Origin: Planctomycetota bacterium
Lineage (GTDB): Bacteria; Planctomycetota; Phycisphaerae; SM23-33
Assembly (NCBI GenBank): GCA_026693065.1
Contig: JAPLNA010000230.1
Location: 2,726 to 59,624 of the forward strand
DNA: 56,899 nt
Reading direction: 5' to 3'
The notes beneath the pieces are model-generated. The model was not told where the DNA came from. It did no database searches and saw nothing but the letters and a program-made list of their open reading frames with translations. Shown here in pieces: positions 1-56,899 of this stretch. Within the stretch, counting starts at the first letter, position 1; every line of letters begins with the position of its first letter. Made by a program: the position numbers and the translations under genes.

Positions 1-1
1 C

Positions 2-385
2 TTCGCCTACGCGACGGCCGTCAGCGGGCTGGTGGTTCGCGAACGCCCGGCGGCGATCTTCATGCTGGGCACGTTCTTCGCCGAGAGCCTGTTCCTGGCC
101 GAGACCGGCGCCTCCACCGGCGCGATCCAGATCTCCGGCACCGATTCCTACAGCCAGTTGCCCTTCCTGATCACCACCTGCGACTACACGCTGATCGGGG
201 AGGAGTTGTTCGCGGCCTCGGCGTATCTGTCGCGCGAGCCGAAGATGCTGGGCAGCCTCCGCGGGCAGGACGTCGGCAAGGCGTTCCTGATGGTCACCAT
301 CGTGGTCATCACGGCCGTACTGAGCGTGGCGGCGGCCCGGGGCGTTTCCCTGGACTGGCTCACCAACCTCTTCAAAACGTTCTAG
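2..385 (+). CDS. DUF6754-like membrane-associated protein, 5'-truncated by the window edge
   Basis: Frame is open from base 2. Motif FFAESLFLAETG..GAIQISGT...QLPFLITTCDYTLIGEELFAASAYLS is recognised as DUF6754-type; C-terminal hydrophobic helix. Confidence 0.7.
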   Translation, partial: FAYATAVSGLVVRERPAAIFMLGTFFAESLFLAETGASTGAIQISGTDSYSQLPFLITTCDYTLIGEELFAASAYLSREPKMLGSLRGQDVGKAFLMVTIVVITAVLSVAAARGVSLDWLTNLFKTF

Positions 386-400
386 GACGACGGATTCGAC

Positions 401-1075
401 ATGTGGTACAAGCGAACGATACCCCTGATCCTGGTCTTCGCGATCGGCGTGGCCGCCTTCGTGCAGGAGTTCGTGCCCGCGCCGTGGGCGGGGCGATTCC
501 GGGAGAACATCACCCTCTGGTTCCAGATCATCGGCAGTTTCGCCCTGTTCATCGGGCTCTACAGCCTCCTGCACATGCACTGGACGCGGATCCGCCGCCA
601 GACCCCCGGGTGGGCGTACAGCATCTTCGTATTCCTGGCCGCCGGCGGGATGATCGCCGTCGGGCTTTACAATGAGGGCAAGGGCCCGATCATCGACGTC
701 GCCCAGGGCACGCGAACCTGGCTGGACCGGGGGTACGACTACCTCATCAAGCCCTGCACCGCGACGATCTACTCGAGCATGGCGTTCTTCATGGCCAGCG
801 CGGCTTTCCGCACCTTCCGCGCCCGGAACACGGCGGCCGTGCTGATGCTCGTGGCGGCCCTGGTGGTCATGTTCGGCCGCGTGCCCGTCAGCGAGGTCCT
901 CGGCGGCTGGCTGGGCGATCCGGAAATGTTCTCCCGGATCACCGACGTCCTGATGAAGTACCCCAACCTGGCCGCCAAGCGGGCGATCATGATGGGCATC
1001 AGCCTGGGGGCCATCGCCCAGTCGCTGCGAATCCTCCTGGGCGTCGAACGTTCGTACATGGGGGGAGGTGACTGA
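401..1075 (+). CDS. Uncharacterised multi-pass membrane protein of the DUF6754 operon
   Basis: 224 aa with several hydrophobic segments; motifs FFMASAAFRTFRAR and AAKRAIMMGISLGAIAQSLRILLGVER; stop overlaps the next start (TGATG). Confidence 0.75.
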   Translation: MWYKRTIPLILVFAIGVAAFVQEFVPAPWAGRFRENITLWFQIIGSFALFIGLYSLLHMHWTRIRRQTPGWAYSIFVFLAAGGMIAVGLYNEGKGPIIDVAQGTRTWLDRGYDYLIKPCTATIYSSMAFFMASAAFRTFRARNTAAVLMLVAALVVMFGRVPVSEVLGGWLGDPEMFSRITDVLMKYPNLAAKRAIMMGISLGAIAQSLRILLGVERSYMGGGD

Positions 1076-1908
1076 TGCCCGCCAACGATACCCAAGGCCT
1101 GATCCGCACCCGACGCATCATCTACCTGCTGGTGGCCGCGGCGATCATCGTGCCCTACGTGATCCAGATGCCCATCCCCTCCTTCCACGCACAGGAAGAG
1201 GCTCACAAGGTCTATGACCGCGTCGAGAGCCTTCCCGCCGGGTCGCGCGTGCTGATCGCCATGGAATTCGACCCCAACTGCGAGGCGGAACTGCGCCCCA
1301 TGGCCGAAGGCATCCTCAGGCACTGCTTCGCCAGGAAACTCGTGCCCATTCTGGTCACGACGAACTACATCGCCCCCGCCCTCATCAGCGACATCTGCCA
1401 GAAGATCGCCAAGGAAACCGGAACCGTCTCCGGCAAGGACTGGGTCTTCCTGGGATACCGCCCCGGCATGGCCAACGTCGTGATCACCATGGGCGAGAGC
1501 ATTCAGAGGACCTTCGAAACCGACAACTTCAGCCAGACCACCCGGGACATGCCCGCCCTGGCCGGGGTGAATTCGCTCAAGGACGTGTCCCTCATAACGG
1601 TCATCTCCCTGGGCGACACGGTGAACATGTGGATCCAGTACGGCTCGGACAGGCTCAAGGTTCCCCTGGTCGCCGGCGTAACGGCGGTGATGGCGCCGGA
1701 CCTCTACCCGTACCTCAATACGGGGCAGGTCAAGGGCATCCTGGCCGGGCTGCGAGGCGCAGCCGATTACGAACTCCTCCTCCACCGCTCCGACGACGCC
1801 GCCAAGGGCATGCAAGTCCAGTCCGTCGCCCACGGGCTGCTCATCGCCCTGATCATCGGCGCCAACGTCCGTTTCCTCTTCCGCCGGGCCCAAGGAAAGG
1901 AGGCCTGA
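1075..1908 (+). CDS. Uncharacterised protein with N- and C-terminal anchors around a soluble alpha/beta domain (DUF6754 operon)
   Basis: 277 aa; translationally coupled to the previous gene; motifs GKDWVFLGYRPG and LYPYLNTGQVKGILAGLRGAADYE. Confidence 0.75.
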   Translation: MPANDTQGLIRTRRIIYLLVAAAIIVPYVIQMPIPSFHAQEEAHKVYDRVESLPAGSRVLIAMEFDPNCEAELRPMAEGILRHCFARKLVPILVTTNYIAPALISDICQKIAKETGTVSGKDWVFLGYRPGMANVVITMGESIQRTFETDNFSQTTRDMPALAGVNSLKDVSLITVISLGDTVNMWIQYGSDRLKVPLVAGVTAVMAPDLYPYLNTGQVKGILAGLRGAADYELLLHRSDDAAKGMQVQSVAHGLLIALIIGANVRFLFRRAQGKEA

Positions 1909-1912
1909 CCTC

Positions 1913-2725
1913 ATGGAACCCCAGGCCCAAACCACCGAGAGCCCCATGCGACGCACCGTCGAAGCGGCCGTCATGATCGCCCTGGGGACGGCCTTTGTCG
2001 TCGCCAGCATTCTCTGCCAGAAGGACAGCCTGTTCGGCAAGAACGCCAACGACCGGATCGAGGCCGTCGGTATCATCATCGCCGCCGCCCTCACGCTGAT
2101 CATGTACAGCTTCCTCTACCGCGACAACCCGCTTTTCAAGATCGCCGAGAATGTCTACATCGGCGCCCAACTGGGCTATGGCGCCATCAACACCTGGCGG
2201 CTGGCCCTGCGACCCCAGATCTACAACCCCCTGGCCCTGGCCCCGTCGAATCAGGCCCTCTGGGACGCCCTGGTCTTCCGCTCCGTCCCGATCCTGCTGG
2301 GCGTCCTGCTCCTGACCCGCCTGTCCCGCAAACACGGGTGGCTCAGCCGCTACTCCTACTCCATGATGGTCGGCTGGGGCGCGGGCATGACCATCCTGGT
2401 GATGACGGACACCAACATCCTCCAGCAACTCCAGGCCGCCGCCAAGCCCATCCAGGCCGGCGTCACCGCCGATGCCGGCTGGTGGGCCAACGCCGGCGCC
2501 GTCACCGGCGCCCTGACCGTCCTGGTCGGGACCGTCTGCGTCCTGTTCTACTTCTTCTTCTCCATCCCCCACGGCCCGGTCGGACAGAGGGTCTCCAAGA
2601 CCGGCATCTGGTTCCTCATGCTCTCCTTCGGCGCGTCCTTCGGCTACACGGCCATGGCCCGCATCTCGCTCGTCATCGGGCGAATGCGGTTCCTCCTGTT
2701 CGAGTGGCTGAAGATCCCGCAGTAA
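1913..2725 (+). CDS. Uncharacterised multi-pass membrane protein of the DUF6754 operon
   Basis: 270 aa; AGGAGG RBS upstream; motifs YSFLYRDNPLFKIAENVYIG and GIWFLMLSFGASFGYTAMARISL. Confidence 0.75.
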   Translation: MEPQAQTTESPMRRTVEAAVMIALGTAFVVASILCQKDSLFGKNANDRIEAVGIIIAAALTLIMYSFLYRDNPLFKIAENVYIGAQLGYGAINTWRLALRPQIYNPLALAPSNQALWDALVFRSVPILLGVLLLTRLSRKHGWLSRYSYSMMVGWGAGMTILVMTDTNILQQLQAAAKPIQAGVTADAGWWANAGAVTGALTVLVGTVCVLFYFFFSIPHGPVGQRVSKTGIWFLMLSFGASFGYTAMARISLVIGRMRFLLFEWLKIPQ

Positions 2726-2734
2726 CTCCCCGCC

Positions 2735-3689
2735 TCAGGCCGGGCAGCTCCGCAGGTACTTCAGCAGGTCGTCCAGGTTGCACGTGGCCACGCCGACGTG
2801 CTGGTCCGCCCCGCCGTAGTAGACGAACAGCGTCCCGTCGATCACGACCGCCCCGCAGGGGAACACCACGCCGTTGTAGTACCCCTTCGTCTCGAAAGGC
2901 TCTTCCGGCTGGAGCAGCCAGTCGACCGATCGGTGGAGCACCTTCGAGGGGTCGTTCAGGTCCATCAGGATCGCCCCGACGCGGTAGTGCCAATCCGGGC
3001 CCACCCCGTGGTGCAGCATCAGCCACCCGTGCGGGGTCTTGATCGGCGGGGTGTTGGCCCCGACCTTGTTGACTTCCCACTCGTACCGCCCCGTCAGCAG
3101 CAGCTTGCTGTCGCGGCAGTCCAGCATGTCGTCCCCGCGGGCGATCCAGATCGACGGTTTCTCGCACGGATACCCAGGCCCGGCCCACTGCATCGGCCGC
3201 TGGATCATCACCCACTTGCCGTCGATGGGCTCGGGGAACAGGATCACATCGCGGTCGTCGACGAGGGGGCTGGTCATACGCCCGGCCCGGAACCAGGTGC
3301 GGAAGTCTTTCGTCAGGGCCAGGCCGGTGGCGGTGCCCCGACAGCCAGTACTGGCCCGGCGGGAACGCGCGGCAGGCGTAGGTGACGAAGTACCACTCGC
3401 CGATCTTGATGATCCGCGGGTCCTCGATGCACCCGCCGTCGAACCCGTCGGCGCTCGGGCTGAAGACCGGCTTGTCGGAGGTTCGCGTGAAATGATACCC
3501 GTCCTTGCTGACGGCCAGGCCCAGGTGAACGCGGTGGGCGTCGTCCAGCCCGGCGGCGCGGTAGAGCATCAGCACCTGTTGGGTCTTCTCGTCGTACCAC
3601 GCGCCGGGGTTGGTCGCGACGGCGGCCTCCCAGGCATTGGCCCCGTTGGGGGACAGAATCGGATTGCCTTTGAATCGCTGCAGTTTCAC
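2735..3689 (-). pseudogene. GH130-like glycoside phosphorylase/glycosidase, split by a frameshift near 3340
   Basis: The N-terminal half (NPILSP, GCIEDPRI) and the C-terminal half (DDRDVILFPE, VVFPCGAVV, YYGGAD) lie in different frames; the junction follows PGQYWL. Confidence 0.8.
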
Positions 3690-3720
3690 GCGAGTCTCCT
3701 TGTGGGGCGGCCGAGGCGTC

Positions 3721-4625
3721 TTAGCCCTTCACCGCGCCGACCGTAATGCCTTTTACCAGGTGCTTCTGAAGCAGCACGTACACCGCCAGCGTCGGGGCCA
3801 TCATGAGCACGAGGCCCGCGAAGCCCATCCCGTAGTCGGTGCGGTACTGGCTGACAATCGTAATCTTGGCCAGGCCCAGCGGCAAGGTGCGGAGGGCGTC
3901 GCTGTCGGGGCCCGAGAGGAACATGAAGGCCATCAGGAACTCGTTCCACGTGCCCAGGAACGTGAAGATGCCCACGGTGATCAGCCCCGACCGGGCCAGG
4001 GGGAGCATGACGCGCCAGAACGCGCCCCACTCGCCCGCCCCGTCCAGCAGGGCCGCCTCGTGCAGGCTCGCGGGCAGGGTCTTGAAGAACCCCGTCAGCA
4101 CGAAGATGGAAAACGGCATGCCGAAGGCCACGTACACCACCAGCAGCCCCAGCCGCGAGTCCAGCAGGCCCAGCGACTTCATCTCGAAGAACAGCGGCAC
4201 GATCGCCAGTTGCAGGGGCACCATCAGCCCGGCCAGGAAGTAGAAGAACACCGGGCGAACGCCGCGGAAGCGGAAGCGGGAGATCGCGTAGGCCGCCATC
4301 GCCGACAGAAGGACGGTCATCGCGACGGTCCCGACCGTCAGGAGCATTGCAGATCGCCCCACGCCGGCAGCCAAAGCGGGTGCGCGTAGAAGTCCTGCGA
4401 CGTCCTGAGCGACGTGCACAGCAGCCAGAACATCGGGTAGACCACCACGCCCACGCCGATGGCCAGGATGGGGTAGAGGGCGGCCCGGCACATGAAAACG
4501 AACGCCCTCGCCACGACCAGGGCATACGGGCGCGCTTTCCCGAACAGGAAGACCGCCACCCTCGCCAGCAGCAGAAGCCAGGATGCCTTGCGGAGCCCAG
4601 ATCGGTTTTGGGCGCTGTCGTTCAT
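3721..4625 (-). pseudogene. Carbohydrate ABC transporter permease (MalG-like), split near 4345
   Basis: EAA motif LPASLHEAALLDGAGEWGAFWRVMLPL is in the 3' frame; the N-terminal part YPMFWLLCTSLRT..PLWLP is in another frame. Confidence 0.8.
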
Positions 4626-5477
4626 CTAGAGCTCCACCCGCTCGCGGCGCATCAGGCGCAGCGTGACGGCCGTGCCGAAGAACACCATCAGGAACAGCAG
4701 CACGGCGATGGCGCTGGCCTCGCCGACGTTGAACTCGTTGAACATGGAGTAGACCATCTTCGTGCCGATGACGTGGGTGGCCGTCGTGGGCTGTTGCTCC
4801 GTCAGCAGCCAGATGAGCTCGAAGGCCTTCATTCCGCCGATGACCAGGAAGACGGTCGCGATGGCGATGACCTCCTGGAGAAGCGGCAGGGTGATGTTGC
4901 GGAACTGTCGCCAGGGGGAGGCCCCGTCGATATCGGCGGCCTCGTACAGCTCGCGGGGGATGCCCTGCATCGCCGCCAGGAACAGCACCATGTAGAACCC
5001 GCACGCCCCCCACACGGAAATGGGCACCATCGCCCAGTACAGGTGGTCGGGCGACAGCCAGGCGAATTCCTGGAACGACACCAGCCAAAGGCCCATTCTC
5101 GTGAGCCCCCAGTGCGTGGCGACGTCGCCGGCCCAGGTCAGGAAGCCGTTGATCATGCCGGCCTTCGGGTTGTACAGGTGCATCCAGAGCAGCGTCGCGG
5201 TCACCCCGCCCAAGAGGTTGGGGAAGAAGAACACCACGCGGAAGAAGCCCGCCCCCCGCACCCCCCGGCTGATGCACCCGGCCAGGAACAGCGAAAGGGG
5301 CAGGACGAACATCGGGATCACCAGCATGATGAACAGGTTGTTCGTGAGGGCCACCCAGAACCCGTCGCTCTCGAAGAGCAGCCGCTGGAAGTGGACCAGC
5401 CCGACGGGGATCATCTTCGTCAGCCCGTCCCACCGCTGGGTGCTCCAGCCGAAGGACTGGGCGCTGGGAGCGATCAC
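4626..5477 (-). CDS. Carbohydrate ABC transporter permease (MalF-like), N-terminus apparently missing
   Basis: EAA motif IPRELYEAADIDGASPWRQFRNITLPLL; the ORF begins mid-way through the first TM segment (FVIAPSAQSF). Confidence 0.8.
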   Translation of the reverse strand: MIAPSAQSFGWSTQRWDGLTKMIPVGLVHFQRLLFESDGFWVALTNNLFIMLVIPMFVLPLSLFLAGCISRGVRGAGFFRVVFFFPNLLGGVTATLLWMHLYNPKAGMINGFLTWAGDVATHWGLTRMGLWLVSFQEFAWLSPDHLYWAMVPISVWGACGFYMVLFLAAMQGIPRELYEAADIDGASPWRQFRNITLPLLQEVIAIATVFLVIGGMKAFELIWLLTEQQPTTATHVIGTKMVYSMFNEFNVGEASAIAVLLFLMVFFGTAVTLRLMRRERVEL

Positions 5478-5694
5478 GAACGGCCGCCTGGGATGGTACG
5501 GTGCTACGCCGGTTACCTTAGGACAACGACCGTTTCTGGCTTTGGTAGTTGATCTCGAGGGCGCCGGAAAATCCGGGCAATTGGCCGACGTTCAGTGCGT
5601 ATTCGGCCGCTCCCAGATGCGCGTGGAATCGTTGTTGGGCTATCTCGATTTTGCCTATCCCAGCCGTTGGGTTATCCCTTTCAACCGGACCGAG

Positions 5695-7011
5695 TTAGAT
5701 CCTTGGTGGGGAGCATGGCAACCGTTCGTGTTTGCCATGGCTTCGCACGGACGCCGCCGCCCGCTCCATCATTTCGGCGGCGTCGTCGGGAGTGATCCGC
5801 TCCTCGTTGATGATCAGTTTGGTGATCATGTCCGCCCAGTGCTGGTCCATCTCGGGTCGGAGGGGCAAGTACGAATAAATGCTCTTGGCCTGCTTGCCCA
5901 TCGCCACCAGGCCGTCCAGGTCGCTCGAGAGGTTGCCCTCGGAGGCCCCGCGAATCGCCGCGGGCTGGTCTCGCTGGCGGCAGAACTCGGCGGCCATCTT
6001 CCGCGACGTCATGAACCGCAGAAAGTCCGCCGCTTCCCTCGGGTGGCGGCTGTGCTTCATCACCCAGAAGTACCCGTTCCAGGCATTGACCGCCGTCGGA
6101 TCGCCCTTGCCCCCCGGCACGACCGGCAGGTTGAACGTCCCCAGGCGGAACCCGGGCGGGATATTGCCCTTCATCTCGCTCTTGAGCCACGACGCGCAGA
6201 CGATCATCGCCGCCTGGCCCTGGAAGAACTGCATCTGGGCCTCGGTGTGGCTCATCCCCGACGAGCCCTTCTGGAAGTAGTTCACCGCCAGCCGCTGCGT
6301 CAGGGCCGCCGCCTCGCGGAACTCCGGGTTGTCGAAGCTCCCCTGGCGAACGTCGAGCATCGCCATGAACCGCTCCGCCCCCGCCAGGTGGTAATACGCC
6401 GACTGCAGCAGGCTGTTGGCGTAGGTGGGGTATCGCCCCATGAAGGCGATCGGGGCGATGCCGGCGGCCTTGACCTGCTCGCACAGGGCGTACAACTCAT
6501 CCCACGTCCGCGCGGGCTTCCACCCGTGCTTCTCGAACATCGCCTTGTTGTACCAGATCCCCCACACCCAGTACGTCAGCGGCACGCCGTATACCTTGCC
6601 CCCGTCGGTGTACTGGTCCAGCGCCCCGGCCATGAACGAACTCCGCCACGTGCGGTCCTCGTCCCAGGCCGGTGCGTCCAGGAATTCGTCCATCGGCTGG
6701 ACGAAACCCCCGCGAATGAGGTTCCAACTGGCCGACCCGTCCGGGATGTTCGTGATCTCCGGGTACGTGCCCTCCAAGATGCGGATCCGGACCTTGTCGG
6801 GCATCCGCGGATCGCCCGAGAGGTTCACCTTCACGTTGGGCCTGAGCTTCTCGTACTCCCGGGCGCACTGGAGATAAAACTCCATCCCCTCGCCGCCGGC
6901 AAAGAGGAGCACCTCGATCTCCACGGGTTTGTCCGCCTCGCCGCACCACGCCGCCGCCGGCGCCGACAGCAAGGCCGCCAACCCTGTCAGTACGCACATC
7001 AGTCTGGACAT
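5695..7011 (-). CDS. ABC transporter extracellular sugar-binding protein
   Basis: Signal peptide MSRLMCVLTGLAALLSAPAAA; SBP family 1 motifs YGVPLTYWVWGIWYNKAMFEKHGW and F.QGQAAM; lies upstream of two permeases. Confidence 0.88.
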   Translation of the reverse strand: MSRLMCVLTGLAALLSAPAAAWCGEADKPVEIEVLLFAGGEGMEFYLQCAREYEKLRPNVKVNLSGDPRMPDKVRIRILEGTYPEITNIPDGSASWNLIRGGFVQPMDEFLDAPAWDEDRTWRSSFMAGALDQYTDGGKVYGVPLTYWVWGIWYNKAMFEKHGWKPARTWDELYALCEQVKAAGIAPIAFMGRYPTYANSLLQSAYYHLAGAERFMAMLDVRQGSFDNPEFREAAALTQRLAVNYFQKGSSGMSHTEAQMQFFQGQAAMIVCASWLKSEMKGNIPPGFRLGTFNLPVVPGGKGDPTAVNAWNGYFWVMKHSRHPREAADFLRFMTSRKMAAEFCRQRDQPAAIRGASEGNLSSDLDGLVAMGKQAKSIYSYLPLRPEMDQHWADMITKLIINEERITPDDAAEMMERAAASVRSHGKHERLPCSPPRI

Positions 7012-7082
7012 AATCGGCACTGTTGTCCCGTTCCGGGGGTGTGTTGTCAACGGGCAAATGCCCGGCCCGGGGGCTTTTCTTC

Positions 7083-7111
7083 TTGAGCCTCGCGGGCCCC
7101 CCGTGAATAAT
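7083..7111 (+). promoter_or_regulatory. Putative sigma70-like promoter for the GH130 gene
   Basis: TTGAGC-N17-AATAAT in the divergent intergenic gap, about 40 nt before ATG 7151. Confidence 0.4.
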
Positions 7112-7150
7112 GTCCGGCCACGAGCCAACCCGCTCAGGAGACACCACCCG

Positions 7151-8164
7151 ATGCGACTGAAGAAATGGAACGGCAACCCGATCCTCCTGCCCAAACCCGA
7201 CAGCTACTGGGAACGCCAGGGCGTGCTCAACCCCGCCGCCATCTACGATAACGGCAAGGTCTCGCTGCTCTACCGCGCCTCCGGCGAGAGCGAAGACCTC
7301 CGCATCTACATCGGCCTGGCCGAAAGCCGCGACGGGTTCCACTTCGAACGCGTCGGCACGGAGCCCGTCCTGCCGCCCTCCGAAGACGGCTTCGACGCCG
7401 GCTGCGTCGAGGACCCCCGCGTGGTGAAGATGGGCGACACGTACTACATGGCCTACGCCGCCCGCGCCCATCCGCCGTGCGCCCACTGGGCCGGGCGGAA
7501 ACGCAAAAACCTCCCCGCCCAGACCGGCACGTGGGTGGAGAACTGGACGCGATCCGGCATCGCCACCAGCAAGGACCTGCGTAACTGGACCCGCCTGGGC
7601 CCCTGCACCAGCGACGAGATCGACAACCGCGACGTGATCCTCTTCCCCGAGAAGATCGGCGGGCGCTACGTCATGCTCCACCGCCCCATCGACCGCCGCA
7701 ATCCCGTCAAGTACCCCCAGTACGAATCCACAGCCATCTGGCTGTCGACGTCCGAGGACCTGAAGACCTGGACGGGGGAGACCGCCATCGCCCGCCCCGA
7801 GCTGCCCTGGGAAGGCGGCTGGATGGGCGGCGGCTGCCCCCCCATCCGCACGCCCGAAGGCTGGCTGACGATCTACCACGCCGTGGCCAACCTCGACGGC
7901 AAGGGCAACGCCTACCGCGCCGGGGCCATGCTGCTGGACCTGGAAGACCCCCGCAAGATCCTGGCCCGCCCGGACGACTTCTTCCTCGAGCCGGCCGCCC
8001 CCTTCGAGCTCGAAGGCGCCACCGGCCGGGTAACCTTCCCCTGCGGCGCGGTCGTCATCGGCAAAGAGCTCTTCGTCTACTACGGCGCCGCCGACTCCGT
8101 CTGCTGCGTCGCCACCGCCAACCTGGCCGAACTGATGGCCTGGCTCCTCTCCTTCCGCAAGTAA
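7151..8164 (+). CDS. GH130-like glycoside phosphorylase/glycosidase (intact)
   Basis: AGGAG RBS; motifs NPILLP, VLNPAA, GCVEDPRV, DNRDVILFPEKIGGRYVMLHRP, VTFPCGAVV, YYGAAD. Confidence 0.88.
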   Translation: MRLKKWNGNPILLPKPDSYWERQGVLNPAAIYDNGKVSLLYRASGESEDLRIYIGLAESRDGFHFERVGTEPVLPPSEDGFDAGCVEDPRVVKMGDTYYMAYAARAHPPCAHWAGRKRKNLPAQTGTWVENWTRSGIATSKDLRNWTRLGPCTSDEIDNRDVILFPEKIGGRYVMLHRPIDRRNPVKYPQYESTAIWLSTSEDLKTWTGETAIARPELPWEGGWMGGGCPPIRTPEGWLTIYHAVANLDGKGNAYRAGAMLLDLEDPRKILARPDDFFLEPAAPFELEGATGRVTFPCGAVVIGKELFVYYGAADSVCCVATANLAELMAWLLSFRK

Positions 8165-8172
8165 GCGGGAAA

Positions 8173-8256
8173 GGAACTGGGAACTGGGAACTGGGAACTG
8201 AGATCTGAAATCCAAAATCTGAGATCTGAGATCTGAGAACCCGGAATCGGGAATCG
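8173..8256 (+). repeat. Array of 12 in-register heptamers
   Basis: GGAACTG x4, AGATCTG, AAATCCA, AAATCTG, AGATCTG x2, AGAACCC, GGAATCG x2; starts just after the GH130 stop. Confidence 0.9.
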
Positions 8257-8358
8257 CGAACGAACCGCATCTGTCGGACTGCTCGCTTCAGCGAGGCAGT
8301 TCCCCGTCGTATCGACCCCCGCGGAGCGACACGTAGAAGATAGGGAAACGTTTTGTCG

Positions 8359-9384
8359 ATGTCCGGAACCGCGATAGAATCATCGAAACGGCCCACGATG
8401 GTCGTGGTCGCAAGGCCATCTGGGAGACCCTTGCTAAAGGGCGGGATCTTTCGCGAAAGGCGGTGGCATACGCCCTCGGCTAGAGACCTGCTCGAACGCG
8501 GACGGCTTTCGGAGCAGCCAATGGGAGTTAGCGTCTGGAGCGACCATGAGTTGCCCGCCGCGTTGGCGTGGGGCATGTCCAGCGATGACCCCAAAGTGTG
8601 GTGGGACGCCTACCGGTCTCTTGTGGCACTGGAGGTGGAATGCCCCGCGGGATATACGCCGTCGTGGCGAACGTCACTGGATGAGGCCGAAACGATCTGT
8701 AGAGCGGTATTCCGCAAACCGACAACCCTCAAGAGCCCGTATGCCGATTCGCCCTTTGGATCCGTAGACCTTTGGCCCCACCGTTTCATCTTTCTCACGG
8801 CCATGCCTTATGGGTCGGAACTGGCGTATCGTCTTCGAAAAGACGTCGCCGCCCTCGCCGAAGGCCCCCATGATGAGAAACTCCGTGTCCTGGCCATCAA
8901 TACCTTAGATGGCCTGGGCTGGAGGGGGCGAGACTGTCTTCCGGCGCTCCAGAAGGCCGCCGCCGATACGAACGGGTGGGTGGCTTCACAAGCAAAGGAT
9001 GCGATCCGTAACATTACGGCTTCGAAGCCATCGCCCTCGACGGACGCAGAGGAAGGCCCGCTCGAACTGCTCGACCGGCACCTGGGCAATCTCAACGGCA
9101 ATGAAAAGGAGCAGTTCTTGCGTGCGATCGGCAAGCAGGGCGTCCTCCAGACCGTCAGAGACCTGCAATACCCGAGTATCGTATGGTATGCCTATGTTGG
9201 CGCGTGCGGCCCCTATCACACCCCCCAGGGCCCCATGACCGACGCTGAATACCTTAAGTACGTCGAACAAACCTGCAGGATCACGGAAAGGCTCCGCGGG
9301 ATAGCAGGCAACACGAGCCCCGTCATCCAGGCCAAGCCCGAGAGCAGGCCCCGGCCGCAGAACTCGCCCGTCCCCTCGCCATAA
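8359..9384 (+). CDS. Hypothetical protein with a HEAT-like repeat; start uncertain
   Basis: Long ORF in visibly lower-GC DNA; LRVLAINTLDGLG..CLPALQKAAADTNGWVASQAKDAIRNI resembles a HEAT repeat. Confidence 0.55.
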   Translation: MSGTAIESSKRPTMVVVARPSGRPLLKGGIFRERRWHTPSARDLLERGRLSEQPMGVSVWSDHELPAALAWGMSSDDPKVWWDAYRSLVALEVECPAGYTPSWRTSLDEAETICRAVFRKPTTLKSPYADSPFGSVDLWPHRFIFLTAMPYGSELAYRLRKDVAALAEGPHDEKLRVLAINTLDGLGWRGRDCLPALQKAAADTNGWVASQAKDAIRNITASKPSPSTDAEEGPLELLDRHLGNLNGNEKEQFLRAIGKQGVLQTVRDLQYPSIVWYAYVGACGPYHTPQGPMTDAEYLKYVEQTCRITERLRGIAGNTSPVIQAKPESRPRPQNSPVPSP

Positions 9385-9526
9385 CCCCGCCGGTGAAAGC
9401 GGCAACCCAGCAAAGGGATCGGGGGAGGATCGTGGGACGCAAGACTTGACTCGGGCTTCTGGCGGGGGGATTCGCTACTAGGGTCCGGTCGTCCAACTAC
9501 CTCCCCACATTTCCCCCGGAATCCCC

Positions 9527-9555
9527 TTGACTGGACACCTGGTAGTTCGTATACT
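9527..9555 (+). promoter_or_regulatory. Near-consensus sigma70 promoter with no adjacent CDS
   Basis: TTGACT (9527-9532), 17-nt spacer, TATACT (9550-9555). Confidence 0.6.
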
Positions 9556-9756
9556 GTTAGGGTGACAGCCGGCGTCTCGCTGAGGATGCGCCGGGGGTTT
9601 TTGGCCCAGAGCGCCCAGGCGGCGGGATTGGGCGGAAGGAACGGACGGTCGGGGGCCGGAGAGGAATTGCTGCGCCGAAGGCGGACCGATTTTCAATTGA
9701 AGAGAGAGCAGGCGTGCCGACGGAATTGCTTGTCAATTTCCCGCCTTCGGCGGGCC

Positions 9757-9855
9757 AAGTATCCCTTAAGTATCCCTTGAGTATCCCTTAAGTATCCCTT
9801 GAGTATCCTTTAAGTATCCCTTGAGTATCCCTTGAGTATCCCGGAAGCATCCTCT
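9757..9855 (+). repeat. AT-rich 11-bp tandem repeat (RAGTATCCCTT), about 8 copies plus 1 degenerate
   Basis: Units start at 9757, 9768, 9779, 9790, 9801, 9812, 9823, 9834 and 9845, with no spacers. Confidence 0.95.
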
Positions 9856-10234
9856 TTTCGGGGGGTTCGAGGGGGCGAGAAAACGGCAACGGTCTGATGG
9901 GACAAGGGTTACGGATCGGGAAGGGGAAACGATACGCGTTCGAGGGATGCTTGGGAGGACGGGCGCGGGCGGATGAGGGGGGCATCGGGGGGATTCACCC
10001 CGGCAGTCGGGGTGCCTTTGTCGAGGGGGGCGCAAGATCGGTGGTTTGCGCGGAGGGGTGGATGGAGGAGGGAAACCTCCCCCCCGCGGACGCGGGGGAG
10101 TGGGAAAATCGTGCGGGGGGCGGGATTCCGGAGGCAGGGGACGCATAGGATGGGATGATCGGCGCCAGGCCGGACGCGGAAATGTGGCGGCGCCGGCTGG
10201 GAAGCGGACAGACGAGTGAGAAGGAGAAAGAAGC

Positions 10235-11617
10235 ATGTTTTTTCGACAGTTCAAGGTTGAAGGGCTGGGGTGCTATTCGTATCTGATCGGATGCCCGGCG
10301 GCGGCCGTCGCGTGCGTGGTCGATCCGGAACGGCACGTGGGGCAGTATCTGGAGGCCGCCCAGGCCAACGGGATGCAGATCACCGACGTGATCGATACGC
10401 ATCTGCACGCCGACCACATCACGGGCAGCGCGGAGTTGGCGGCCCGGACGGGGGCGACGGTGCACGTGCACCCGGGCGTGCAGGCGGCGTATCCGCACAA
10501 GCCCCTGAAGGACGGCCAGCGGCTGCGGTTCGGCACGGCGGAGCTCGAGGTGATCGAGACCCCCGGGCACACCCCCAATTCCGTCTCGCTGGCGCTGACC
10601 GACCACGCCCGCTCGGGGGACGTCATGGCGATCCTCACGGGCGACCTGTTATTCGTGGGCGAGATCGGGCGGCCGGACCTGGCCGGGGCGGACCTGCTCG
10701 AGCAGCAGGTGCAGAACCTGTACGACAGCCTGTACAAGAAACTCGCCCGGTTCCCGGACTGGACGGAGGTGTACCCGGCGCACGGCGAGGGTTCGCTGTG
10801 CGGGCGGGGCATGAGCGCCAAGCCGATGACCACGCTGGGATTCGAACGCCGACACAACCCGCTGCTCAAGGCCATGCCGTTCGAGGATTTCCGCAGCGTG
10901 ATGACGGGCGGGTTCCAAATGCGTCCGCCGAACTTCGCGGCGATCGTGGAGACCAATCGCCGCGGGCCCGCCCTGCTGAGCCAGGGGCCCGCCTTCACCG
11001 CCCTCTCGACGGGGGAGGTGGAACTGGCGGTGCGGAACGGCGCTCGGCTGGTGGACGTTCGGCCCCAGACGGCCTTCGGGGCGGCTTTCGTGCCCGGGGC
11101 CATCAACATCGGCGGGGCGCCCAGCTCCGTCAACTGGCTGGGGATGGTGGTGGAGTCGCGGTCGGACATCATCATCGTGGCCGACAGCGAAGCCCTCGCC
11201 CGCAAGGCCGCCCTCCGCTTCCGCCGGGCCGGGTACGACCGGCTGATCGGGTTCCTCCCCGACGGCGTGGCCGGGTGGGCCAGCCGGGGCAAGCCGCTGG
11301 ACCACCTGCCCCAACTGACCCCCGCGGGCCTGAAGCACGTGCTGGAGAAATACTCCGACCACGTGGTGCTGGACGTGCGGACGACCCCCGAGTGGCAGGC
11401 CGGGCACATCGAGGGCGCCGTGCACAAACCGCTCTCCGACCTGATCGCCGGCGAGTTGGACGTGGACAAGGACACCCACGTCACCGCCGTCTGCGGGTCG
11501 GGCTACCGCTCGAACATCGCGGGCAGCGTGCTGAAGTCGCGGGGGTACGCCCAGGTATTCAGCCTGATCGGCGGCATGACGGCCTGGAACGCCTTCCGCC
11601 GCACCGGCGGGGCGTGA
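10235..11617 (+). CDS. MBL-fold hydrolase with two rhodanese domains (persulfide dioxygenase-sulfurtransferase fusion-like)
   Basis: THLHADH, PGHTP, TGDLLF, PAHGEGSLCG; C-terminal rhodanese with DVR..EW..GHI and active-site CGSGYRS. Confidence 0.9.
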   Translation: MFFRQFKVEGLGCYSYLIGCPAAAVACVVDPERHVGQYLEAAQANGMQITDVIDTHLHADHITGSAELAARTGATVHVHPGVQAAYPHKPLKDGQRLRFGTAELEVIETPGHTPNSVSLALTDHARSGDVMAILTGDLLFVGEIGRPDLAGADLLEQQVQNLYDSLYKKLARFPDWTEVYPAHGEGSLCGRGMSAKPMTTLGFERRHNPLLKAMPFEDFRSVMTGGFQMRPPNFAAIVETNRRGPALLSQGPAFTALSTGEVELAVRNGARLVDVRPQTAFGAAFVPGAINIGGAPSSVNWLGMVVESRSDIIIVADSEALARKAALRFRRAGYDRLIGFLPDGVAGWASRGKPLDHLPQLTPAGLKHVLEKYSDHVVLDVRTTPEWQAGHIEGAVHKPLSDLIAGELDVDKDTHVTAVCGSGYRSNIAGSVLKSRGYAQVFSLIGGMTAWNAFRRTGGA

Positions 11618-11646
11618 GGGAAAGCGCCTGTCGCACTGGCCCCGGC

Positions 11647-11675
11647 TTGACCGTCGCGGCGGCCGCTTCGATAAT
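11647..11675 (+). promoter_or_regulatory. Putative sigma70 promoter
   Basis: TTGACC-N17-GATAAT upstream of ATG 11741. Confidence 0.5.
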
Positions 11676-11740
11676 GTGGGCGCTCACGGTCGGTGAGGCG
11701 CGGGACGGCGCAAGAACAACTGCAAGCGGAAGGCAAAGCC

Positions 11741-12583
11741 ATGATCTATCTGGGCGGGCCGGTGTTTGTCGAACACGATGATCCGGAACTGCTGGCCAAG
11801 GCGCACCGGCAGGAAGGCTATCGGGCGGCGTACTGTCCGCCGGCTGAGCCGGGCGACACGGCACGGATCGCCGCGATTCGCCGGGCGTTCGAGGTCGAGG
11901 GCGTGGTGATCGCCGAGGTGGGCGCCTGGTGCAACATGATTCACCCGGACCCGGTCCAGCGAAAGACCAACCAGGACTACGTGCGGAAGCAGTTGACGCT
12001 GGCGGAGGAGGTCGGCGCCCGGTGCTGCCCGAACTTCCTGGGAACGCTGGACCCCGACTCGGCCTACGGGCCCCATCCGGGCAATCTGACGGCCGCGACG
12101 TTCGACCTGGCCGTCGAGACCATCCGATCGATCGTCGACGCGGTCAAGCCGCGGCGGACGCGGTTCGCGTTGGAGATGATGCAGTGGGTCCTGCCCGACA
12201 GCGTGGAGGTATACCTGGAGCTGATCCGGGCGGTGGACCGCCCCGCGTTCGGGGTACACCTGGACCCGGTGAACCTGATCCTGACGCCGCGGATGTATTA
12301 CGACACCGCGTCGCTGCTGCGCGACTGTTTCCACCGGCTGGGCTCGTGGATCGCCTCCTGCCACGCCAAGGACATCACCCTCCGCGGCGCGTTGGCCCTG
12401 CACCTGGACGAGGTTCCCCCGGGCCTGGGCAACCTGGACTACCGGACGTACTTGTCGGAGCTGGACCGCCTGAGCGGCTCGCCGCCGCTGATGCTCGAGC
12501 ACCTTTCGACGGCGGAGGAATACCGGGCCGCCGCCGGCCGCCTCCGCGCCATCGCGGGCGGGCTGGGCATCGACATGAAATGA
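11741..12583 (+). CDS. Sugar phosphate isomerase/epimerase (xylose isomerase-like TIM barrel)
   Basis: Metal-ligand motifs FALEMM, VHLDPVN, CHAKD, LMLEH. Confidence 0.85.
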   Translation: MIYLGGPVFVEHDDPELLAKAHRQEGYRAAYCPPAEPGDTARIAAIRRAFEVEGVVIAEVGAWCNMIHPDPVQRKTNQDYVRKQLTLAEEVGARCCPNFLGTLDPDSAYGPHPGNLTAATFDLAVETIRSIVDAVKPRRTRFALEMMQWVLPDSVEVYLELIRAVDRPAFGVHLDPVNLILTPRMYYDTASLLRDCFHRLGSWIASCHAKDITLRGALALHLDEVPPGLGNLDYRTYLSELDRLSGSPPLMLEHLSTAEEYRAAAGRLRAIAGGLGIDMK

Positions 12584-12618
12584 ACCGAAGCCGGTTCTGG
12601 CCCCTCGTTCTCGCTGGA

Positions 12619-13173
12619 CTATCGGAAGATATTCGATCGAAGCCCGTCGCGGAGGCTGCGCCCGTGGCGGTCGAACTGGGCCCGCTGGATCAGCAGCCAG
12701 ACCAGGAACGCCACCCACAGGAACACGGCCACCGCGATGACGACGCCCAGGGAAATGCTGCGGACCTTCTCGAGGACACGGCTGGTGGGAATGGTGATGA
12801 TGGGGCTCTGGCAGACGCCCCAGCCGGCGAGGACGGCCCCGAGGGCGGCGGTGCCGGCCTGGCAGAACGCGGAGATCCACGCCCAGGAGATGCTCATCTT
12901 CTGACGCGAGCACGCCGCCACCAGGAACAGCGATACCACCAGCCAGGCCAGACCCACCAGGTCGATGAGGATGCCGTAATCGACAAACACCATGCGGACG
13001 GCCTGCGTCAGGTGCGGCATGGGCAGGTCGTCCTTGATGACGTAGGTGAGCATGTGGCTGACCGTGCTCCGCGCAATGCCGGCCACCAGCGCCCAGACCA
13101 GATACGCCACGCCGGCAAACGCCAGCGCTAACCCGACATCCACACGGCTGACTCGTTGCAGTCGTCCAAGCAT
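12619..13173 (-). CDS. Hypothetical membrane protein (about 4 TM)
   Basis: 184 aa with four hydrophobic stretches; fills the gap between confident genes. Confidence 0.65.
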   Translation of the reverse strand: MLGRLQRVSRVDVGLALAFAGVAYLVWALVAGIARSTVSHMLTYVIKDDLPMPHLTQAVRMVFVDYGILIDLVGLAWLVVSLFLVAACSRQKMSISWAWISAFCQAGTAALGAVLAGWGVCQSPIITIPTSRVLEKVRSISLGVVIAVAVFLWVAFLVWLLIQRAQFDRHGRSLRDGLRSNIFR

Positions 13174-13221
13174 GACCCCATTACACCAATTTCCCCCGGC
13201 CAGGTCAAAGCAAACTCCCGG

Positions 13222-13239
13222 GCCGCTTGCGGCTTCGCG
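13222..13239 (+). repeat. 18-bp intergenic REP-like motif, copy 1
   Basis: GCCGCTTGCGGCTTCGCG; its exact reverse complement occurs at 42014-42031. Confidence 0.6.
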
Positions 13240-13371
13240 GCGTCACCCGTGCGTCCCACTCTCGTCTCGAACCTCTAACCTTTTCCCGCGTGGCGCTCGT
13301 ATAAGATGAATGCGGGCGATTATCTGCCAACGACGCCGCCCTGCCGTTCCGATAAAGACACTGGAACCACT

Positions 13372-15123
13372 ATGAACCGAACTCTCGCTCGTCTCCGTCG
13401 AAGCGGGCCGGCGCTGCTCCTGCTGGCCGTCTGCTCGCCCGCATGGTCCCTCACGCCCGCGGAAGTCCTCGTCGTGGCCAATCGCAAGCTGCCCGAGTCC
13501 GTCGAGCTGGCCAAGCTTTACATGCAGCTTCGCCACCTGCCGCCCGAGAACGTGGCCCTTCTCGACATGCCCACCACCTACGAGATCGGCCGGGCGGATT
13601 ACGAAAAGGACATCCGCGTCCCGATCGGTCGCTTCCTTCAGGAGCGCCAGCTCGACAAACAGATCCGCTGCCTCGTGCTGATGTGGGGCGTGCCGGTCCG
13701 GGTGATGGAAGGAGAAGACCTCCGCCAGAAGGAGGCGGTCTACCAGTCCGCCGTCAAAGACTCCCTCGCCCGCATCGTCATGCTCCGCGCGTTGGTGGAG
13801 AAAGTGGGTTCCCTGCCGCCCAAACAACCGGACCTTCTTCTGCCGCCGGAGGGACAGTTCCCGCCCGTGCCCCCGCCGGCCGAGCCGACGCTGGCGCCCG
13901 ACAAACTCAAGGACCAACTGGCCGACCTCATCGCCGCCAGGCAGGTCGAGGTGGCGCGGATCGCCGACCCGGGGAAGAAGCGGGCGTTCTCCCGCCAGGT
14001 GATGGCCCTGACGCTGGAGGGGTACGGGCTCAGCGGGCTGATCCGCTACCTCACCAGCGACTCCCCGCCCGACGCCCCGCCGGTCGAGCCCCTTCGCAAG
14101 CAACTGGCGGACATCGAGGCGAAGATCCAGCTTCTCCGCGGCGAGGAACTCTCCGCCACGGGCCTGAAGAAGAAGATCGACCTCCTCCGCGCCTCCGACG
14201 GCGTGGTTCACCTGCACGGCTACGCCGAGCAATACGCCAACCGCCCGGCCGCCGCCGTCATCACCGACCCGGTCAAGACTCCCAACGCCGCCGTGGACAG
14301 CGAGCTGAGCCTGCTGTGGTGGGGGGCGTATCCGGTCGAGGGGTGGATGATCAACCCGCTCCACTGGACGTTCGCCGAGAAGCTCGAAGCCCGCCCGCAC
14401 CCGCCGGTGCTGATGACCTCGCGTCTGGACGGCCCGACGCCCGCCCTGGCCGCCCGGATGCTCCGGGACAGCGTCGCCGTCGAGCGGAGCGGCCTGACCG
14501 GCACGTTCTACATCGACGCCGGCGGGCCCGCGCGACTCGGCAACGCCGCCGCCGCCATGGACAACCGCCTCAAGCAACTGGCCGCCCTGGCCCGCGACAA
14601 CACGCGCGTCCGCGTCGTCCTGGACACCTCGCCGCAGGTCTTCGCCCCCGGCGCCTGCCCCGACGCGGCCTTGTACGTCGGCTGGTACAGTCTGCGGAAG
14701 TACGTCCCCGCCTTCACCTGGGCCAGGGGGGCCGTCGGGTATCACATCGCCAGCTTCGAAGCCGTCGCCCTCCGGGCCGCCGACTCGCCCGAATGGTGCC
14801 CGCAGATGATCTCCACCGGCGTGGCCGCCACGATCGGGCCCGTGGCCGAGCCCTTCCTCGGGGCCTTCCCTTTGCCCGAGGAGTTCTTCTCCCTCCTGCT
14901 CACCGGGCACTACACCCTCGCCGAGTGCTACTGGCGGACCGTCCCCCAGGCAAGCTGGCAGATGATCCTCTTGGGCGACGGGCTCTACAACCCCTTCGCC
15001 GCCAACCCCCAGCTCGACCCGCGCGTCCTCCCGCCCGGGCTGGCGCCCCGCGTATCGGCCTCCCGCCCGGCCTCCCACCCCGCTTCCTCCGCAATTTCCT
15101 CGCGACCGGCAGGCCCCCGTTGA
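13372..15123 (+). CDS. TIGR03790-family secreted protein
   Basis: Signal peptide then LTPAEVLVVAN; AAVDSELSLL, LMTSRLDGPT, ALYVGWYS, GAVGYHIASFEA, GPVAEPFLGAFPLP, LLGDGLYNPF. Confidence 0.82.
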   Translation: MNRTLARLRRSGPALLLLAVCSPAWSLTPAEVLVVANRKLPESVELAKLYMQLRHLPPENVALLDMPTTYEIGRADYEKDIRVPIGRFLQERQLDKQIRCLVLMWGVPVRVMEGEDLRQKEAVYQSAVKDSLARIVMLRALVEKVGSLPPKQPDLLLPPEGQFPPVPPPAEPTLAPDKLKDQLADLIAARQVEVARIADPGKKRAFSRQVMALTLEGYGLSGLIRYLTSDSPPDAPPVEPLRKQLADIEAKIQLLRGEELSATGLKKKIDLLRASDGVVHLHGYAEQYANRPAAAVITDPVKTPNAAVDSELSLLWWGAYPVEGWMINPLHWTFAEKLEARPHPPVLMTSRLDGPTPALAARMLRDSVAVERSGLTGTFYIDAGGPARLGNAAAAMDNRLKQLAALARDNTRVRVVLDTSPQVFAPGACPDAALYVGWYSLRKYVPAFTWARGAVGYHIASFEAVALRAADSPEWCPQMISTGVAATIGPVAEPFLGAFPLPEEFFSLLLTGHYTLAECYWRTVPQASWQMILLGDGLYNPFAANPQLDPRVLPPGLAPRVSASRPASHPASSAISSRPAGPR

Positions 15124-15248
15124 CTTTATAACCCCCCGAACCCGCTTGCCCTTTGGGCGACGCATGGATACCATTCACCCTCGTGTCGGCCGGCGGTCTC
15201 GTACCCCCGTGACCCCCCATGACCGCCCGCGCCCAGAAGGAGATTGCG

Positions 15249-16160
15249 ATGCTCGTGCATTGCCCCTCGTGCGGCCGCGCCCACCAGGCCTCCGATTCCC
15301 TCCTCGGCCAGCGCGTCCGCTGCACCGAATGCCACCATGTGTTCGTCGTGCAGGAAGACGTCGACGACGCCCCGGCCACGACGCCGGCGCCCACGCCGCC
15401 CACGGACACCGTCGCGGGCGAGGCCGCCCCGTCGCCCACCCCGCCGCCGGCGGAGGCGCCCGCCGCCCCGGCCCCCACGCCGCAGGAACCGGCCGCCTCT
15501 CCTGCGCCGCAGGAAGCCCTCACGCCCGCGCCCGCCCAGGCCCCGCACGTGCCGCACATTCCTCACACCCCGCACCCGACGCCGTGGGCCTCGCTGGCCC
15601 GTCCGTCGGCCCCGGCCCCCCAGGCCCCCGCCGGCGCACCGCGATTCCTCGGCCGCTTCGACCCCGCTCGCGCCCTCCGCTTCGGACGCGTGCTCCTCAT
15701 GGCCGGGCTGGTCCTCGTCGTGCTTGTCCGCGGGATGGAGACCATCACCATCCGCGGCGCCGCCCGCCACCACGCCAAGGCCTCCTACGAGCCGGCCGTG
15801 TTCGAAGAGGCCTGGGCCGACCGCATCAAGACCGCCACCAAAGACCTCCACGAGCCCGAACGAGGCAAGCTCCTCAAGGAACTCCAGGACAAGCGCAACG
15901 CCGAGCGGGCCGAGCTCGTCGAGGGCGATTGGCAGGACCTCAAACGCGCCGACGACCACGCCGTCGAACGCGGCACCATGCGGATTTACTGGCTCGAGTG
16001 GGTCTTCCTCGTCGGCGCCCTGGCGCTGACGATCGGCCTGGTCACCGTCGCCAGCCTGAGCACAGGCCCCGAGCGGGTGATCTGCCTCATTCTGATCGCC
16101 GTCCTGGCCTTCAGCGTCTTCGTGGGCGGGTCGGCCTGGCGGACGGCCTTCCTGCCGTAG
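15249..16160 (+). CDS. Zinc-ribbon protein with Pro/Ala linker and membrane domain
   Basis: N-terminal CPSC..CTEC, a long PA-rich linker, then three hydrophobic helices. Confidence 0.75.
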   Translation: MLVHCPSCGRAHQASDSLLGQRVRCTECHHVFVVQEDVDDAPATTPAPTPPTDTVAGEAAPSPTPPPAEAPAAPAPTPQEPAASPAPQEALTPAPAQAPHVPHIPHTPHPTPWASLARPSAPAPQAPAGAPRFLGRFDPARALRFGRVLLMAGLVLVVLVRGMETITIRGAARHHAKASYEPAVFEEAWADRIKTATKDLHEPERGKLLKELQDKRNAERAELVEGDWQDLKRADDHAVERGTMRIYWLEWVFLVGALALTIGLVTVASLSTGPERVICLILIAVLAFSVFVGGSAWRTAFLP

Positions 16161-16201
16161 CGCCCCTGACGCCCACCCGCCGCAATCGATACCCCTGCCC
16201 C

Positions 16202-16287
16202 GGGTGCCATGCTTCTACGCGCTGCGGAGAAGCATGCGGGCCGATCGCGGGACATGCTTCTCCGCTGCGCGTAGAAGCATGGCACCC
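16202..16287. repeat. REPIN-like doublet: two inverted 35-bp palindromic units
   Basis: 16202-16236 and 16253-16287 are reverse complements with 1 mismatch; each unit has an internal CATGCTTCT..AGAAGCATG hairpin; lies between convergent genes. Confidence 0.85.
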
Positions 16288-16314
16288 AACGCAAGAAGAG
16301 CGCCCGCCCGACGC

Positions 16315-17185
16315 TCACGGCGCGGCGAAGAAGAGTTTCTCGGCCGTCCGGGCGTCGCAGCGCTGATACTTGGCATAGGCCCCGCCGGCAGCGACCTGGA
16401 CGTCGCGCCCGCTCTTGCCCTCCGACCAGCTTCGCACGATCGCGTCGAGGCAATAGGCCTCGGGGGCCATCAGGCCCGTGGTGGTGATCAGCGGGCGGCA
16501 GCCCGCCTGGCGGAGGGGCGAGAGGAAGTAGTCTTTGCTTCGGCAGGCCAGCACGACCGCCGCCGTCGGGCCCCCGCGCTGCCGGGCGGGAACCTCAGGC
16601 GACGGAACGTCCATCAGTCCGTTATGCCCCACGAAGGCCACCATGTCCGCCCACCCGCCGGCCTGGAGGCGGACGGCGGGTTCCTGCCCGCCGGTGACGA
16701 ACTCCACCCGCCCGGCCCCGGAGGCCGCCGTGAAGAAGTCCGCCAGGGCCTCGCGCATGCGCGAGCCGTCGTAGGCCTCGGCCCCCCCCGGCGGCGTCGC
16801 AGAAGATCGCCCGGTCGAGCACGTACGGGCGCGTCGGGGCCGTTCGAACCACTCGCCCTCGCCAGTGGGGCGACCGCGAGAAGAACGACTTGAGCCCGTA
16901 CTGCGCCCCCCAATACAAGTTCGCCCCGGGCGCCTGCCCATTGCCCAGCGCCGCCGGAACCGGCTGGATGCTCTGGTTGGCGTTGTCGCACAAGGCCACG
17001 AACACGTGCACGACCTTGTACGTCCGCGCCCGCCGGGCCGTCTCCTGCGGATCCCGCGCCGCATGCCCCGTCGGGCTGGCCGTCCCGCCCGTTCGCCGGG
17101 GCGCCCGCTCGCATCCGGCCGCTGCCAGCACCGTCACGCACGCCGCCGCGGCCCCGGCCCACGTCCAGACCTTGTTTGCGTTCAT
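16315..17185 (-). pseudogene. Conserved-looking hypothetical lipoprotein, frameshifted near the C8 run at 16782-16789
   Basis: Lipobox-like LAAAGC; VHVFVALCDN..NLYWGAQYG in one frame, then AEAYDG..AFVGHNGLMD..LACRSK..TTTGLMAPEAY in another. Confidence 0.7.
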
Positions 17186-17250
17186 GGGTTCCTTCCCTGT
17201 ATCGTATCGTATTATACCGGTCCGCCCCACAACACCATAGGTTACATCCA

Positions 17251-17787
17251 ATGCCGACAAATCCCGCCGACGAGCGAATCCTGGCCGAAGGAAAGTATCT
17301 GCGGTTCCTCATCCGCGACGGGTGGGAGTTCATCCGGCGCGTGAACGTCAGCGGCATCATCGGCATCGTGCCGGTGACGAACGAAGGCAAACTGGTGCTC
17401 GTGGAACAGTACCGCCCGCCGGTGGACTGCAGCGTGATCGAGTTGCCCGCCGGGCTCGTCGGCGACGTAGCCGGCCAAGAGGGCGAGACCCTCGAGACCG
17501 CCGCCGCCCGCGAGCTCGAAGAGGAAACCGGCTACCGCGCCGCCCACTGGGCCCGGGTCGCCGACGGCGCCCCCTCCGCCGGCGCCAGCGGCGAACGCAT
17601 GACGATCTTCCTGGCCACCGGCCTGACGAAAGTCGGCCCGGGCGGCGGCGACCACACCGAGTCCATCCGCGTCCACGAAGTCCCCCTCGCCGAAGTCCCC
17701 GACTGGCTCATCTGGCAGAAGCAACGCGGCGTCGAAGTCGATCTGAAGGTCTACGCGGGTCTGTTCTTCGCCCAAACCAGTAAATGA
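17251..17787 (+). CDS. NUDIX hydrolase (ADP-ribose pyrophosphatase-like)
   Basis: VEQYRPP, ELPAGLVG and Nudix box ETLETAAARELEEETGY. Confidence 0.9.
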   Translation: MPTNPADERILAEGKYLRFLIRDGWEFIRRVNVSGIIGIVPVTNEGKLVLVEQYRPPVDCSVIELPAGLVGDVAGQEGETLETAAARELEEETGYRAAHWARVADGAPSAGASGERMTIFLATGLTKVGPGGGDHTESIRVHEVPLAEVPDWLIWQKQRGVEVDLKVYAGLFFAQTSK

Positions 17788-17827
17788 ATTGCCGATTGCT
17801 CCGCCGAAGGTGGACCAATTGGCAATG

Positions 17828-20800
17828 TCACCCCCCAAGTTTCTCCTTCGCCTTCGCTTTCAGTGCCTTGTACTTCTCGGGCCACTGTCCCTCCGCAACT
17901 CGCGAGTAGAGTGCCCGGGCCTCCTGGGCCTTGCCCAGCCGCGACAGCACGCTGGCGTGGTCCCAGAGAATCCCCGGGTCGGCCGGGTCGATCCTCGCGA
18001 CCGTCTCATACGCCCGGGCCGCCAGGTCGTACTGTCCCTTCCCAACCAGCCATCGCGCCAACTGCAACCACGGCTCGGGCTCCTCCGGCATATCGGCCAG
18101 CGGGGTGGTGGCGTATTCCCACGCCAGATCGCCGGCCCCGAGGATCGCCAGCACGTCGGCGGCGGCCTTGCAGGCGCCGCCTTCCTCGTCAAGCGCCCGC
18201 CAGCGGTCGGCCGCCCGGAGGGCCGCGTCCGTCACGTCGCCGACGGCCCCGGGGCCCAGCGTCGCCACCGACCGCGCCAGGTCTCGATACCGCAGGAACA
18301 ATTCCTCGTAGTCTTCGCGGAGGTTGACGTCGTCGGGCTTTTCCTGCATGCGGCGGATATCGATCTCGACCGCCCGTTCAAATCGCCTCGCCGCCAGCGC
18401 CGCCCAGCCGCGCTTCGCCGCCACGCGAGAGGCCACACGCCACGTCCGGGCGTCCTTCGCGAACGCCGGGGCGGCCAGCAGGACGCCCATCTGCTCGTCG
18501 GCGGCCTCCCACTGCTGCGTCCACGCGTAGTAACTCACCGCCTCCACCGCCAGCGCCTCCCGCTGACTCGCCGGGGCCGTCTGCAACGCCGACCGCACCG
18601 CCCAGTTGCCCCAGTCCCTTGCCCCGGCGTCCCAGCACTGGCGGCCCAACTCGATCGCCGCCGCCCGCGCGTCCCGGGCGATCATCTCCGTCACCGCCGT
18701 GCGAACCAGCCCGCCCAGTGGCCCCGTTTCGGTCGCCCGCACGAAGTCCGGGTCGATCATGGGCATCCATCCGCGGGCTATCGTGGCCCGGAACAACGTC
18801 GCGAAGGCCTCGCCGTCCTTGCGGGCGCGGGCGGCCTCGTACCGCCCCGTGTACGTGCCGAACCGCTCGAACGCCTCCGCCAGCCGCTCGGCGTCCTTCC
18901 CCGCCCCCTGCCGGGCCACCTCCGCCAGCAGGGCCCACGTGAATTCGGTCGGCCCGGTCCGTTCGGCGTATGCCAGCGCCGCCTCCCGCCACGCGGCGAG
19001 GTTCTTCTCGCGTCCGTCCGGGGCGCCGGGGGCCCACCCGGCCCACCAGAGCTGGCGGAACGCCCCGACCCGCCCGATGAACCCGCCGCCCCAGTCCGCC
19101 GCCCCCGCCGGGGTCGCCTTCCGCCACCTGCGGCCCTGTGCCTCGTCGTCCTTCAACGATTCGCCCTTCGCGTCGGCGCTGCAGGTCAGGAAACGGCCCA
19201 GGGGCGTGTTCTTCATCTCCTCGGAAACCGGCGCCTCCCCGCACACCGCCGCGACCAGCACCTGCCACCCGATCCGCCGATCGCCCTTGTCCACGAATCG
19301 CCGCATGATCGCATCCGCCCCCGCGCCGGCGTGCCAGCGCCCAAAGACCTTGCCGGCAATCCACTCGAGCGCATGCGCCTCATCCCACGCCGGTGCCGTG
19401 GCCGTTTGCACCGGATCGGGCACATCACGCAACGGCATCGGCAGCACGACCATGTCATCCAGAGCCGGCTTCAGATTCGGCGCCGCCGCCGGAACTACGC
19501 TGCACTTCCAAACGGCCAGTTCCCTTCCGCTCTCGTCGAACAGGGCCACCGTTCCGTCGGGCGCGTACGCCTGCCGACGGAGCAGCTTGCCCGACGGCAT
19601 CGACACAAACCTCCGCTCGACCAGCCGCCCACCCTCGCCGAAGGCCATCCGCAGCGCCGCGTAGGGCACGGGGCGGCCCTGCTTGTCCCGGGCCGACGAA
19701 GCCCCGATCGGCGTCAGCACCACCGTCCGCCCGTCGTCGCACGACACGTCCATCCCGGCGGCGAGGTCGTCCACCGGCGCCACCAGCCAGGGGAACGCCG
19801 TCACGGCGTCGGCCCGGTGGAAACGGCTGACCGCTCGCCTCGCCCCCAGCCCGATCTCCGGATACACCTGCACCAGCGTCGTCCCGTCGCAGAGGGCCCA
19901 TTCGATGATCCCGCCGGGCCCGTGCCCGCGGTAGGAGAACCGTCCCTCGCCGTCGAAGACCACCGACGCCCCGATCCCGCCCGCGTCCTCCCACGTCGCC
20001 ATCCGCCAGACCGGAGACCGCGCCGCCGCGATCAACCGCCTCGCCCGCGGATCGACCTGCCCTGCCTTCACGCGTTCGGCGGCCGGGGCGCTTGCCTCCA
20101 GCACGGCCTGAACGTCCGCACAGGACGTGTTCAACGCGGGGGCGTACAACGTCAGGTCGATCAAGTACCGGTTAACGCCCGAGAACGCCGGCCGCTGATA
20201 CCACCAGAGCGGAGCGTTGGACCTGTCCGACTCGACGTCCAGCACGCCGCGGATGGGCTCGAGCTCCTGGTCGCCTGCCGGACCGGCCCCGCCCCCGAAG
20301 AGCCCGCTGTTGTCGTTGCTCTGCATGTTCTGACCCAGTTTGGATATCTCGATCCGGGGTCCGATGAAGTTGGGAACCGATACGAGCCTGTCCCTGATGT
20401 CGTAGTCCATGGACCGCCGCCCCGCCCCCAGCGCCTGCACAGGCGGGTACTCGGCCCTCGGCGAAGGGCTCTCGCCGCCCACTCGTAACCAGGCGTTCAT
20501 GGCGTCGGAACCGGCGTGAGACGTCCATCCGCCCATCGACAATCCCGGGTAGTAGATCCACCCGCTGCCCACCCGCCGTCTCTCCACACCGGGCGCCCAG
20601 CCGGCAGGGAACATCCTCGCCTGGCTGCGGGCATCCAGAAGCGAGAAGTCCTGCGAGCATGCAACCCCCCCGGCCGCTTCGGACTGCCCGACGTAACCGA
20701 GATTGTCCCTCAAGTGCCCGAAATCGTCCCGGCCTTCGAACTCGTCCTCCTGGCGATCTCGCGACAGCGTCCACTGAGCAGCATCCTGCAGGATGTTGTT

Positions 20801-23800
20801 CGTTCTGAAGACAATCCTTCGCTGGGAGAGTCTGACGAAATCTTCCTGGACCGACGGGACCGAATAGTCTAGGTCGCCAAGGTCCAACGACGGATCCTTG
20901 TCGGCGTCAGCGAAGTTGGACCTCCTGTCTCCCATCTCCCCGTAGGGCCACCGTTCGATCTGGCCGATGCGCCCGGTGCTGTTGGACCTGTCGATCCACT
21001 CGCGGATCGGATCCCGCTGGCCCTTCCCGCCGCCCTTGAAGCCCCCCAGCAGCACAGTCCCGCCTTCCGGTACGGTGACCGAGCTCTGCAAGTCCTGCGA
21101 CTCGATATTGGGCAGGACTATCCATATGGCCGGGAAGAGCATGTCCCACGCGCTCCTCACCTCCCTGCCGTCATGGTCCGTCCGCGGGTCGTCCTGCCTC
21201 CAGGATTCCGGCTGCAGGAACGGCACCGAAACCCACACCAACACCCGGCTCAACGCCTTCTCCTGCCACGACCTCATCTCCTGCCACGACGGCTCCCGCT
21301 CCGCGCCGCGAGTCTGAACCGGCTCGACCTTGGGCGCCGTCGGGATCGTCTCCGGGCAGTCGTACATCGCCCAGTGGTCCTTGCGCCCGCGCTCCACGCC
21401 GTACCGGGCGTACATCGCCTCGTTCTCCAGCACCAGCAGCGAGGCGAACGGACTCATCACGTACATCGTCCGCGACAGTTCGGTGATCGCCGCCTTGTTC
21501 GCCTCGGCCCCGGCGGCCAGAAGGCGGTCGATCTCCAGACGCGCCCACGTTCGCGGCAGGTATCCGGCGCCGGCGGCGACGTTCGCCACGGGCAGCGTCT
21601 GGAGAAACTCCTTGCCGTCCCGCCGCCCGCGGATCGTCACCGACGCCGGCAGGGCCTTGCCCTTGTCCAGCCTCGCGACCGCCCAGAACTCCTCCCCGGC
21701 CGACACCGCGTCCGTCCCGGCGAGCATCGCCACATCCCCCGCCGTCGCCGCCGCCCCCACCAGCCGCGAGCCATTCAAGGCCGCCATCACGTCCATCGCC
21801 CGCCACTTCAGGTTCTCATCCGGATTGATCTGGGTGAAATACCCACCCGTCCCGGCGGCTGCCTCCCTCATGAACGTACGATTCCACTTCTTCCCCACCC
21901 CGATCCCGACGTACTCGCAATCCGTCCCCACTGTCCGAACCAGTTCCTTCTGGTCCCTCACCCCCAACACCGGATTCCCCGACCCGAGGTACACCAATCG
22001 CTCCGCACTCCCCCGCTTGCGGTTTCGCAGTTCTCCCGCGACCGTCAGCGCATTCCCCACGTCCATCGCCCCCACCAACCTCGCGCTCTCCGCAAATTCC
22101 ACCGCCCGCGCAATGTTCTCTTTCGTCACCGCCTCCGGCGCCTGTGAGAAAACCCGCGCCCGCGTCCCCGCCGTCGCCACGTTGAACGTGTCGGCGTGCT
22201 CGGCCGCCTGGAGCATCTCGCGCATGATCTCGATCTGCGTTCTCGCCAGCAGCGGGTTGCGGTCGCCGGAGGTCTCCAGCAGGAATACCCAATGTCTCGG
22301 CTCCTTGGTTCTCGGGGCCGCCGCCGGCGCGGGACGGTATCGCACCATCAAGTACTTCGCCCCCTCCTGCTCGAACGAGCTGAACCGGGCGGCCTCCTCC
22401 CCCGCCGCCGACGGCTCGTGGAGCGTGAGCACGACGTCGTCGCCCTGGGCCTTCTCGTCGCCCTTGTCCGTCAGCACCAGGTCGTCGCCATCCTTCGCCG
22501 GCGTCAGGGCGTGCGAGGGACACTCCCAGGCCGTGCCCCCCGCGCTCCGCACCCGCACGTTCAGCGACCACCCGGCCGCCTTCCCCAGCGAATGCCCGCC
22601 GGGGAATCGATACGTCGCCTGCCCGGCAAGCCAGGGCAGTTTCTGCGTGTAACTCAGGACGATCCGCTTCTCCTGCCTCGCCTCGATGGGAAACACCCGC
22701 ATCTTGAACGTCGTGCCGTCCACCCATTCCAGCAGGGCCGGGTCCTTCAGCTTCGCCACGATCGACTCGTAGATCCTCCTCGCCTCCGTCCGCTCGACCA
22801 TCCCGCCTTCCATCCGCCGCCCGTCCACGTACATCGCCAGCCGCGACAGCGAGGCGTCGGCCGGCAAGGGAAAGTAGAACGTCCCCTCCGTCCGGTTCGT
22901 GCCCGGGTTGAAGTAGGTCTGGTCGATGGTGGTCCGTGCAAAGCCGTCCTCGACGTGGACGTCGAGATGGTACTTCCGCAGTTCCATGGCCAGTTCCCCA
23001 CCACCCACCGTCCTCGCGGCCAGCGCCCCGCCGGCATAGGCCGACCGCGGCACCAGCGGCTCGACGGCCGTGCCGACCAGCTCCCTCGCCCATTCCATCG
23101 CCGCCCGCCCTTTCGTCGCCGGCGCGGCCCCGGCCGCCCCCGGCGCCAACTGTTCGCCCGCCTGCAACGGCGCCGCCACGCCCTCCACCGCCCCCTTGCC
23201 CCCGCCAGCCGCGTCCCCACCGCCTTCACCGTCCGGTCGGGCGTCTGGAGCGTCAACGGCCCGTCCTTGTCGGGCGCCACCTCCAGATACACCCGCCCCG
23301 CCGACACTTTCACGCTCCGCCGCCCGGTCACCTCGACGGTCGTTCCGGCGTCAACGTACAGCGCGCTGCCATCGGGCATGGCCAGCCGCCGCTGCTGTCG
23401 GGGCCCGGTCTTCACGACCTCACCGACGGCGACGGGCGCCGCGGGCCTGCTCGCCGGCGCCGGCCGGGCCGTCAACCGACCGGCCACAAACCCCGCCTCG
23501 CGTTCGATCGCGGGCGTTTGGCCCGACGGCCGCGACGGCGACAAGGGCAGCGTCGCTACCGGGCGGGGAATCCGCCCGATGCTCTGCACGAGAAACACTC
23601 CCGCGGCCAGGACCACCGCGGCGGCCGCCGCCGTCCCGACCGCTCCCCACACCCACGCGCGCCGCCCGCGACGCCGCGCCTGCGCCTGCATCAGACTGAG
23701 CGTCTGGGCGACGAACTCCGCCTCGGGCTGGGCCGGGGAATACGCCCGGGACAGCAACTGCGAAATGTTCTCGTCCAGCGCGTCCCACCCGCCCTCGTTC

Positions 23801-23829
23801 TCGGATGCGTTCTTGGGTTCGTTCGTCAT
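17828..23829 (-). CDS. Giant anti-sigma-like protein: TM + FecR + VIT + vWA + TPR, frameshifted near 23203
   Basis: N-terminal frame has a TM helix and FecR-like AMPDGSALYVDAGT..GRVYLEVAP; second frame has VIT (FARTTIDQTYFN..EGTFYFPLPADASLSRLAMY..DPALLEW), vWA-like FLLETSGDR and C-terminal TPR-like helices. Confidence 0.78.
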
Positions 23830-24431
23830 CTTGCACCTTCCATCGGGCCCGCCAAAGCCAGGAACGTCGCACGGAACGCTTCTCTGGCCCTGGCCAGGAG
23901 CGACTCCGCCGCCTTCACCGTCGTGCCCATCGCGGCGGCCATCTCGCCGACGCTCCGCCGCGACACATACTTGTCCTGCAGGGCCTGTCCGTAGTGCGGG
24001 GGCAGTTGGGCCATCGTGGCGTTGACGATCTCCCGCGTTTCGGCCCGTTCGAGCAGGTCGCCGGCGAAGGGCTCGGTCTCGAGCATGGCGTAGAGGCTTC
24101 GCAGTTCGTCGTCCACCCGTCGCCAGAATTCCGCCAGCGTCGCGGGGGCCTTCTCCCTCGCCAGCACGCGGCGGATCTCGTTGCGAGCCAGCCCGGTCAG
24201 CCACCCGAAGATCGCCCCGCCCGCCCGGGCCGGATCGTACGTCTTCAGCCGCCGGATCGCCTGCAGCAGCGTCTCCTGCACGACCTCCTCGCAGAGATGG
24301 TGGTTGCCCCCGAGCCTCGTCAGGCAGAAGCGATACAGCGGCGCGATGCCCGCCTCGGCCAGGCGCGCCACCGCGTTCGGCTCGCCCGCCAACGCCATCC
24401 CGTGCCAGCGCTCGTCGAAGTCTGCCTGCAC
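23826..24431 (-). CDS. ECF RNA polymerase sigma factor
   Basis: Region 2 EEVVQETLLQA..IFGWLTGLARNE; region 4 LPPHYGQAL..SVGEMAAAMGTTVKAAESLLARAR; probable GTG start after AAGGA; ATGA overlap with the downstream gene. Confidence 0.9.
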   Translation of the reverse strand: MQADFDERWHGMALAGEPNAVARLAEAGIAPLYRFCLTRLGGNHHLCEEVVQETLLQAIRRLKTYDPARAGGAIFGWLTGLARNEIRRVLAREKAPATLAEFWRRVDDELRSLYAMLETEPFAGDLLERAETREIVNATMAQLPPHYGQALQDKYVSRRSVGEMAAAMGTTVKAAESLLARAREAFRATFLALAGPMEGAR

Positions 24432-24584
24432 GCGGCCGTTCCTTTCCACCCCCCGACTATACCGCGGCCCGGGGATGCCTGCACACAAAGACATGTCAGC
24501 CCGCCGGCGGAATCCTTCGCGGGAATTCGGGAATCCGGGCGGGTGTGTTTCGCCCGATCCCGCGTTGGTGTAGAATCGGCTCCC

Positions 24585-26003
24585 ATGATCATACGAACCA
24601 AGGTCGTGGCCACCGTCGGGCCGGCGAGTTCGTCGCCTGAGATGCTCGAGGCCCTTGCCCGGGCCGGGGTGGATGTGTTCCGGATCAACTTCTCCCACGG
24701 GGACGAGCAGACGCACGAACAGTCGCTGCGGAACATCCGGGCGGTCGAGGCAAAGATCGGCGAGCCGATCGCCGTCATGGGCGACTTGTGCGGGCCGAAA
24801 ATCCGCGTCGGGAAAATCGCGGGGGAGAAGTTCACGCTCAAGGCCGGGGCGACGCTGACGATCCAGAGCGAGCCGATCGAAGGGACGGCCGGGCGGATTT
24901 CCACCACGCTGGCGGAGCTGCCCGCCGAGGCCGCCGTCGGACAGACGATACTCATCAACGACGGGGCCATCCGCCTCGAGGTCGTCGAGGTCCGCCCGCC
25001 GCGGGAGATCGTCTGCCTCGTGAAGGTCGGCGGGGAACTCTCCAGCGGCAAGGGCGTCAACCTGCCCGACACCGTCCTGTCTCTGCCGGCGATGACGGAA
25101 AAGGACCGGCGGGACGCGGCGTGGATCGCGGCCCGGGAGTTTGACTACGTCGCCCTCTCGTTCGTGCGGACGGCCCGCGACATCGAGGGCCTTCGCGACG
25201 TGCTGAACGCGGCCGGGTGCGGAGCGAAGGTCGTCGCGAAGATCGAAAAGCCCCAGGCCCTCGAGAACATCGAGAGCATCATCGACGCCGCGGACGTCGT
25301 CATGGTCGCGCGGGGCGACCTGGGGGTGGAGATGGACCTACCGGCCGTGCCGTTCGCCCAGAAGCGGATCGCCCGGCTGTGCCAGGAACGGGGCAAGTGC
25401 TGCATTATCGCCACGCAGATGCTCGAGAGCATGACGCACTCGCCGGTGCCCACACGGGCGGAGGTGTCCGACGTCGCCAACGCCGTGCTGGACGCCACCG
25501 ACGCGGTGATGCTCTCGGGGGAGACGGCGGTCGGGGAGTACCCGGTGGCGGCGGTGGAGATCATGAACCGCATCGGCGCCCAGGCCCAGGCGTACTACGA
25601 CCGCCAGAATCCCGACCCGCACGTGGCGTACGCCCCCGCGCGGACGGAGGCCTCGCTGGCGGCGGCGGTCCACAAGATCGTCGAGGCCGAGCCGGTCGCC
25701 GCGGTGGCCGTCTTCACCATGACGGGCACGACCGCCCGGATGTTCGCCAAGCACCGCCCCGCCTGCCCGATCCTGGGGCTGACCACCGACGTCAAAACCG
25801 CCCGCGGCATGTGCCTCTACTACGGCGTGGTCCCCGTGACCGTCGCCCCCTGCCACCACACCCGCGAAGTGCTCGCGATGGCGGCTGACCTGGCGGTAAA
25901 GAAAGGGCTGGCAAAACAGGGCGATCGCATCGTCGTGGTCTCCGGCCGACCCCTGGGCGCGCCGGGAAACACCAACACCCTCGTTATTCATACGATCGAA
26001 TAG
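24585..26003 (+). CDS. pyk: Pyruvate kinase
   Basis: RTKVVATVGPAS, FRINFSHG, DLCGPKIR, KGVNLP, AKIEK, MVARGDLGVE, ATQMLESM, PTRAEVSDVANA, VMLSGETA. Confidence 0.97.
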   Translation: MIIRTKVVATVGPASSSPEMLEALARAGVDVFRINFSHGDEQTHEQSLRNIRAVEAKIGEPIAVMGDLCGPKIRVGKIAGEKFTLKAGATLTIQSEPIEGTAGRISTTLAELPAEAAVGQTILINDGAIRLEVVEVRPPREIVCLVKVGGELSSGKGVNLPDTVLSLPAMTEKDRRDAAWIAAREFDYVALSFVRTARDIEGLRDVLNAAGCGAKVVAKIEKPQALENIESIIDAADVVMVARGDLGVEMDLPAVPFAQKRIARLCQERGKCCIIATQMLESMTHSPVPTRAEVSDVANAVLDATDAVMLSGETAVGEYPVAAVEIMNRIGAQAQAYYDRQNPDPHVAYAPARTEASLAAAVHKIVEAEPVAAVAVFTMTGTTARMFAKHRPACPILGLTTDVKTARGMCLYYGVVPVTVAPCHHTREVLAMAADLAVKKGLAKQGDRIVVVSGRPLGAPGNTNTLVIHTIE

Positions 26004-26040
26004 TCTCTGGCAAGCCCAGGCGGCCTATGTCGCGACCAAA

Positions 26041-26068
26041 GTAGCCGGTAGCCAGTAGCCGGTAGCCG
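26041..26068 (+). repeat. Heptamer tandem repeat GTAGCC(G/A) x4
   Basis: GTAGCCG GTAGCCA GTAGCCG GTAGCCG downstream of pyk. Confidence 0.8.
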
Positions 26069-26106
26069 GGGGAACCGCGAACCGCCCTCGGAGAATGTGG
26101 GTCTTC

Positions 26107-26295
26107 TCAGACCGCCGTGCGGTGGGGCCCGGCTAGTTCGGGCGCCATGTGCCGGGCGCGGAAGATCGCCTGGCGAAGCCGTATCTTCGTGATCATCGCC
26201 CGCCGATACAGGGCTGCCTGATCGAGTGCGTTCGTTTCGCCTGGGCTCGGCTGCGCCGGCGCGGCCGCTGCTGGCGTGTCGTGTTGGAAGTCCAT
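26107..26295 (-). CDS. Small hypothetical protein (62 aa)
   Basis: MDFQHDTP..LDQAALYRRAMITKIRLRQAIFRAR; plausible helical segment; fills the gap after recQ. Confidence 0.4.
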   Translation of the reverse strand: MDFQHDTPAAAAPAQPSPGETNALDQAALYRRAMITKIRLRQAIFRARHMAPELAGPHRTAV

Positions 26296-26390
26296 GATGT
26301 GCACTTTCCGCGGCGTTGGTCCCCGCCGGATGGCCGCGTTAACCGTATCGGCCGGCCCCATCGCGGGAGTTGACCCCAAATCGCCCGCCC

Positions 26391-29309
26391 CTACCGCCCC
26401 GCGGCCAGCACGTTCAGGGCCTTCTGGGCGCACTGCCGGGCCGGGCCGTCGGGGTCTTCCATCATCGCCTTCAGCGAGTCGCTCAGCGCCGCCAGGGCGT
26501 CCCGGGAACTCACCTGGGCGGCGAGCATTCGCCCGGCGACCTTGCCCGCGGCCCCGGCCGCCAGAGACCGCACGTCGGGCGCGGGAGATTGCATGGCCTG
26601 GGCGAGGAAGTCAGCGGCCTCGGGCCCGGACAACTCGCCGGCGGCCCAGACGGCGCGGGCCTTCACCTGGAGCGGCGCGGGCCCGGCGCACCAGCCCGCC
26701 AGCGCCTCGGTGATCCGCCCCGGCTCGAATGCCCGCAACTGCCCCAGCAGGGGCTCGACCTCCCCTCGCGTGGCCCCCAGCAGCCGCTCAACGAGCCCGG
26801 CGAGCATCGCCTCGGGCGAGGTCGCCGCCGGCGCCGCGGGCGCGGGAGTTTCCGCCACAACCACCGGCTTCGTCGCGGCCGCCGGCTTGGGCTCCGGCGC
26901 CGCCGGCGGTTTGGACGCCGCCGGAACGCCCATCGCCGCCAGGCCCTTCTCCGTCAGCGCCAGCACCGGATACGCCGCCCCGGCGTCGCGGGCGAGCAGG
27001 CCCTTGCCCACCATCGCCCCCACGACGGCCTTCACCTCATCCTGCGTCGCCTCGATCGTGCCGTACACGGCCAGCGAGTCGGCGGCCATCTCCTTCACCC
27101 AGGCCGAGCCCGATCCCGTCAGGATCGCCGCGACCTTCGAAATGCCCACGGGCGCGGACATCTTCGCCACGCACTCCAGGGCCGCCCGCTCGATCGCCGT
27201 AACATCCCCGCGCGGGGCCTTCGCCGGCGCGGCCGCCGGACGCTTGAGAAGCTCGGCGGCGCTCAGGCCCTCGATCGCCCGCCGACCCGCCTCCGTCAGC
27301 ACGACCACCGGGCGGTCGTAGTCGCCCTCGCGCCCGAGCAGGCCCTCGTGCAGCAACTGGCCGATCGCCTTCTTGGCCTCCTCCTGCCGCCCCCGAAACG
27401 CCCCGTAGCAGGGGTTGGTGTCGCAGCCCCATTGGATCAGGTTCTTCTCCTTCGAGCCGGTGAGCACCAGGGCGATCCGCCCGGCCCCCATCGGGAACCG
27501 CAGCTTCTGCACGCACAACAGCGCCAGCAGCCGCTGGCGGTCGTCTCCGCCGGGCGCCCCCACCCCCGCCGGCCGGGCCGCGCGGCAGCAGTCACACGTC
27601 CCGCACAGCAGGTCCGTCTCCTCCCCGAAGTACGTCAGCACGTGCCGGCGCCGGCAGACGCTCTCGCGGATGTAGCCCTCCATCGCGTTGAGTTTTTCGT
27701 ACTCCAGCCCGCGGAGGAACTCCTGCCGCGTCCAGTCGATGTCGATGGCGTCGAAGTCGTCGACGGCCTCGAGAAGTTTCTCCACCCCGCGTCCGCGGAA
27801 GGGCGGCTCGTAGCGGATGTGCCCGGCCTCGTCCAGGGCCGCCAGAGCGCGACGCGCCTGCTCCGGGCTCATGCCCGCCGACCCGGCCAGGTGCACCACG
27901 TCCACCTCAAACCGCCCGGGCTCTTCCAGGTCGAACTCGGCGGCGATGGCCTCGAACACCGCCCGCTGACTGCGCCCGCGGATCCGCGGCAGGATCGCCG
28001 CCCCGGGTTTGTCGATCGTCACCCCCGCCGCCGCGTGCCCCGCCAGCGCCCGCGTAACCCCCGCCTCGTCCAGCAGCCGCACCGCCGCCGCCACGTGCCC
28101 GCTCTTGACGTCCTGGCCGCACTGCTCGGCGATCTGCTCGTACGTCAGCATCACGGGGTTGGCGTCGATGTCCCACAACCCCTCCTGCACCCGCTGCACG
28201 ATCTCCCGCGGCGGGTAGTTCATGTCGATGAAGAATTCCCGCAGCGACCGGTCGCTGGCTGAGTAGAGCAGCACGCACTCGGAAGGTTGCCCGTCGCGCC
28301 CCGCCCGCCCGATCCCCTGGTAATACTGCTCCACCGAGCCGGGGAAGTGGTAATGCACCACGAACCGCACGTCGGCCTTGTCGATGCCCATCCCGAACGC
28401 CAGCGTCGCCACGGCCACCCGCGCCCGCCCGGTCAGGAACGCCTCCTGCGCCGCCGTGCGGTCGGCCTCCTCCAGCCCGGCGTGATAGACCACCGTCGCC
28501 GGCTCGACTTGCCGAATCCGCTCGGCGATTTCGTCGGCCTTCTTCCGCGTGCCGACGTAGATGATCCCCGGGCCTGTCTGCCTCGCCAGCAGGTCCAGCA
28601 GGAAGCGGTCCTTGTCATCCCGCCCGTAGGCGTCCACCACGCTCAGGGCCAGGTTGGGCCTGTCGAAACCGTGCACGTGCACGTCCACTTCGCCGGCGCC
28701 CAGCCCGAGGCACTCGAGAATGTCCGCCCGCACCCGCGGCGTCGCGGTGGCGGTCAACGCCGTCACCGGCGGCGTGCCGATCCGGGCGCGGAATTCCTTC
28801 AGCCGCCGGTAATCCGGCCGAAAGTCGTGCCCCCACGCGCTGATGCAGTGGGCCTCGTCCACCGCCAGACGCGAGACCTTCACCTTCGCAATCGCCGCCG
28901 AGAACGCCGCATTGCGGAACCGTTCCGGGGCCACATACAGCAGGCGAATCTCCCCGGCGGCGCACCGGGCCAGCCGGTCCCGCTGTTCCGGCAGAGGCAG
29001 GCTGGAATTCACGAACGCCGCGGGAACCCCCTTGGCCGTCAGTTCGTCGACCTGGTCCTTCATCAACGCGATCAGCGGCGAGACGACGACGGTCAGCCCG
29101 CCGTCGAGCATCGCGGGCAACTGATACAACAGACTCTTGCCGCTGCCGGTGGGCATGACGGCCAGCACGTTTCGCCCGGCCAGCACGCTGGTGAGGGCCT
29201 CGCCCTGCCCCATGCGAAAATCGGCGTACCCGAAGCTCTGCCTGAGCATCGCCCGGGCAGCGGCCAGCGGATCGCCCGCCGTGATATCTTGTCCCCGCGT
29301 CGGTTCCAT
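26391..29309 (-). CDS. recQ: RecQ-family ATP-dependent DNA helicase with extended C-terminus
   Basis: MPTGSGKS, SPLIALMKDQ, VDEAHCISAWGHDFRPDY, ALTATAT, AFGMGIDK, GRAGRDG; Zn motif CRR..CGTCDCC. Confidence 0.93.
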   Translation of the reverse strand: MEPTRGQDITAGDPLAAARAMLRQSFGYADFRMGQGEALTSVLAGRNVLAVMPTGSGKSLLYQLPAMLDGGLTVVVSPLIALMKDQVDELTAKGVPAAFVNSSLPLPEQRDRLARCAAGEIRLLYVAPERFRNAAFSAAIAKVKVSRLAVDEAHCISAWGHDFRPDYRRLKEFRARIGTPPVTALTATATPRVRADILECLGLGAGEVDVHVHGFDRPNLALSVVDAYGRDDKDRFLLDLLARQTGPGIIYVGTRKKADEIAERIRQVEPATVVYHAGLEEADRTAAQEAFLTGRARVAVATLAFGMGIDKADVRFVVHYHFPGSVEQYYQGIGRAGRDGQPSECVLLYSASDRSLREFFIDMNYPPREIVQRVQEGLWDIDANPVMLTYEQIAEQCGQDVKSGHVAAAVRLLDEAGVTRALAGHAAAGVTIDKPGAAILPRIRGRSQRAVFEAIAAEFDLEEPGRFEVDVVHLAGSAGMSPEQARRALAALDEAGHIRYEPPFRGRGVEKLLEAVDDFDAIDIDWTRQEFLRGLEYEKLNAMEGYIRESVCRRRHVLTYFGEETDLLCGTCDCCRAARPAGVGAPGGDDRQRLLALLCVQKLRFPMGAGRIALVLTGSKEKNLIQWGCDTNPCYGAFRGRQEEAKKAIGQLLHEGLLGREGDYDRPVVVLTEAGRRAIEGLSAAELLKRPAAAPAKAPRGDVTAIERAALECVAKMSAPVGISKVAAILTGSGSAWVKEMAADSLAVYGTIEATQDEVKAVVGAMVGKGLLARDAGAAYPVLALTEKGLAAMGVPAASKPPAAPEPKPAAATKPVVVAETPAPAAPAATSPEAMLAGLVERLLGATRGEVEPLLGQLRAFEPGRITEALAGWCAGPAPLQVKARAVWAAGELSGPEAADFLAQAMQSPAPDVRSLAAGAAGKVAGRMLAAQVSSRDALAALSDSLKAMMEDPDGPARQCAQKALNVLAAGR

Positions 29310-29392
29310 ACCCTTTCCAGCCTACGGTCCCCGCCGGCGGAAAACAACCTCCGCGGCGCCCGTTTTTGAGCCCAATCGCGTGGCAGCCCTTC

Positions 29393-29842
29393 TCAGGGCG
29401 CTGCTTTTCGCGCCGGTCCGTCCGACCAGCCGATCGCCCACGTGATTAGCGCCACCACCATGCTGACGGCGCACCCCCCGCCGGCGAGGAAGAACCAACC
29501 GAACGCGCCGCCATCGTCGCCGCCGGGCCAGGATATCATCGCCACCAACCACGGGATCCCCAGCAGTCCGATCAGCAGCGAACTGATCCAGAGGCAGGCG
29601 CCGGCGTGCCTGTGCGTCGCCAGACCGGCCAAGGCCATCGCCGCCGCCACGCCCGCCTGGCAGATGACCCATAGCGTCTGTGGATAGAATCGCAGTGCGT
29701 TGCCCGTCGCCAGGTGGTGGGTCAGCCACACCATCGCAGCCCCGGTGGCCATGTTGACCAGCAACATCGCCTGCCTCTTCGGGCTGCCCTTCCACTCGCT
29801 ACCGTTTTCTCGCACCGGTTCCATAGACATGTATACCGCCAA
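29393..29842 (-). CDS. Hypothetical membrane protein (about 4 TM)
   Basis: Hydrophobic ORF with WPGGDDGG loop; start uncertain. Confidence 0.55.
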   Translation of the reverse strand: MAVYMSMEPVRENGSEWKGSPKRQAMLLVNMATGAAMVWLTHHLATGNALRFYPQTLWVICQAGVAAAMALAGLATHRHAGACLWISSLLIGLLGIPWLVAMISWPGGDDGGAFGWFFLAGGGCAVSMVVALITWAIGWSDGPARKAAP

Positions 29843-30078
29843 TACCGGGCCTTCTTGCGGCGGGTAGTGACGACCCGCGATAGCAGAGGGCCCTTGATCT
29901 TGATAGAGGCCCGGAACCCAGTCAGATCGGGCAGGGACTTTCCTTGGGCGAGCGGCATTGGGGCGACCCGGACCACCGGACGGCCTTGCCGGGTAATGAT
30001 GGTCGGTTCGCCTCGCTCGGCGGCGGCTACGATGTTGCTCAGCAGGCGACGGGCCTCACACACGTCCACACGGTTCAT
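29722..30078 (-). CDS. Phd/YefM-family antitoxin; natural stop apparently lost near 29842
   Basis: VCEARRLLSNIVAAAERGEPTIITRQGRPVVRVAP is the Phd/YefM signature. Confidence 0.8.
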   Translation of the reverse strand: MNRVDVCEARRLLSNIVAAAERGEPTIITRQGRPVVRVAPMPLAQGKSLPDLTGFRASIKIKGPLLSRVVTTRRKKARYWRYTCLWNRCEKTVASGRAARRGRRCCWSTWPPGLRWCG

Positions 30079-30171
30079 GGTAACGCTCCGGAATCTGCAC
30101 GTTCATTCTACACAACGGCGTGCCACCCGCCAAGACTTGGAACGGCAATCCGGAGAGGACAGGCGACAGCA

Positions 30172-32643
30172 TCACTTGCCGATCTGGATGCTCTGGATCA
30201 GGTCGATGGCTTCTTTGCGGAGGGCGGCGGTCGTGCCCGCCAACCAGCCGGTGTCGTCGACCGAGCCGGCGGTCTGGGAGACCTTCGCGCCGCTGACGGT
30301 GGTCAGGTAGCCCACCTGCAATCGTACGGCCCCGTGATCGAGCACGGCGAAGCCGGCCTGGTTGGTGCCGCTGAACTGCCATCCGTTCGGGCCCGGGAGT
30401 TTGGAGGTGCGCAGCTCGGCGAGCGTGCCCTTCCAGCCGCTCAGGTCCAGCGGGGACGACTGCGGCATCAACTGCCCGTAGTTGTAAACGTAGCGGAACT
30501 GGCCCTTGCAGAGGTCCTCAGGGGTCTCCGGGCGGGAGGCGTCGGGGAAGTAGCGGAATTGCGCCCAGACTTTGCCCTCGGCGCCGGCGGCCCCGACGGT
30601 GTGGGCGAAGGACTGCGCCGCGAAATCATTGCCCGCGGGCGGGCGCCGGCCCTCCACCGTCTTGACGAACGTCAACCCCGTCTCGCCGGCCGTCAGCTTC
30701 CAGCCGGCCCCCGGAGTGAAGCCCTTCACGAACAGCGGGCAGACCTTCAGCGTGATGGGTCGGTTGATCCGCTCGACGATCTTGCCGCCCGCATCGAGCG
30801 CGATCGCTCCGATCACGGGCGTCCGTTCGGAGGCCCCGGGGCGGTACTTGTGCATGAAACTGGTGTTCGTGACGCCCTGGTAGGTCATGGGCTCGCCCGG
30901 GGCGGCGAAGTCGGCCTGGGCGGGCGTGGGCTTCAGGCGGATGGGAAACATCATGGCCATTCGCTTTTCGTCGAACTTGGGCACGGCCTCCATCGAGGTC
31001 AGCCATTTCACCTTCGCCACGCGTCCGGCCAGACCCGCGGGAATCCGCAGCGAGTACTGCACGATCTCGCCCTCGGTCACGACGGCCGGGCCGGCGATTT
31101 CCAGCGCCGACGCCGGCGAGGCCGGGACGGCGGGGGTTACGTCGATGGCGTTGGATTTGACCAGCACCCCGCCCAGGTCGACGGCGACGGCGAACGCCGA
31201 CGGGCCGACGTTCGGGCCCTTGGGGAACAGGTCCGGGGGGAGTTGGGCCTGGAACGCCCCGTCGGCCGCAACGTCCACATCGACGCTCGTGGCGCCCAGG
31301 CGGCCGTTCGCCAGGAAGGCCATGTGCACCCGCTTGATCGCGGGAAGGTTCTTGAGGGCCTTGATCGTGCCTGACGCCAGGCCGCCCGAGACGTCCACGC
31401 CCTCCAGCGTGACGATCATCTCCGGCATGACCATCTCGATGAGCCTGGCCTCAGCGGCGACAGTGAGAGGGACGAGCCGACGGGCCTGGCTGTCGGCGCA
31501 GGCCGACGTCACTTGCAGCCCGGTGTACCGCATGACGGGGTGGCCGTCCTTGTCTTCGACGGGCACGCCGATCCACTGCACCGGCTGGTCGACGTTGGGG
31601 GCGGGCCCGGGCTTGAGCCGGCCCACCTGCTTGGGCCGCGTCACCTGAGACCAGCACTCCCCCGCCAGCAGCACCTGGCCCATGTAGTCTTGGCGCACGA
31701 GGTATCCGCCCTGGTAGTCCTCGACGGCGGCCTTGGGCGAGGGGTACGCGGCGCACCCGTTGCGATTGCGGATCGCGATACCATCGGGGCTCACGCCGCT
31801 CATCGTGTCCTGCGAGATGAAGTTCTCGTTCGTGTACCTCGCGAGGATGTCAAAAAGCTCCTCGGGGGTGGTGGCCATTCCGATGGCCGCCAGGGTGACC
31901 GGGTCGACCAGGTTGTTGGCGTACTTGTGCACCGTGTCGTCGAGCACAAAGTTCTCGTACGGGTCGCTGCGCCACTTGGCGAACACGTCCGACCAGCCCC
32001 CCGGCGTGCCGGGATGCGCGTCGTTGCGAACGTGGGCGGGCACGGTCATGTCGGCCAGCAGGTGAAGCGTCTCGCCCAGACACCGCCACGCGTCGGCTCC
32101 CCGCGTCCGCTGGGCGGTGGTCGAAAGCAGGCTCTTCATCGACACGTCGAACTGACGCAGGGAATATCGGGACTCCTTCTCCGGCCCGCCCGTGCCCAGC
32201 GCCCACTGCTTGGCCGTGATCAGCGGGTTGAACTCCTGCAACTTCGCCGTCGTGGCCCACTCGTCGGCCAGGTCGCTGATCCACGCCGACTGGTTGTTCA
32301 TCGCCAGCGGATCGTAGAAATGCCGATATGCCATCTCCACGCCGGAGTAGTTGATGTCCGCGGTGAACCCGCCCTGGACGACCCACCCGAACGCCGTCTG
32401 CGCCCCGACGTCCTCGGGCAGAAGCGTCGTGTTGGTCGTCATGTACCGGAACGCCTTGCCCCCGGCGTCAGGGTAGAACTCATACATCCGAAAGGCGGCG
32501 AGGTTGTCGTCGGCCTTCGCCTTGGCGATGAACCGTTCCATCGCGACCGTGTTGAACGCCCGGTGGGCCTTCATGTTGTCGTACGCCGCCGCCTCGCTCG
32601 CCGAAACCAGCACGGCCACGAGCAGAAAGGTGGTGCGTTTCAT
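30172..32643 (-). CDS. Secreted protein with Zn-dependent phospholipase C/P1-nuclease-like N-terminal domain
   Basis: Signal peptide; mature N-terminus YDNMKAH; HFYDP; LGETLHLLADMTVPAH; DPYE; long beta-rich C-terminal region. Confidence 0.65.
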   Translation of the reverse strand: MKRTTFLLVAVLVSASEAAAYDNMKAHRAFNTVAMERFIAKAKADDNLAAFRMYEFYPDAGGKAFRYMTTNTTLLPEDVGAQTAFGWVVQGGFTADINYSGVEMAYRHFYDPLAMNNQSAWISDLADEWATTAKLQEFNPLITAKQWALGTGGPEKESRYSLRQFDVSMKSLLSTTAQRTRGADAWRCLGETLHLLADMTVPAHVRNDAHPGTPGGWSDVFAKWRSDPYENFVLDDTVHKYANNLVDPVTLAAIGMATTPEELFDILARYTNENFISQDTMSGVSPDGIAIRNRNGCAAYPSPKAAVEDYQGGYLVRQDYMGQVLLAGECWSQVTRPKQVGRLKPGPAPNVDQPVQWIGVPVEDKDGHPVMRYTGLQVTSACADSQARRLVPLTVAAEARLIEMVMPEMIVTLEGVDVSGGLASGTIKALKNLPAIKRVHMAFLANGRLGATSVDVDVAADGAFQAQLPPDLFPKGPNVGPSAFAVAVDLGGVLVKSNAIDVTPAVPASPASALEIAGPAVVTEGEIVQYSLRIPAGLAGRVAKVKWLTSMEAVPKFDEKRMAMMFPIRLKPTPAQADFAAPGEPMTYQGVTNTSFMHKYRPGASERTPVIGAIALDAGGKIVERINRPITLKVCPLFVKGFTPGAGWKLTAGETGLTFVKTVEGRRPPAGNDFAAQSFAHTVGAAGAEGKVWAQFRYFPDASRPETPEDLCKGQFRYVYNYGQLMPQSSPLDLSGWKGTLAELRTSKLPGPNGWQFSGTNQAGFAVLDHGAVRLQVGYLTTVSGAKVSQTAGSVDDTGWLAGTTAALRKEAIDLIQSIQIGK

Positions 32644-32672
32644 CGCGGATGTCCTCGTCATGTTCGTCGCCC

Positions 32673-33059
32673 TCACAGCCCCATCAGCCGCCACTGTCCG
32701 TCCACCAGCTCGAACGTAAGGGCGAACGTCTTGCCGTCTTCGGTGACCTCATACTCGGCCAGCCGCCCGCGTTCCATCCGCAGTTTCCGCGTGGCCAGCA
32801 GCTTGCCCACGCGAGGCATGGCGTCCTTGTTGGCCTGGAAGTTCCGCCGGTACTGCTCTTCCAGCCGCGGGTCCATCAGCTTGGCCGCCGCGTCGGCGTC
32901 GCACGCGGCGAAGGCTTTTTCCAGCGAAGCCGCCGCCGGGTCGGACCGGGCCGGGGTGGGTTGCGTCGCACTCGGCGAAGGCGAGTCCTTCTTGTCCGGG
33001 CAACCGCCCATCGCCCCGATCATCGCCGCCGTCAGCAGGCACAGCAGTAGCGTTCTCAT
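32673..33059 (-). CDS. Small hypothetical lipoprotein
   Basis: AGGAG RBS; lipobox-like MGGC; C-terminus FELVDGQWRL resembles an NTF2-like/DUF4878 fold. Confidence 0.7.
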   Translation of the reverse strand: MRTLLLCLLTAAMIGAMGGCPDKKDSPSPSATQPTPARSDPAAASLEKAFAACDADAAAKLMDPRLEEQYRRNFQANKDAMPRVGKLLATRKLRMERGRLAEYEVTEDGKTFALTFELVDGQWRLMGL

Positions 33060-33218
33060 CCGTCGTCTCCTGGACATGGCAGTCCACTTCGGCCGCCGGG
33101 CCGGCGCCATTAATGTCGGCCAATTCCCGGGCCTCGCTTAGTTGCCCCACCCCGATTCTCGGAACGTTCGCGGCAGCCTATTGTGGCCGGCGCGGGCATC
33201 GATTGAAATACATGCACG

Positions 33219-34157
33219 ATGTTACCGACACCGGAGATTCTTCGAGGCAATCGGATCGGCGCGGCCGTGCTGGCGGCGCTGCTGGGCGGGCTTTGTCCGG
33301 GCGCGGCCCTTCTCCTCGAGGCCGACGGAGAGGTGTTGGCGGCCTTGGGGGCCCTGGGCGCGGGCCTGGGCGCGGGAGTGTATTGGCTGGTCACCCGACG
33401 CTGGCGGCGACGCGCCCACGTGCTCCGACGCCCCTTCCCCCCGCGGTGGCGGAAGATCCTCGAAGAGCAGGTCGCCTACTACGCCGCCCTCCGGGCCGAC
33501 CTCCAGCAGCGATTCCGCGACATGGTCCTGGTCTTCCTGGCCGAGACGCCCATCCAGCCGGTCCACTGCGAGCTCGACGACGTCACTCGCGTCCTGATCG
33601 CCGCCTCGGCCGTCATCCCCGTGCTGAATCTGCCCGGGTGGGAGTACGGCGTGCTCCGCGAGATTCTGGTGTATCCCGACTACTTTGACTCGGCCGTCGG
33701 GCTCGAGGACGAGGGGTACGTCGACGAGGAAGGTTCGATGGGGATGGTGGGCGAGACGGGCACGGCCTTCAACGGGCTGATGATGCTCTCGGGGCCTGAC
33801 GTGGTGTACGGTTTCGGTCCGCAGGACCCGCGGGACGAGGTCGAGAACGTGGGCATCCACGAGTTCGCCCACCTGATCGACAAGGCCGACGGGTTCATCA
33901 GCGGCCTGCCGCCCGGGCTGACGCATGGCTCGCGGGCGAGGTGGATCGCCGAGGTGCGCAAGGAGCTCCGCCGGCCCAAGCGCCGCTCGGGCATTCCCGA
34001 GTACGCCTACACCGACGAGGAGGAGTTCTTCGCCGTCATGGTCGAGTGTTTCTTCACCCGCCCGGCGAAACTGGCCGCCCGCCACCCGGAGCTGTACACT
34101 CTCCTGACCCAGGCCCTGCGTCAGGACCCAAGGCAGGTGATGGGCGGGAAGCGGTGA
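33219..34157 (+). CDS. Zn-dependent peptidase, MtfA/M90-like
   Basis: EILVYPDYF, NVGIHEFAHLID, YAYTDEEEFFAV..ECFF..P; N-terminal TM segments. Confidence 0.85.
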   Translation: MLPTPEILRGNRIGAAVLAALLGGLCPGAALLLEADGEVLAALGALGAGLGAGVYWLVTRRWRRRAHVLRRPFPPRWRKILEEQVAYYAALRADLQQRFRDMVLVFLAETPIQPVHCELDDVTRVLIAASAVIPVLNLPGWEYGVLREILVYPDYFDSAVGLEDEGYVDEEGSMGMVGETGTAFNGLMMLSGPDVVYGFGPQDPRDEVENVGIHEFAHLIDKADGFISGLPPGLTHGSRARWIAEVRKELRRPKRRSGIPEYAYTDEEEFFAVMVECFFTRPAKLAARHPELYTLLTQALRQDPRQVMGGKR

Positions 34158-34173
34158 AGAGAACGGGACAAAG

Positions 34174-34327
34174 GTCCACGGATTACGCGGATTGCACGGA
34201 TTGAGAAGAAGAAACAAGCGGACGAGCCGTCCATGAATGGCACGAACGTCACGCATGGGAAACGAGAAATGGAGAACCGCTTCTGCTTTCCCTCTTTTCA
34301 ATCCGTGGAATCCGAGTAATCTGTGGA
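34174..34327. repeat. Inverted arms of 9-nt-periodic CACGGATT repeats around a short spacer
   Basis: Left TCCACGGATTACGCGGATTGCACGGATTGAGAAGA versus the reverse complement of the right arm ending at 34327: 4 mismatches in 35 nt. Confidence 0.85.
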
Positions 34328-34370
34328 TGATGCGTTTCCCCCGCCATCCCGGCGGCATACGAGGTAATCG

Positions 34371-35279
34371 ATGAGCGTACTGACCGTGATTGGCAACACG
34401 CCGCTGGTGGAGCTGACGAGGATCAACCCGAACCCCCGCGTCCGGGTGCTGGCCAAACTCGAGGGCGACAACCCCGGCGGCTCCGTGAAGGATCGCCCGG
34501 CCCTGTACATGATCCGCCAGGCCGAGCGCGCCGGAACGCTCACCCGGGACAAGATCATCCTCGAGCCCACCTCGGGCAACACGGGAATCGCCCTGGCGAT
34601 GATCGCCGCCGCGGGCGGATATCGCATCACGCTGACCTTGCCCGAGTGCGTCAGCGTCGAGCGCCGCCAGGTGTTGCAGGCCTACGGCGCGCGGGTCGTC
34701 CTCACCCCGGCCCGGGAGAGCACCGACGGGGCCATCCGGATGGCCCAGCGAATGCTCGCGGAAAGGCCCGAGATGTACTTCATGCCCGACCAGTTCACCA
34801 ACCCCGCCAACGTGCAGGCGCACTACGAGACCACCGGCCCGGAGATCTGGCAGCAGAGCGGCGGCGAGGTGGACGTCTTCGTCACCGGGATGGGAACGAC
34901 CGGCACGCTCATGGGCGTCTCGCGGTATCTCAAGGAACGTAAGCCCGCCGTGAAGGTCTTCGGCGTCGAGCCCGTCGCCGGCCACACCATCCAGGGCCTC
35001 AAGAACATGACCGAGTCCATCGTGCCCGGGATCTACGACCGATCGCGGCTGGACGGCGTGCTGGCGATGGCGGACGAGCCGGCCTTCGAGATCACGCGGC
35101 GGCTGGCGGTCGAGGAGGGCATCTTCGCCGGGCTCTCCTCCGGCGCCGCCGTCGCCGGCGCCCTGCAACTGGCCGCCGACATGACCAGCGGCACCGTCGT
35201 CACGCTCATCCCCGACCGCGGCGACCGCTACCTCTCCACCGCCCTCTTCCGATCCATCTGCGCCAAGTGCCCGCCGTGA
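34371..35279 (+). CDS. cysM: Cysteine synthase (CysM-like, PLP-dependent)
   Basis: IGNTPLV, KLEGDNPGGSVKDR, EPTSGNTGIALA, GMGTTGT, DRGDRYLST. Confidence 0.9.
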   Translation: MSVLTVIGNTPLVELTRINPNPRVRVLAKLEGDNPGGSVKDRPALYMIRQAERAGTLTRDKIILEPTSGNTGIALAMIAAAGGYRITLTLPECVSVERRQVLQAYGARVVLTPARESTDGAIRMAQRMLAERPEMYFMPDQFTNPANVQAHYETTGPEIWQQSGGEVDVFVTGMGTTGTLMGVSRYLKERKPAVKVFGVEPVAGHTIQGLKNMTESIVPGIYDRSRLDGVLAMADEPAFEITRRLAVEEGIFAGLSSGAAVAGALQLAADMTSGTVVTLIPDRGDRYLSTALFRSICAKCPP

Positions 35280-35336
35280 ACCGGCAGAGAAACGGGCTGT
35301 GCGTGCGTTCGTTTCTTCTGCCCGTTCTCGTTTCGT

Positions 35337-35363
35337 TCCGTGCAATCCGTGTAATCCGTGGAC
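35337..35363 (-). repeat. Lone right arm of the CACGGATT family
   Basis: Reverse complement matches 34174-34200 at 26/27 positions. Confidence 0.85.
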
Positions 35364-35424
35364 AGAACTTCTTCGCCATCCGCGCGGCGTGGCCGTCGAG
35401 CTTGGCGTATAATGCCGCTCTACC

Positions 35425-37135
35425 ATGAGTGCACCAATCACAGGCTGGACGGGCAAGCTCCTCCGCGTCGATCTCACGACCGGGCGGCATGAGTTTGAAA
35501 CCATCCCCGAATCGCTTCGCCACGAGTGCCTCGGCGGGCGCGGGCTGGCTGGGCATTACCTGCGCCCGGCCGTCACGAAGCCCTGGGACGACCCCGATTC
35601 GCCCCTGCTGCTGTTCACCGGCCCGCTGACGGGCACGGCCTGCCCGACGTCCGGGCTGATGGTGCTCGCCGGACGCTCGCCCCTGACCGGCACGATCACC
35701 ACCGCCGGCGTGGGCGGCTCGCTCGGCACGGAGATCCAGCACGCCGGGCTCGACGGCATCATTATCACGGGCCGGGCGCCCGGGCTTCGAGGTCTGGAGA
35801 TCCACGACGGGGCCGTCCGGCTCGTCAACGCCGAGCCCCTGCGCGGCGCGGAGGTCGGGGCGGTCTTCCACGCCCTCGGCGACGCCCCCGGCGCGGCGAT
35901 CGGCCCGGCGGGCGAGAACCGCTCCCTCCTGGCGGCCGTCCTGGTCGACCGCTACTACACCGCCGGGCGAGGCGGGCTCGGCGCCGCCTGGGGCGCCAAG
36001 GGCCTCAAGTTCATCAGCGTTCGCGGCACCGGGCGGGTCGCCGTCGCCGACGAACAGGCCCTGGCCGGGGCCAGCCAGGCCATCGGGCGCCTCATCGACG
36101 CCTCCCCCGCCCTCATGGGCGAACTGGGCATCGCCCACTTCGGCACGGGCGCTCTCTACGACCTGATCGGCTCGCGACGAATGATGCCCACCGCCAACTT
36201 CCGCCGCACCCACTTCCACAACGCCGCGGCCATGAACGCCTGGGCCTATCGCCAGGCGTATCACCCCACCTCCGCCGGCTGTCGCGGCTGCCAGGTGCTC
36301 TGCAAGCTCCGCCGGAACGACGGGCACATCCTGCCCGAGTTCGAGACGATGTCGCACTTCTCCGCCCTCATCGAGAACGACAGCCTCCCCGCCGTCGTCG
36401 AGGCCAACGACCGCTGCCGCGAGCTCGGGCTCGAACCGATCTCCGTCGCCGGCGCCATTGCCTGCCGGGCCGAGCTGCTGGGACAAACCACCACGCCCGA
36501 GCGAGCTGGCCGACGGGTCGTGGCGATACGCCGCCGCCCAAGGTCGGCCCGAGCTATCCATGTCCGTCAAGAAACAAGAACTGCCCGCCTGCGACCCGCG
36601 CGGGGCCTACGGGCTGGCCCTGGGCTACGCCACCAGCACCGCCGGCGGCGACCACCTGCGGGCCTACCCCATCACCCACGAGGTCCTGCGAAAGCCCGTC
36701 GCCACCGACCGCTTCACGTTCAGCGGCAAGGCCCGCATCATCAAGATCTCCGAAGACGCCAACGCCGCCGTCGATTCCCTGACGGCCTGTCAGTTCATCT
36801 TCTTCGCCTGCTCGCTGGAGGAATACTCCCGCGCCTTCTCGGCCGTCACGGGCCAGGGGGCCTCCGCCCAGCAACTCCTCAACGCCGGCGAGCGGATCTA
36901 TTACAACGAGCGGATGATGAACGCCACTAACGGTTTTGCCGCTGCGGACGACGACCTGCCTGCCCGCTTCTTCACCGAGCCCGGCTCCAGCGGCGATGGC
37001 ATCGACGTCCACCCCATCGACCGGGCCGATTTTCTCCAGGCCCGCGCCAACTACTACAAAGTCCGGGGCCTGAACGAAAACGGAATGCCCACTCGCGAGA
37101 AGGCCCGCCAACTGAATCTGCCATGGAACGATTGA
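35425..37135 (+). pseudogene. Aldehyde:ferredoxin oxidoreductase (W/Mo-pterin), split near 36495
   Basis: GWTGKLLRVDLT, LGGRGLA, RSPLTG, IGPAGE, GRGGLGA..GAKGLK, CRGCQVLC, PEFET; the C-terminal frame has DPRG..LGYATS..GGDHLRAY, ERMMN, D.LPARF, YYKVRG. TATAAT at 35408-35413. Confidence 0.85.
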
Positions 37136-38313
37136 TCCGCAAATACGCCGACAAGCTCGTCTCGCACGGCCTGGCGGCCCCGGGCGAGCCCCTGCTGGCC
37201 GGGCTGGACTCCGAGATTGTCTGGAACCGCCCGGACAAGCGGACGGCCCTGCTGGCGACGCTGTTCGACACCCTCAGCATCAACTCGCTGCTGTTCGCCC
37301 GCCCAGCCCAGCCCTACGCGGCCATCATCGACTACCTCGCCGCCCGCGCCGACGAGGCCATCTTTCCCATCGACTGCGAAAGCCGCACGTTCTTCCACGA
37401 CCTTCCCGTGGCCCGGGAGTTTTCCGCCAAGACCATCGCCGCCGCCCTCCGCCGACGAAAGAGCGTCACCATCCCGGGCGAGGGCATCGTCACCTTCGGG
37501 GCGGTCAGCCCCGAGCAGGCCTTCGTCACCTTCAGCTCCGTGTGCTTTGCCTGTTACGTGAAATTCCACCTGGACTACCTGCGAGACGCCCGCGCCGGCA
37601 CACTCACGCCTGAGCAGCGGGCGGTCTTCGAGCTGGCCGCTGCCATGCCCAACCCCCTGCCGGAAACTCCCCCGGCCGTCCGGCGCGGGCCCTTCACCAG
37701 CGACTCAGCCGTGCTCGAAGCCATCTGGGAGGCCGGGCGGCTCACCGTCGAGTACCACATGGTCGATTCGTTCTTCGGCAACGTCTCCTGCCGCCGCGGG
37801 GACACCCTCTTCATCACGCAAACCGGCAGCAGCCTGGACGAACTTCCCGGCCGCATCGACGGCTGCCCGATGGACGGCTCGAGCTGCGCCGGCCTGACGG
37901 CCTCCAGCGAGCTGAAAGCCCACCACGAGATCGCCCTCCGCAGCGGCTGCACCGCCGTGCTGCACGGGCACCCCAAGTTCAGCGTGATCCTCTCGATGGA
38001 CTGCCCCAAGGCCCACTGCGATCGCGAGGGCGAGTGTCACATCAAGTGCCCCGAGATCCGCTCCGTCTGCGGCGTCCCGGTCGTCCCGGGCGAAGTGGGC
38101 GCGGGCCAGTTCGGCCTGGCCACCACCCTCCCCCCCGTCTTCGCCTCCGGCCACACCGCGGGCATCGTCTACGGCCACGGGCTCTTCACCACGGGTGCTG
38201 TGGATTTCTCTGATGCGTTTGCGACGATGCTCTCCGTGGAACGCAACTGCCGGGAAGAATACTTCCGTCGCGTGGCGCAGGCGGGGCTTGACCGGGGCGA
38301 AGCGGCGCGGTAA
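37123..38313 (+). CDS. Class II aldolase/adducin-family protein with N-terminal extra domain
   Basis: GNVSCR..LFITQTG, ASSELKAH, VLHGHP, VYGHGLFTTG; overlaps the AOR end. Confidence 0.82.
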   Translation: MERLIRKYADKLVSHGLAAPGEPLLAGLDSEIVWNRPDKRTALLATLFDTLSINSLLFARPAQPYAAIIDYLAARADEAIFPIDCESRTFFHDLPVAREFSAKTIAAALRRRKSVTIPGEGIVTFGAVSPEQAFVTFSSVCFACYVKFHLDYLRDARAGTLTPEQRAVFELAAAMPNPLPETPPAVRRGPFTSDSAVLEAIWEAGRLTVEYHMVDSFFGNVSCRRGDTLFITQTGSSLDELPGRIDGCPMDGSSCAGLTASSELKAHHEIALRSGCTAVLHGHPKFSVILSMDCPKAHCDREGECHIKCPEIRSVCGVPVVPGEVGAGQFGLATTLPPVFASGHTAGIVYGHGLFTTGAVDFSDAFATMLSVERNCREEYFRRVAQAGLDRGEAAR

Positions 38314-38352
38314 AGTGAATCGCAGTGGCCGACTTTCGGCGAGGAACAGACC

Positions 38353-38808
38353 ATGACGCCAGCGGCATTGGGAAACGTGATCCGGTTGAACTGCAACGAC
38401 CAGGGGAAGGTTGTGGTGACGGCCCAGGACCAGGATCGTTTCGTGTTGACGATCGAGCAGGCGGCGGCGGCGTGCGCCGAGGGAGACAAGGCCATTCGCT
38501 TCGGCAAGCAGCTCGAAAACGTCCTGTTGCCCAAACTGGGCGCGTGGCTGGCAGCCCACAAGGCAACCGTCCGCAAGGCCTTCCTGACCCAACGCGAGGG
38601 GCGGCTGTTGTTTCTCGTCGTCCAATCCACCGCGCGATACGACCGCCACCTGGCCGACGACTTGACGGCACTGGACATGGACGTCGCCCGGGATGAATCG
38701 CTCGACCTGATTCCGCTGGACGTAATGGCGCTTCCCGCCGTCGACGACAGCGGGGCGGCATCCTTCATGGAATCGGGCCAGGTGATGGTCTTCGCCAATG
38801 CCAAGTAA
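38353..38808 (+). CDS. Hypothetical protein, possibly a degenerate nucleotidyltransferase-fold antitoxin
   Basis: GAGGA RBS; helix followed by VRKAFLT..LLFLVV..YD..L.DDLT.LD; overlaps the next ORF. Confidence 0.55.
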   Translation: MTPAALGNVIRLNCNDQGKVVVTAQDQDRFVLTIEQAAAACAEGDKAIRFGKQLENVLLPKLGAWLAAHKATVRKAFLTQREGRLLFLVVQSTARYDRHLADDLTALDMDVARDESLDLIPLDVMALPAVDDSGAASFMESGQVMVFANAK

Positions 38809-39130
38809 TGCGGCTGTGCATTTCGTGGAAGCCTTGTTCGCCCATGAGCACCCCATGGAACACGGGCGGAATCACCAGATCCGCGAGGGCCTGCTCCGCG
38901 GCAATCGGCGATACGACGAGATCTGGAAGCACTACCGCCCCCTGAAGGACGCCTCGTGCGTCGCCCGGTATCTGGCTTCCGCCCAGGGGACCGAGTATCG
39001 TACATTCGCGGATTACGCCACGATCGATCAAGTCCGCCACGAGTTCGTCGACCACCGCCTTCGCCACGTAGAAGCCTCCGTTCTGAAGTTGATCGCCTCG
39101 CCTCCCGACCGGAAGAATCGGAACCGGTAG
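38798..39130 (+). CDS. Hypothetical helical protein, possibly a truncated HEPN-like protein
   Basis: AVHFVEALFA..H..R..Y..L..AS..ARY pattern; overlaps the upstream gene by 11 nt. Confidence 0.5.
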   Translation: MPSNAAVHFVEALFAHEHPMEHGRNHQIREGLLRGNRRYDEIWKHYRPLKDASCVARYLASAQGTEYRTFADYATIDQVRHEFVDHRLRHVEASVLKLIASPPDRKNRNR

Positions 39131-39180
39131 AGGACTTCGCCGGAGTGCATGATCGGGCATCGGCAACCGGAATCCATCGT

Positions 39181-39399
39181 ATGGCCGGCAAGAAGAAACA
39201 ACACGGCAACGCCGCCCGCGACCTGAAGGCCCTGCGTCGTGCCTTGGCCCACGTCGTCAAGGCCGAGGTCATCGACCCCTGGCTCCAGAAGCCCAACCCC
39301 TCCTTCGACGGCCTGACACCCCTGGAAGTCATCGAACGCGGGCAGATCGACCGCCCCTGGGCCATGGTCTACCGCCTCGAATCCGGCGTCCCCGGGTGA
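39181..39399 (+). CDS. Xre/MbcA/ParS-type antitoxin C-terminal (toxin-binding) domain protein
   Basis: WLQKPNPSFDGLTPLEVIERG is the typical MbcA/ParS C-terminal signature. Confidence 0.75.
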   Translation: MAGKKKQHGNAARDLKALRRALAHVVKAEVIDPWLQKPNPSFDGLTPLEVIERGQIDRPWAMVYRLESGVPG

Positions 39400-39499
39400 C
39401 CGCCCACCCGAGAGCGTCCCGATCCTTGGATGAGAAGGTTTCTTGGATCCATTGACGAGAGGGTCTTGAAGAGTTCCGCGATTGAAATGATACTTCTGA

Positions 39500-39907
39500 A
39501 TGACCGAACGGCCGCTTGCTGGCCAAGTACCCGAGAGAGGCACGACTACGGAACGTCCTACCGGGATTGAGCAGAAGTTCCACCAAGAGATGTTGGGGAT
39601 CTACGAAGCGGCGTTGCGTTTGAAGCCGCCCTATCGCGCCACGCGGTTCCTGCGAATGGTGAATGAGCGCGGGGGCATCGGCGCTGCGCAAGCATTGTTG
39701 GCGACCGGCCAGCCTTCCGATGGATTCACTGAACTCTACTTGCGGGGATGTCGTCTGGACCTGAGCGTTGAGTACCTCGTGCTGAAGTGCCCTTGGCGAG
39801 GCCTGTTTTCCCCAGAACAGTTAGCTATCGCCCGTCGCCGGCTCGAGGAGCACCAGTTCGCTCCTCCTCCGGAGGATTCCTGCAATCCGGGAGACTTGCC
39901 GAAATGA
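39500..39907 (+). CDS. Conserved-looking small hypothetical protein
   Basis: FHQEM..IY..Y.ATRFL.MV..GG..AQ.LL..PSDGFT.L..RLDLSVEYLVL..W..LF..ARRRL pattern; lower GC. Confidence 0.65.
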   Translation: MTERPLAGQVPERGTTTERPTGIEQKFHQEMLGIYEAALRLKPPYRATRFLRMVNERGGIGAAQALLATGQPSDGFTELYLRGCRLDLSVEYLVLKCPWRGLFSPEQLAIARRRLEEHQFAPPPEDSCNPGDLPK

Positions 39908-39985
39908 GGGCAAGCCTGCCGATTCCCGGACGGAAGGAGCATTTGCCTCCCATCTCATCTTTCGACGGTGCAAGAAGGAGAAGTC

Positions 39986-40330
39986 ATGCGGAACCTACTA
40001 ATCGGTGGAATCGTGGGACTGATTCTTGGCGTTGCCGTAACGCTAACGGTAGCACACCTGTGGCCAACTCCAGAAAAGCGTGAAGAGGCCGCATTGCGAG
40101 CTGCCGTGAAGAAGGCTTGGCCCCAATTCAGCGATAAGGAGGTGATGGGTTTGATATCCAAGTGGAGGACCGAGTCTCCGTATGCGAGCACCAAGATGTT
40201 GATCGACCGTATGCCCGAGATCCAGGCCGAGGCCGAGGTACTTCTGCAGAGGGCCCGGGAATACGCTGCTCGAAAGAATGCAGAGGAGTCGACTACCCGC
40301 CCGACGAACCTGGAGGGCCAGGAGAACTGA
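39986..40330 (+). CDS. Hypothetical protein with N-terminal membrane anchor
   Basis: AAGGAG RBS; MRNLLIGGIVGLILGVAVTLTVA; lower GC. Confidence 0.55.
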   Translation: MRNLLIGGIVGLILGVAVTLTVAHLWPTPEKREEAALRAAVKKAWPQFSDKEVMGLISKWRTESPYASTKMLIDRMPEIQAEAEVLLQRAREYAARKNAEESTTRPTNLEGQEN

Positions 40331-40347
40331 GGAAAGGGCCGAATTAC

Positions 40348-40452
40348 TTTCGCCCTTTCAGGGCTCAAAGATGGGGCGGCCACGGCCACCCAGGGCGCCG
40401 CCATCGCGGGCTGTGCCCCGGGCCGTATTCCCAACGGGTCTTCAGGCCGAAA
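40348..40452. repeat. REP-like multi-hairpin element
   Basis: GCCCTTTCAGGGC hairpin, CCCAGGGC..GCCCCGGG hairpin, and related ends (TTTCGCCC..GGCCGAAA). Confidence 0.5.
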
Positions 40453-40465
40453 AGGGACATCTTCT

Positions 40466-40495
40466 TCTCTGCGTTCTCGGCGTTCTCGGCGGTTA
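40466..40495 (-). repeat. Lone arm of a 9-nt-periodic repeat (CGTTCTCGG)
   Basis: TCTCTGCGTTCTCGGCGTTCTCGGCGGTTA just past the GH4 stop. Confidence 0.7.
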
Positions 40496-40516
40496 GTCCC
40501 TCCCCCGCTACTTCCT

Positions 40517-41950
40517 TCAGTCCGTCTTCCTCTGGATCAACTCCCCAAATCGCTTCGCGATCGCCAGGGCCGGGTCGAGGGGAACGTCGACGGGTTGGCA
40601 GTCGGCGGGGATGCTGATGGTGGGGGTGGGGCGGATGGTCTTGCCGGCGAACTGGGGCAGCCACGCGCGCTGGGCTTCGAGCATCTCGGAGCACATGTCG
40701 CGGATTTCCTTGAGGGTGCAGACGGCGCTGGTGAGAGGGTCCATGGCGACGGCGTGGACGATGGCTTCGGTGTCGCCGGAAAGGCCGGCGATGGCGGCGA
40801 GGGTCTGGACGTTGATGTTGCTCTGGCAGGCCGCGGCGAGTTGGGGAGGGAGATCGCCGATGACGGTAGGATGCAGGCCGGTAGCGTCGGCGAAGGTGGG
40901 CACTTCCACGCAGGCCCCGTCGGGGAGGTTGGTGATGTAGCCGCGGTTGGGCACGTTGCCCATGAAGCCGAAGGGTTTACCCGTGACGATGGCCTCCATG
41001 ATGTAGGAGCAGTACTCGCAGGAACGACGGGTGATTTTGGCGTCCTCGAACTCGAGGGGATCGTGGTTGGCGTACTTGGCCTCCAGGGCCTTGGAGTAGT
41101 GGTAGTAGGCGCCGCTCTCGCCGCCGAAGGCCGGCTCGTCGCAGTAGAGGTCCAAGGCCTTGCGATTCTTGCGGAACCAGGGGACGTACTCGCTCAGGTG
41201 GCCGGTGGATTCGGTCATGAAGTACCCGAAGTGGCGGAAGACTTCGCCGCGGACCTTTTCGTTCTTGTAGTACTCGGGCTTCTCGAAAAGCTCGCGGAGT
41301 TGCGGGTACAAATCCCGGCCGTTGTGTTCGAGCTTGAGGAACCAGTCCATGTGGTTGATGCCGCCGCAGACGTAGCGGATCTCGTCCTTGGGCACGCGAC
41401 AGTAGCCGGCGATCAGGTCGAGGGTGGTCTGCACGCCGTGACACAGGCCCACGAAGGGCACGTTGGTCGCGCGGCCGAGGGCGAGGCAGTTGGCGGCCAT
41501 CGGGTTGGCGTATTGCAGCATGACGGCCCCGGGGCGAGCGAGGCGCTCCATGTCGCGGGCGATGTCGGTGAGCACGGGGGTGCTGCGGAGCCCGCGGAAA
41601 ACGCCGCCCGGGCCGAGTGAATCGCCGATGCACTGGTCCACGCCGTACTTGAGCGGGACGTGGTAGTCGATGCCGAAGGCCTCGGTCCCGCCGACCTGGA
41701 TCATGACGACGACGAAGTCGGCGTCCTTGATGGCGGCCCCGCGATCGAGCGTGCTCCAGACGGTGGCCTTCAGGCCGTTCTCTTGGATCATCCGCCGGGC
41801 GAAGGCCTCCATCCGCTTGAGCTTGGGTTCGGTGCGGCTCATGAGGGCGAACTGGCTGTCGGCGAGGGCGGGGGTGGCCAGGATGTCGCTCATGAGCGTC
41901 TTGCAGAACACGACGCTACCGGCCCCGATCATCGCGATCTTCTTTGCCAT
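40517..41950 (-). CDS. melA: GH4 alpha-galactosidase/alpha-glucosidase (MelA-like)
   Basis: KIAMIGAGS, PLKYGVDQCIGDSLGPGG, YANPM, GLCHGV, GINHM, TESTGHLSEY, ITNLP..VEVP. Confidence 0.9.
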   Translation of the reverse strand: MAKKIAMIGAGSVVFCKTLMSDILATPALADSQFALMSRTEPKLKRMEAFARRMIQENGLKATVWSTLDRGAAIKDADFVVVMIQVGGTEAFGIDYHVPLKYGVDQCIGDSLGPGGVFRGLRSTPVLTDIARDMERLARPGAVMLQYANPMAANCLALGRATNVPFVGLCHGVQTTLDLIAGYCRVPKDEIRYVCGGINHMDWFLKLEHNGRDLYPQLRELFEKPEYYKNEKVRGEVFRHFGYFMTESTGHLSEYVPWFRKNRKALDLYCDEPAFGGESGAYYHYSKALEAKYANHDPLEFEDAKITRRSCEYCSYIMEAIVTGKPFGFMGNVPNRGYITNLPDGACVEVPTFADATGLHPTVIGDLPPQLAAACQSNINVQTLAAIAGLSGDTEAIVHAVAMDPLTSAVCTLKEIRDMCSEMLEAQRAWLPQFAGKTIRPTPTISIPADCQPVDVPLDPALAIAKRFGELIQRKTD

Positions 41951-42013
41951 GGTGGTGGTCCTTTCGTGGGGAGCGAGGGAACGAGGGGATAGTATAACGG
42001 GAAGGAGAGCCCT

Positions 42014-42031
42014 CGCGAAGCCGCAAGCGGC
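42014..42031 (-). repeat. 18-bp intergenic REP-like motif, copy 2
   Basis: CGCGAAGCCGCAAGCGGC, the reverse complement of 13222-13239. Confidence 0.6.
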
Positions 42032-42054
42032 TTGGGGAAGGGGATGGGAGCGGA

Positions 42055-43425
42055 TCAGTGAGGCATGACCAGGTATTGGAGGATGAACAGGGCAGCGAGA
42101 ATGTAAACGGCGAGGGGGCACTGGCGCGGGCGGGCGGTCAGAAGTTTCAGGGCGGCGTAACTGATGAAGCCGATGGCGATGCCCGCGGCGATCGAGTAGC
42201 CGAAGGGCATCATGACCATGGTGAGGAAGGCGGGGAGGGCTTCGGTGACGTCGTCCCAGGGGATGTCGCGGAGGGATCGCATCATCATGGCCCCGACGAG
42301 GATCAGGGCCGGGGCGATCGTCGGGTAGGCCAGCCCCTTGCCCACGGGGATTCCCGCCCCGACCATGCCCACCAGCGGCTGGAAAAACAGGGCGGCGACC
42401 AGGCACAACCCGGTGACGATAGTGGCCAGACCCGTGCGGGCGCCGGCCGTCACGCCCGCGGCCGACTCGATGTAGCACGTGACGGTGCTCGTGCCCAGGG
42501 CGGCCCCGACGACGGTGCCGGCGGCGTCCGCGGCGAGGGCGCGTTCGGCCCGGAGGAGCCGCCCATCCCGCATCAGCCCCGCTCGCTGCCCCACCCCCAC
42601 CAGCGTGCCGACTGTGTCGAAGACGGCCATGAACAGAAGCACGAAGCCCAGGATCACCACGTTGAGGGAGTCTTTGCTGAGAAGCTTGTCCCACAGTCCG
42701 GCAAAGCCGGCGAGCAGACCGCCGGCGGTGGCCTCCAGCCCGTGCGGCGTGCCGACGGGATACCGCCACGCGACGGCGGGCACGTGCCAGATCTGCCCGG
42801 CCGCCCAGGCCGCGGCGGTGGTGAAGAGGATGCCCAGCAGGATGGCCCCCGGCACGCGGTAGGCCACCAGGGCGCCCGTGACGGCCAGGCCCAGCAGGGC
42901 CAGCCCCGCCACGTAGTTGCCCGGCATGGGCGCCAGCGTGACGCTGGTGGCTGGGCTGGCGACAACGACGTTGGCGTACTGGAGCCCGATGAGCGTGATG
43001 AACAGCCCGATGCCCGCGGTGATGCCGGTCTTCAGGCTCGCGGGGATGGCCGCCAGGATCTTCGAGCGGAATTCCACCAGCGACAACGCCAGGAACACCA
43101 CGCCCACGACGGCCGTCAGCGCCAGGGCCTCCTGCCAGGAGAGCTTGAAGCTCCCCCCTGCCACGCCGCACAGGGTGAACACGAAGAAGAAGTTCTCGCC
43201 CATACCCGGGGCCAGGGCGACGGGGTAATTGGCCAGCAGGCCCATGAGGAAGCACGCGGCGGCCGAGGACAGGCAGGTGGCCATAAAAACCCCGCCGCGG
43301 TCCATGCCCGCCAGGGCCAGCACCTCCGGCTGGACGAAGAGGATGTAGCTCATCGCCATGAAGGTGGTCAGCCCGCCGATGACCTCGCGGTGAACCGAAC
43401 TGCCGCTTTCGCGAATGCCGAACAT
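42055..43425 (-). CDS. NCS2-family nucleobase permease (AzgA/PbuG-like)
   Basis: EVIGGLTTFMAMSYILFVQP, ANYPVALAPGMG, FDTVGTL, YIESAAGVTAGARTG. Confidence 0.92.
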   Translation of the reverse strand: MFGIRESGSSVHREVIGGLTTFMAMSYILFVQPEVLALAGMDRGGVFMATCLSSAAACFLMGLLANYPVALAPGMGENFFFVFTLCGVAGGSFKLSWQEALALTAVVGVVFLALSLVEFRSKILAAIPASLKTGITAGIGLFITLIGLQYANVVVASPATSVTLAPMPGNYVAGLALLGLAVTGALVAYRVPGAILLGILFTTAAAWAAGQIWHVPAVAWRYPVGTPHGLEATAGGLLAGFAGLWDKLLSKDSLNVVILGFVLLFMAVFDTVGTLVGVGQRAGLMRDGRLLRAERALAADAAGTVVGAALGTSTVTCYIESAAGVTAGARTGLATIVTGLCLVAALFFQPLVGMVGAGIPVGKGLAYPTIAPALILVGAMMMRSLRDIPWDDVTEALPAFLTMVMMPFGYSIAAGIAIGFISYAALKLLTARPRQCPLAVYILAALFILQYLVMPH

Positions 43426-43497
43426 GCCGTTTCTCCCACGGACAAACGTGTCGGAACGCCTACATCCGTATTGTAGAGCCCGCGGCGAGACGGGGCT

Positions 43498-43974
43498 TCA
43501 TTTCTTGCCCATCGCCCGCTGCTTGCGGAAGAACTCGGTGAGCAGGTCGCCACACTCCCGCGCCCGGACGCCCGCGACGACGTCGACCTGGTGGTTGAGG
43601 CGGGGGTCGTTGCACAGGCGATACAGCGTATCGACGGCGCCGGCCTTCGGGTCGGCGGCGCCGTAGACCACGCGTTCGATCCGCGCCAGCACGATCGCCC
43701 CGGCGCACATGCAGCACGGTTCGAGCGTGACGACGAGCGTGCAGCCTTCCAGCCGCCAGTCGCCCAGGGCGGCCGCGGCGGCGCGAATCGCCAGCAGCTC
43801 GGCGTGCGCGGTCGGGTCGGCGTCGATGATCCGCCGGTTGTGCGCCCGGGCGACGACAAGGCCCTCCCGTGCGATCACGGCGCCGATGGGCACGTCGCCG
43901 GCGGCCTCGGCCGCGGCCGCTTCTTCGAGGGCGGCGGACATCCAGGTGTCGTGTTGTTGTTCGATGATCGTCAT
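43498..43974 (-). CDS. tadA: tRNA adenosine(34) deaminase
   Basis: VPIGAV, DPTAHAE, TLEPCCMCAGA, YGAADPKAG, LNH, FFR. Confidence 0.92.
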   Translation of the reverse strand: MTIIEQQHDTWMSAALEEAAAAEAAGDVPIGAVIAREGLVVARAHNRRIIDADPTAHAELLAIRAAAAALGDWRLEGCTLVVTLEPCCMCAGAIVLARIERVVYGAADPKAGAVDTLYRLCNDPRLNHQVDVVAGVRARECGDLLTEFFRKQRAMGKK

Positions 43975-43996
43975 GCCGATGGGCCGCGGAGGCGAC

Positions 43997-44166
43997 AAAT
44001 CCGAAATTCGAAGCACGAAATCCGAAACAAATCCAAAACGGAAAAACTCAAATGTCCAAAACACCGGAAGGAATCCCTGCGCCGGCGGATGTCCTTGTGT
44101 AGTTTCGGATTTCGGTCATTTGAGTTTGGGTATTGTTTCGAGTTTCGGATTTCGTGCTTCGGATTT
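43997..44166. repeat. Inverted arms of 7-nt-periodic AAATCCG/AAGCACG repeats
   Basis: Perfect 20-bp inverted repeat 44009-44028/44142-44161 plus inner 11-bp pair AAACTCAAATG/CATTTGAGTTT. Confidence 0.88.
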
Positions 44167-44180
44167 GGCTCTCCGAGCCG

Positions 44181-45863
44181 TCACTTCCTCGCCTCGTTGC
44201 GGATCGTCAGCAGATCCTTCATTACGTTATGCAGGTTGCCCTTCGCCGTCGTCGTGCCCAGGGCGTCGTGCAGTTGGCGGTAGAGGGCGTAGAGTCTGGC
44301 GTAGACCTTGTGGGCGGCCCGGTTGGGTTTGTAGGCCTTGGGCTTGAGGGCGCTCATGGCCTTCTGGGCGGCGGCGAAGGTGGCATGCCCGCCGGCCTTC
44401 TTGCCCGCGGCGACCGCCCCGGCCATCGCCGAACCCAACGCACACGTCTGGGACGACCGCGAGATCTTCATCGGGCGGCCGGTCACGTCGGCGTAGATCT
44501 GCATCAGCAGCGGGTTCTTCTCGGCGATGCCGCCGGCGGTGACAACCTGGCGGACCTTCACGCCGTATTCCTCGAAGCGGTTGATGATCGTCAGCGCCCC
44601 GAAGGCCGTCGCCTCGATCAGGGCGCGGTAGATCTCCGCCGGCGTGGTGTAAAGCGTCTGCCCGAGCAGCAGCCCGGTGAGCCGCTGGTCGACAAGGATC
44701 GTGCGGTTGCCGTTGTTCCAGTCGAGGGCGAGCAGCCCGCTCTCGCCGGGTGCGAGTTTGGCGGCGCCGGCCGTCAGGGCCTCGTGTGTGCCGGCCTTGC
44801 CGCCGGGCTGAATGTAGTTCACGAACCAGTTGAAGATATCCCCCACAGCCGACTGGCCCGCCTCCAGCCCGAAGTAGCCCGGCAGGATGCTCTCGGGCAC
44901 GATGCCGCACAGCCCGGGCACGTCGGGCAGGGCCTGGGCGAGCGGGGCCACCATCATGTCGCACCCGCTCGTGCCGATGATTTTTACCAGCGTGCCCGGG
45001 GCGATTCCCGCGCCGACGGCGCCGAGGTGGGCGTCGAAGGCCCCAACGGCGACCGGGATGCCCGCGGCCAGGCCGGTGCGCCGGGCCCACTGGTCCGTCA
45101 GCCCGCCCACGGAGCGGTCGATGGCGTGGGCCTTGTCTTTGAGCCGCCCGCGGAGTGCGCCCAGTTCCGGATCGAGGGCGGAGAGAAACTCCGCGTCGGG
45201 GTAGCCACCCCACTGGTCGTGGTACATCGCCTTGTGCCCGGCGGCGCAGACGCAGACGGTGAGTTTGTCGGGCGCCTCCGTGCCCGTCAGGGCCGCGGGA
45301 ATCCAGTCGGCGATCTCCACCCACGTGTACGCCGCCCGGAACACGCGCGGGCTGGTCCGCAGGCAGTGCAGCAGTTTGCTGAAGAACCACTCGCTGCTGT
45401 ACGTGCCGCCGCACTTGGCGAGGTACTGCGGGCGGGTGGTGCGGGCCAGGGCGGTGATCTCCGAAGCCTCGGCGACGCCGGTGTGGTCCTTCCATAGCCA
45501 GGCCATCGCGGCGGGGTCTTTGGCGAAGGGCTTCTTGAACGCCAGGGGCACGCCGGCCTTGTCCACGGGCAGCGGGGTCGAGCCGGTGGTGTCCACGCCG
45601 ATGCCGATGACGTCGGCGGGCTTGAAGCCCTTGACGGCCTTGCGCGCCGCGGCGAGGACCTGGCCGATGGTGGTTTCGGCCCCTTTGAGGTAGTCGGCCG
45701 GGTGCTGGCGGGCGAGGTTGGGGTCTCGTGAGAGGATCACGCCCTGTCGCCCGTGGGCGTAGGTCCAGACGGCGGTGGCCACTTCGCGGCCGTCGGCGAC
45801 GTCGACGAGCAGCGCCCGCACCGAGTTTGTCCCGTAATCCAGCCCGATCGTATATTTGGCCAT
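44181..45863 (-). CDS. araB: L-ribulokinase
   Basis: IGLDYGTNSVRA, RQHPADY, GVDTTGSTPLP, WKDHT, YSSEWF, AAGHK, GLEAGQSAVGDIF, LDWNNGNR, EATAFG. Confidence 0.92.
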   Translation of the reverse strand: MAKYTIGLDYGTNSVRALLVDVADGREVATAVWTYAHGRQGVILSRDPNLARQHPADYLKGAETTIGQVLAAARKAVKGFKPADVIGIGVDTTGSTPLPVDKAGVPLAFKKPFAKDPAAMAWLWKDHTGVAEASEITALARTTRPQYLAKCGGTYSSEWFFSKLLHCLRTSPRVFRAAYTWVEIADWIPAALTGTEAPDKLTVCVCAAGHKAMYHDQWGGYPDAEFLSALDPELGALRGRLKDKAHAIDRSVGGLTDQWARRTGLAAGIPVAVGAFDAHLGAVGAGIAPGTLVKIIGTSGCDMMVAPLAQALPDVPGLCGIVPESILPGYFGLEAGQSAVGDIFNWFVNYIQPGGKAGTHEALTAGAAKLAPGESGLLALDWNNGNRTILVDQRLTGLLLGQTLYTTPAEIYRALIEATAFGALTIINRFEEYGVKVRQVVTAGGIAEKNPLLMQIYADVTGRPMKISRSSQTCALGSAMAGAVAAGKKAGGHATFAAAQKAMSALKPKAYKPNRAAHKVYARLYALYRQLHDALGTTTAKGNLHNVMKDLLTIRNEARK

Positions 45864-45933
45864 GTGGCGACTCCTTCCGGAATGGTTCGGCCGGTGAGTC
45901 TAAGCGAAGGCAGCACTGTGAACAAGAGGGCGA

Positions 45934-46119
45934 GGGGGAACCACGAAGGACACGAAGACCACGAAGGACACAAAGGACAGCAAGACGGAAAGAGAAGGGC
46001 CGGGAGAACGGAAGAAGGAGCAAGCACCTCGGGTGAGTCGAAAGCCTTTGCGGCTCTTTGTTCTATTTCCCGCTGCTCTTTGTGCTCTTTGTGTTCTTTG
46101 TGTTCTTCGTGGTTCCCCC
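45934..46119. repeat. Inverted arms of 9-nt-periodic CACRAAG repeats, copy 1
   Basis: GGGGGAACCACGAAGGACACGAAGACCACGAAGGACACAAAG ... CTTTGTGCTCTTTGTGTTCTTTGTGTTCTTCGTGGTTCCCCC. Confidence 0.88.
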
Positions 46120-46256
46120 CACGTCGCATGGCCGCGGATCACGACCACCGCGAGAGGGCGAATGGGCTTGACTTGAGCGGCGATTGCGGATACCAGCAAC
46201 GGAACGAAGAAAGCGTCCGGCGGACCGGACGGGCGTATTTCAAGAGGAGTCTGACA

Positions 46257-47804
46257 GTGGCTATCAAAGTGGCGTTCATCGGGGCCGGCAGCGTGGGGTT
46301 CACGCGCGGGCTGTTCCGCGACATACTGGCCGTGCCCGAGTTGAAGGACACGCAGTTCGGTTTCACGGACATCAACAAGCGGAACCTGGACATGGTGACC
46401 GCCCTGTGCCGGAAGGATATCCGCGAGAACAAGCTGCCGGCGACGATCGACGCGACGACCAATCGCCTCAAGGTCCTCGAGGGGGCCGACTACGTCATCA
46501 ACTGCACCCGCATCGGCGGGCTGGAGGCCTTCAAGCTCGATATCGACATTCCGCTCAAGTACGGCGTGGACCAGTGCGTGGGCGACACGCTGTGCGCCGG
46601 CGGGATCATGTACGGCCAGCGGAATATCCCCTGCGTGCTGGATTTCTGCCACGACATCCGCGAGGTCGCCAACGAGAACGCCCTGTTCCTGAACTACGCC
46701 AACCCCAACGCGATGAACACCTGGGCGGCCAATCACTTCGGCGGCGTGCCGACGATCGGGCTCTGCCACGGCGTGATGGGCGGGCACTGGCAGATCGCCA
46801 CGGTGATCGAGTTGCTCGTCAACAAGGGCAAGAAGCCCGGCAGGCCCGGCTACACGAAGGTCTCGACCAGGGACGTCGACATCATCTGCGCCGGCATCAA
46901 TCACCAGACGTGGTACGTCCAGGTGATCTACAAGGGCGAAGACTGGTGCGACCGCCTGCTGGAAGGCTTCCAGAAGCACCCGGAGTATTCGAAGACCGAG
47001 AAGGTCCGCATCGACATGCTCAAGCGGTTCGGCTACTACAGCACCGAATCCAACGGGCACCTGTCGGAGTACGTGCCCTGGTATCGCAAGCGGACGAAGG
47101 AGATCAAGAACTGGATCGACCTGGGCTGCTGGATCAACGGCGAGACGGGCGGGTATCTCCGCGTGTGCACGGAGGGGCGTAACTGGTTCGAGACGGACTT
47201 CGACAACTGGCTGAAGGCCGACGTGCCGCCGATCTCGCCCCAGCACCGCGGCGGGGAGCACGGCAGTTACATCATCGAGGGGCTCGAGACCGGGAAGGTC
47301 TACCGCGGGCACTTCAACGTGCCCAATAACGGGTGCATCACCAACCTGCCCGACGACGCCATCGTCGAAGTGCCCGGGTACGTCGACCGCAACGGGGTGA
47401 GCATCCCGAAGGTGGGCGACCTGCCGTTGGGCTGTGCGGCCGTGTGCAGCGCGTCGATCCACGTGCAGCGGCTGGCCGTCGAGGCGGCTGTGTACGGCGA
47501 CGTCGACCTGCTCAAGCAGGCGATGATGATGGACCCCCTCGTCGGGGCCGTCTGCGACCCCAACGAGATCTCCCAGATGACCGACGAGATGCTCGTCGCC
47601 CAGGCCAAGTGGCTGCCGCAGTACCGCGGCGAGATTGCCAAGGCCGCCAAGAGGCTTGCGAGCGAGAAGCGGCTGGGGACGAAGGGCACGAAGGGCGTGG
47701 CGAGGCTGCACACCAAGACGGTGACGGAGATGAAGAAGGACCGGGCGGCGGCCCGGCGAATCGCCGCCGCCTCGGACAAGGCGAATCTGGCGAAGAAGAA
47801 GTAA
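46257..47804 (+). CDS. melA: GH4 alpha-galactosidase (second MelA-like paralogue)
   Basis: GAGGAG RBS, GTG start; KVAFIGAGS, PLKYGVDQCVGDT, NYANP, GLCHGV, GINHQ, TESNGHLSEY. Confidence 0.9.
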   Translation: MAIKVAFIGAGSVGFTRGLFRDILAVPELKDTQFGFTDINKRNLDMVTALCRKDIRENKLPATIDATTNRLKVLEGADYVINCTRIGGLEAFKLDIDIPLKYGVDQCVGDTLCAGGIMYGQRNIPCVLDFCHDIREVANENALFLNYANPNAMNTWAANHFGGVPTIGLCHGVMGGHWQIATVIELLVNKGKKPGRPGYTKVSTRDVDIICAGINHQTWYVQVIYKGEDWCDRLLEGFQKHPEYSKTEKVRIDMLKRFGYYSTESNGHLSEYVPWYRKRTKEIKNWIDLGCWINGETGGYLRVCTEGRNWFETDFDNWLKADVPPISPQHRGGEHGSYIIEGLETGKVYRGHFNVPNNGCITNLPDDAIVEVPGYVDRNGVSIPKVGDLPLGCAAVCSASIHVQRLAVEAAVYGDVDLLKQAMMMDPLVGAVCDPNEISQMTDEMLVAQAKWLPQYRGEIAKAAKRLASEKRLGTKGTKGVARLHTKTVTEMKKDRAAARRIAAASDKANLAKKK

Positions 47805-47808
47805 AACC

Positions 47809-47904
47809 TACCGGTTTACCGATTACCGATTACTGGTTACTGATTACGCGTCACAGTCTGACGATCGCGTAACCCGTAATCAGTAACCAGTAATTCGTTA
47901 ACCG
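47809..47904. repeat. Inverted arms of 7-nt-periodic TTAC(C/T)G(A/G) repeats
   Basis: Perfect 20-bp inverted repeat 47829-47848/47875-47894 between convergent genes. Confidence 0.88.
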
Positions 47905-47912
47905 ATGCTTCT

Positions 47913-49004
47913 TCAGTACGTCCCCATCTCCAGCCCGCGGTCGCGGAAGAAGCGGTAGGTCTTGTAGTCCACGCTCTGGGGGATGCTGTGGTCGGAGTGC
48001 AGGATGTACCCGCCGCCGGCCATCGCGATGGGGAGCTTGGCGTCCAGCTCGGCCTGGACGATCGCCAGGTCGTTGGTCTCGAGCTTTCGCACGTCCATGC
48101 CGCCACAGAAGGAGATGCGGTCGCCGTAGGCTTTCTTGAGCCGCACGAGATCCATGCCGGCCTTGGTTTCGATGGCCTGAAGGCAGTCCATGCCCGCCTC
48201 GATCAGCCCGGGCACGAGGGGCTCGACGAACCCGCAGGAGTGCACCACGATGGGCACGTTGTGACGCTTGGCGACGGCGAAGGTCTTCTTGTGGGCCGGC
48301 AGGATGAACTCGTTGTACATCGCCGGCGACATGAAGGGGCGTTCCTTGAAGCCCATGTCCTCGTAGAACCACATGATGTCCGGCGTGCCGCCCTCGGAGA
48401 ACATGATCTCGAGGCAGGCGGCGATCATGTCGCCGAAGACGTGGCACATGTCGTGGACCCACTCCGGTTCGGCGATCATGCCCATGAGCATGTGCTCGTG
48501 CCCGCAGAGCGGGTGCATGCACTCGAATACATTAATGCTCATGCACTTGTAGCATTTGCCGTCGGCCTCGCAGGAGACCCGGGTGTTCTTGCACCAGTCG
48601 ACGGTGCTCCGCCGGCGGTACAGCGACGTATCCGCCAGGAACGGCCGGGCGTGCTCCTCCCACGAGCGGCGGTCCTTGACGGTGAAGTCCACGTGCTCGG
48701 GCGTGCCGCTGCGCCCCTTCCACCACCGCAGCTTCGCCCCGTTGCCGTCGAGCACGAGTTTGTGCTCGTCGTTCTCCTCGATGACCTGGTCTTTCCAGTC
48801 CAGGTTGGCCGTGGGGGTGACCCACCCGGCCTCGCGGGCGTCGAGGGCGAAGTGGCGTTCCGGGTCTTCCTCGGCCCCCAGGTGCCCTTCCTTGCGCCAC
48901 CGCACGAGCGTGTCGGGCCAGAAGCCCTCGAGCACCCCGATCCGGTCGACGCTCTGGCGGCGGACGATCCGCGGGATCCGCTCTTTGCTTGTCATGGCAG
49001 CCAT
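47913..49004 (-). CDS. Uroporphyrinogen decarboxylase/MtaA-CmuA methyltransferase superfamily protein
   Basis: MTSKERI, EDMGFK..PFMSP, VHSCG, LIEAGMD, GMDL..LKKAYGDRISFCGG.D, GGGYILHSDHSIP. Confidence 0.85.
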   Translation of the reverse strand: MAAMTSKERIPRIVRRQSVDRIGVLEGFWPDTLVRWRKEGHLGAEEDPERHFALDAREAGWVTPTANLDWKDQVIEENDEHKLVLDGNGAKLRWWKGRSGTPEHVDFTVKDRRSWEEHARPFLADTSLYRRRSTVDWCKNTRVSCEADGKCYKCMSINVFECMHPLCGHEHMLMGMIAEPEWVHDMCHVFGDMIAACLEIMFSEGGTPDIMWFYEDMGFKERPFMSPAMYNEFILPAHKKTFAVAKRHNVPIVVHSCGFVEPLVPGLIEAGMDCLQAIETKAGMDLVRLKKAYGDRISFCGGMDVRKLETNDLAIVQAELDAKLPIAMAGGGYILHSDHSIPQSVDYKTYRFFRDRGLEMGTY

Positions 49005-49026
49005 GAATTGCTCCTCGGTAATGAAC

Positions 49027-50121
49027 TCAAACGATTTCCAACGCGTTGCGGTCGCCCAGCGCGGGGAACGGGGCCGCCGGAAGCGTCTGATACCAGTACG
49101 CCACCGAGCACAGGTCGTGCTGCCCGGGGTAGTACCGCCCCTCCGTCCGCCAGCCCAGGGCCTGGATCCGCACGCGGAGGTCCTTCCCGAACCGCACCGG
49201 GTCCATCACGTGCCAGCGGTACATGCCGTGGCGGTGCTGGCTCTGGTACGTGCCGTCGGGGCGGTGGACGTAGTGCATGCCCATGAAGGCCGTCGAATAC
49301 TCGACGTACTTGCCGTTGACGTCCCAGTTGTACGAGCCGCCGAAGTAATCCTCCGTGCCCGTGCCGCAGATCGTCGGGAACTCGCCGTCGCCGTCGATGA
49401 AGAACTTGATCTCGCCCTCGCCGAACCAGCCGCTGTTGTTGACCCCCCACCCCATCACCGTGCCGACGTAATGCCCGCGCCCCTTCACGCCGTCCAGGAT
49501 CACGTACTCCTGGGCGTACGGCAGCGGATTCACGCGGCGGAACTGGGCGTGGAAGTACGCGCAGTCGTCCGGCACGCTCGTGAGGGTGTAGTTGATCTGG
49601 TGGAAGCACCCCCCGACGGCCGTCGGGTGGCGGTTCTCGACCGTCACGCGGCAGCTCTTGCGGAAGGGCATCTCCCAGAAACAGTTCAGCCCCGCGCGGG
49701 GGTTGACCGCCACGGGCAGGCTGTTGACGGGACAGTAGGGCCAGCCCATGCACTGCGTCGACCAGGGCATGGCGAAGAAGTCCGAGATGGGGACCTCGAC
49801 GGACGGAGCGGCCTGGCCGTCCCAGTAGATCCGCAGGATGAAGTCGCGGCTGACCACGCTGCCGGCGAACCACATGCTCTGAATCGCCCCGGGCCCTTCA
49901 ATGTCCGCCAGTGTCACCGTCTGTCCGGGAGCAACATCGTGACAGGGCCTGCATTTCCAGCCTCGCCCGAGCTCCCGCGCCGGGCCGTTCGGGTCCGCCG
50001 GCGCCATCGCCCCGGCCCCCTTCCCGCCCGTGGGGTTCTCGGCGGAAATGCTCCGCGTCTGGGCGGAGGACAGGCGCGACAGGTTACCGAGGGACATTCC
50101 CAGGCCGTTGAATTCTGACAT
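49027..50121 (-). CDS. DUF2961 / GH172-family protein
   Basis: TRSISAENPTGGKG, LRIYWDG..PSVEVP..DFF, NCFWEMPF, YFHAQFRR, WFGEGEIKFFIDGD, ICGTGTEDYF. Confidence 0.9.
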   Translation of the reverse strand: MSEFNGLGMSLGNLSRLSSAQTRSISAENPTGGKGAGAMAPADPNGPARELGRGWKCRPCHDVAPGQTVTLADIEGPGAIQSMWFAGSVVSRDFILRIYWDGQAAPSVEVPISDFFAMPWSTQCMGWPYCPVNSLPVAVNPRAGLNCFWEMPFRKSCRVTVENRHPTAVGGCFHQINYTLTSVPDDCAYFHAQFRRVNPLPYAQEYVILDGVKGRGHYVGTVMGWGVNNSGWFGEGEIKFFIDGDGEFPTICGTGTEDYFGGSYNWDVNGKYVEYSTAFMGMHYVHRPDGTYQSQHRHGMYRWHVMDPVRFGKDLRVRIQALGWRTEGRYYPGQHDLCSVAYWYQTLPAAPFPALGDRNALEIV

Positions 50122-50163
50122 CGTCGTGACTCCAAAGGAGTGTTATAGGTTAGGGGCGGCAAG

Positions 50164-50344
50164 GGGAACCACGAAGCACACAAAGGTCACGAAGATCACA
50201 AAGGGCGGAAGAAGAGGGACGAGAAGGCATCGCGGCCGAAACAGCAAAGCGCCCGGGCGGTGTCTTTCTTCCATTCCTCATCATTCTCTTCTTTTCTTTC
50301 CGTCCTTCGTGTTCTTCGTGATCTTTGTGTGCTTCGTGGTTCCC
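50164..50344. repeat. Inverted arms of 9-nt-periodic CACRAAG repeats, copy 2
   Basis: The first 22 bp (GGGAACCACGAAGCACACAAAG) are perfectly inverted at the right end; about 41-bp arms with 3 mismatches. Confidence 0.9.
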
Positions 50345-50367
50345 TGGCCGCCGGATTCCAAAAAGCC

Positions 50368-52917
50368 CTATTTCTTGACAGTCACCGTCAGACTCTTGCC
50401 CGCGGGAATCGTCTTGAGGTCACCGAGGCACTTGCAGCCGACGCCGGCCAGCTCGAAGCAGCCCAGGGCCACCTGCCCGCCCAGGACGGCGAGCTTGGCG
50501 GTGAAGCCGCCCTTGGCCTTGGCGATGGTGCACGTGCCCCACGCGTAGCCGTTGGACCAGAAGTGCTCGCCCGGCACGGCGGCGAAGGACATGCTCTTGT
50601 CCACGCCGGAATACCGGAAGCCCGTCAGGGTCGGAATCGCCGCCCAGGCCGCCATCGCGCGGGCGTAGTGGTGCCCGCACTCGGCCTCGTTGAACGGGTT
50701 CCGCCGCCAGCCGTCGTACCGGTCGCGGATATTGCGAATGCACTCGAGCCCGGCGGCGGTCTGCCCTTCCTGCAACATGCCGATCGCCGCGGCGTACTCG
50801 AAGCCCGTCATCACCTCGGTGAAGTACGGGAACGGGTTCCGCGGGCGGTCCTTGGGGTAGGCCGCCATCAGCAGGGCCTTCTCCTGGCCCACCACGAAAC
50901 TCCGCATGCAGTTGAAGTGCCCCGTGAAGTCCGTCCGGTAGTTGTACTTCATGATCGCCTTGTACGTCTTGGCGACGTTCTCGGGTTTGACGAGATAGCC
51001 CAGCCCGGCCACGTGGGCCAGGTACTGCCCCACGAGCTGATCGACCAAACACGCGGCCCCGAGCTGGTAGTCGGCGTTCTTCGGGTCGCCGGGGGTCCAT
51101 TTGCCCAGCGCCAGCCCGGGAGCGATCTCCCCGGCCGGGGCCTGGATCTTGTGCTCGTAGAACTCGCCGTTGAAGAGGTTCTCGTCGAGCCACTTACTGC
51201 CCCGCTCGAAGAGCCCGCGGCAGGTGGCGGCGAATTCGGCGTCGCCCATGGCCTTGGCCATTTCCTCGCCTGCCCGCAACGCGCCCAGATACCACACGCC
51301 CATCTGCCCGTTCGGGCCGTAGTATTCCACATCCATCGTGTTGTGCTGGCAGCCTTCCATCACGCCGTCCTGGTCGGCGTCCCACCCGCCGGGCACCCAG
51401 CAGAAGGCCAGGGCCTTCTTCACGTTGGGCCAGAGCCGCTCCAGCGTCGCCGTGTCGCCCGAGAGCTGCCAATCGCGGTACATCTTGATCAGGCAGCCCA
51501 TCTGCCCGTCCGCGGCGGCGAGTTGGCTCTCCTTGGCGCGGTCGAGGGGCAGTTTCGCGCGGAAGCTCATGTACCCGTTCTCGTGCGTGGCATAGGCGAA
51601 CTCGACGTCGCGCATGCTCATCGCCAGGTCGCCGAACAGGAACGCGGCCGTGTTCTCGTAGTTCCATACGTGGGTGCACGAACCCTCGCAGCACCCGCAC
51701 GTGTCGCCGCAGCCCTCCCAGCCGAACAGGTGGCCGTCAGGCGTGCGGAAGCAGGTCTGCGTCCTCAGCGTGGACAGGTTGGCCAGGGCGGCGTCCTTGA
51801 CCTCCAGGGGCAGCTTGGCGTCGCAGACCGCCCGGACGAACTGGACGGTGCGGGCCTCCAGGGCCGGAAGCTCGCCCGCGACCCGCTCGGCCACCGCCCA
51901 GGCGTCGGCATACTGCGTGCAGTAGTGGTTACCGATCCAGTCGCTGGGCTCCAGGCAGGTCTTCTTGGTGTCGCCGCAGCAATTCTCCTTCGTCCGGGGC
52001 CACCAGTTGTAGCGGTTGGGGAAGTGCCACGTGATCAGGAACGTGACTTCCTTGACGGCCTTGGGGGGCAGTTTGATCTCGACGGCCAGCGAGGCCACGG
52101 GCAGCTTCTGGCCCGGTGCGGCGGTGCGGGGTTCGAGCCTGCCGTCGGCGCTGAAGTCGTCCCAGAAGTCCAGAGCGCTCGTGCCCCACCCCGCCGGCAG
52201 CCAGGCCGTCCGATGCGTCAGGGCGCCCCTGGTGGTCGTCGTCAGGGCCATCGTGCCCCAGGCCGGCGTGGTCTGGTCGGCCGCCGCCGACGTCATGGAA
52301 ATGCCGCGAACGGCCGCGCCCTCGCGGTAGGCGTTGGCGTTGCCCTCGACCATCGAGTGTGTGCCGTCGGACCCGATGAAGTTGGGCATCACGCCGCACA
52401 CCGACGCCGTCACGGGCTTGTTCGTGCGGTTGGTGACGACGTACCGGAGAATCGCCACCGGGATGCTGCTGACGGCGGCGTCGGTCGGAACGAGCGGGTT
52501 GAATGCCTGCAACGTGACGGAGACGGGCATGGCCGGGTCGCTCAGGAACACCTGCCCCAGCGGATACGCGGCGGCAAAGGAACACTTGGCGAACCGCGGC
52601 AGGCCGTGGTTGGGCACCGGGCAGCCGTTGTCGCCGTAGTCGGCGGTGTCGATGGGGCCCATGAGCGCCCTGGTGACGGCCTCGCCGCCGGCGGGCTTGG
52701 CGTAGATGGCAAAGAACGCCGCGTGCACGCCGTCGCCGCCGGGCGTGAAACCCTTGGCCGGTCGGTTGGCGATTTCCCAGTCCCTGAAATGGCCCAGCCC
52801 GCCCAGGCTCACCGTCCCGGTCCCGATCCCGCCCAGGGGCAGCGCCAGCCGCCGCAGGTGCGCCTGGTCGTATCGCTTCAGTATCGGCCATTCGTTCCGC
52901 TTGTTCGTTTTCGCCAT
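50368..52917 (-). CDS. GH116-family glycoside hydrolase (non-lysosomal glucosylceramidase-like)
   Basis: PLGGIGTG, WEI.NRP, WEGC..CCEGSCTHVWNY, AADGQ, QHNTMDVE, DQLVGQ, EVMTGFEY, NPFNEAECGHHYARAM. Confidence 0.9.
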   Translation of the reverse strand: MAKTNKRNEWPILKRYDQAHLRRLALPLGGIGTGTVSLGGLGHFRDWEIANRPAKGFTPGGDGVHAAFFAIYAKPAGGEAVTRALMGPIDTADYGDNGCPVPNHGLPRFAKCSFAAAYPLGQVFLSDPAMPVSVTLQAFNPLVPTDAAVSSIPVAILRYVVTNRTNKPVTASVCGVMPNFIGSDGTHSMVEGNANAYREGAAVRGISMTSAAADQTTPAWGTMALTTTTRGALTHRTAWLPAGWGTSALDFWDDFSADGRLEPRTAAPGQKLPVASLAVEIKLPPKAVKEVTFLITWHFPNRYNWWPRTKENCCGDTKKTCLEPSDWIGNHYCTQYADAWAVAERVAGELPALEARTVQFVRAVCDAKLPLEVKDAALANLSTLRTQTCFRTPDGHLFGWEGCGDTCGCCEGSCTHVWNYENTAAFLFGDLAMSMRDVEFAYATHENGYMSFRAKLPLDRAKESQLAAADGQMGCLIKMYRDWQLSGDTATLERLWPNVKKALAFCWVPGGWDADQDGVMEGCQHNTMDVEYYGPNGQMGVWYLGALRAGEEMAKAMGDAEFAATCRGLFERGSKWLDENLFNGEFYEHKIQAPAGEIAPGLALGKWTPGDPKNADYQLGAACLVDQLVGQYLAHVAGLGYLVKPENVAKTYKAIMKYNYRTDFTGHFNCMRSFVVGQEKALLMAAYPKDRPRNPFPYFTEVMTGFEYAAAIGMLQEGQTAAGLECIRNIRDRYDGWRRNPFNEAECGHHYARAMAAWAAIPTLTGFRYSGVDKSMSFAAVPGEHFWSNGYAWGTCTIAKAKGGFTAKLAVLGGQVALGCFELAGVGCKCLGDLKTIPAGKSLTVTVKK

Positions 52918-53059
52918 GGCTGTCCGTTCCTTTTCTCGCGGGGGTTTCTCTGTGCGACAGAAGCACCTTTCATACCTTTTCGCGTGCAAATGTCCATGGA
53001 ATTCCCGCCCCGCGCCCATGGTCGGAAAGCGGGCCGGTGGCGGCTGGGCGAGTGAGACT

Positions 53060-53215
53060 GGGATTAGGGGATTCAAAGGGATGGGAGGACAAAGAGATTG
53101 GGAGAGAAACACCCGGGATACAGAATCTCAGATCCAAGATCTCAGATCCGAGATTCCAGAAGACCTCTCCCAATCCATTTATCCTAATCCCCCAATCCAG
53201 AAATCCCCTAATCCC
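53060..53215. repeat. Inverted GGGATT/AATCCC arms with a nested heptamer array
   Basis: GGGATTAGGGGATT ... AATCCCCTAATCCC; inner pair GATTGGGAGAG/CTCTCCCAATC; nested AATCTCA GATCCAA GATCTCA GATCCGA GATTCCA. Confidence 0.8.
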
Positions 53216-53329
53216 CGTCTCTTTCCTTCGCCTACAGACCGCCCCCGGCCTTGCCGTCGACGTCCGGAAAGGCGAGAGCTTGCCATTTGCCGGAGAAGGG
53301 AGGATAATGCGGGGGAAAGGGTTTGCGGG

Positions 53330-54943
53330 ATGGCGAAGAGCACTGCCAAGCGTCTGGCGTTCCTGACGGTCGTCGCATTGACAGCGGCGGCGTGGGGACA
53401 GACGACCAGGCCCGAGAACGCGCGAGTCAGGGCGGACGGGTGGTTCCCGGCCCGGGCGGGTCAGTCGTCGCGGCCCGCGAGGCCGGGTGAGGTCCGCAAC
53501 GCCTTCGTCATTCCCATCCACGGCGAAATCAACGCGAGTCTCCTGGAGACCGTCGAACGCAAGATCGTCCTGTGCCGGGGCAAAGGGGCCGACCTCGTCA
53601 TCTTCGACGTCGATACGTACGGCGGCGAGATCACCGCCATGGACCGGATCTGCCAGGCCATCACCCGCGACCTGGCTCAGACGTACACCGTCGCGTTCGT
53701 GAACCCCAAGGCCATCAGCGCCGGGGCGATCATCTCGCTGGCCTGCAGCGAAATCGTCGTCCGCCGGGGCAGCGTGATCGGCGACGCTCTGGCCGTCCGG
53801 ATCGGGCCCGACGGGCGGATGGAACACGCCGCCGACGAGGAAGTGCGGAACAAGTTGCGATCCTACAAGTACGCCGGCGCGCGGGCGCTGGCGCAGTTGA
53901 ACGGCTACAGCGAGGACTTGTGCGCGGCGATGGAGAAGACGCACGTGGAGGTCTGGCTGATCCGCCACCGCGCCACCGGGCGGCTGGACACCGTCGACCC
54001 GGACAAGAACCGCTGGCGGTCGCGGGTAGCCGGCGCCCCCGGCACCTCCGGCGGGGCCGGCGCTGAAGAAACGCTCGAATGGGAATACCTCCGCCGCATC
54101 GTGCCCGGCAACGAGGTGCTGACGCTGACGGCGGATGAGGCCTTCGCGTTCGCCCTGGCCGAGCGGGTCGTGCCCGACGAGGCGGCCCTGCTGGCCGGGC
54201 TGCACGTGCAGGGGGACCCCACGCGGCTGAGCGACACCGCCCTCGATACGCTGATCGCCATCATGACCTCGACGTGGATGACGACGCTCCTGATCGCCGC
54301 GGGCGTGTTCCTGGCCTACGCCGAGCTGCACGCCCCCGGGCACGCCGTCTCGGGCGTCGGGGCGATCCTGTGCTTCGCCGCCCTGTTCGGCGGGCGATAC
54401 ATCGCCGGGCTCGCCGGGCCCATCGAGATGATCGTCTTCGTCCTCGGGGCCGTCCTGATCCTCGTGGAGATCTTCGTCATCCCCGGGTTCGCCGTCTCGG
54501 GCGTCGTGGGGATCCTCTGCTGCCTGGCAGCCCTGGTGGCCGTGATGATCCCGCACGCGCCGGGCGAGGTGCCCATCCCTCGCAGCCCGTTGGACTGGCA
54601 GGTTCTCCAGCGCGGGCTCGCGGGCCTGGGGCTGGGCGTCGTCGGGGCGATCGTCCTGGCGGCAATGCTGATGCGGTATTTTGAGAAGGTGCCGCTGGCC
54701 AACAAGCTGCTCCTGCCCGAGGCGGCGGGGGCCTCCGGCGTCCCCGTGCCCGAGGGCTCGCCCGTCCTGCGAATCCGCGAGGGCGACCGGGGCGTCGTCG
54801 CGGGCATGTGCAGGCCCGTCGGCGTCGTCCGCTTCGGCAACGACCTCTTCGACGCCATGACCGAGGGCGAACCCCTGGACCCCGGAACGAACGTGCGAGT
54901 CATCCGTTGCGAAGGAAACCGGCTCGTCGTGGAGAAGGTGTAA
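53330..54943 (+). CDS. NfeD-family membrane-bound serine protease (ClpP-like + TM + OB domain)
   Basis: IPIHGEI, VDTYGG, AISAGAIISLAC, NK, TM bundle, LVEIFVIPGF..G, C-terminal RPVG..DA..GE..V. Confidence 0.88.
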   Translation: MAKSTAKRLAFLTVVALTAAAWGQTTRPENARVRADGWFPARAGQSSRPARPGEVRNAFVIPIHGEINASLLETVERKIVLCRGKGADLVIFDVDTYGGEITAMDRICQAITRDLAQTYTVAFVNPKAISAGAIISLACSEIVVRRGSVIGDALAVRIGPDGRMEHAADEEVRNKLRSYKYAGARALAQLNGYSEDLCAAMEKTHVEVWLIRHRATGRLDTVDPDKNRWRSRVAGAPGTSGGAGAEETLEWEYLRRIVPGNEVLTLTADEAFAFALAERVVPDEAALLAGLHVQGDPTRLSDTALDTLIAIMTSTWMTTLLIAAGVFLAYAELHAPGHAVSGVGAILCFAALFGGRYIAGLAGPIEMIVFVLGAVLILVEIFVIPGFAVSGVVGILCCLAALVAVMIPHAPGEVPIPRSPLDWQVLQRGLAGLGLGVVGAIVLAAMLMRYFEKVPLANKLLLPEAAGASGVPVPEGSPVLRIREGDRGVVAGMCRPVGVVRFGNDLFDAMTEGEPLDPGTNVRVIRCEGNRLVVEKV

Positions 54944-55435
54944 ATGGAACCCGTATGGATCATCGTGCTCCTGCTGGCGGCCTCGCTGGTCGTGCTGTTC
55001 CTGGAAATCCTCACGCCCACCTTCGGGCTGCTCGCGGTGCTGGGTACGGCCGGGCTGGTCGGAGCGGCCTGGGTCGCCTTCACGGTGAGCACCGCCGCGG
55101 GAGTCGGAGTCTCGGCGGGCATTCTCGTCGGCGTGCCGATCTACCTGACGGCCCTGGTGAAGATCCTGCCCAGGACGCGGCTCGGGCAGATGCTCTTTCT
55201 CAAGAGCACCGAGGTCGGCAAGGCCGAGGGAATCCCCGAGGCGGAGTTTTACGAGAAGCTCATCGACAGCGTCGGCGTGGCCGAGACGCCCCTTCGCCCG
55301 GCCGGCGCCGTCCGAGCGGGCGGGCGGCGGATCGACGCGATGGCCGAGGGCGGGCTCATCGAGCGGGGGGGGAAGGTCCGCATCATCCGCGTTTCGGGCT
55401 CCAGTTGCATCGTGCGAAAGGTTGAGGACGCCTAG
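54944..55435 (+). CDS. Short NfeD-like protein (TM + OB domain)
   Basis: LEILTPTFGLL; GVAETPLRPAG..IDAMAEG. Confidence 0.85.
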   Translation: MEPVWIIVLLLAASLVVLFLEILTPTFGLLAVLGTAGLVGAAWVAFTVSTAAGVGVSAGILVGVPIYLTALVKILPRTRLGQMLFLKSTEVGKAEGIPEAEFYEKLIDSVGVAETPLRPAGAVRAGGRRIDAMAEGGLIERGGKVRIIRVSGSSCIVRKVEDA

Positions 55436-55498
55436 CGTTCAGGGTATAAGCACTGTGCCGCCTCCGGGCGGTCGCACAACATATTGAAAGGGCACACA

Positions 55499-56557
55499 AT
55501 GATAGCGACGATTCTGGCGGCGGATACTCCGGTTCCTCCGGGCGCGTGGGTCATGCTGGCCATTCTGGTGGTGATCGGGCTGGTAATCATGGGCATGATC
55601 CTGCCCCTGTTCGGGCTGTGGGTGCAGGCGTTGGCGGCCCGGGCGGGCGTGGGCATCTTGGCGCTGGTGGGCATGCGGCTGAGAAAGGTCAACCCCAGCG
55701 TGATCGTGCTCTCTCGCATCCAGGCAGTGCGGGCGGGGCTGAAGCTCTCCACCGTGGAGCTCGAGAGCCACTACCTCGCCGGCGGTCGCCCGGTGAACGT
55801 CGTCCGCGCCCTCATCGCCGCCAACCGCGCCAACATCAACCTGGACTGGAAGCTCGCCACCGCGATCGACCTGGCCGGGCGAGACATCCTCGAGGCCATC
55901 CAGACCTCCGTCAACCCGAAGGTCATCGACTGCCCCAACCCCGCCAGCGGCAAGGTGACGATCGACGCGGTAGCCAAGGACGGCATTCAGGTGAAGGTCA
56001 AGGCCCGCGTCACCGTCCGCACGAACATCTCGCGGCTGGTGGGCGGTGCGACGGAAGAAACGATTATCGCCCGCGTGGGCGAGGGCATCGTCACGTCGAT
56101 CGGCTCGGCCGAAAGCTACAAGACCGTGCTGGAGAACCCCGACCGGATTTCCAAGACCGTGCTGCAGAAGGGCCTGGACGCCGGGACGGCGTTCGAGATT
56201 CTCTCGATCGACATCGCCGACGTGGACGTCGGGGAGAACGTCGGCGCCAAGCTGCAGGCCGACCAGGCCGAGGCCGACAAGCGGCGGTTCCAGGCCGAGG
56301 CCGAGAAACGCCGTGCGATGGCCATGGCACAGGAACAGGAAATGAAGGCCAAGGTGCAGGAGAACCGCGCGAAGGTCGTGCTGGCCGAGGCGGAGGTTCC
56401 GCTGGCGATCGCGGAGGCCTTCCGCAAAGGCAACCTGGGCATCATGGACTTTTACCGGCTGAAGAACATCCAGTCGGACACACGGATGCGGGAGAGCATC
56501 GCGGGCGAAGAGGGCGGCCGGCCGGACTCGCCCCGCAGCGAACAGCCGCGAATCTGA
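55499..56557 (+). CDS. floA: Flotillin-like protein FloA (YqfA family)
   Basis: [78 protein letters not shown]. Confidence 0.95.
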
Positions 56558-56563
56558 TCGACC

Positions 56564-56899
56564 ATGGAACCCATCCACGTCATCCTGGGCGCCGGAGGCG
56601 ACGGCGCCGGCGGCATCATTGGCCTGATCGTGCTGGCGGTCTTCATGGTCGTCGGCAGCCTGGTTAAAGGCGCCGCCAAGGCGAGGGAGGAGAAGGAGGC
56701 CCAGGAGCGAGAGGCCGCCCGCCGCCGTCGCCCGGGCGTCGGACCCCAGGGGCAGGCGGAGGAATTGCATGTTCCGCGTCCGCCCCTGCTGTCCAAGGCC
56801 GCTCGGCGCGCCGCCGCGGCGGCCGCCGCTCAGGCTGCCCAGGTCGCCAAACGCCCCCCGCGGCGGGAAACGCTGGGCGAGGGCGTGCAGGAAGAGCTC
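56564..56899 (+). CDS. Hypothetical membrane-anchored protein after floA, 3'-truncated
   Basis: MEPIHVILG..IIGLIVLAVFMVVGSLV then a charged/Ala-Pro-rich region; open to the window end. Confidence 0.6.
   Translation, partial: MEPIHVILGAGGDGAGGIIGLIVLAVFMVVGSLVKGAAKAREEKEAQEREAARRRRPGVGPQGQAEELHVPRPPLLSKAARRAAAAAAAQAAQVAKRPPRRETLGEGVQEEL

What the first reader, a model, noticed from the sequence alone, without database searches (positions are those of the whole stretch)
8173..53215. A window-wide family of intergenic 'periodic-arm' cassettes (7- or 9-nt repeats in long inverted arms)
Seen: ten intergenic gaps carry AT-richer arrays with 7-nt or 9-nt periodicity. Five have clean paired inverted arms around a short variable spacer (34174-34327, 43997-44166, 45934-46119, 47809-47904, 50164-50344) and one is nested (53060-53215). 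Four are lone arms (8173, 26041, 35337, 40466). Unit sequences differ between families, yet the architecture is shared, and they sit between co-directional, divergent and convergent genes alike, so they are not simply terminators. Inference, from my unverified recollection: similar arms flank GxxExxY (PD-(D/E)XK-like) and four-helix-bundle genes in related genomes. These would then be empty or non-autonomous forms of a poorly described cassette-mobility system. This is my best candidate for an undescribed system in the window.
Basis: partly seen in the sequence, partly recalled or inferred. Interest (0 to 1): 0.78.

Follow-up and report, generated by a model that had tools for sequence, protein, structure and literature searches.

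The report
Hairpin cassettes with periodic repeat arms
The window's intergenic hairpins built from 7-9-base repeats are cargo-less copies of a widespread, little-studied gene cassette that elsewhere carries one of two small genes and is the same kind of element as the "intervening sequences" of ribosomal RNA genes.

Summary
All ten listed arrays are present, and six fold into long hairpins (z -6.6 to -13.2). Genome-wide there are 812 non-coding arrays, 161 of them paired hairpins. Period-7 arrays are about 16-fold enriched per base outside genes.

All five genes of the four-helix-bundle (PF05635, S23p/Avd-like) and GxxExxY nuclease (PF13366) families in this genome sit next to such arms. Four have both arms, and the fifth is cut by a contig end. 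In other genomes, 24 of 29 and 27 of 28 examined loci do too.

Arm type follows cargo. Four-helix-bundle genes have 7-base units. GxxExxY genes have 9-base C-R-C-N-R-A-G+NN units (Fisher p = 5e-9).

A 23S rRNA intervening sequence on an Azospirillum plasmid has the same build. Published work on the Coxiella rRNA intervening sequence reports heptamer repeats and RNase III cutting there.

A close relative lacks one window element, keeps another at the same junction, and has an ordinary terminator in place of a third.

The window's elements are therefore empty or decayed members of an intervening-sequence-like hairpin cassette family. How they move is unknown. I found no target duplications and no transposase link. 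It is a new variant of a known kind.

The parts
8173..8238 (.). Lone composite array 9 nt after the stop of the + gene ending at 8164. It has GGAACTG x4 followed by CTGAGAT-type x6.
   Evidence: TRF, sequence, and no hairpin partner with z -2.5. The CTGAGAT/GAGATTT unit family is the arm family of the four-helix-bundle cassette on contig C371.
9757..9842 (.). 11-nt array (AAGTATCCCTT, 7.8 copies) in the long gap 9405-10235.
   Evidence: TRF, sequence, fold.
26041..26069 (.). Lone heptamer array, GTAGCCG x4, 38 nt after the stop at 26003.
   Evidence: TRF, sequence, z +0.7. This is the most abundant heptamer family in the genome, with 49 arrays. The same unit type flanks a four-helix-bundle gene in genome G011, locus L205.
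34174..34327 (.). Paired hairpin with 9-nt units CACGGATT+N, 17 nt after the stop at 34157, between co-directional + genes.
   Evidence: MFE -81.8, z -10.6. The family has 6 paired copies with shared termini.
35337..35365 (.). Solo 3'-arm-type array of the same CACGGATT+N family, ending in the family's terminal ...GTGGAC. Its left arm is missing.
   Evidence: No hairpin, z -0.75. Termini compared with the family.
40465..40491 (.). Lone 9-nt array 26 nt after the stop of the - gene at 40517. On the - strand it reads CGCCGAGAA / CGCAGAGAA.
   Evidence: The unit matches the CGCAGAG/CGCCGAG units of GxxExxY cassette arms in relatives.
43997..44166 (.). Paired hairpin of the AAATCCG family, with arms of about 60 nt, between tadA-like and araB-like genes (both on the - strand).
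   Evidence: MFE -71.7, z -6.7. 8 paired copies in the genome. Absent from the orthologous junction of relative L106, which has 38 nt where the window has 225 nt.
45934..46119 (.). Paired hairpin with 9-nt units CACGAAG+NN, between divergent araB-like (-) and GH4 (+) genes.
   Evidence: MFE -101.1, z -8.8. An orthologous element of the same family is present in L106, with 3 rather than 4 left-arm units and a different apex. It is the same family as the GxxExxY cassette on C403.
47809..47904 (.). Paired hairpin with 7-nt units TTACCGA/TTACTGA, 5 nt after the GH4 stop, between convergent genes.
   Evidence: MFE -38.2, z -7.2. In L106 the same junction holds a conventional hairpin with an A-tract before it and a T-tract after it.
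50164..50344 (.). Paired hairpin with 9-nt units CACGAAG+NN, arms 91% complementary, between co-directional (-) DUF2961 and GH116 genes.
   Evidence: MFE -108.1, z -13.2. Contigs of runs from two studies span it with no differences.
53054..53221 (.). Nested hairpin. The outer arms are of the 8-nt GGGATTA/GGGGATT family. An inner second stem encloses a core ATCTCAG-type heptamer array at 53125-53160.
   Evidence: MFE -78.1, z -6.6. The outer family has 17 paired copies, some nesting the same heptamer family. The outer family supplies the left arm of the GxxExxY gene on C350.

Best explanation
The window's elements are cargo-less or half-deleted members of a family of hairpin-bounded mini-cassettes. 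This is the same kind of element as the intervening sequences (IVS) of 23S rRNA genes.

**Build of a full cassette**
- A purine-rich 5' arm made of 3-6 imperfect tandem units.
- A purine-rich, Shine-Dalgarno-like inner extension.
- One small gene.
- The reverse-complement arm.

There are two cargo classes, each with its own arm type. An Avd/S23p-like four-helix-bundle protein goes with 7-nt units that differ from cassette to cassette. A GxxExxY PD-(D/E)XK nuclease goes mostly with 9-nt units C-R-C-N-R-A-G+NN.

**Shown**
- The architecture.
- The pairing of cargo class with arm type.
- Its presence in Planctomycetota, in Cyanobacteria and in an alphaproteobacterial rRNA gene.
- Gain/loss differences between relatives.
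- Unit-number slippage.
- Truncated intermediates.

**Inferred**
- Cassettes lack their own promoter and are transcribed by read-through from the upstream host gene.
- The long stem is then cut by RNase III, as shown experimentally for rRNA IVSs. This would separate the host transcript from the cargo or downstream RNA.
- Empty hairpins arise by internal deletion of cargo, and lone arms by loss of one arm. The survivors act as 3'-end or processing hairpins.
- Spread to new sites uses a mechanism that leaves no target duplication. It possibly involves the conserved nuclease. This is the least supported step.
For: **1. Cargo association in this genome.** All 3 PF05635 genes and 1 of the 2 PF13366 genes lie between periodic inverted arms. 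The other PF13366 gene has a left arm before a contig end.

**2. Independent genomes.** One locus per genome was examined, the best hit in each.
- Four-helix-bundle: 24 of 29 loci have arms scoring >= 27, against 2 of 54 controls.
- GxxExxY: 27 of 28 testable loci have arms scoring >= 28, against 1 of 55 controls.

**3. Arm type follows cargo.**
- Best period is 7 in 20 and 9 in 1 of the four-helix-bundle arms. It is 9 in 18 and 7 in 1 of the GxxExxY arms. Fisher p = 4.6e-9.
- The motif C[AG]C[ACG][AG]A[GT] occurs >= 3 times in 27 of 29 GxxExxY loci (199 hits against 39 antisense). It does so in only 5 of 30 four-helix-bundle loci (46 against 40).

**4. Window families equal cassette families.** The CACGAAG+NN, GGGGATTA and GAGATTT arms of filled cassettes C403, C350 and C371 are the families at 45934, 50164, 53054, 53125 and 8198.

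**5. Link to rRNA IVS.**
- An Azospirillum lipoferum plasmid copy of 23S rRNA carries a four-helix-bundle ORF between GAGGACG-type heptamer arms.
- In the Coxiella IVS paper (passages read), tandem GACAGAT heptamers precede the S23p ORF. Their number varies between 2 and 3 among strains. RNase III cuts at the start of the first repeat (PMC4990558).

**6. Cyanobacterial plasmids.** Four of the 7 cyanobacterial loci examined (8 plasmid loci in all) show clear heptamer inverted arms around four-helix-bundle genes. Three of these 4 are wedged between operon genes (cas6/cas4, cas10/cmr3, and co-directional hypothetical genes), and the fourth follows an ATPase gene.

**7. Read-through.** Cargo is co-directional with the upstream gene in 45 of 51 loci, against a 0.69 baseline (p = 0.0012). 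Paired elements in tandem contexts start a median 23 nt after the upstream stop.

**8. Turnover.**
- Relative L106 (about 87% nt identity) lacks 43997-44166, keeps an orthologous 45934-46119 with a changed unit number, and has a plain terminator at 47809-47904.
- G030 has a filled cassette where congeneric G027 has only the right arm.
- Truncated cargo lies inside arms in 2 of 6 fragment loci.
- One-unit indels separate near-duplicate copies.

**9. Polarity.** The 5' arm is the more purine-rich in 140 of 160 paired elements (one tie left out), p = 2e-23.

**10. Nuclease.** D68, E78 and K80, together with G26, E29 and Y32, are invariant in 24 GxxExxY proteins. The model has pLDDT 96, and its best fold matches are Cas4 and lambda-exonuclease type nucleases.

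**11. RNase III.** An RNase III gene is present in the genome.
Against: - No target-site duplication above control.
- No known recombinase is tied to the elements. The 7 Y1-transposase hits carry no period-7 or period-9 arm arrays.
- Neither cargo protein is a known transposase, and the four-helix bundle has no known catalytic activity.
- Loops of most copies are unrelated. The whole-element near-copies I inspected also share their flanks: both flanks in one pair and the left flank in a second. They may therefore be duplications or strain redundancy in the bin, not transposition.
- There is no sense/antisense asymmetry of folding energy or G-U pairs (40 vs 52, p = 0.15). Selection acting on the RNA of one strand is therefore not shown.
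- The orthologous element at 45934-46119 and a GxxExxY cassette shared by G027 and G030 show long vertical persistence, so movement is at best rare.
- Contigs of two studies show no variation at three window elements.
- 23 of 146 classifiable paired elements lie between divergent genes. Read-through from an upstream gene cannot apply there.
- This genome's own 23S gene has no periodic IVS.
- My gene calls are crude, covering 81% of the genome.
Confidence: 0.72

Rival explanations
1. These are home-grown 3'-end hairpins, acting as transcription terminators or mRNA stabilisers. Each arose in place by replication slippage plus selection for pairing. The small genes merely tend to sit in such gaps.
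For: Elements start a median 23 nt after stop codons. They are modestly enriched between convergent genes: 29 of 146 against 262 of 1827 gaps >= 100 nt. At the GH4/URO-D junction a relative has an ordinary terminator in the same place. Other relatives have plain or periodic hairpins after the orthologous gene. Unit-number changes fit slippage.
Against: The same arm families, with the same non-periodic termini, recur at many loci. One family recurs in 44 of 301 sampled Planctomycetota genomes, while the reversed-pattern control is near zero. Arm type tracks cargo class across genera. Elements occur between divergent genes (45934, 53054) and inside an rRNA gene. No T-run follows the stems.
Confidence: 0.13
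2. The arrays are DNA-level iterons. They would be arrays of binding sites for a multimeric DNA-binding protein, of regulator or partition type, with the inverted layout reflecting protein geometry.
For: The 9-nt units have a conserved 7-nt core plus 2 variable bases. Direct repeats are followed by inverted repeats. There is no strand asymmetry. I recall from memory, and from no call here, that heptad arrays are bound by ribbon-helix-helix proteins on some plasmids.
Against: There are about 90 different heptamer units and 198 nonamer units in one genome, which would need as many specificities. The variable bases still pair between the two arms of one element (sequence at 50164-50344). An rRNA IVS of this build is processed as RNA.
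Confidence: 0.05
3. They are classic non-autonomous transposons (MITEs) or REP/REPIN elements, moved in trans by a transposase encoded elsewhere.
For: They have inverted termini, many intergenic copies, and family structure with conserved ends. One junction shows presence against absence.
Against: There is no target-site duplication. The centres are variable rather than conserved. The 7 Y1-transposase (RAYT/IS200-type) hits have no period-7 or period-9 arm arrays within 2.5 kb; two have other short arrays nearby. The only genes found between arms are the two small non-transposase families and ordinary host genes.
Confidence: 0.05

Closest known systems
23S rRNA intervening sequences (IVS) with an S23p ORF (Coxiella, Leptospira; PMC4990558, passages read)
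   Same: Both have complementary termini forming a long stem and the same ORF family (PF05635). Both have tandem purine-rich heptamers on the 5' side whose number varies between strains. Empty and ORF-bearing forms both exist, the distribution is sporadic, and the origin is unknown. An Azospirillum rRNA copy shows the full periodic-arm build.
   Different: The window's elements lie in intergenic DNA after protein genes, not in rRNA helices. They number in the hundreds per genome. A second cargo class (GxxExxY) with its own 9-nt arm type exists. The periodic-arm rule and the purine polarity were not stated as general features in the passages I read.
REP / REPIN elements with RAYT transposases (PMC3733652 passages; PMC3116915 seen only in a search listing)
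   Same: Both are abundant extragenic palindromes, often sitting just after genes, occurring as inverted pairs that form hairpins, and lacking target duplication.
   Different: REPs are 20-40 bp single palindromes with a GTAG or CGTC tag. Here the arms are tandem 7-9-nt units. The Y1 transposase genes of this genome are not flanked by them.
Intergenic heptamer direct repeats: TAACTGA repeats of Beggiatoaceae (PMC4679880, abstract) and cyanobacterial STRR repeats (recalled, from no call)
   Same: Both are tandem heptamers in non-coding DNA, shared patchily between distant phyla, with a suspected RNA-level role.
   Different: Those are described as direct repeats just upstream of start codons, not as inverted arms around a cargo. 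According to that abstract no link to the two gene families was made. My plasmid loci suggest that some cyanobacterial heptamer arrays are cassette arms.
Integron gene cassettes with attC sites (from general knowledge, not tested here)
   Same: Both are promoter-less single-gene units that run co-directionally with upstream transcription. Both are bounded by imperfect inverted repeats in which structure is conserved more than sequence.
   Different: Here there is no cassette array, the elements are dispersed singly, the arms are on both sides of the gene, and no integrase has been linked (not searched for).
DGR accessory protein Avd (PMC10053308 passages)
   Same: The four-helix-bundle cargo belongs to the family that resembles Avd. 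The solved relatives 2rld and 2gsc match it by sequence.
   Different: No reverse transcriptase or template/variable repeat lies beside the cassettes seen here. The two RT genes of the genome are elsewhere.

Membership tests
23S rRNA intervening sequence (IVS) | Inserted in a 23S rRNA helix (9, 25 or 45) | tested here: not met
   All window elements are intergenic. The genome's own 23S gene has no periodic-arm insert. A plasmid rRNA copy in Azospirillum does carry one.
23S rRNA intervening sequence (IVS) | Bordered by complementary sequences that form a long stable stem | tested here: met
   MFE -38 to -108 kcal/mol, z -6.6 to -13.2 for the six paired elements.
23S rRNA intervening sequence (IVS) | May carry an ORF of the S23p / four-helix-bundle family | tested here: not met
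   No PF05635 or PF13366 hit lies in the window's contig C230, so the window's copies are empty. Same-family filled copies exist on C22, C145, C371, C403 and C350.
23S rRNA intervening sequence (IVS) | Stem cleaved by RNase III | not testable with these tools
   The RNase III gene is present. No RNA holder was listed. This was shown experimentally only for rRNA IVSs.
MITE | Target-site duplication flanking terminal inverted repeats | tested here: not met
   The distribution of the longest flanking direct match is the same as in the mixed-flank control.
MITE | Conserved internal sequence derived from an autonomous IS with a transposase | tested here: not met
   Centres are mostly unrelated. The genes between arms are not transposases.
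REP/REPIN-RAYT | A RAYT (Y1 transposase) gene flanked by the repeats | tested here: not met
   7 PF01797 hits, none with period-7 or period-9 arm arrays within 2.5 kb. Two, on C365 and C43, have other short arrays (periods 8-11) nearby that I did not examine.
Intrinsic terminator | GC-rich stem followed by a T-run | tested here: not met
   Arms are 51% GC. No T-run follows the stems in the sequences read. The position after stop codons does fit. The terminator scan tool was not run.
Integron cassette / attC | Tandem cassette array next to an intI integrase | not tested
   Elements are dispersed singly. No search for intI was made.

The most novel reading that the evidence does not exclude
The rRNA 'intervening sequences' would be the visible tip of a cross-phylum class of selfish hairpin mini-cassettes. 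Each of two unrelated small proteins, an Avd-like four-helix bundle and a GxxExxY nuclease, would recognise its own periodic arms: heptamers for the bundle and CRCNRAG+NN nonamers for the nuclease. That recognition would drive copying into new sites by a route that leaves no duplication, such as hairpin- or cruciform-directed cleavage and repair, or an RNA intermediate. The hundreds of empty relics per genome would then serve as RNase III processing sites and 3'-end hairpins that shape operon expression. That would include four-helix-bundle genes previously read as CRISPR-associated.
Probability: 0.3. Interest if true: 0.88.

Novelty: new variant of a known kind. Interest (0 to 1): 0.76.

Why it matters
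**Origin of rRNA intervening sequences.** The origin and mobility of these elements have been open since 1990; the paper read still calls them unclear. This finding turns that into a testable problem in three ways:
- It supplies hundreds of non-rRNA copies.
- It gives a simple structural rule: periodic, purine-first arms.
- It shows two cargo classes with matched arm types, which points to the cargo proteins as the specificity factors.

**Two abundant 'hypothetical' families.** It offers an explanation for PF05635 and PF13366. It also suggests that four-helix-bundle genes seen inside cas operons are inserted cassettes rather than Cas components.

**Practical consequences.**
- The arrays break assemblies. 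107 lone arrays lie where no called gene is left on one side, mostly near contig ends.
- They may mislead terminator or small-RNA prediction in Planctomycetota, Verrucomicrobia relatives and Cyanobacteria.

Tried and rejected
- **Rfam.** A scan of the window at gathering threshold gave 0 matches.
- **RAYT/IS200 link.** None found. A Pfam call on two of those loci failed on my coordinates and was not repeated.
- **Target-site duplications.** None above control.
- **Strand asymmetry of RNA folding.** None.
- **Orientation bias of lone arrays relative to genes.** None: 91 vs 108, p = 0.26.
- **Synteny for junction comparison.**
  - Of 165 related loci from genome and metagenome collections, only L106 keeps the window's gene order.
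  - The GH172/GH116 junction could therefore not be compared.
- **Sequencing runs.**
  - No RNA holder was listed.
  - Laying contigs at 85% likeness mostly recovered other copies of the arm families.
  - At the locus it showed no variation, with X1 and X4 spanning three elements with 0 differences.
  - A more distant strain (X8) stops aligning at the element borders, and I could not read its sequence.
- **Periodic IVS in this genome's own 23S gene.** Not found.
- **A 'telomerase-like' model.** I considered independent repeat addition at both sides of a break. I set it aside because the order of unit variants is mirrored between the two arms of young elements (sequence at 50164-50344).
- **GxxExxY structure.**
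  - No solved structure matches by sequence.
  - The fold search gave only weak Cas4 and lambda-exonuclease matches (best E = 1.4e-3, TM 0.57), which say 'nuclease' and no more.
- **Reverse transcriptases.** The genome has two RT genes, neither beside a cassette.
- **Literature.**
  - Searches found no description of periodic-arm cassettes outside rRNA.
  - 'GxxExxY' occurs in 3 held papers. I read one passage, which mentions it only in passing.
  - Supplements were closed. The supplementary repeat tables of PMC4060949 and PMC4679880 could hold relevant counts that I did not see.

Full report
**Setting.** The window is contig C230:2726-59624 of a 5.68-Mb, 441-contig, 66% GC metagenome-assembled genome. 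A glycoside-hydrolase-4 gene in the window is closest to Phycisphaerae/Planctomycetota bins. The genes around the elements are ordinary sugar-metabolism and housekeeping genes: FGGY kinase, GH4, URO-D-like, DUF2961, GH116, NfeD, a deaminase and a permease.

**Observation.**
- The six paired elements fold into single long hairpins with MFE -38 to -108 kcal/mol and z -6.6 to -13.2.
- The four lone arms have no partner.
- An eleventh array with 11-nt units lies at 9757-9842. The outer arms at 53054-53221 have 8-nt units, so '7 or 9' is incomplete.

**Genome-wide picture.**
- I used a crude self-trained gene caller (4168 genes, 81% coding).
- Period-7 arrays number 427 outside genes against 115 inside. 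Periods 8, 9, 11, 14 and 22 are also over-represented outside genes.
- Merging gives 812 non-coding arrays. Of these, 247 have an inverted partner within 400 nt, against 3 of 400 random segments.
- They collapse to 161 paired elements with a median length of 124 nt, plus 565 lone arrays. For 107 of the lone arrays no gene is called on one side, mostly near contig ends.
- Paired elements lie in tandem (94), convergent (29) and divergent (23) gaps. In tandem gaps they begin a median 23 nt after the upstream stop.
- Copies fall into at least 58 unit families. These share characteristic non-periodic termini but mostly differ in the centre.
- In 140 of 160 paired elements the 5' arm is the purine-rich one (one tie left out), p = 2e-23. 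Because the structure is palindromic, this holds on both strands.

**The cargo link.**
- I scanned lone arrays for an inverted partner 0.4-5 kb away. This gave 15 of 565, collapsing to 11 loci.
- Four of these loci enclose small ORFs that are TIGR02436/PF05635 four-helix-bundle proteins or a TIGR04256/PF13366 GxxExxY protein.
- The whole genome has only three PF05635 and two PF13366 genes. All three of the first and one of the second lie between arms. The last has a left arm, and then its contig ends.
- Their arm families (CACGAAG+NN, GGGGATTA, GAGATTT, GATTGCC, GGTTAGA) are the families of many empty hairpins, including five of the window's arrays.

**Independent genomes.**
- PF05635 occurs in 37 of 41 relatives searched (counts include G000) and PF13366 in 29 of 41.
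- I examined the one locus per genome that the tool returned.
- Four-helix-bundle: 24 of 29 loci have flanking inverted arms scoring >= 27 (controls 2 of 54). Best period is 7 in 20, 8 in 3 and 9 in 1.
- GxxExxY: 27 of 28 testable loci have arms scoring >= 28 (controls 1 of 55). Best period is 9 in 18, 8 in 3, 10 in 3, and 6, 7 and 11 in one each.
- The 7-against-9 split by cargo gives Fisher p = 4.6e-9.
- The GxxExxY arms share one unit type, C-R-C-N-R-A-G plus two variable bases, across genera and orders. It occurs >= 3 times in 27 of 29 such loci, against 5 of 30 four-helix-bundle loci.
- The heptamer units beside four-helix-bundle genes differ from locus to locus and often begin AGG.
- The nonamer pattern alone is present in 44 of 301 sampled Planctomycetota genomes, with equal forward and reverse counts. 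The reversed control is almost empty.
- Cargo runs in the same direction as the upstream gene in 45 of 51 loci, p = 0.0012 against the genome's 0.69 baseline. Nine loci near contig ends were left out by hand.

**Link to rRNA intervening sequences.**
- A protein search of plasmids found four-helix-bundle genes mainly in Cyanobacteria. I examined eight loci.
- Anabaena, Geminocystis, Nostoc punctiforme and Picosynechococcus show heptamer inverted arms. Three of these genes are wedged between operon genes (cas6/cas4, cas10/cmr3, and co-directional hypothetical genes); the Geminocystis gene follows an ATPase gene.
- Three further loci (Calothrix, Nostoc PCC 7120 and Pseudanabaena) have heptamer arrays that are not simply complementary.
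- In Azospirillum lipoferum the gene sits inside 23S rRNA sequence, between GAGGACG-type heptamer arms.
- The Coxiella IVS paper (passages read) reports three points. Tandem GACAGAT heptamers precede the S23p ORF. Their number varies among strains. RNase III cleaves at the start of the first repeat. The paper states that the origin and function of IVSs remain unclear.
- An earlier survey read such genes in cas loci as possibly CRISPR-related.

**Turnover.**
- Metagenome contig L106 is collinear with window 41362-49485 at about 87-90% nucleotide identity. Three junctions can be compared:
  - tadA/araB is 38 nt in L106 against 225 nt here, so element 43997-44166 is absent there.
  - araB/GH4 holds an orthologous CACGAAG+NN element, with three rather than four left-arm units and a different apex.
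  - GH4/URO-D holds an ordinary hairpin with an A-tract before and a T-tract after, where the window has the TTACCGA hairpin.
- In the congeneric genomes G030 and G027, one GxxExxY cassette is shared at an orthologous site.
- At another site, a four-helix-bundle cassette in G030 corresponds in G027 to the right arm alone.
- Truncated cargo remnants lie inside intact arms in 2 of 6 fragment loci.
- Near-duplicate loci differ by whole units.

**What argues against simple mobility.**
- No target-site duplication.
- No period-7 or period-9 arm arrays near the Y1 transposase genes.
- No strand asymmetry of folding.
- No variation at three window elements between contigs of two studies.
- The only whole-element near-copies I inspected also share their flanks, both flanks in one pair and the left flank in a second.

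**The nuclease.**
- In 24 GxxExxY proteins the residues G26, E29, Y32, D68, E78 and K80 are invariant.
- The AlphaFold model is confident (pLDDT 96).
- Its weak best matches are Cas4 and lambda-exonuclease type PD-(D/E)XK enzymes.
- An intact active site conserved across orders fits an active enzyme. Its substrate is unknown.

**Reading.**
- The window's elements are empty or half-deleted members of a hairpin mini-cassette family that includes the classical rRNA IVSs.
- *Shown:* the architecture, the pairing of cargo with arm type, the cross-phylum spread, the state differences between relatives, and the slippage.
- *Inferred:* read-through transcription, RNase III cleavage of the stem (the enzyme's gene is present), derivation of empties and solo arms by deletion, and rare spread by a route that leaves no duplication.
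- The main rival is in-place evolution of 3'-end hairpins. It explains position and one replacement. It does not explain shared families, cargo-specific arm types, or occurrence in divergent gaps and in rRNA.

**Literature.**
- My searches found no paper describing these cassettes outside rRNA.
- They also found none stating the periodic-arm rule or linking GxxExxY genes to repeats.
- The library lacks most subscription journals, and supplements were closed.
- Statements about cyanobacterial STRR repeats, ribbon-helix-helix heptad binding and database family comments are recalled, not taken from calls.

Noticed in passing
window 42055-43425: A xanthine/uracil-type permease gene present here is missing from the otherwise collinear relative L106. 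There, 22 nt join the flanking genes, so this is a whole-gene indel next to the element-rich stretch.
   Followed up: partly
window 9672-9692 and 9740-9755; also many element flanks genome-wide: A small GC hairpin motif, CCGCC-(GAAG/TTCG)-GGCGG, often followed by ACCGATT, recurs beside ATTGCCG-family arrays. It looks like a separate REP-like repeat.
   Followed up: no
window 16202-16287: A non-periodic inverted repeat with 35-nt arms, 97% complementary, and a 16-nt loop. It is the tightest palindrome in the window and is unrelated to the periodic families.
   Followed up: no
L201 about 1389-1425 (G030:C10) against L265 (G027:C44): One arm of the four-helix-bundle cassette in G030 appears to lie in frame within the first codons of the neighbouring gene, adding about 8 codons relative to G027. 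This rests on my reading of the start codon only.
   Followed up: partly
G000 C121:3592-3733 against C150:12877-13025: Two loci are about 92-95% identical, flanks included, and differ by one 8-nt unit. This is either a recent segmental duplication or two strains merged in the bin, for which contamination is 3.6%.
   Followed up: partly
L248, L251, L253 (cyanobacterial plasmids): Four-helix-bundle genes sit between cas6 and cas4, or between cas10 and cmr3, with heptamer arrays on both sides. This suggests inserted cassettes rather than Cas components.
   Followed up: partly
L216 3431-3535 (G000 23S rRNA gene, C253): The 23S match is 3032 nt for a 2925-position model. It contains a 21-nt inverted pair 63 nt apart, which could be a small non-periodic helix extension.
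   Followed up: no
L251 (Pseudanabaena plasmid): About 15 copies of AAAAGCT lie upstream of the four-helix-bundle gene and about 10 copies of AAAAGCC lie downstream. They are in direct rather than inverted orientation, with the inverse unit further upstream, so the layout is more complex than a simple hairpin.
   Followed up: no
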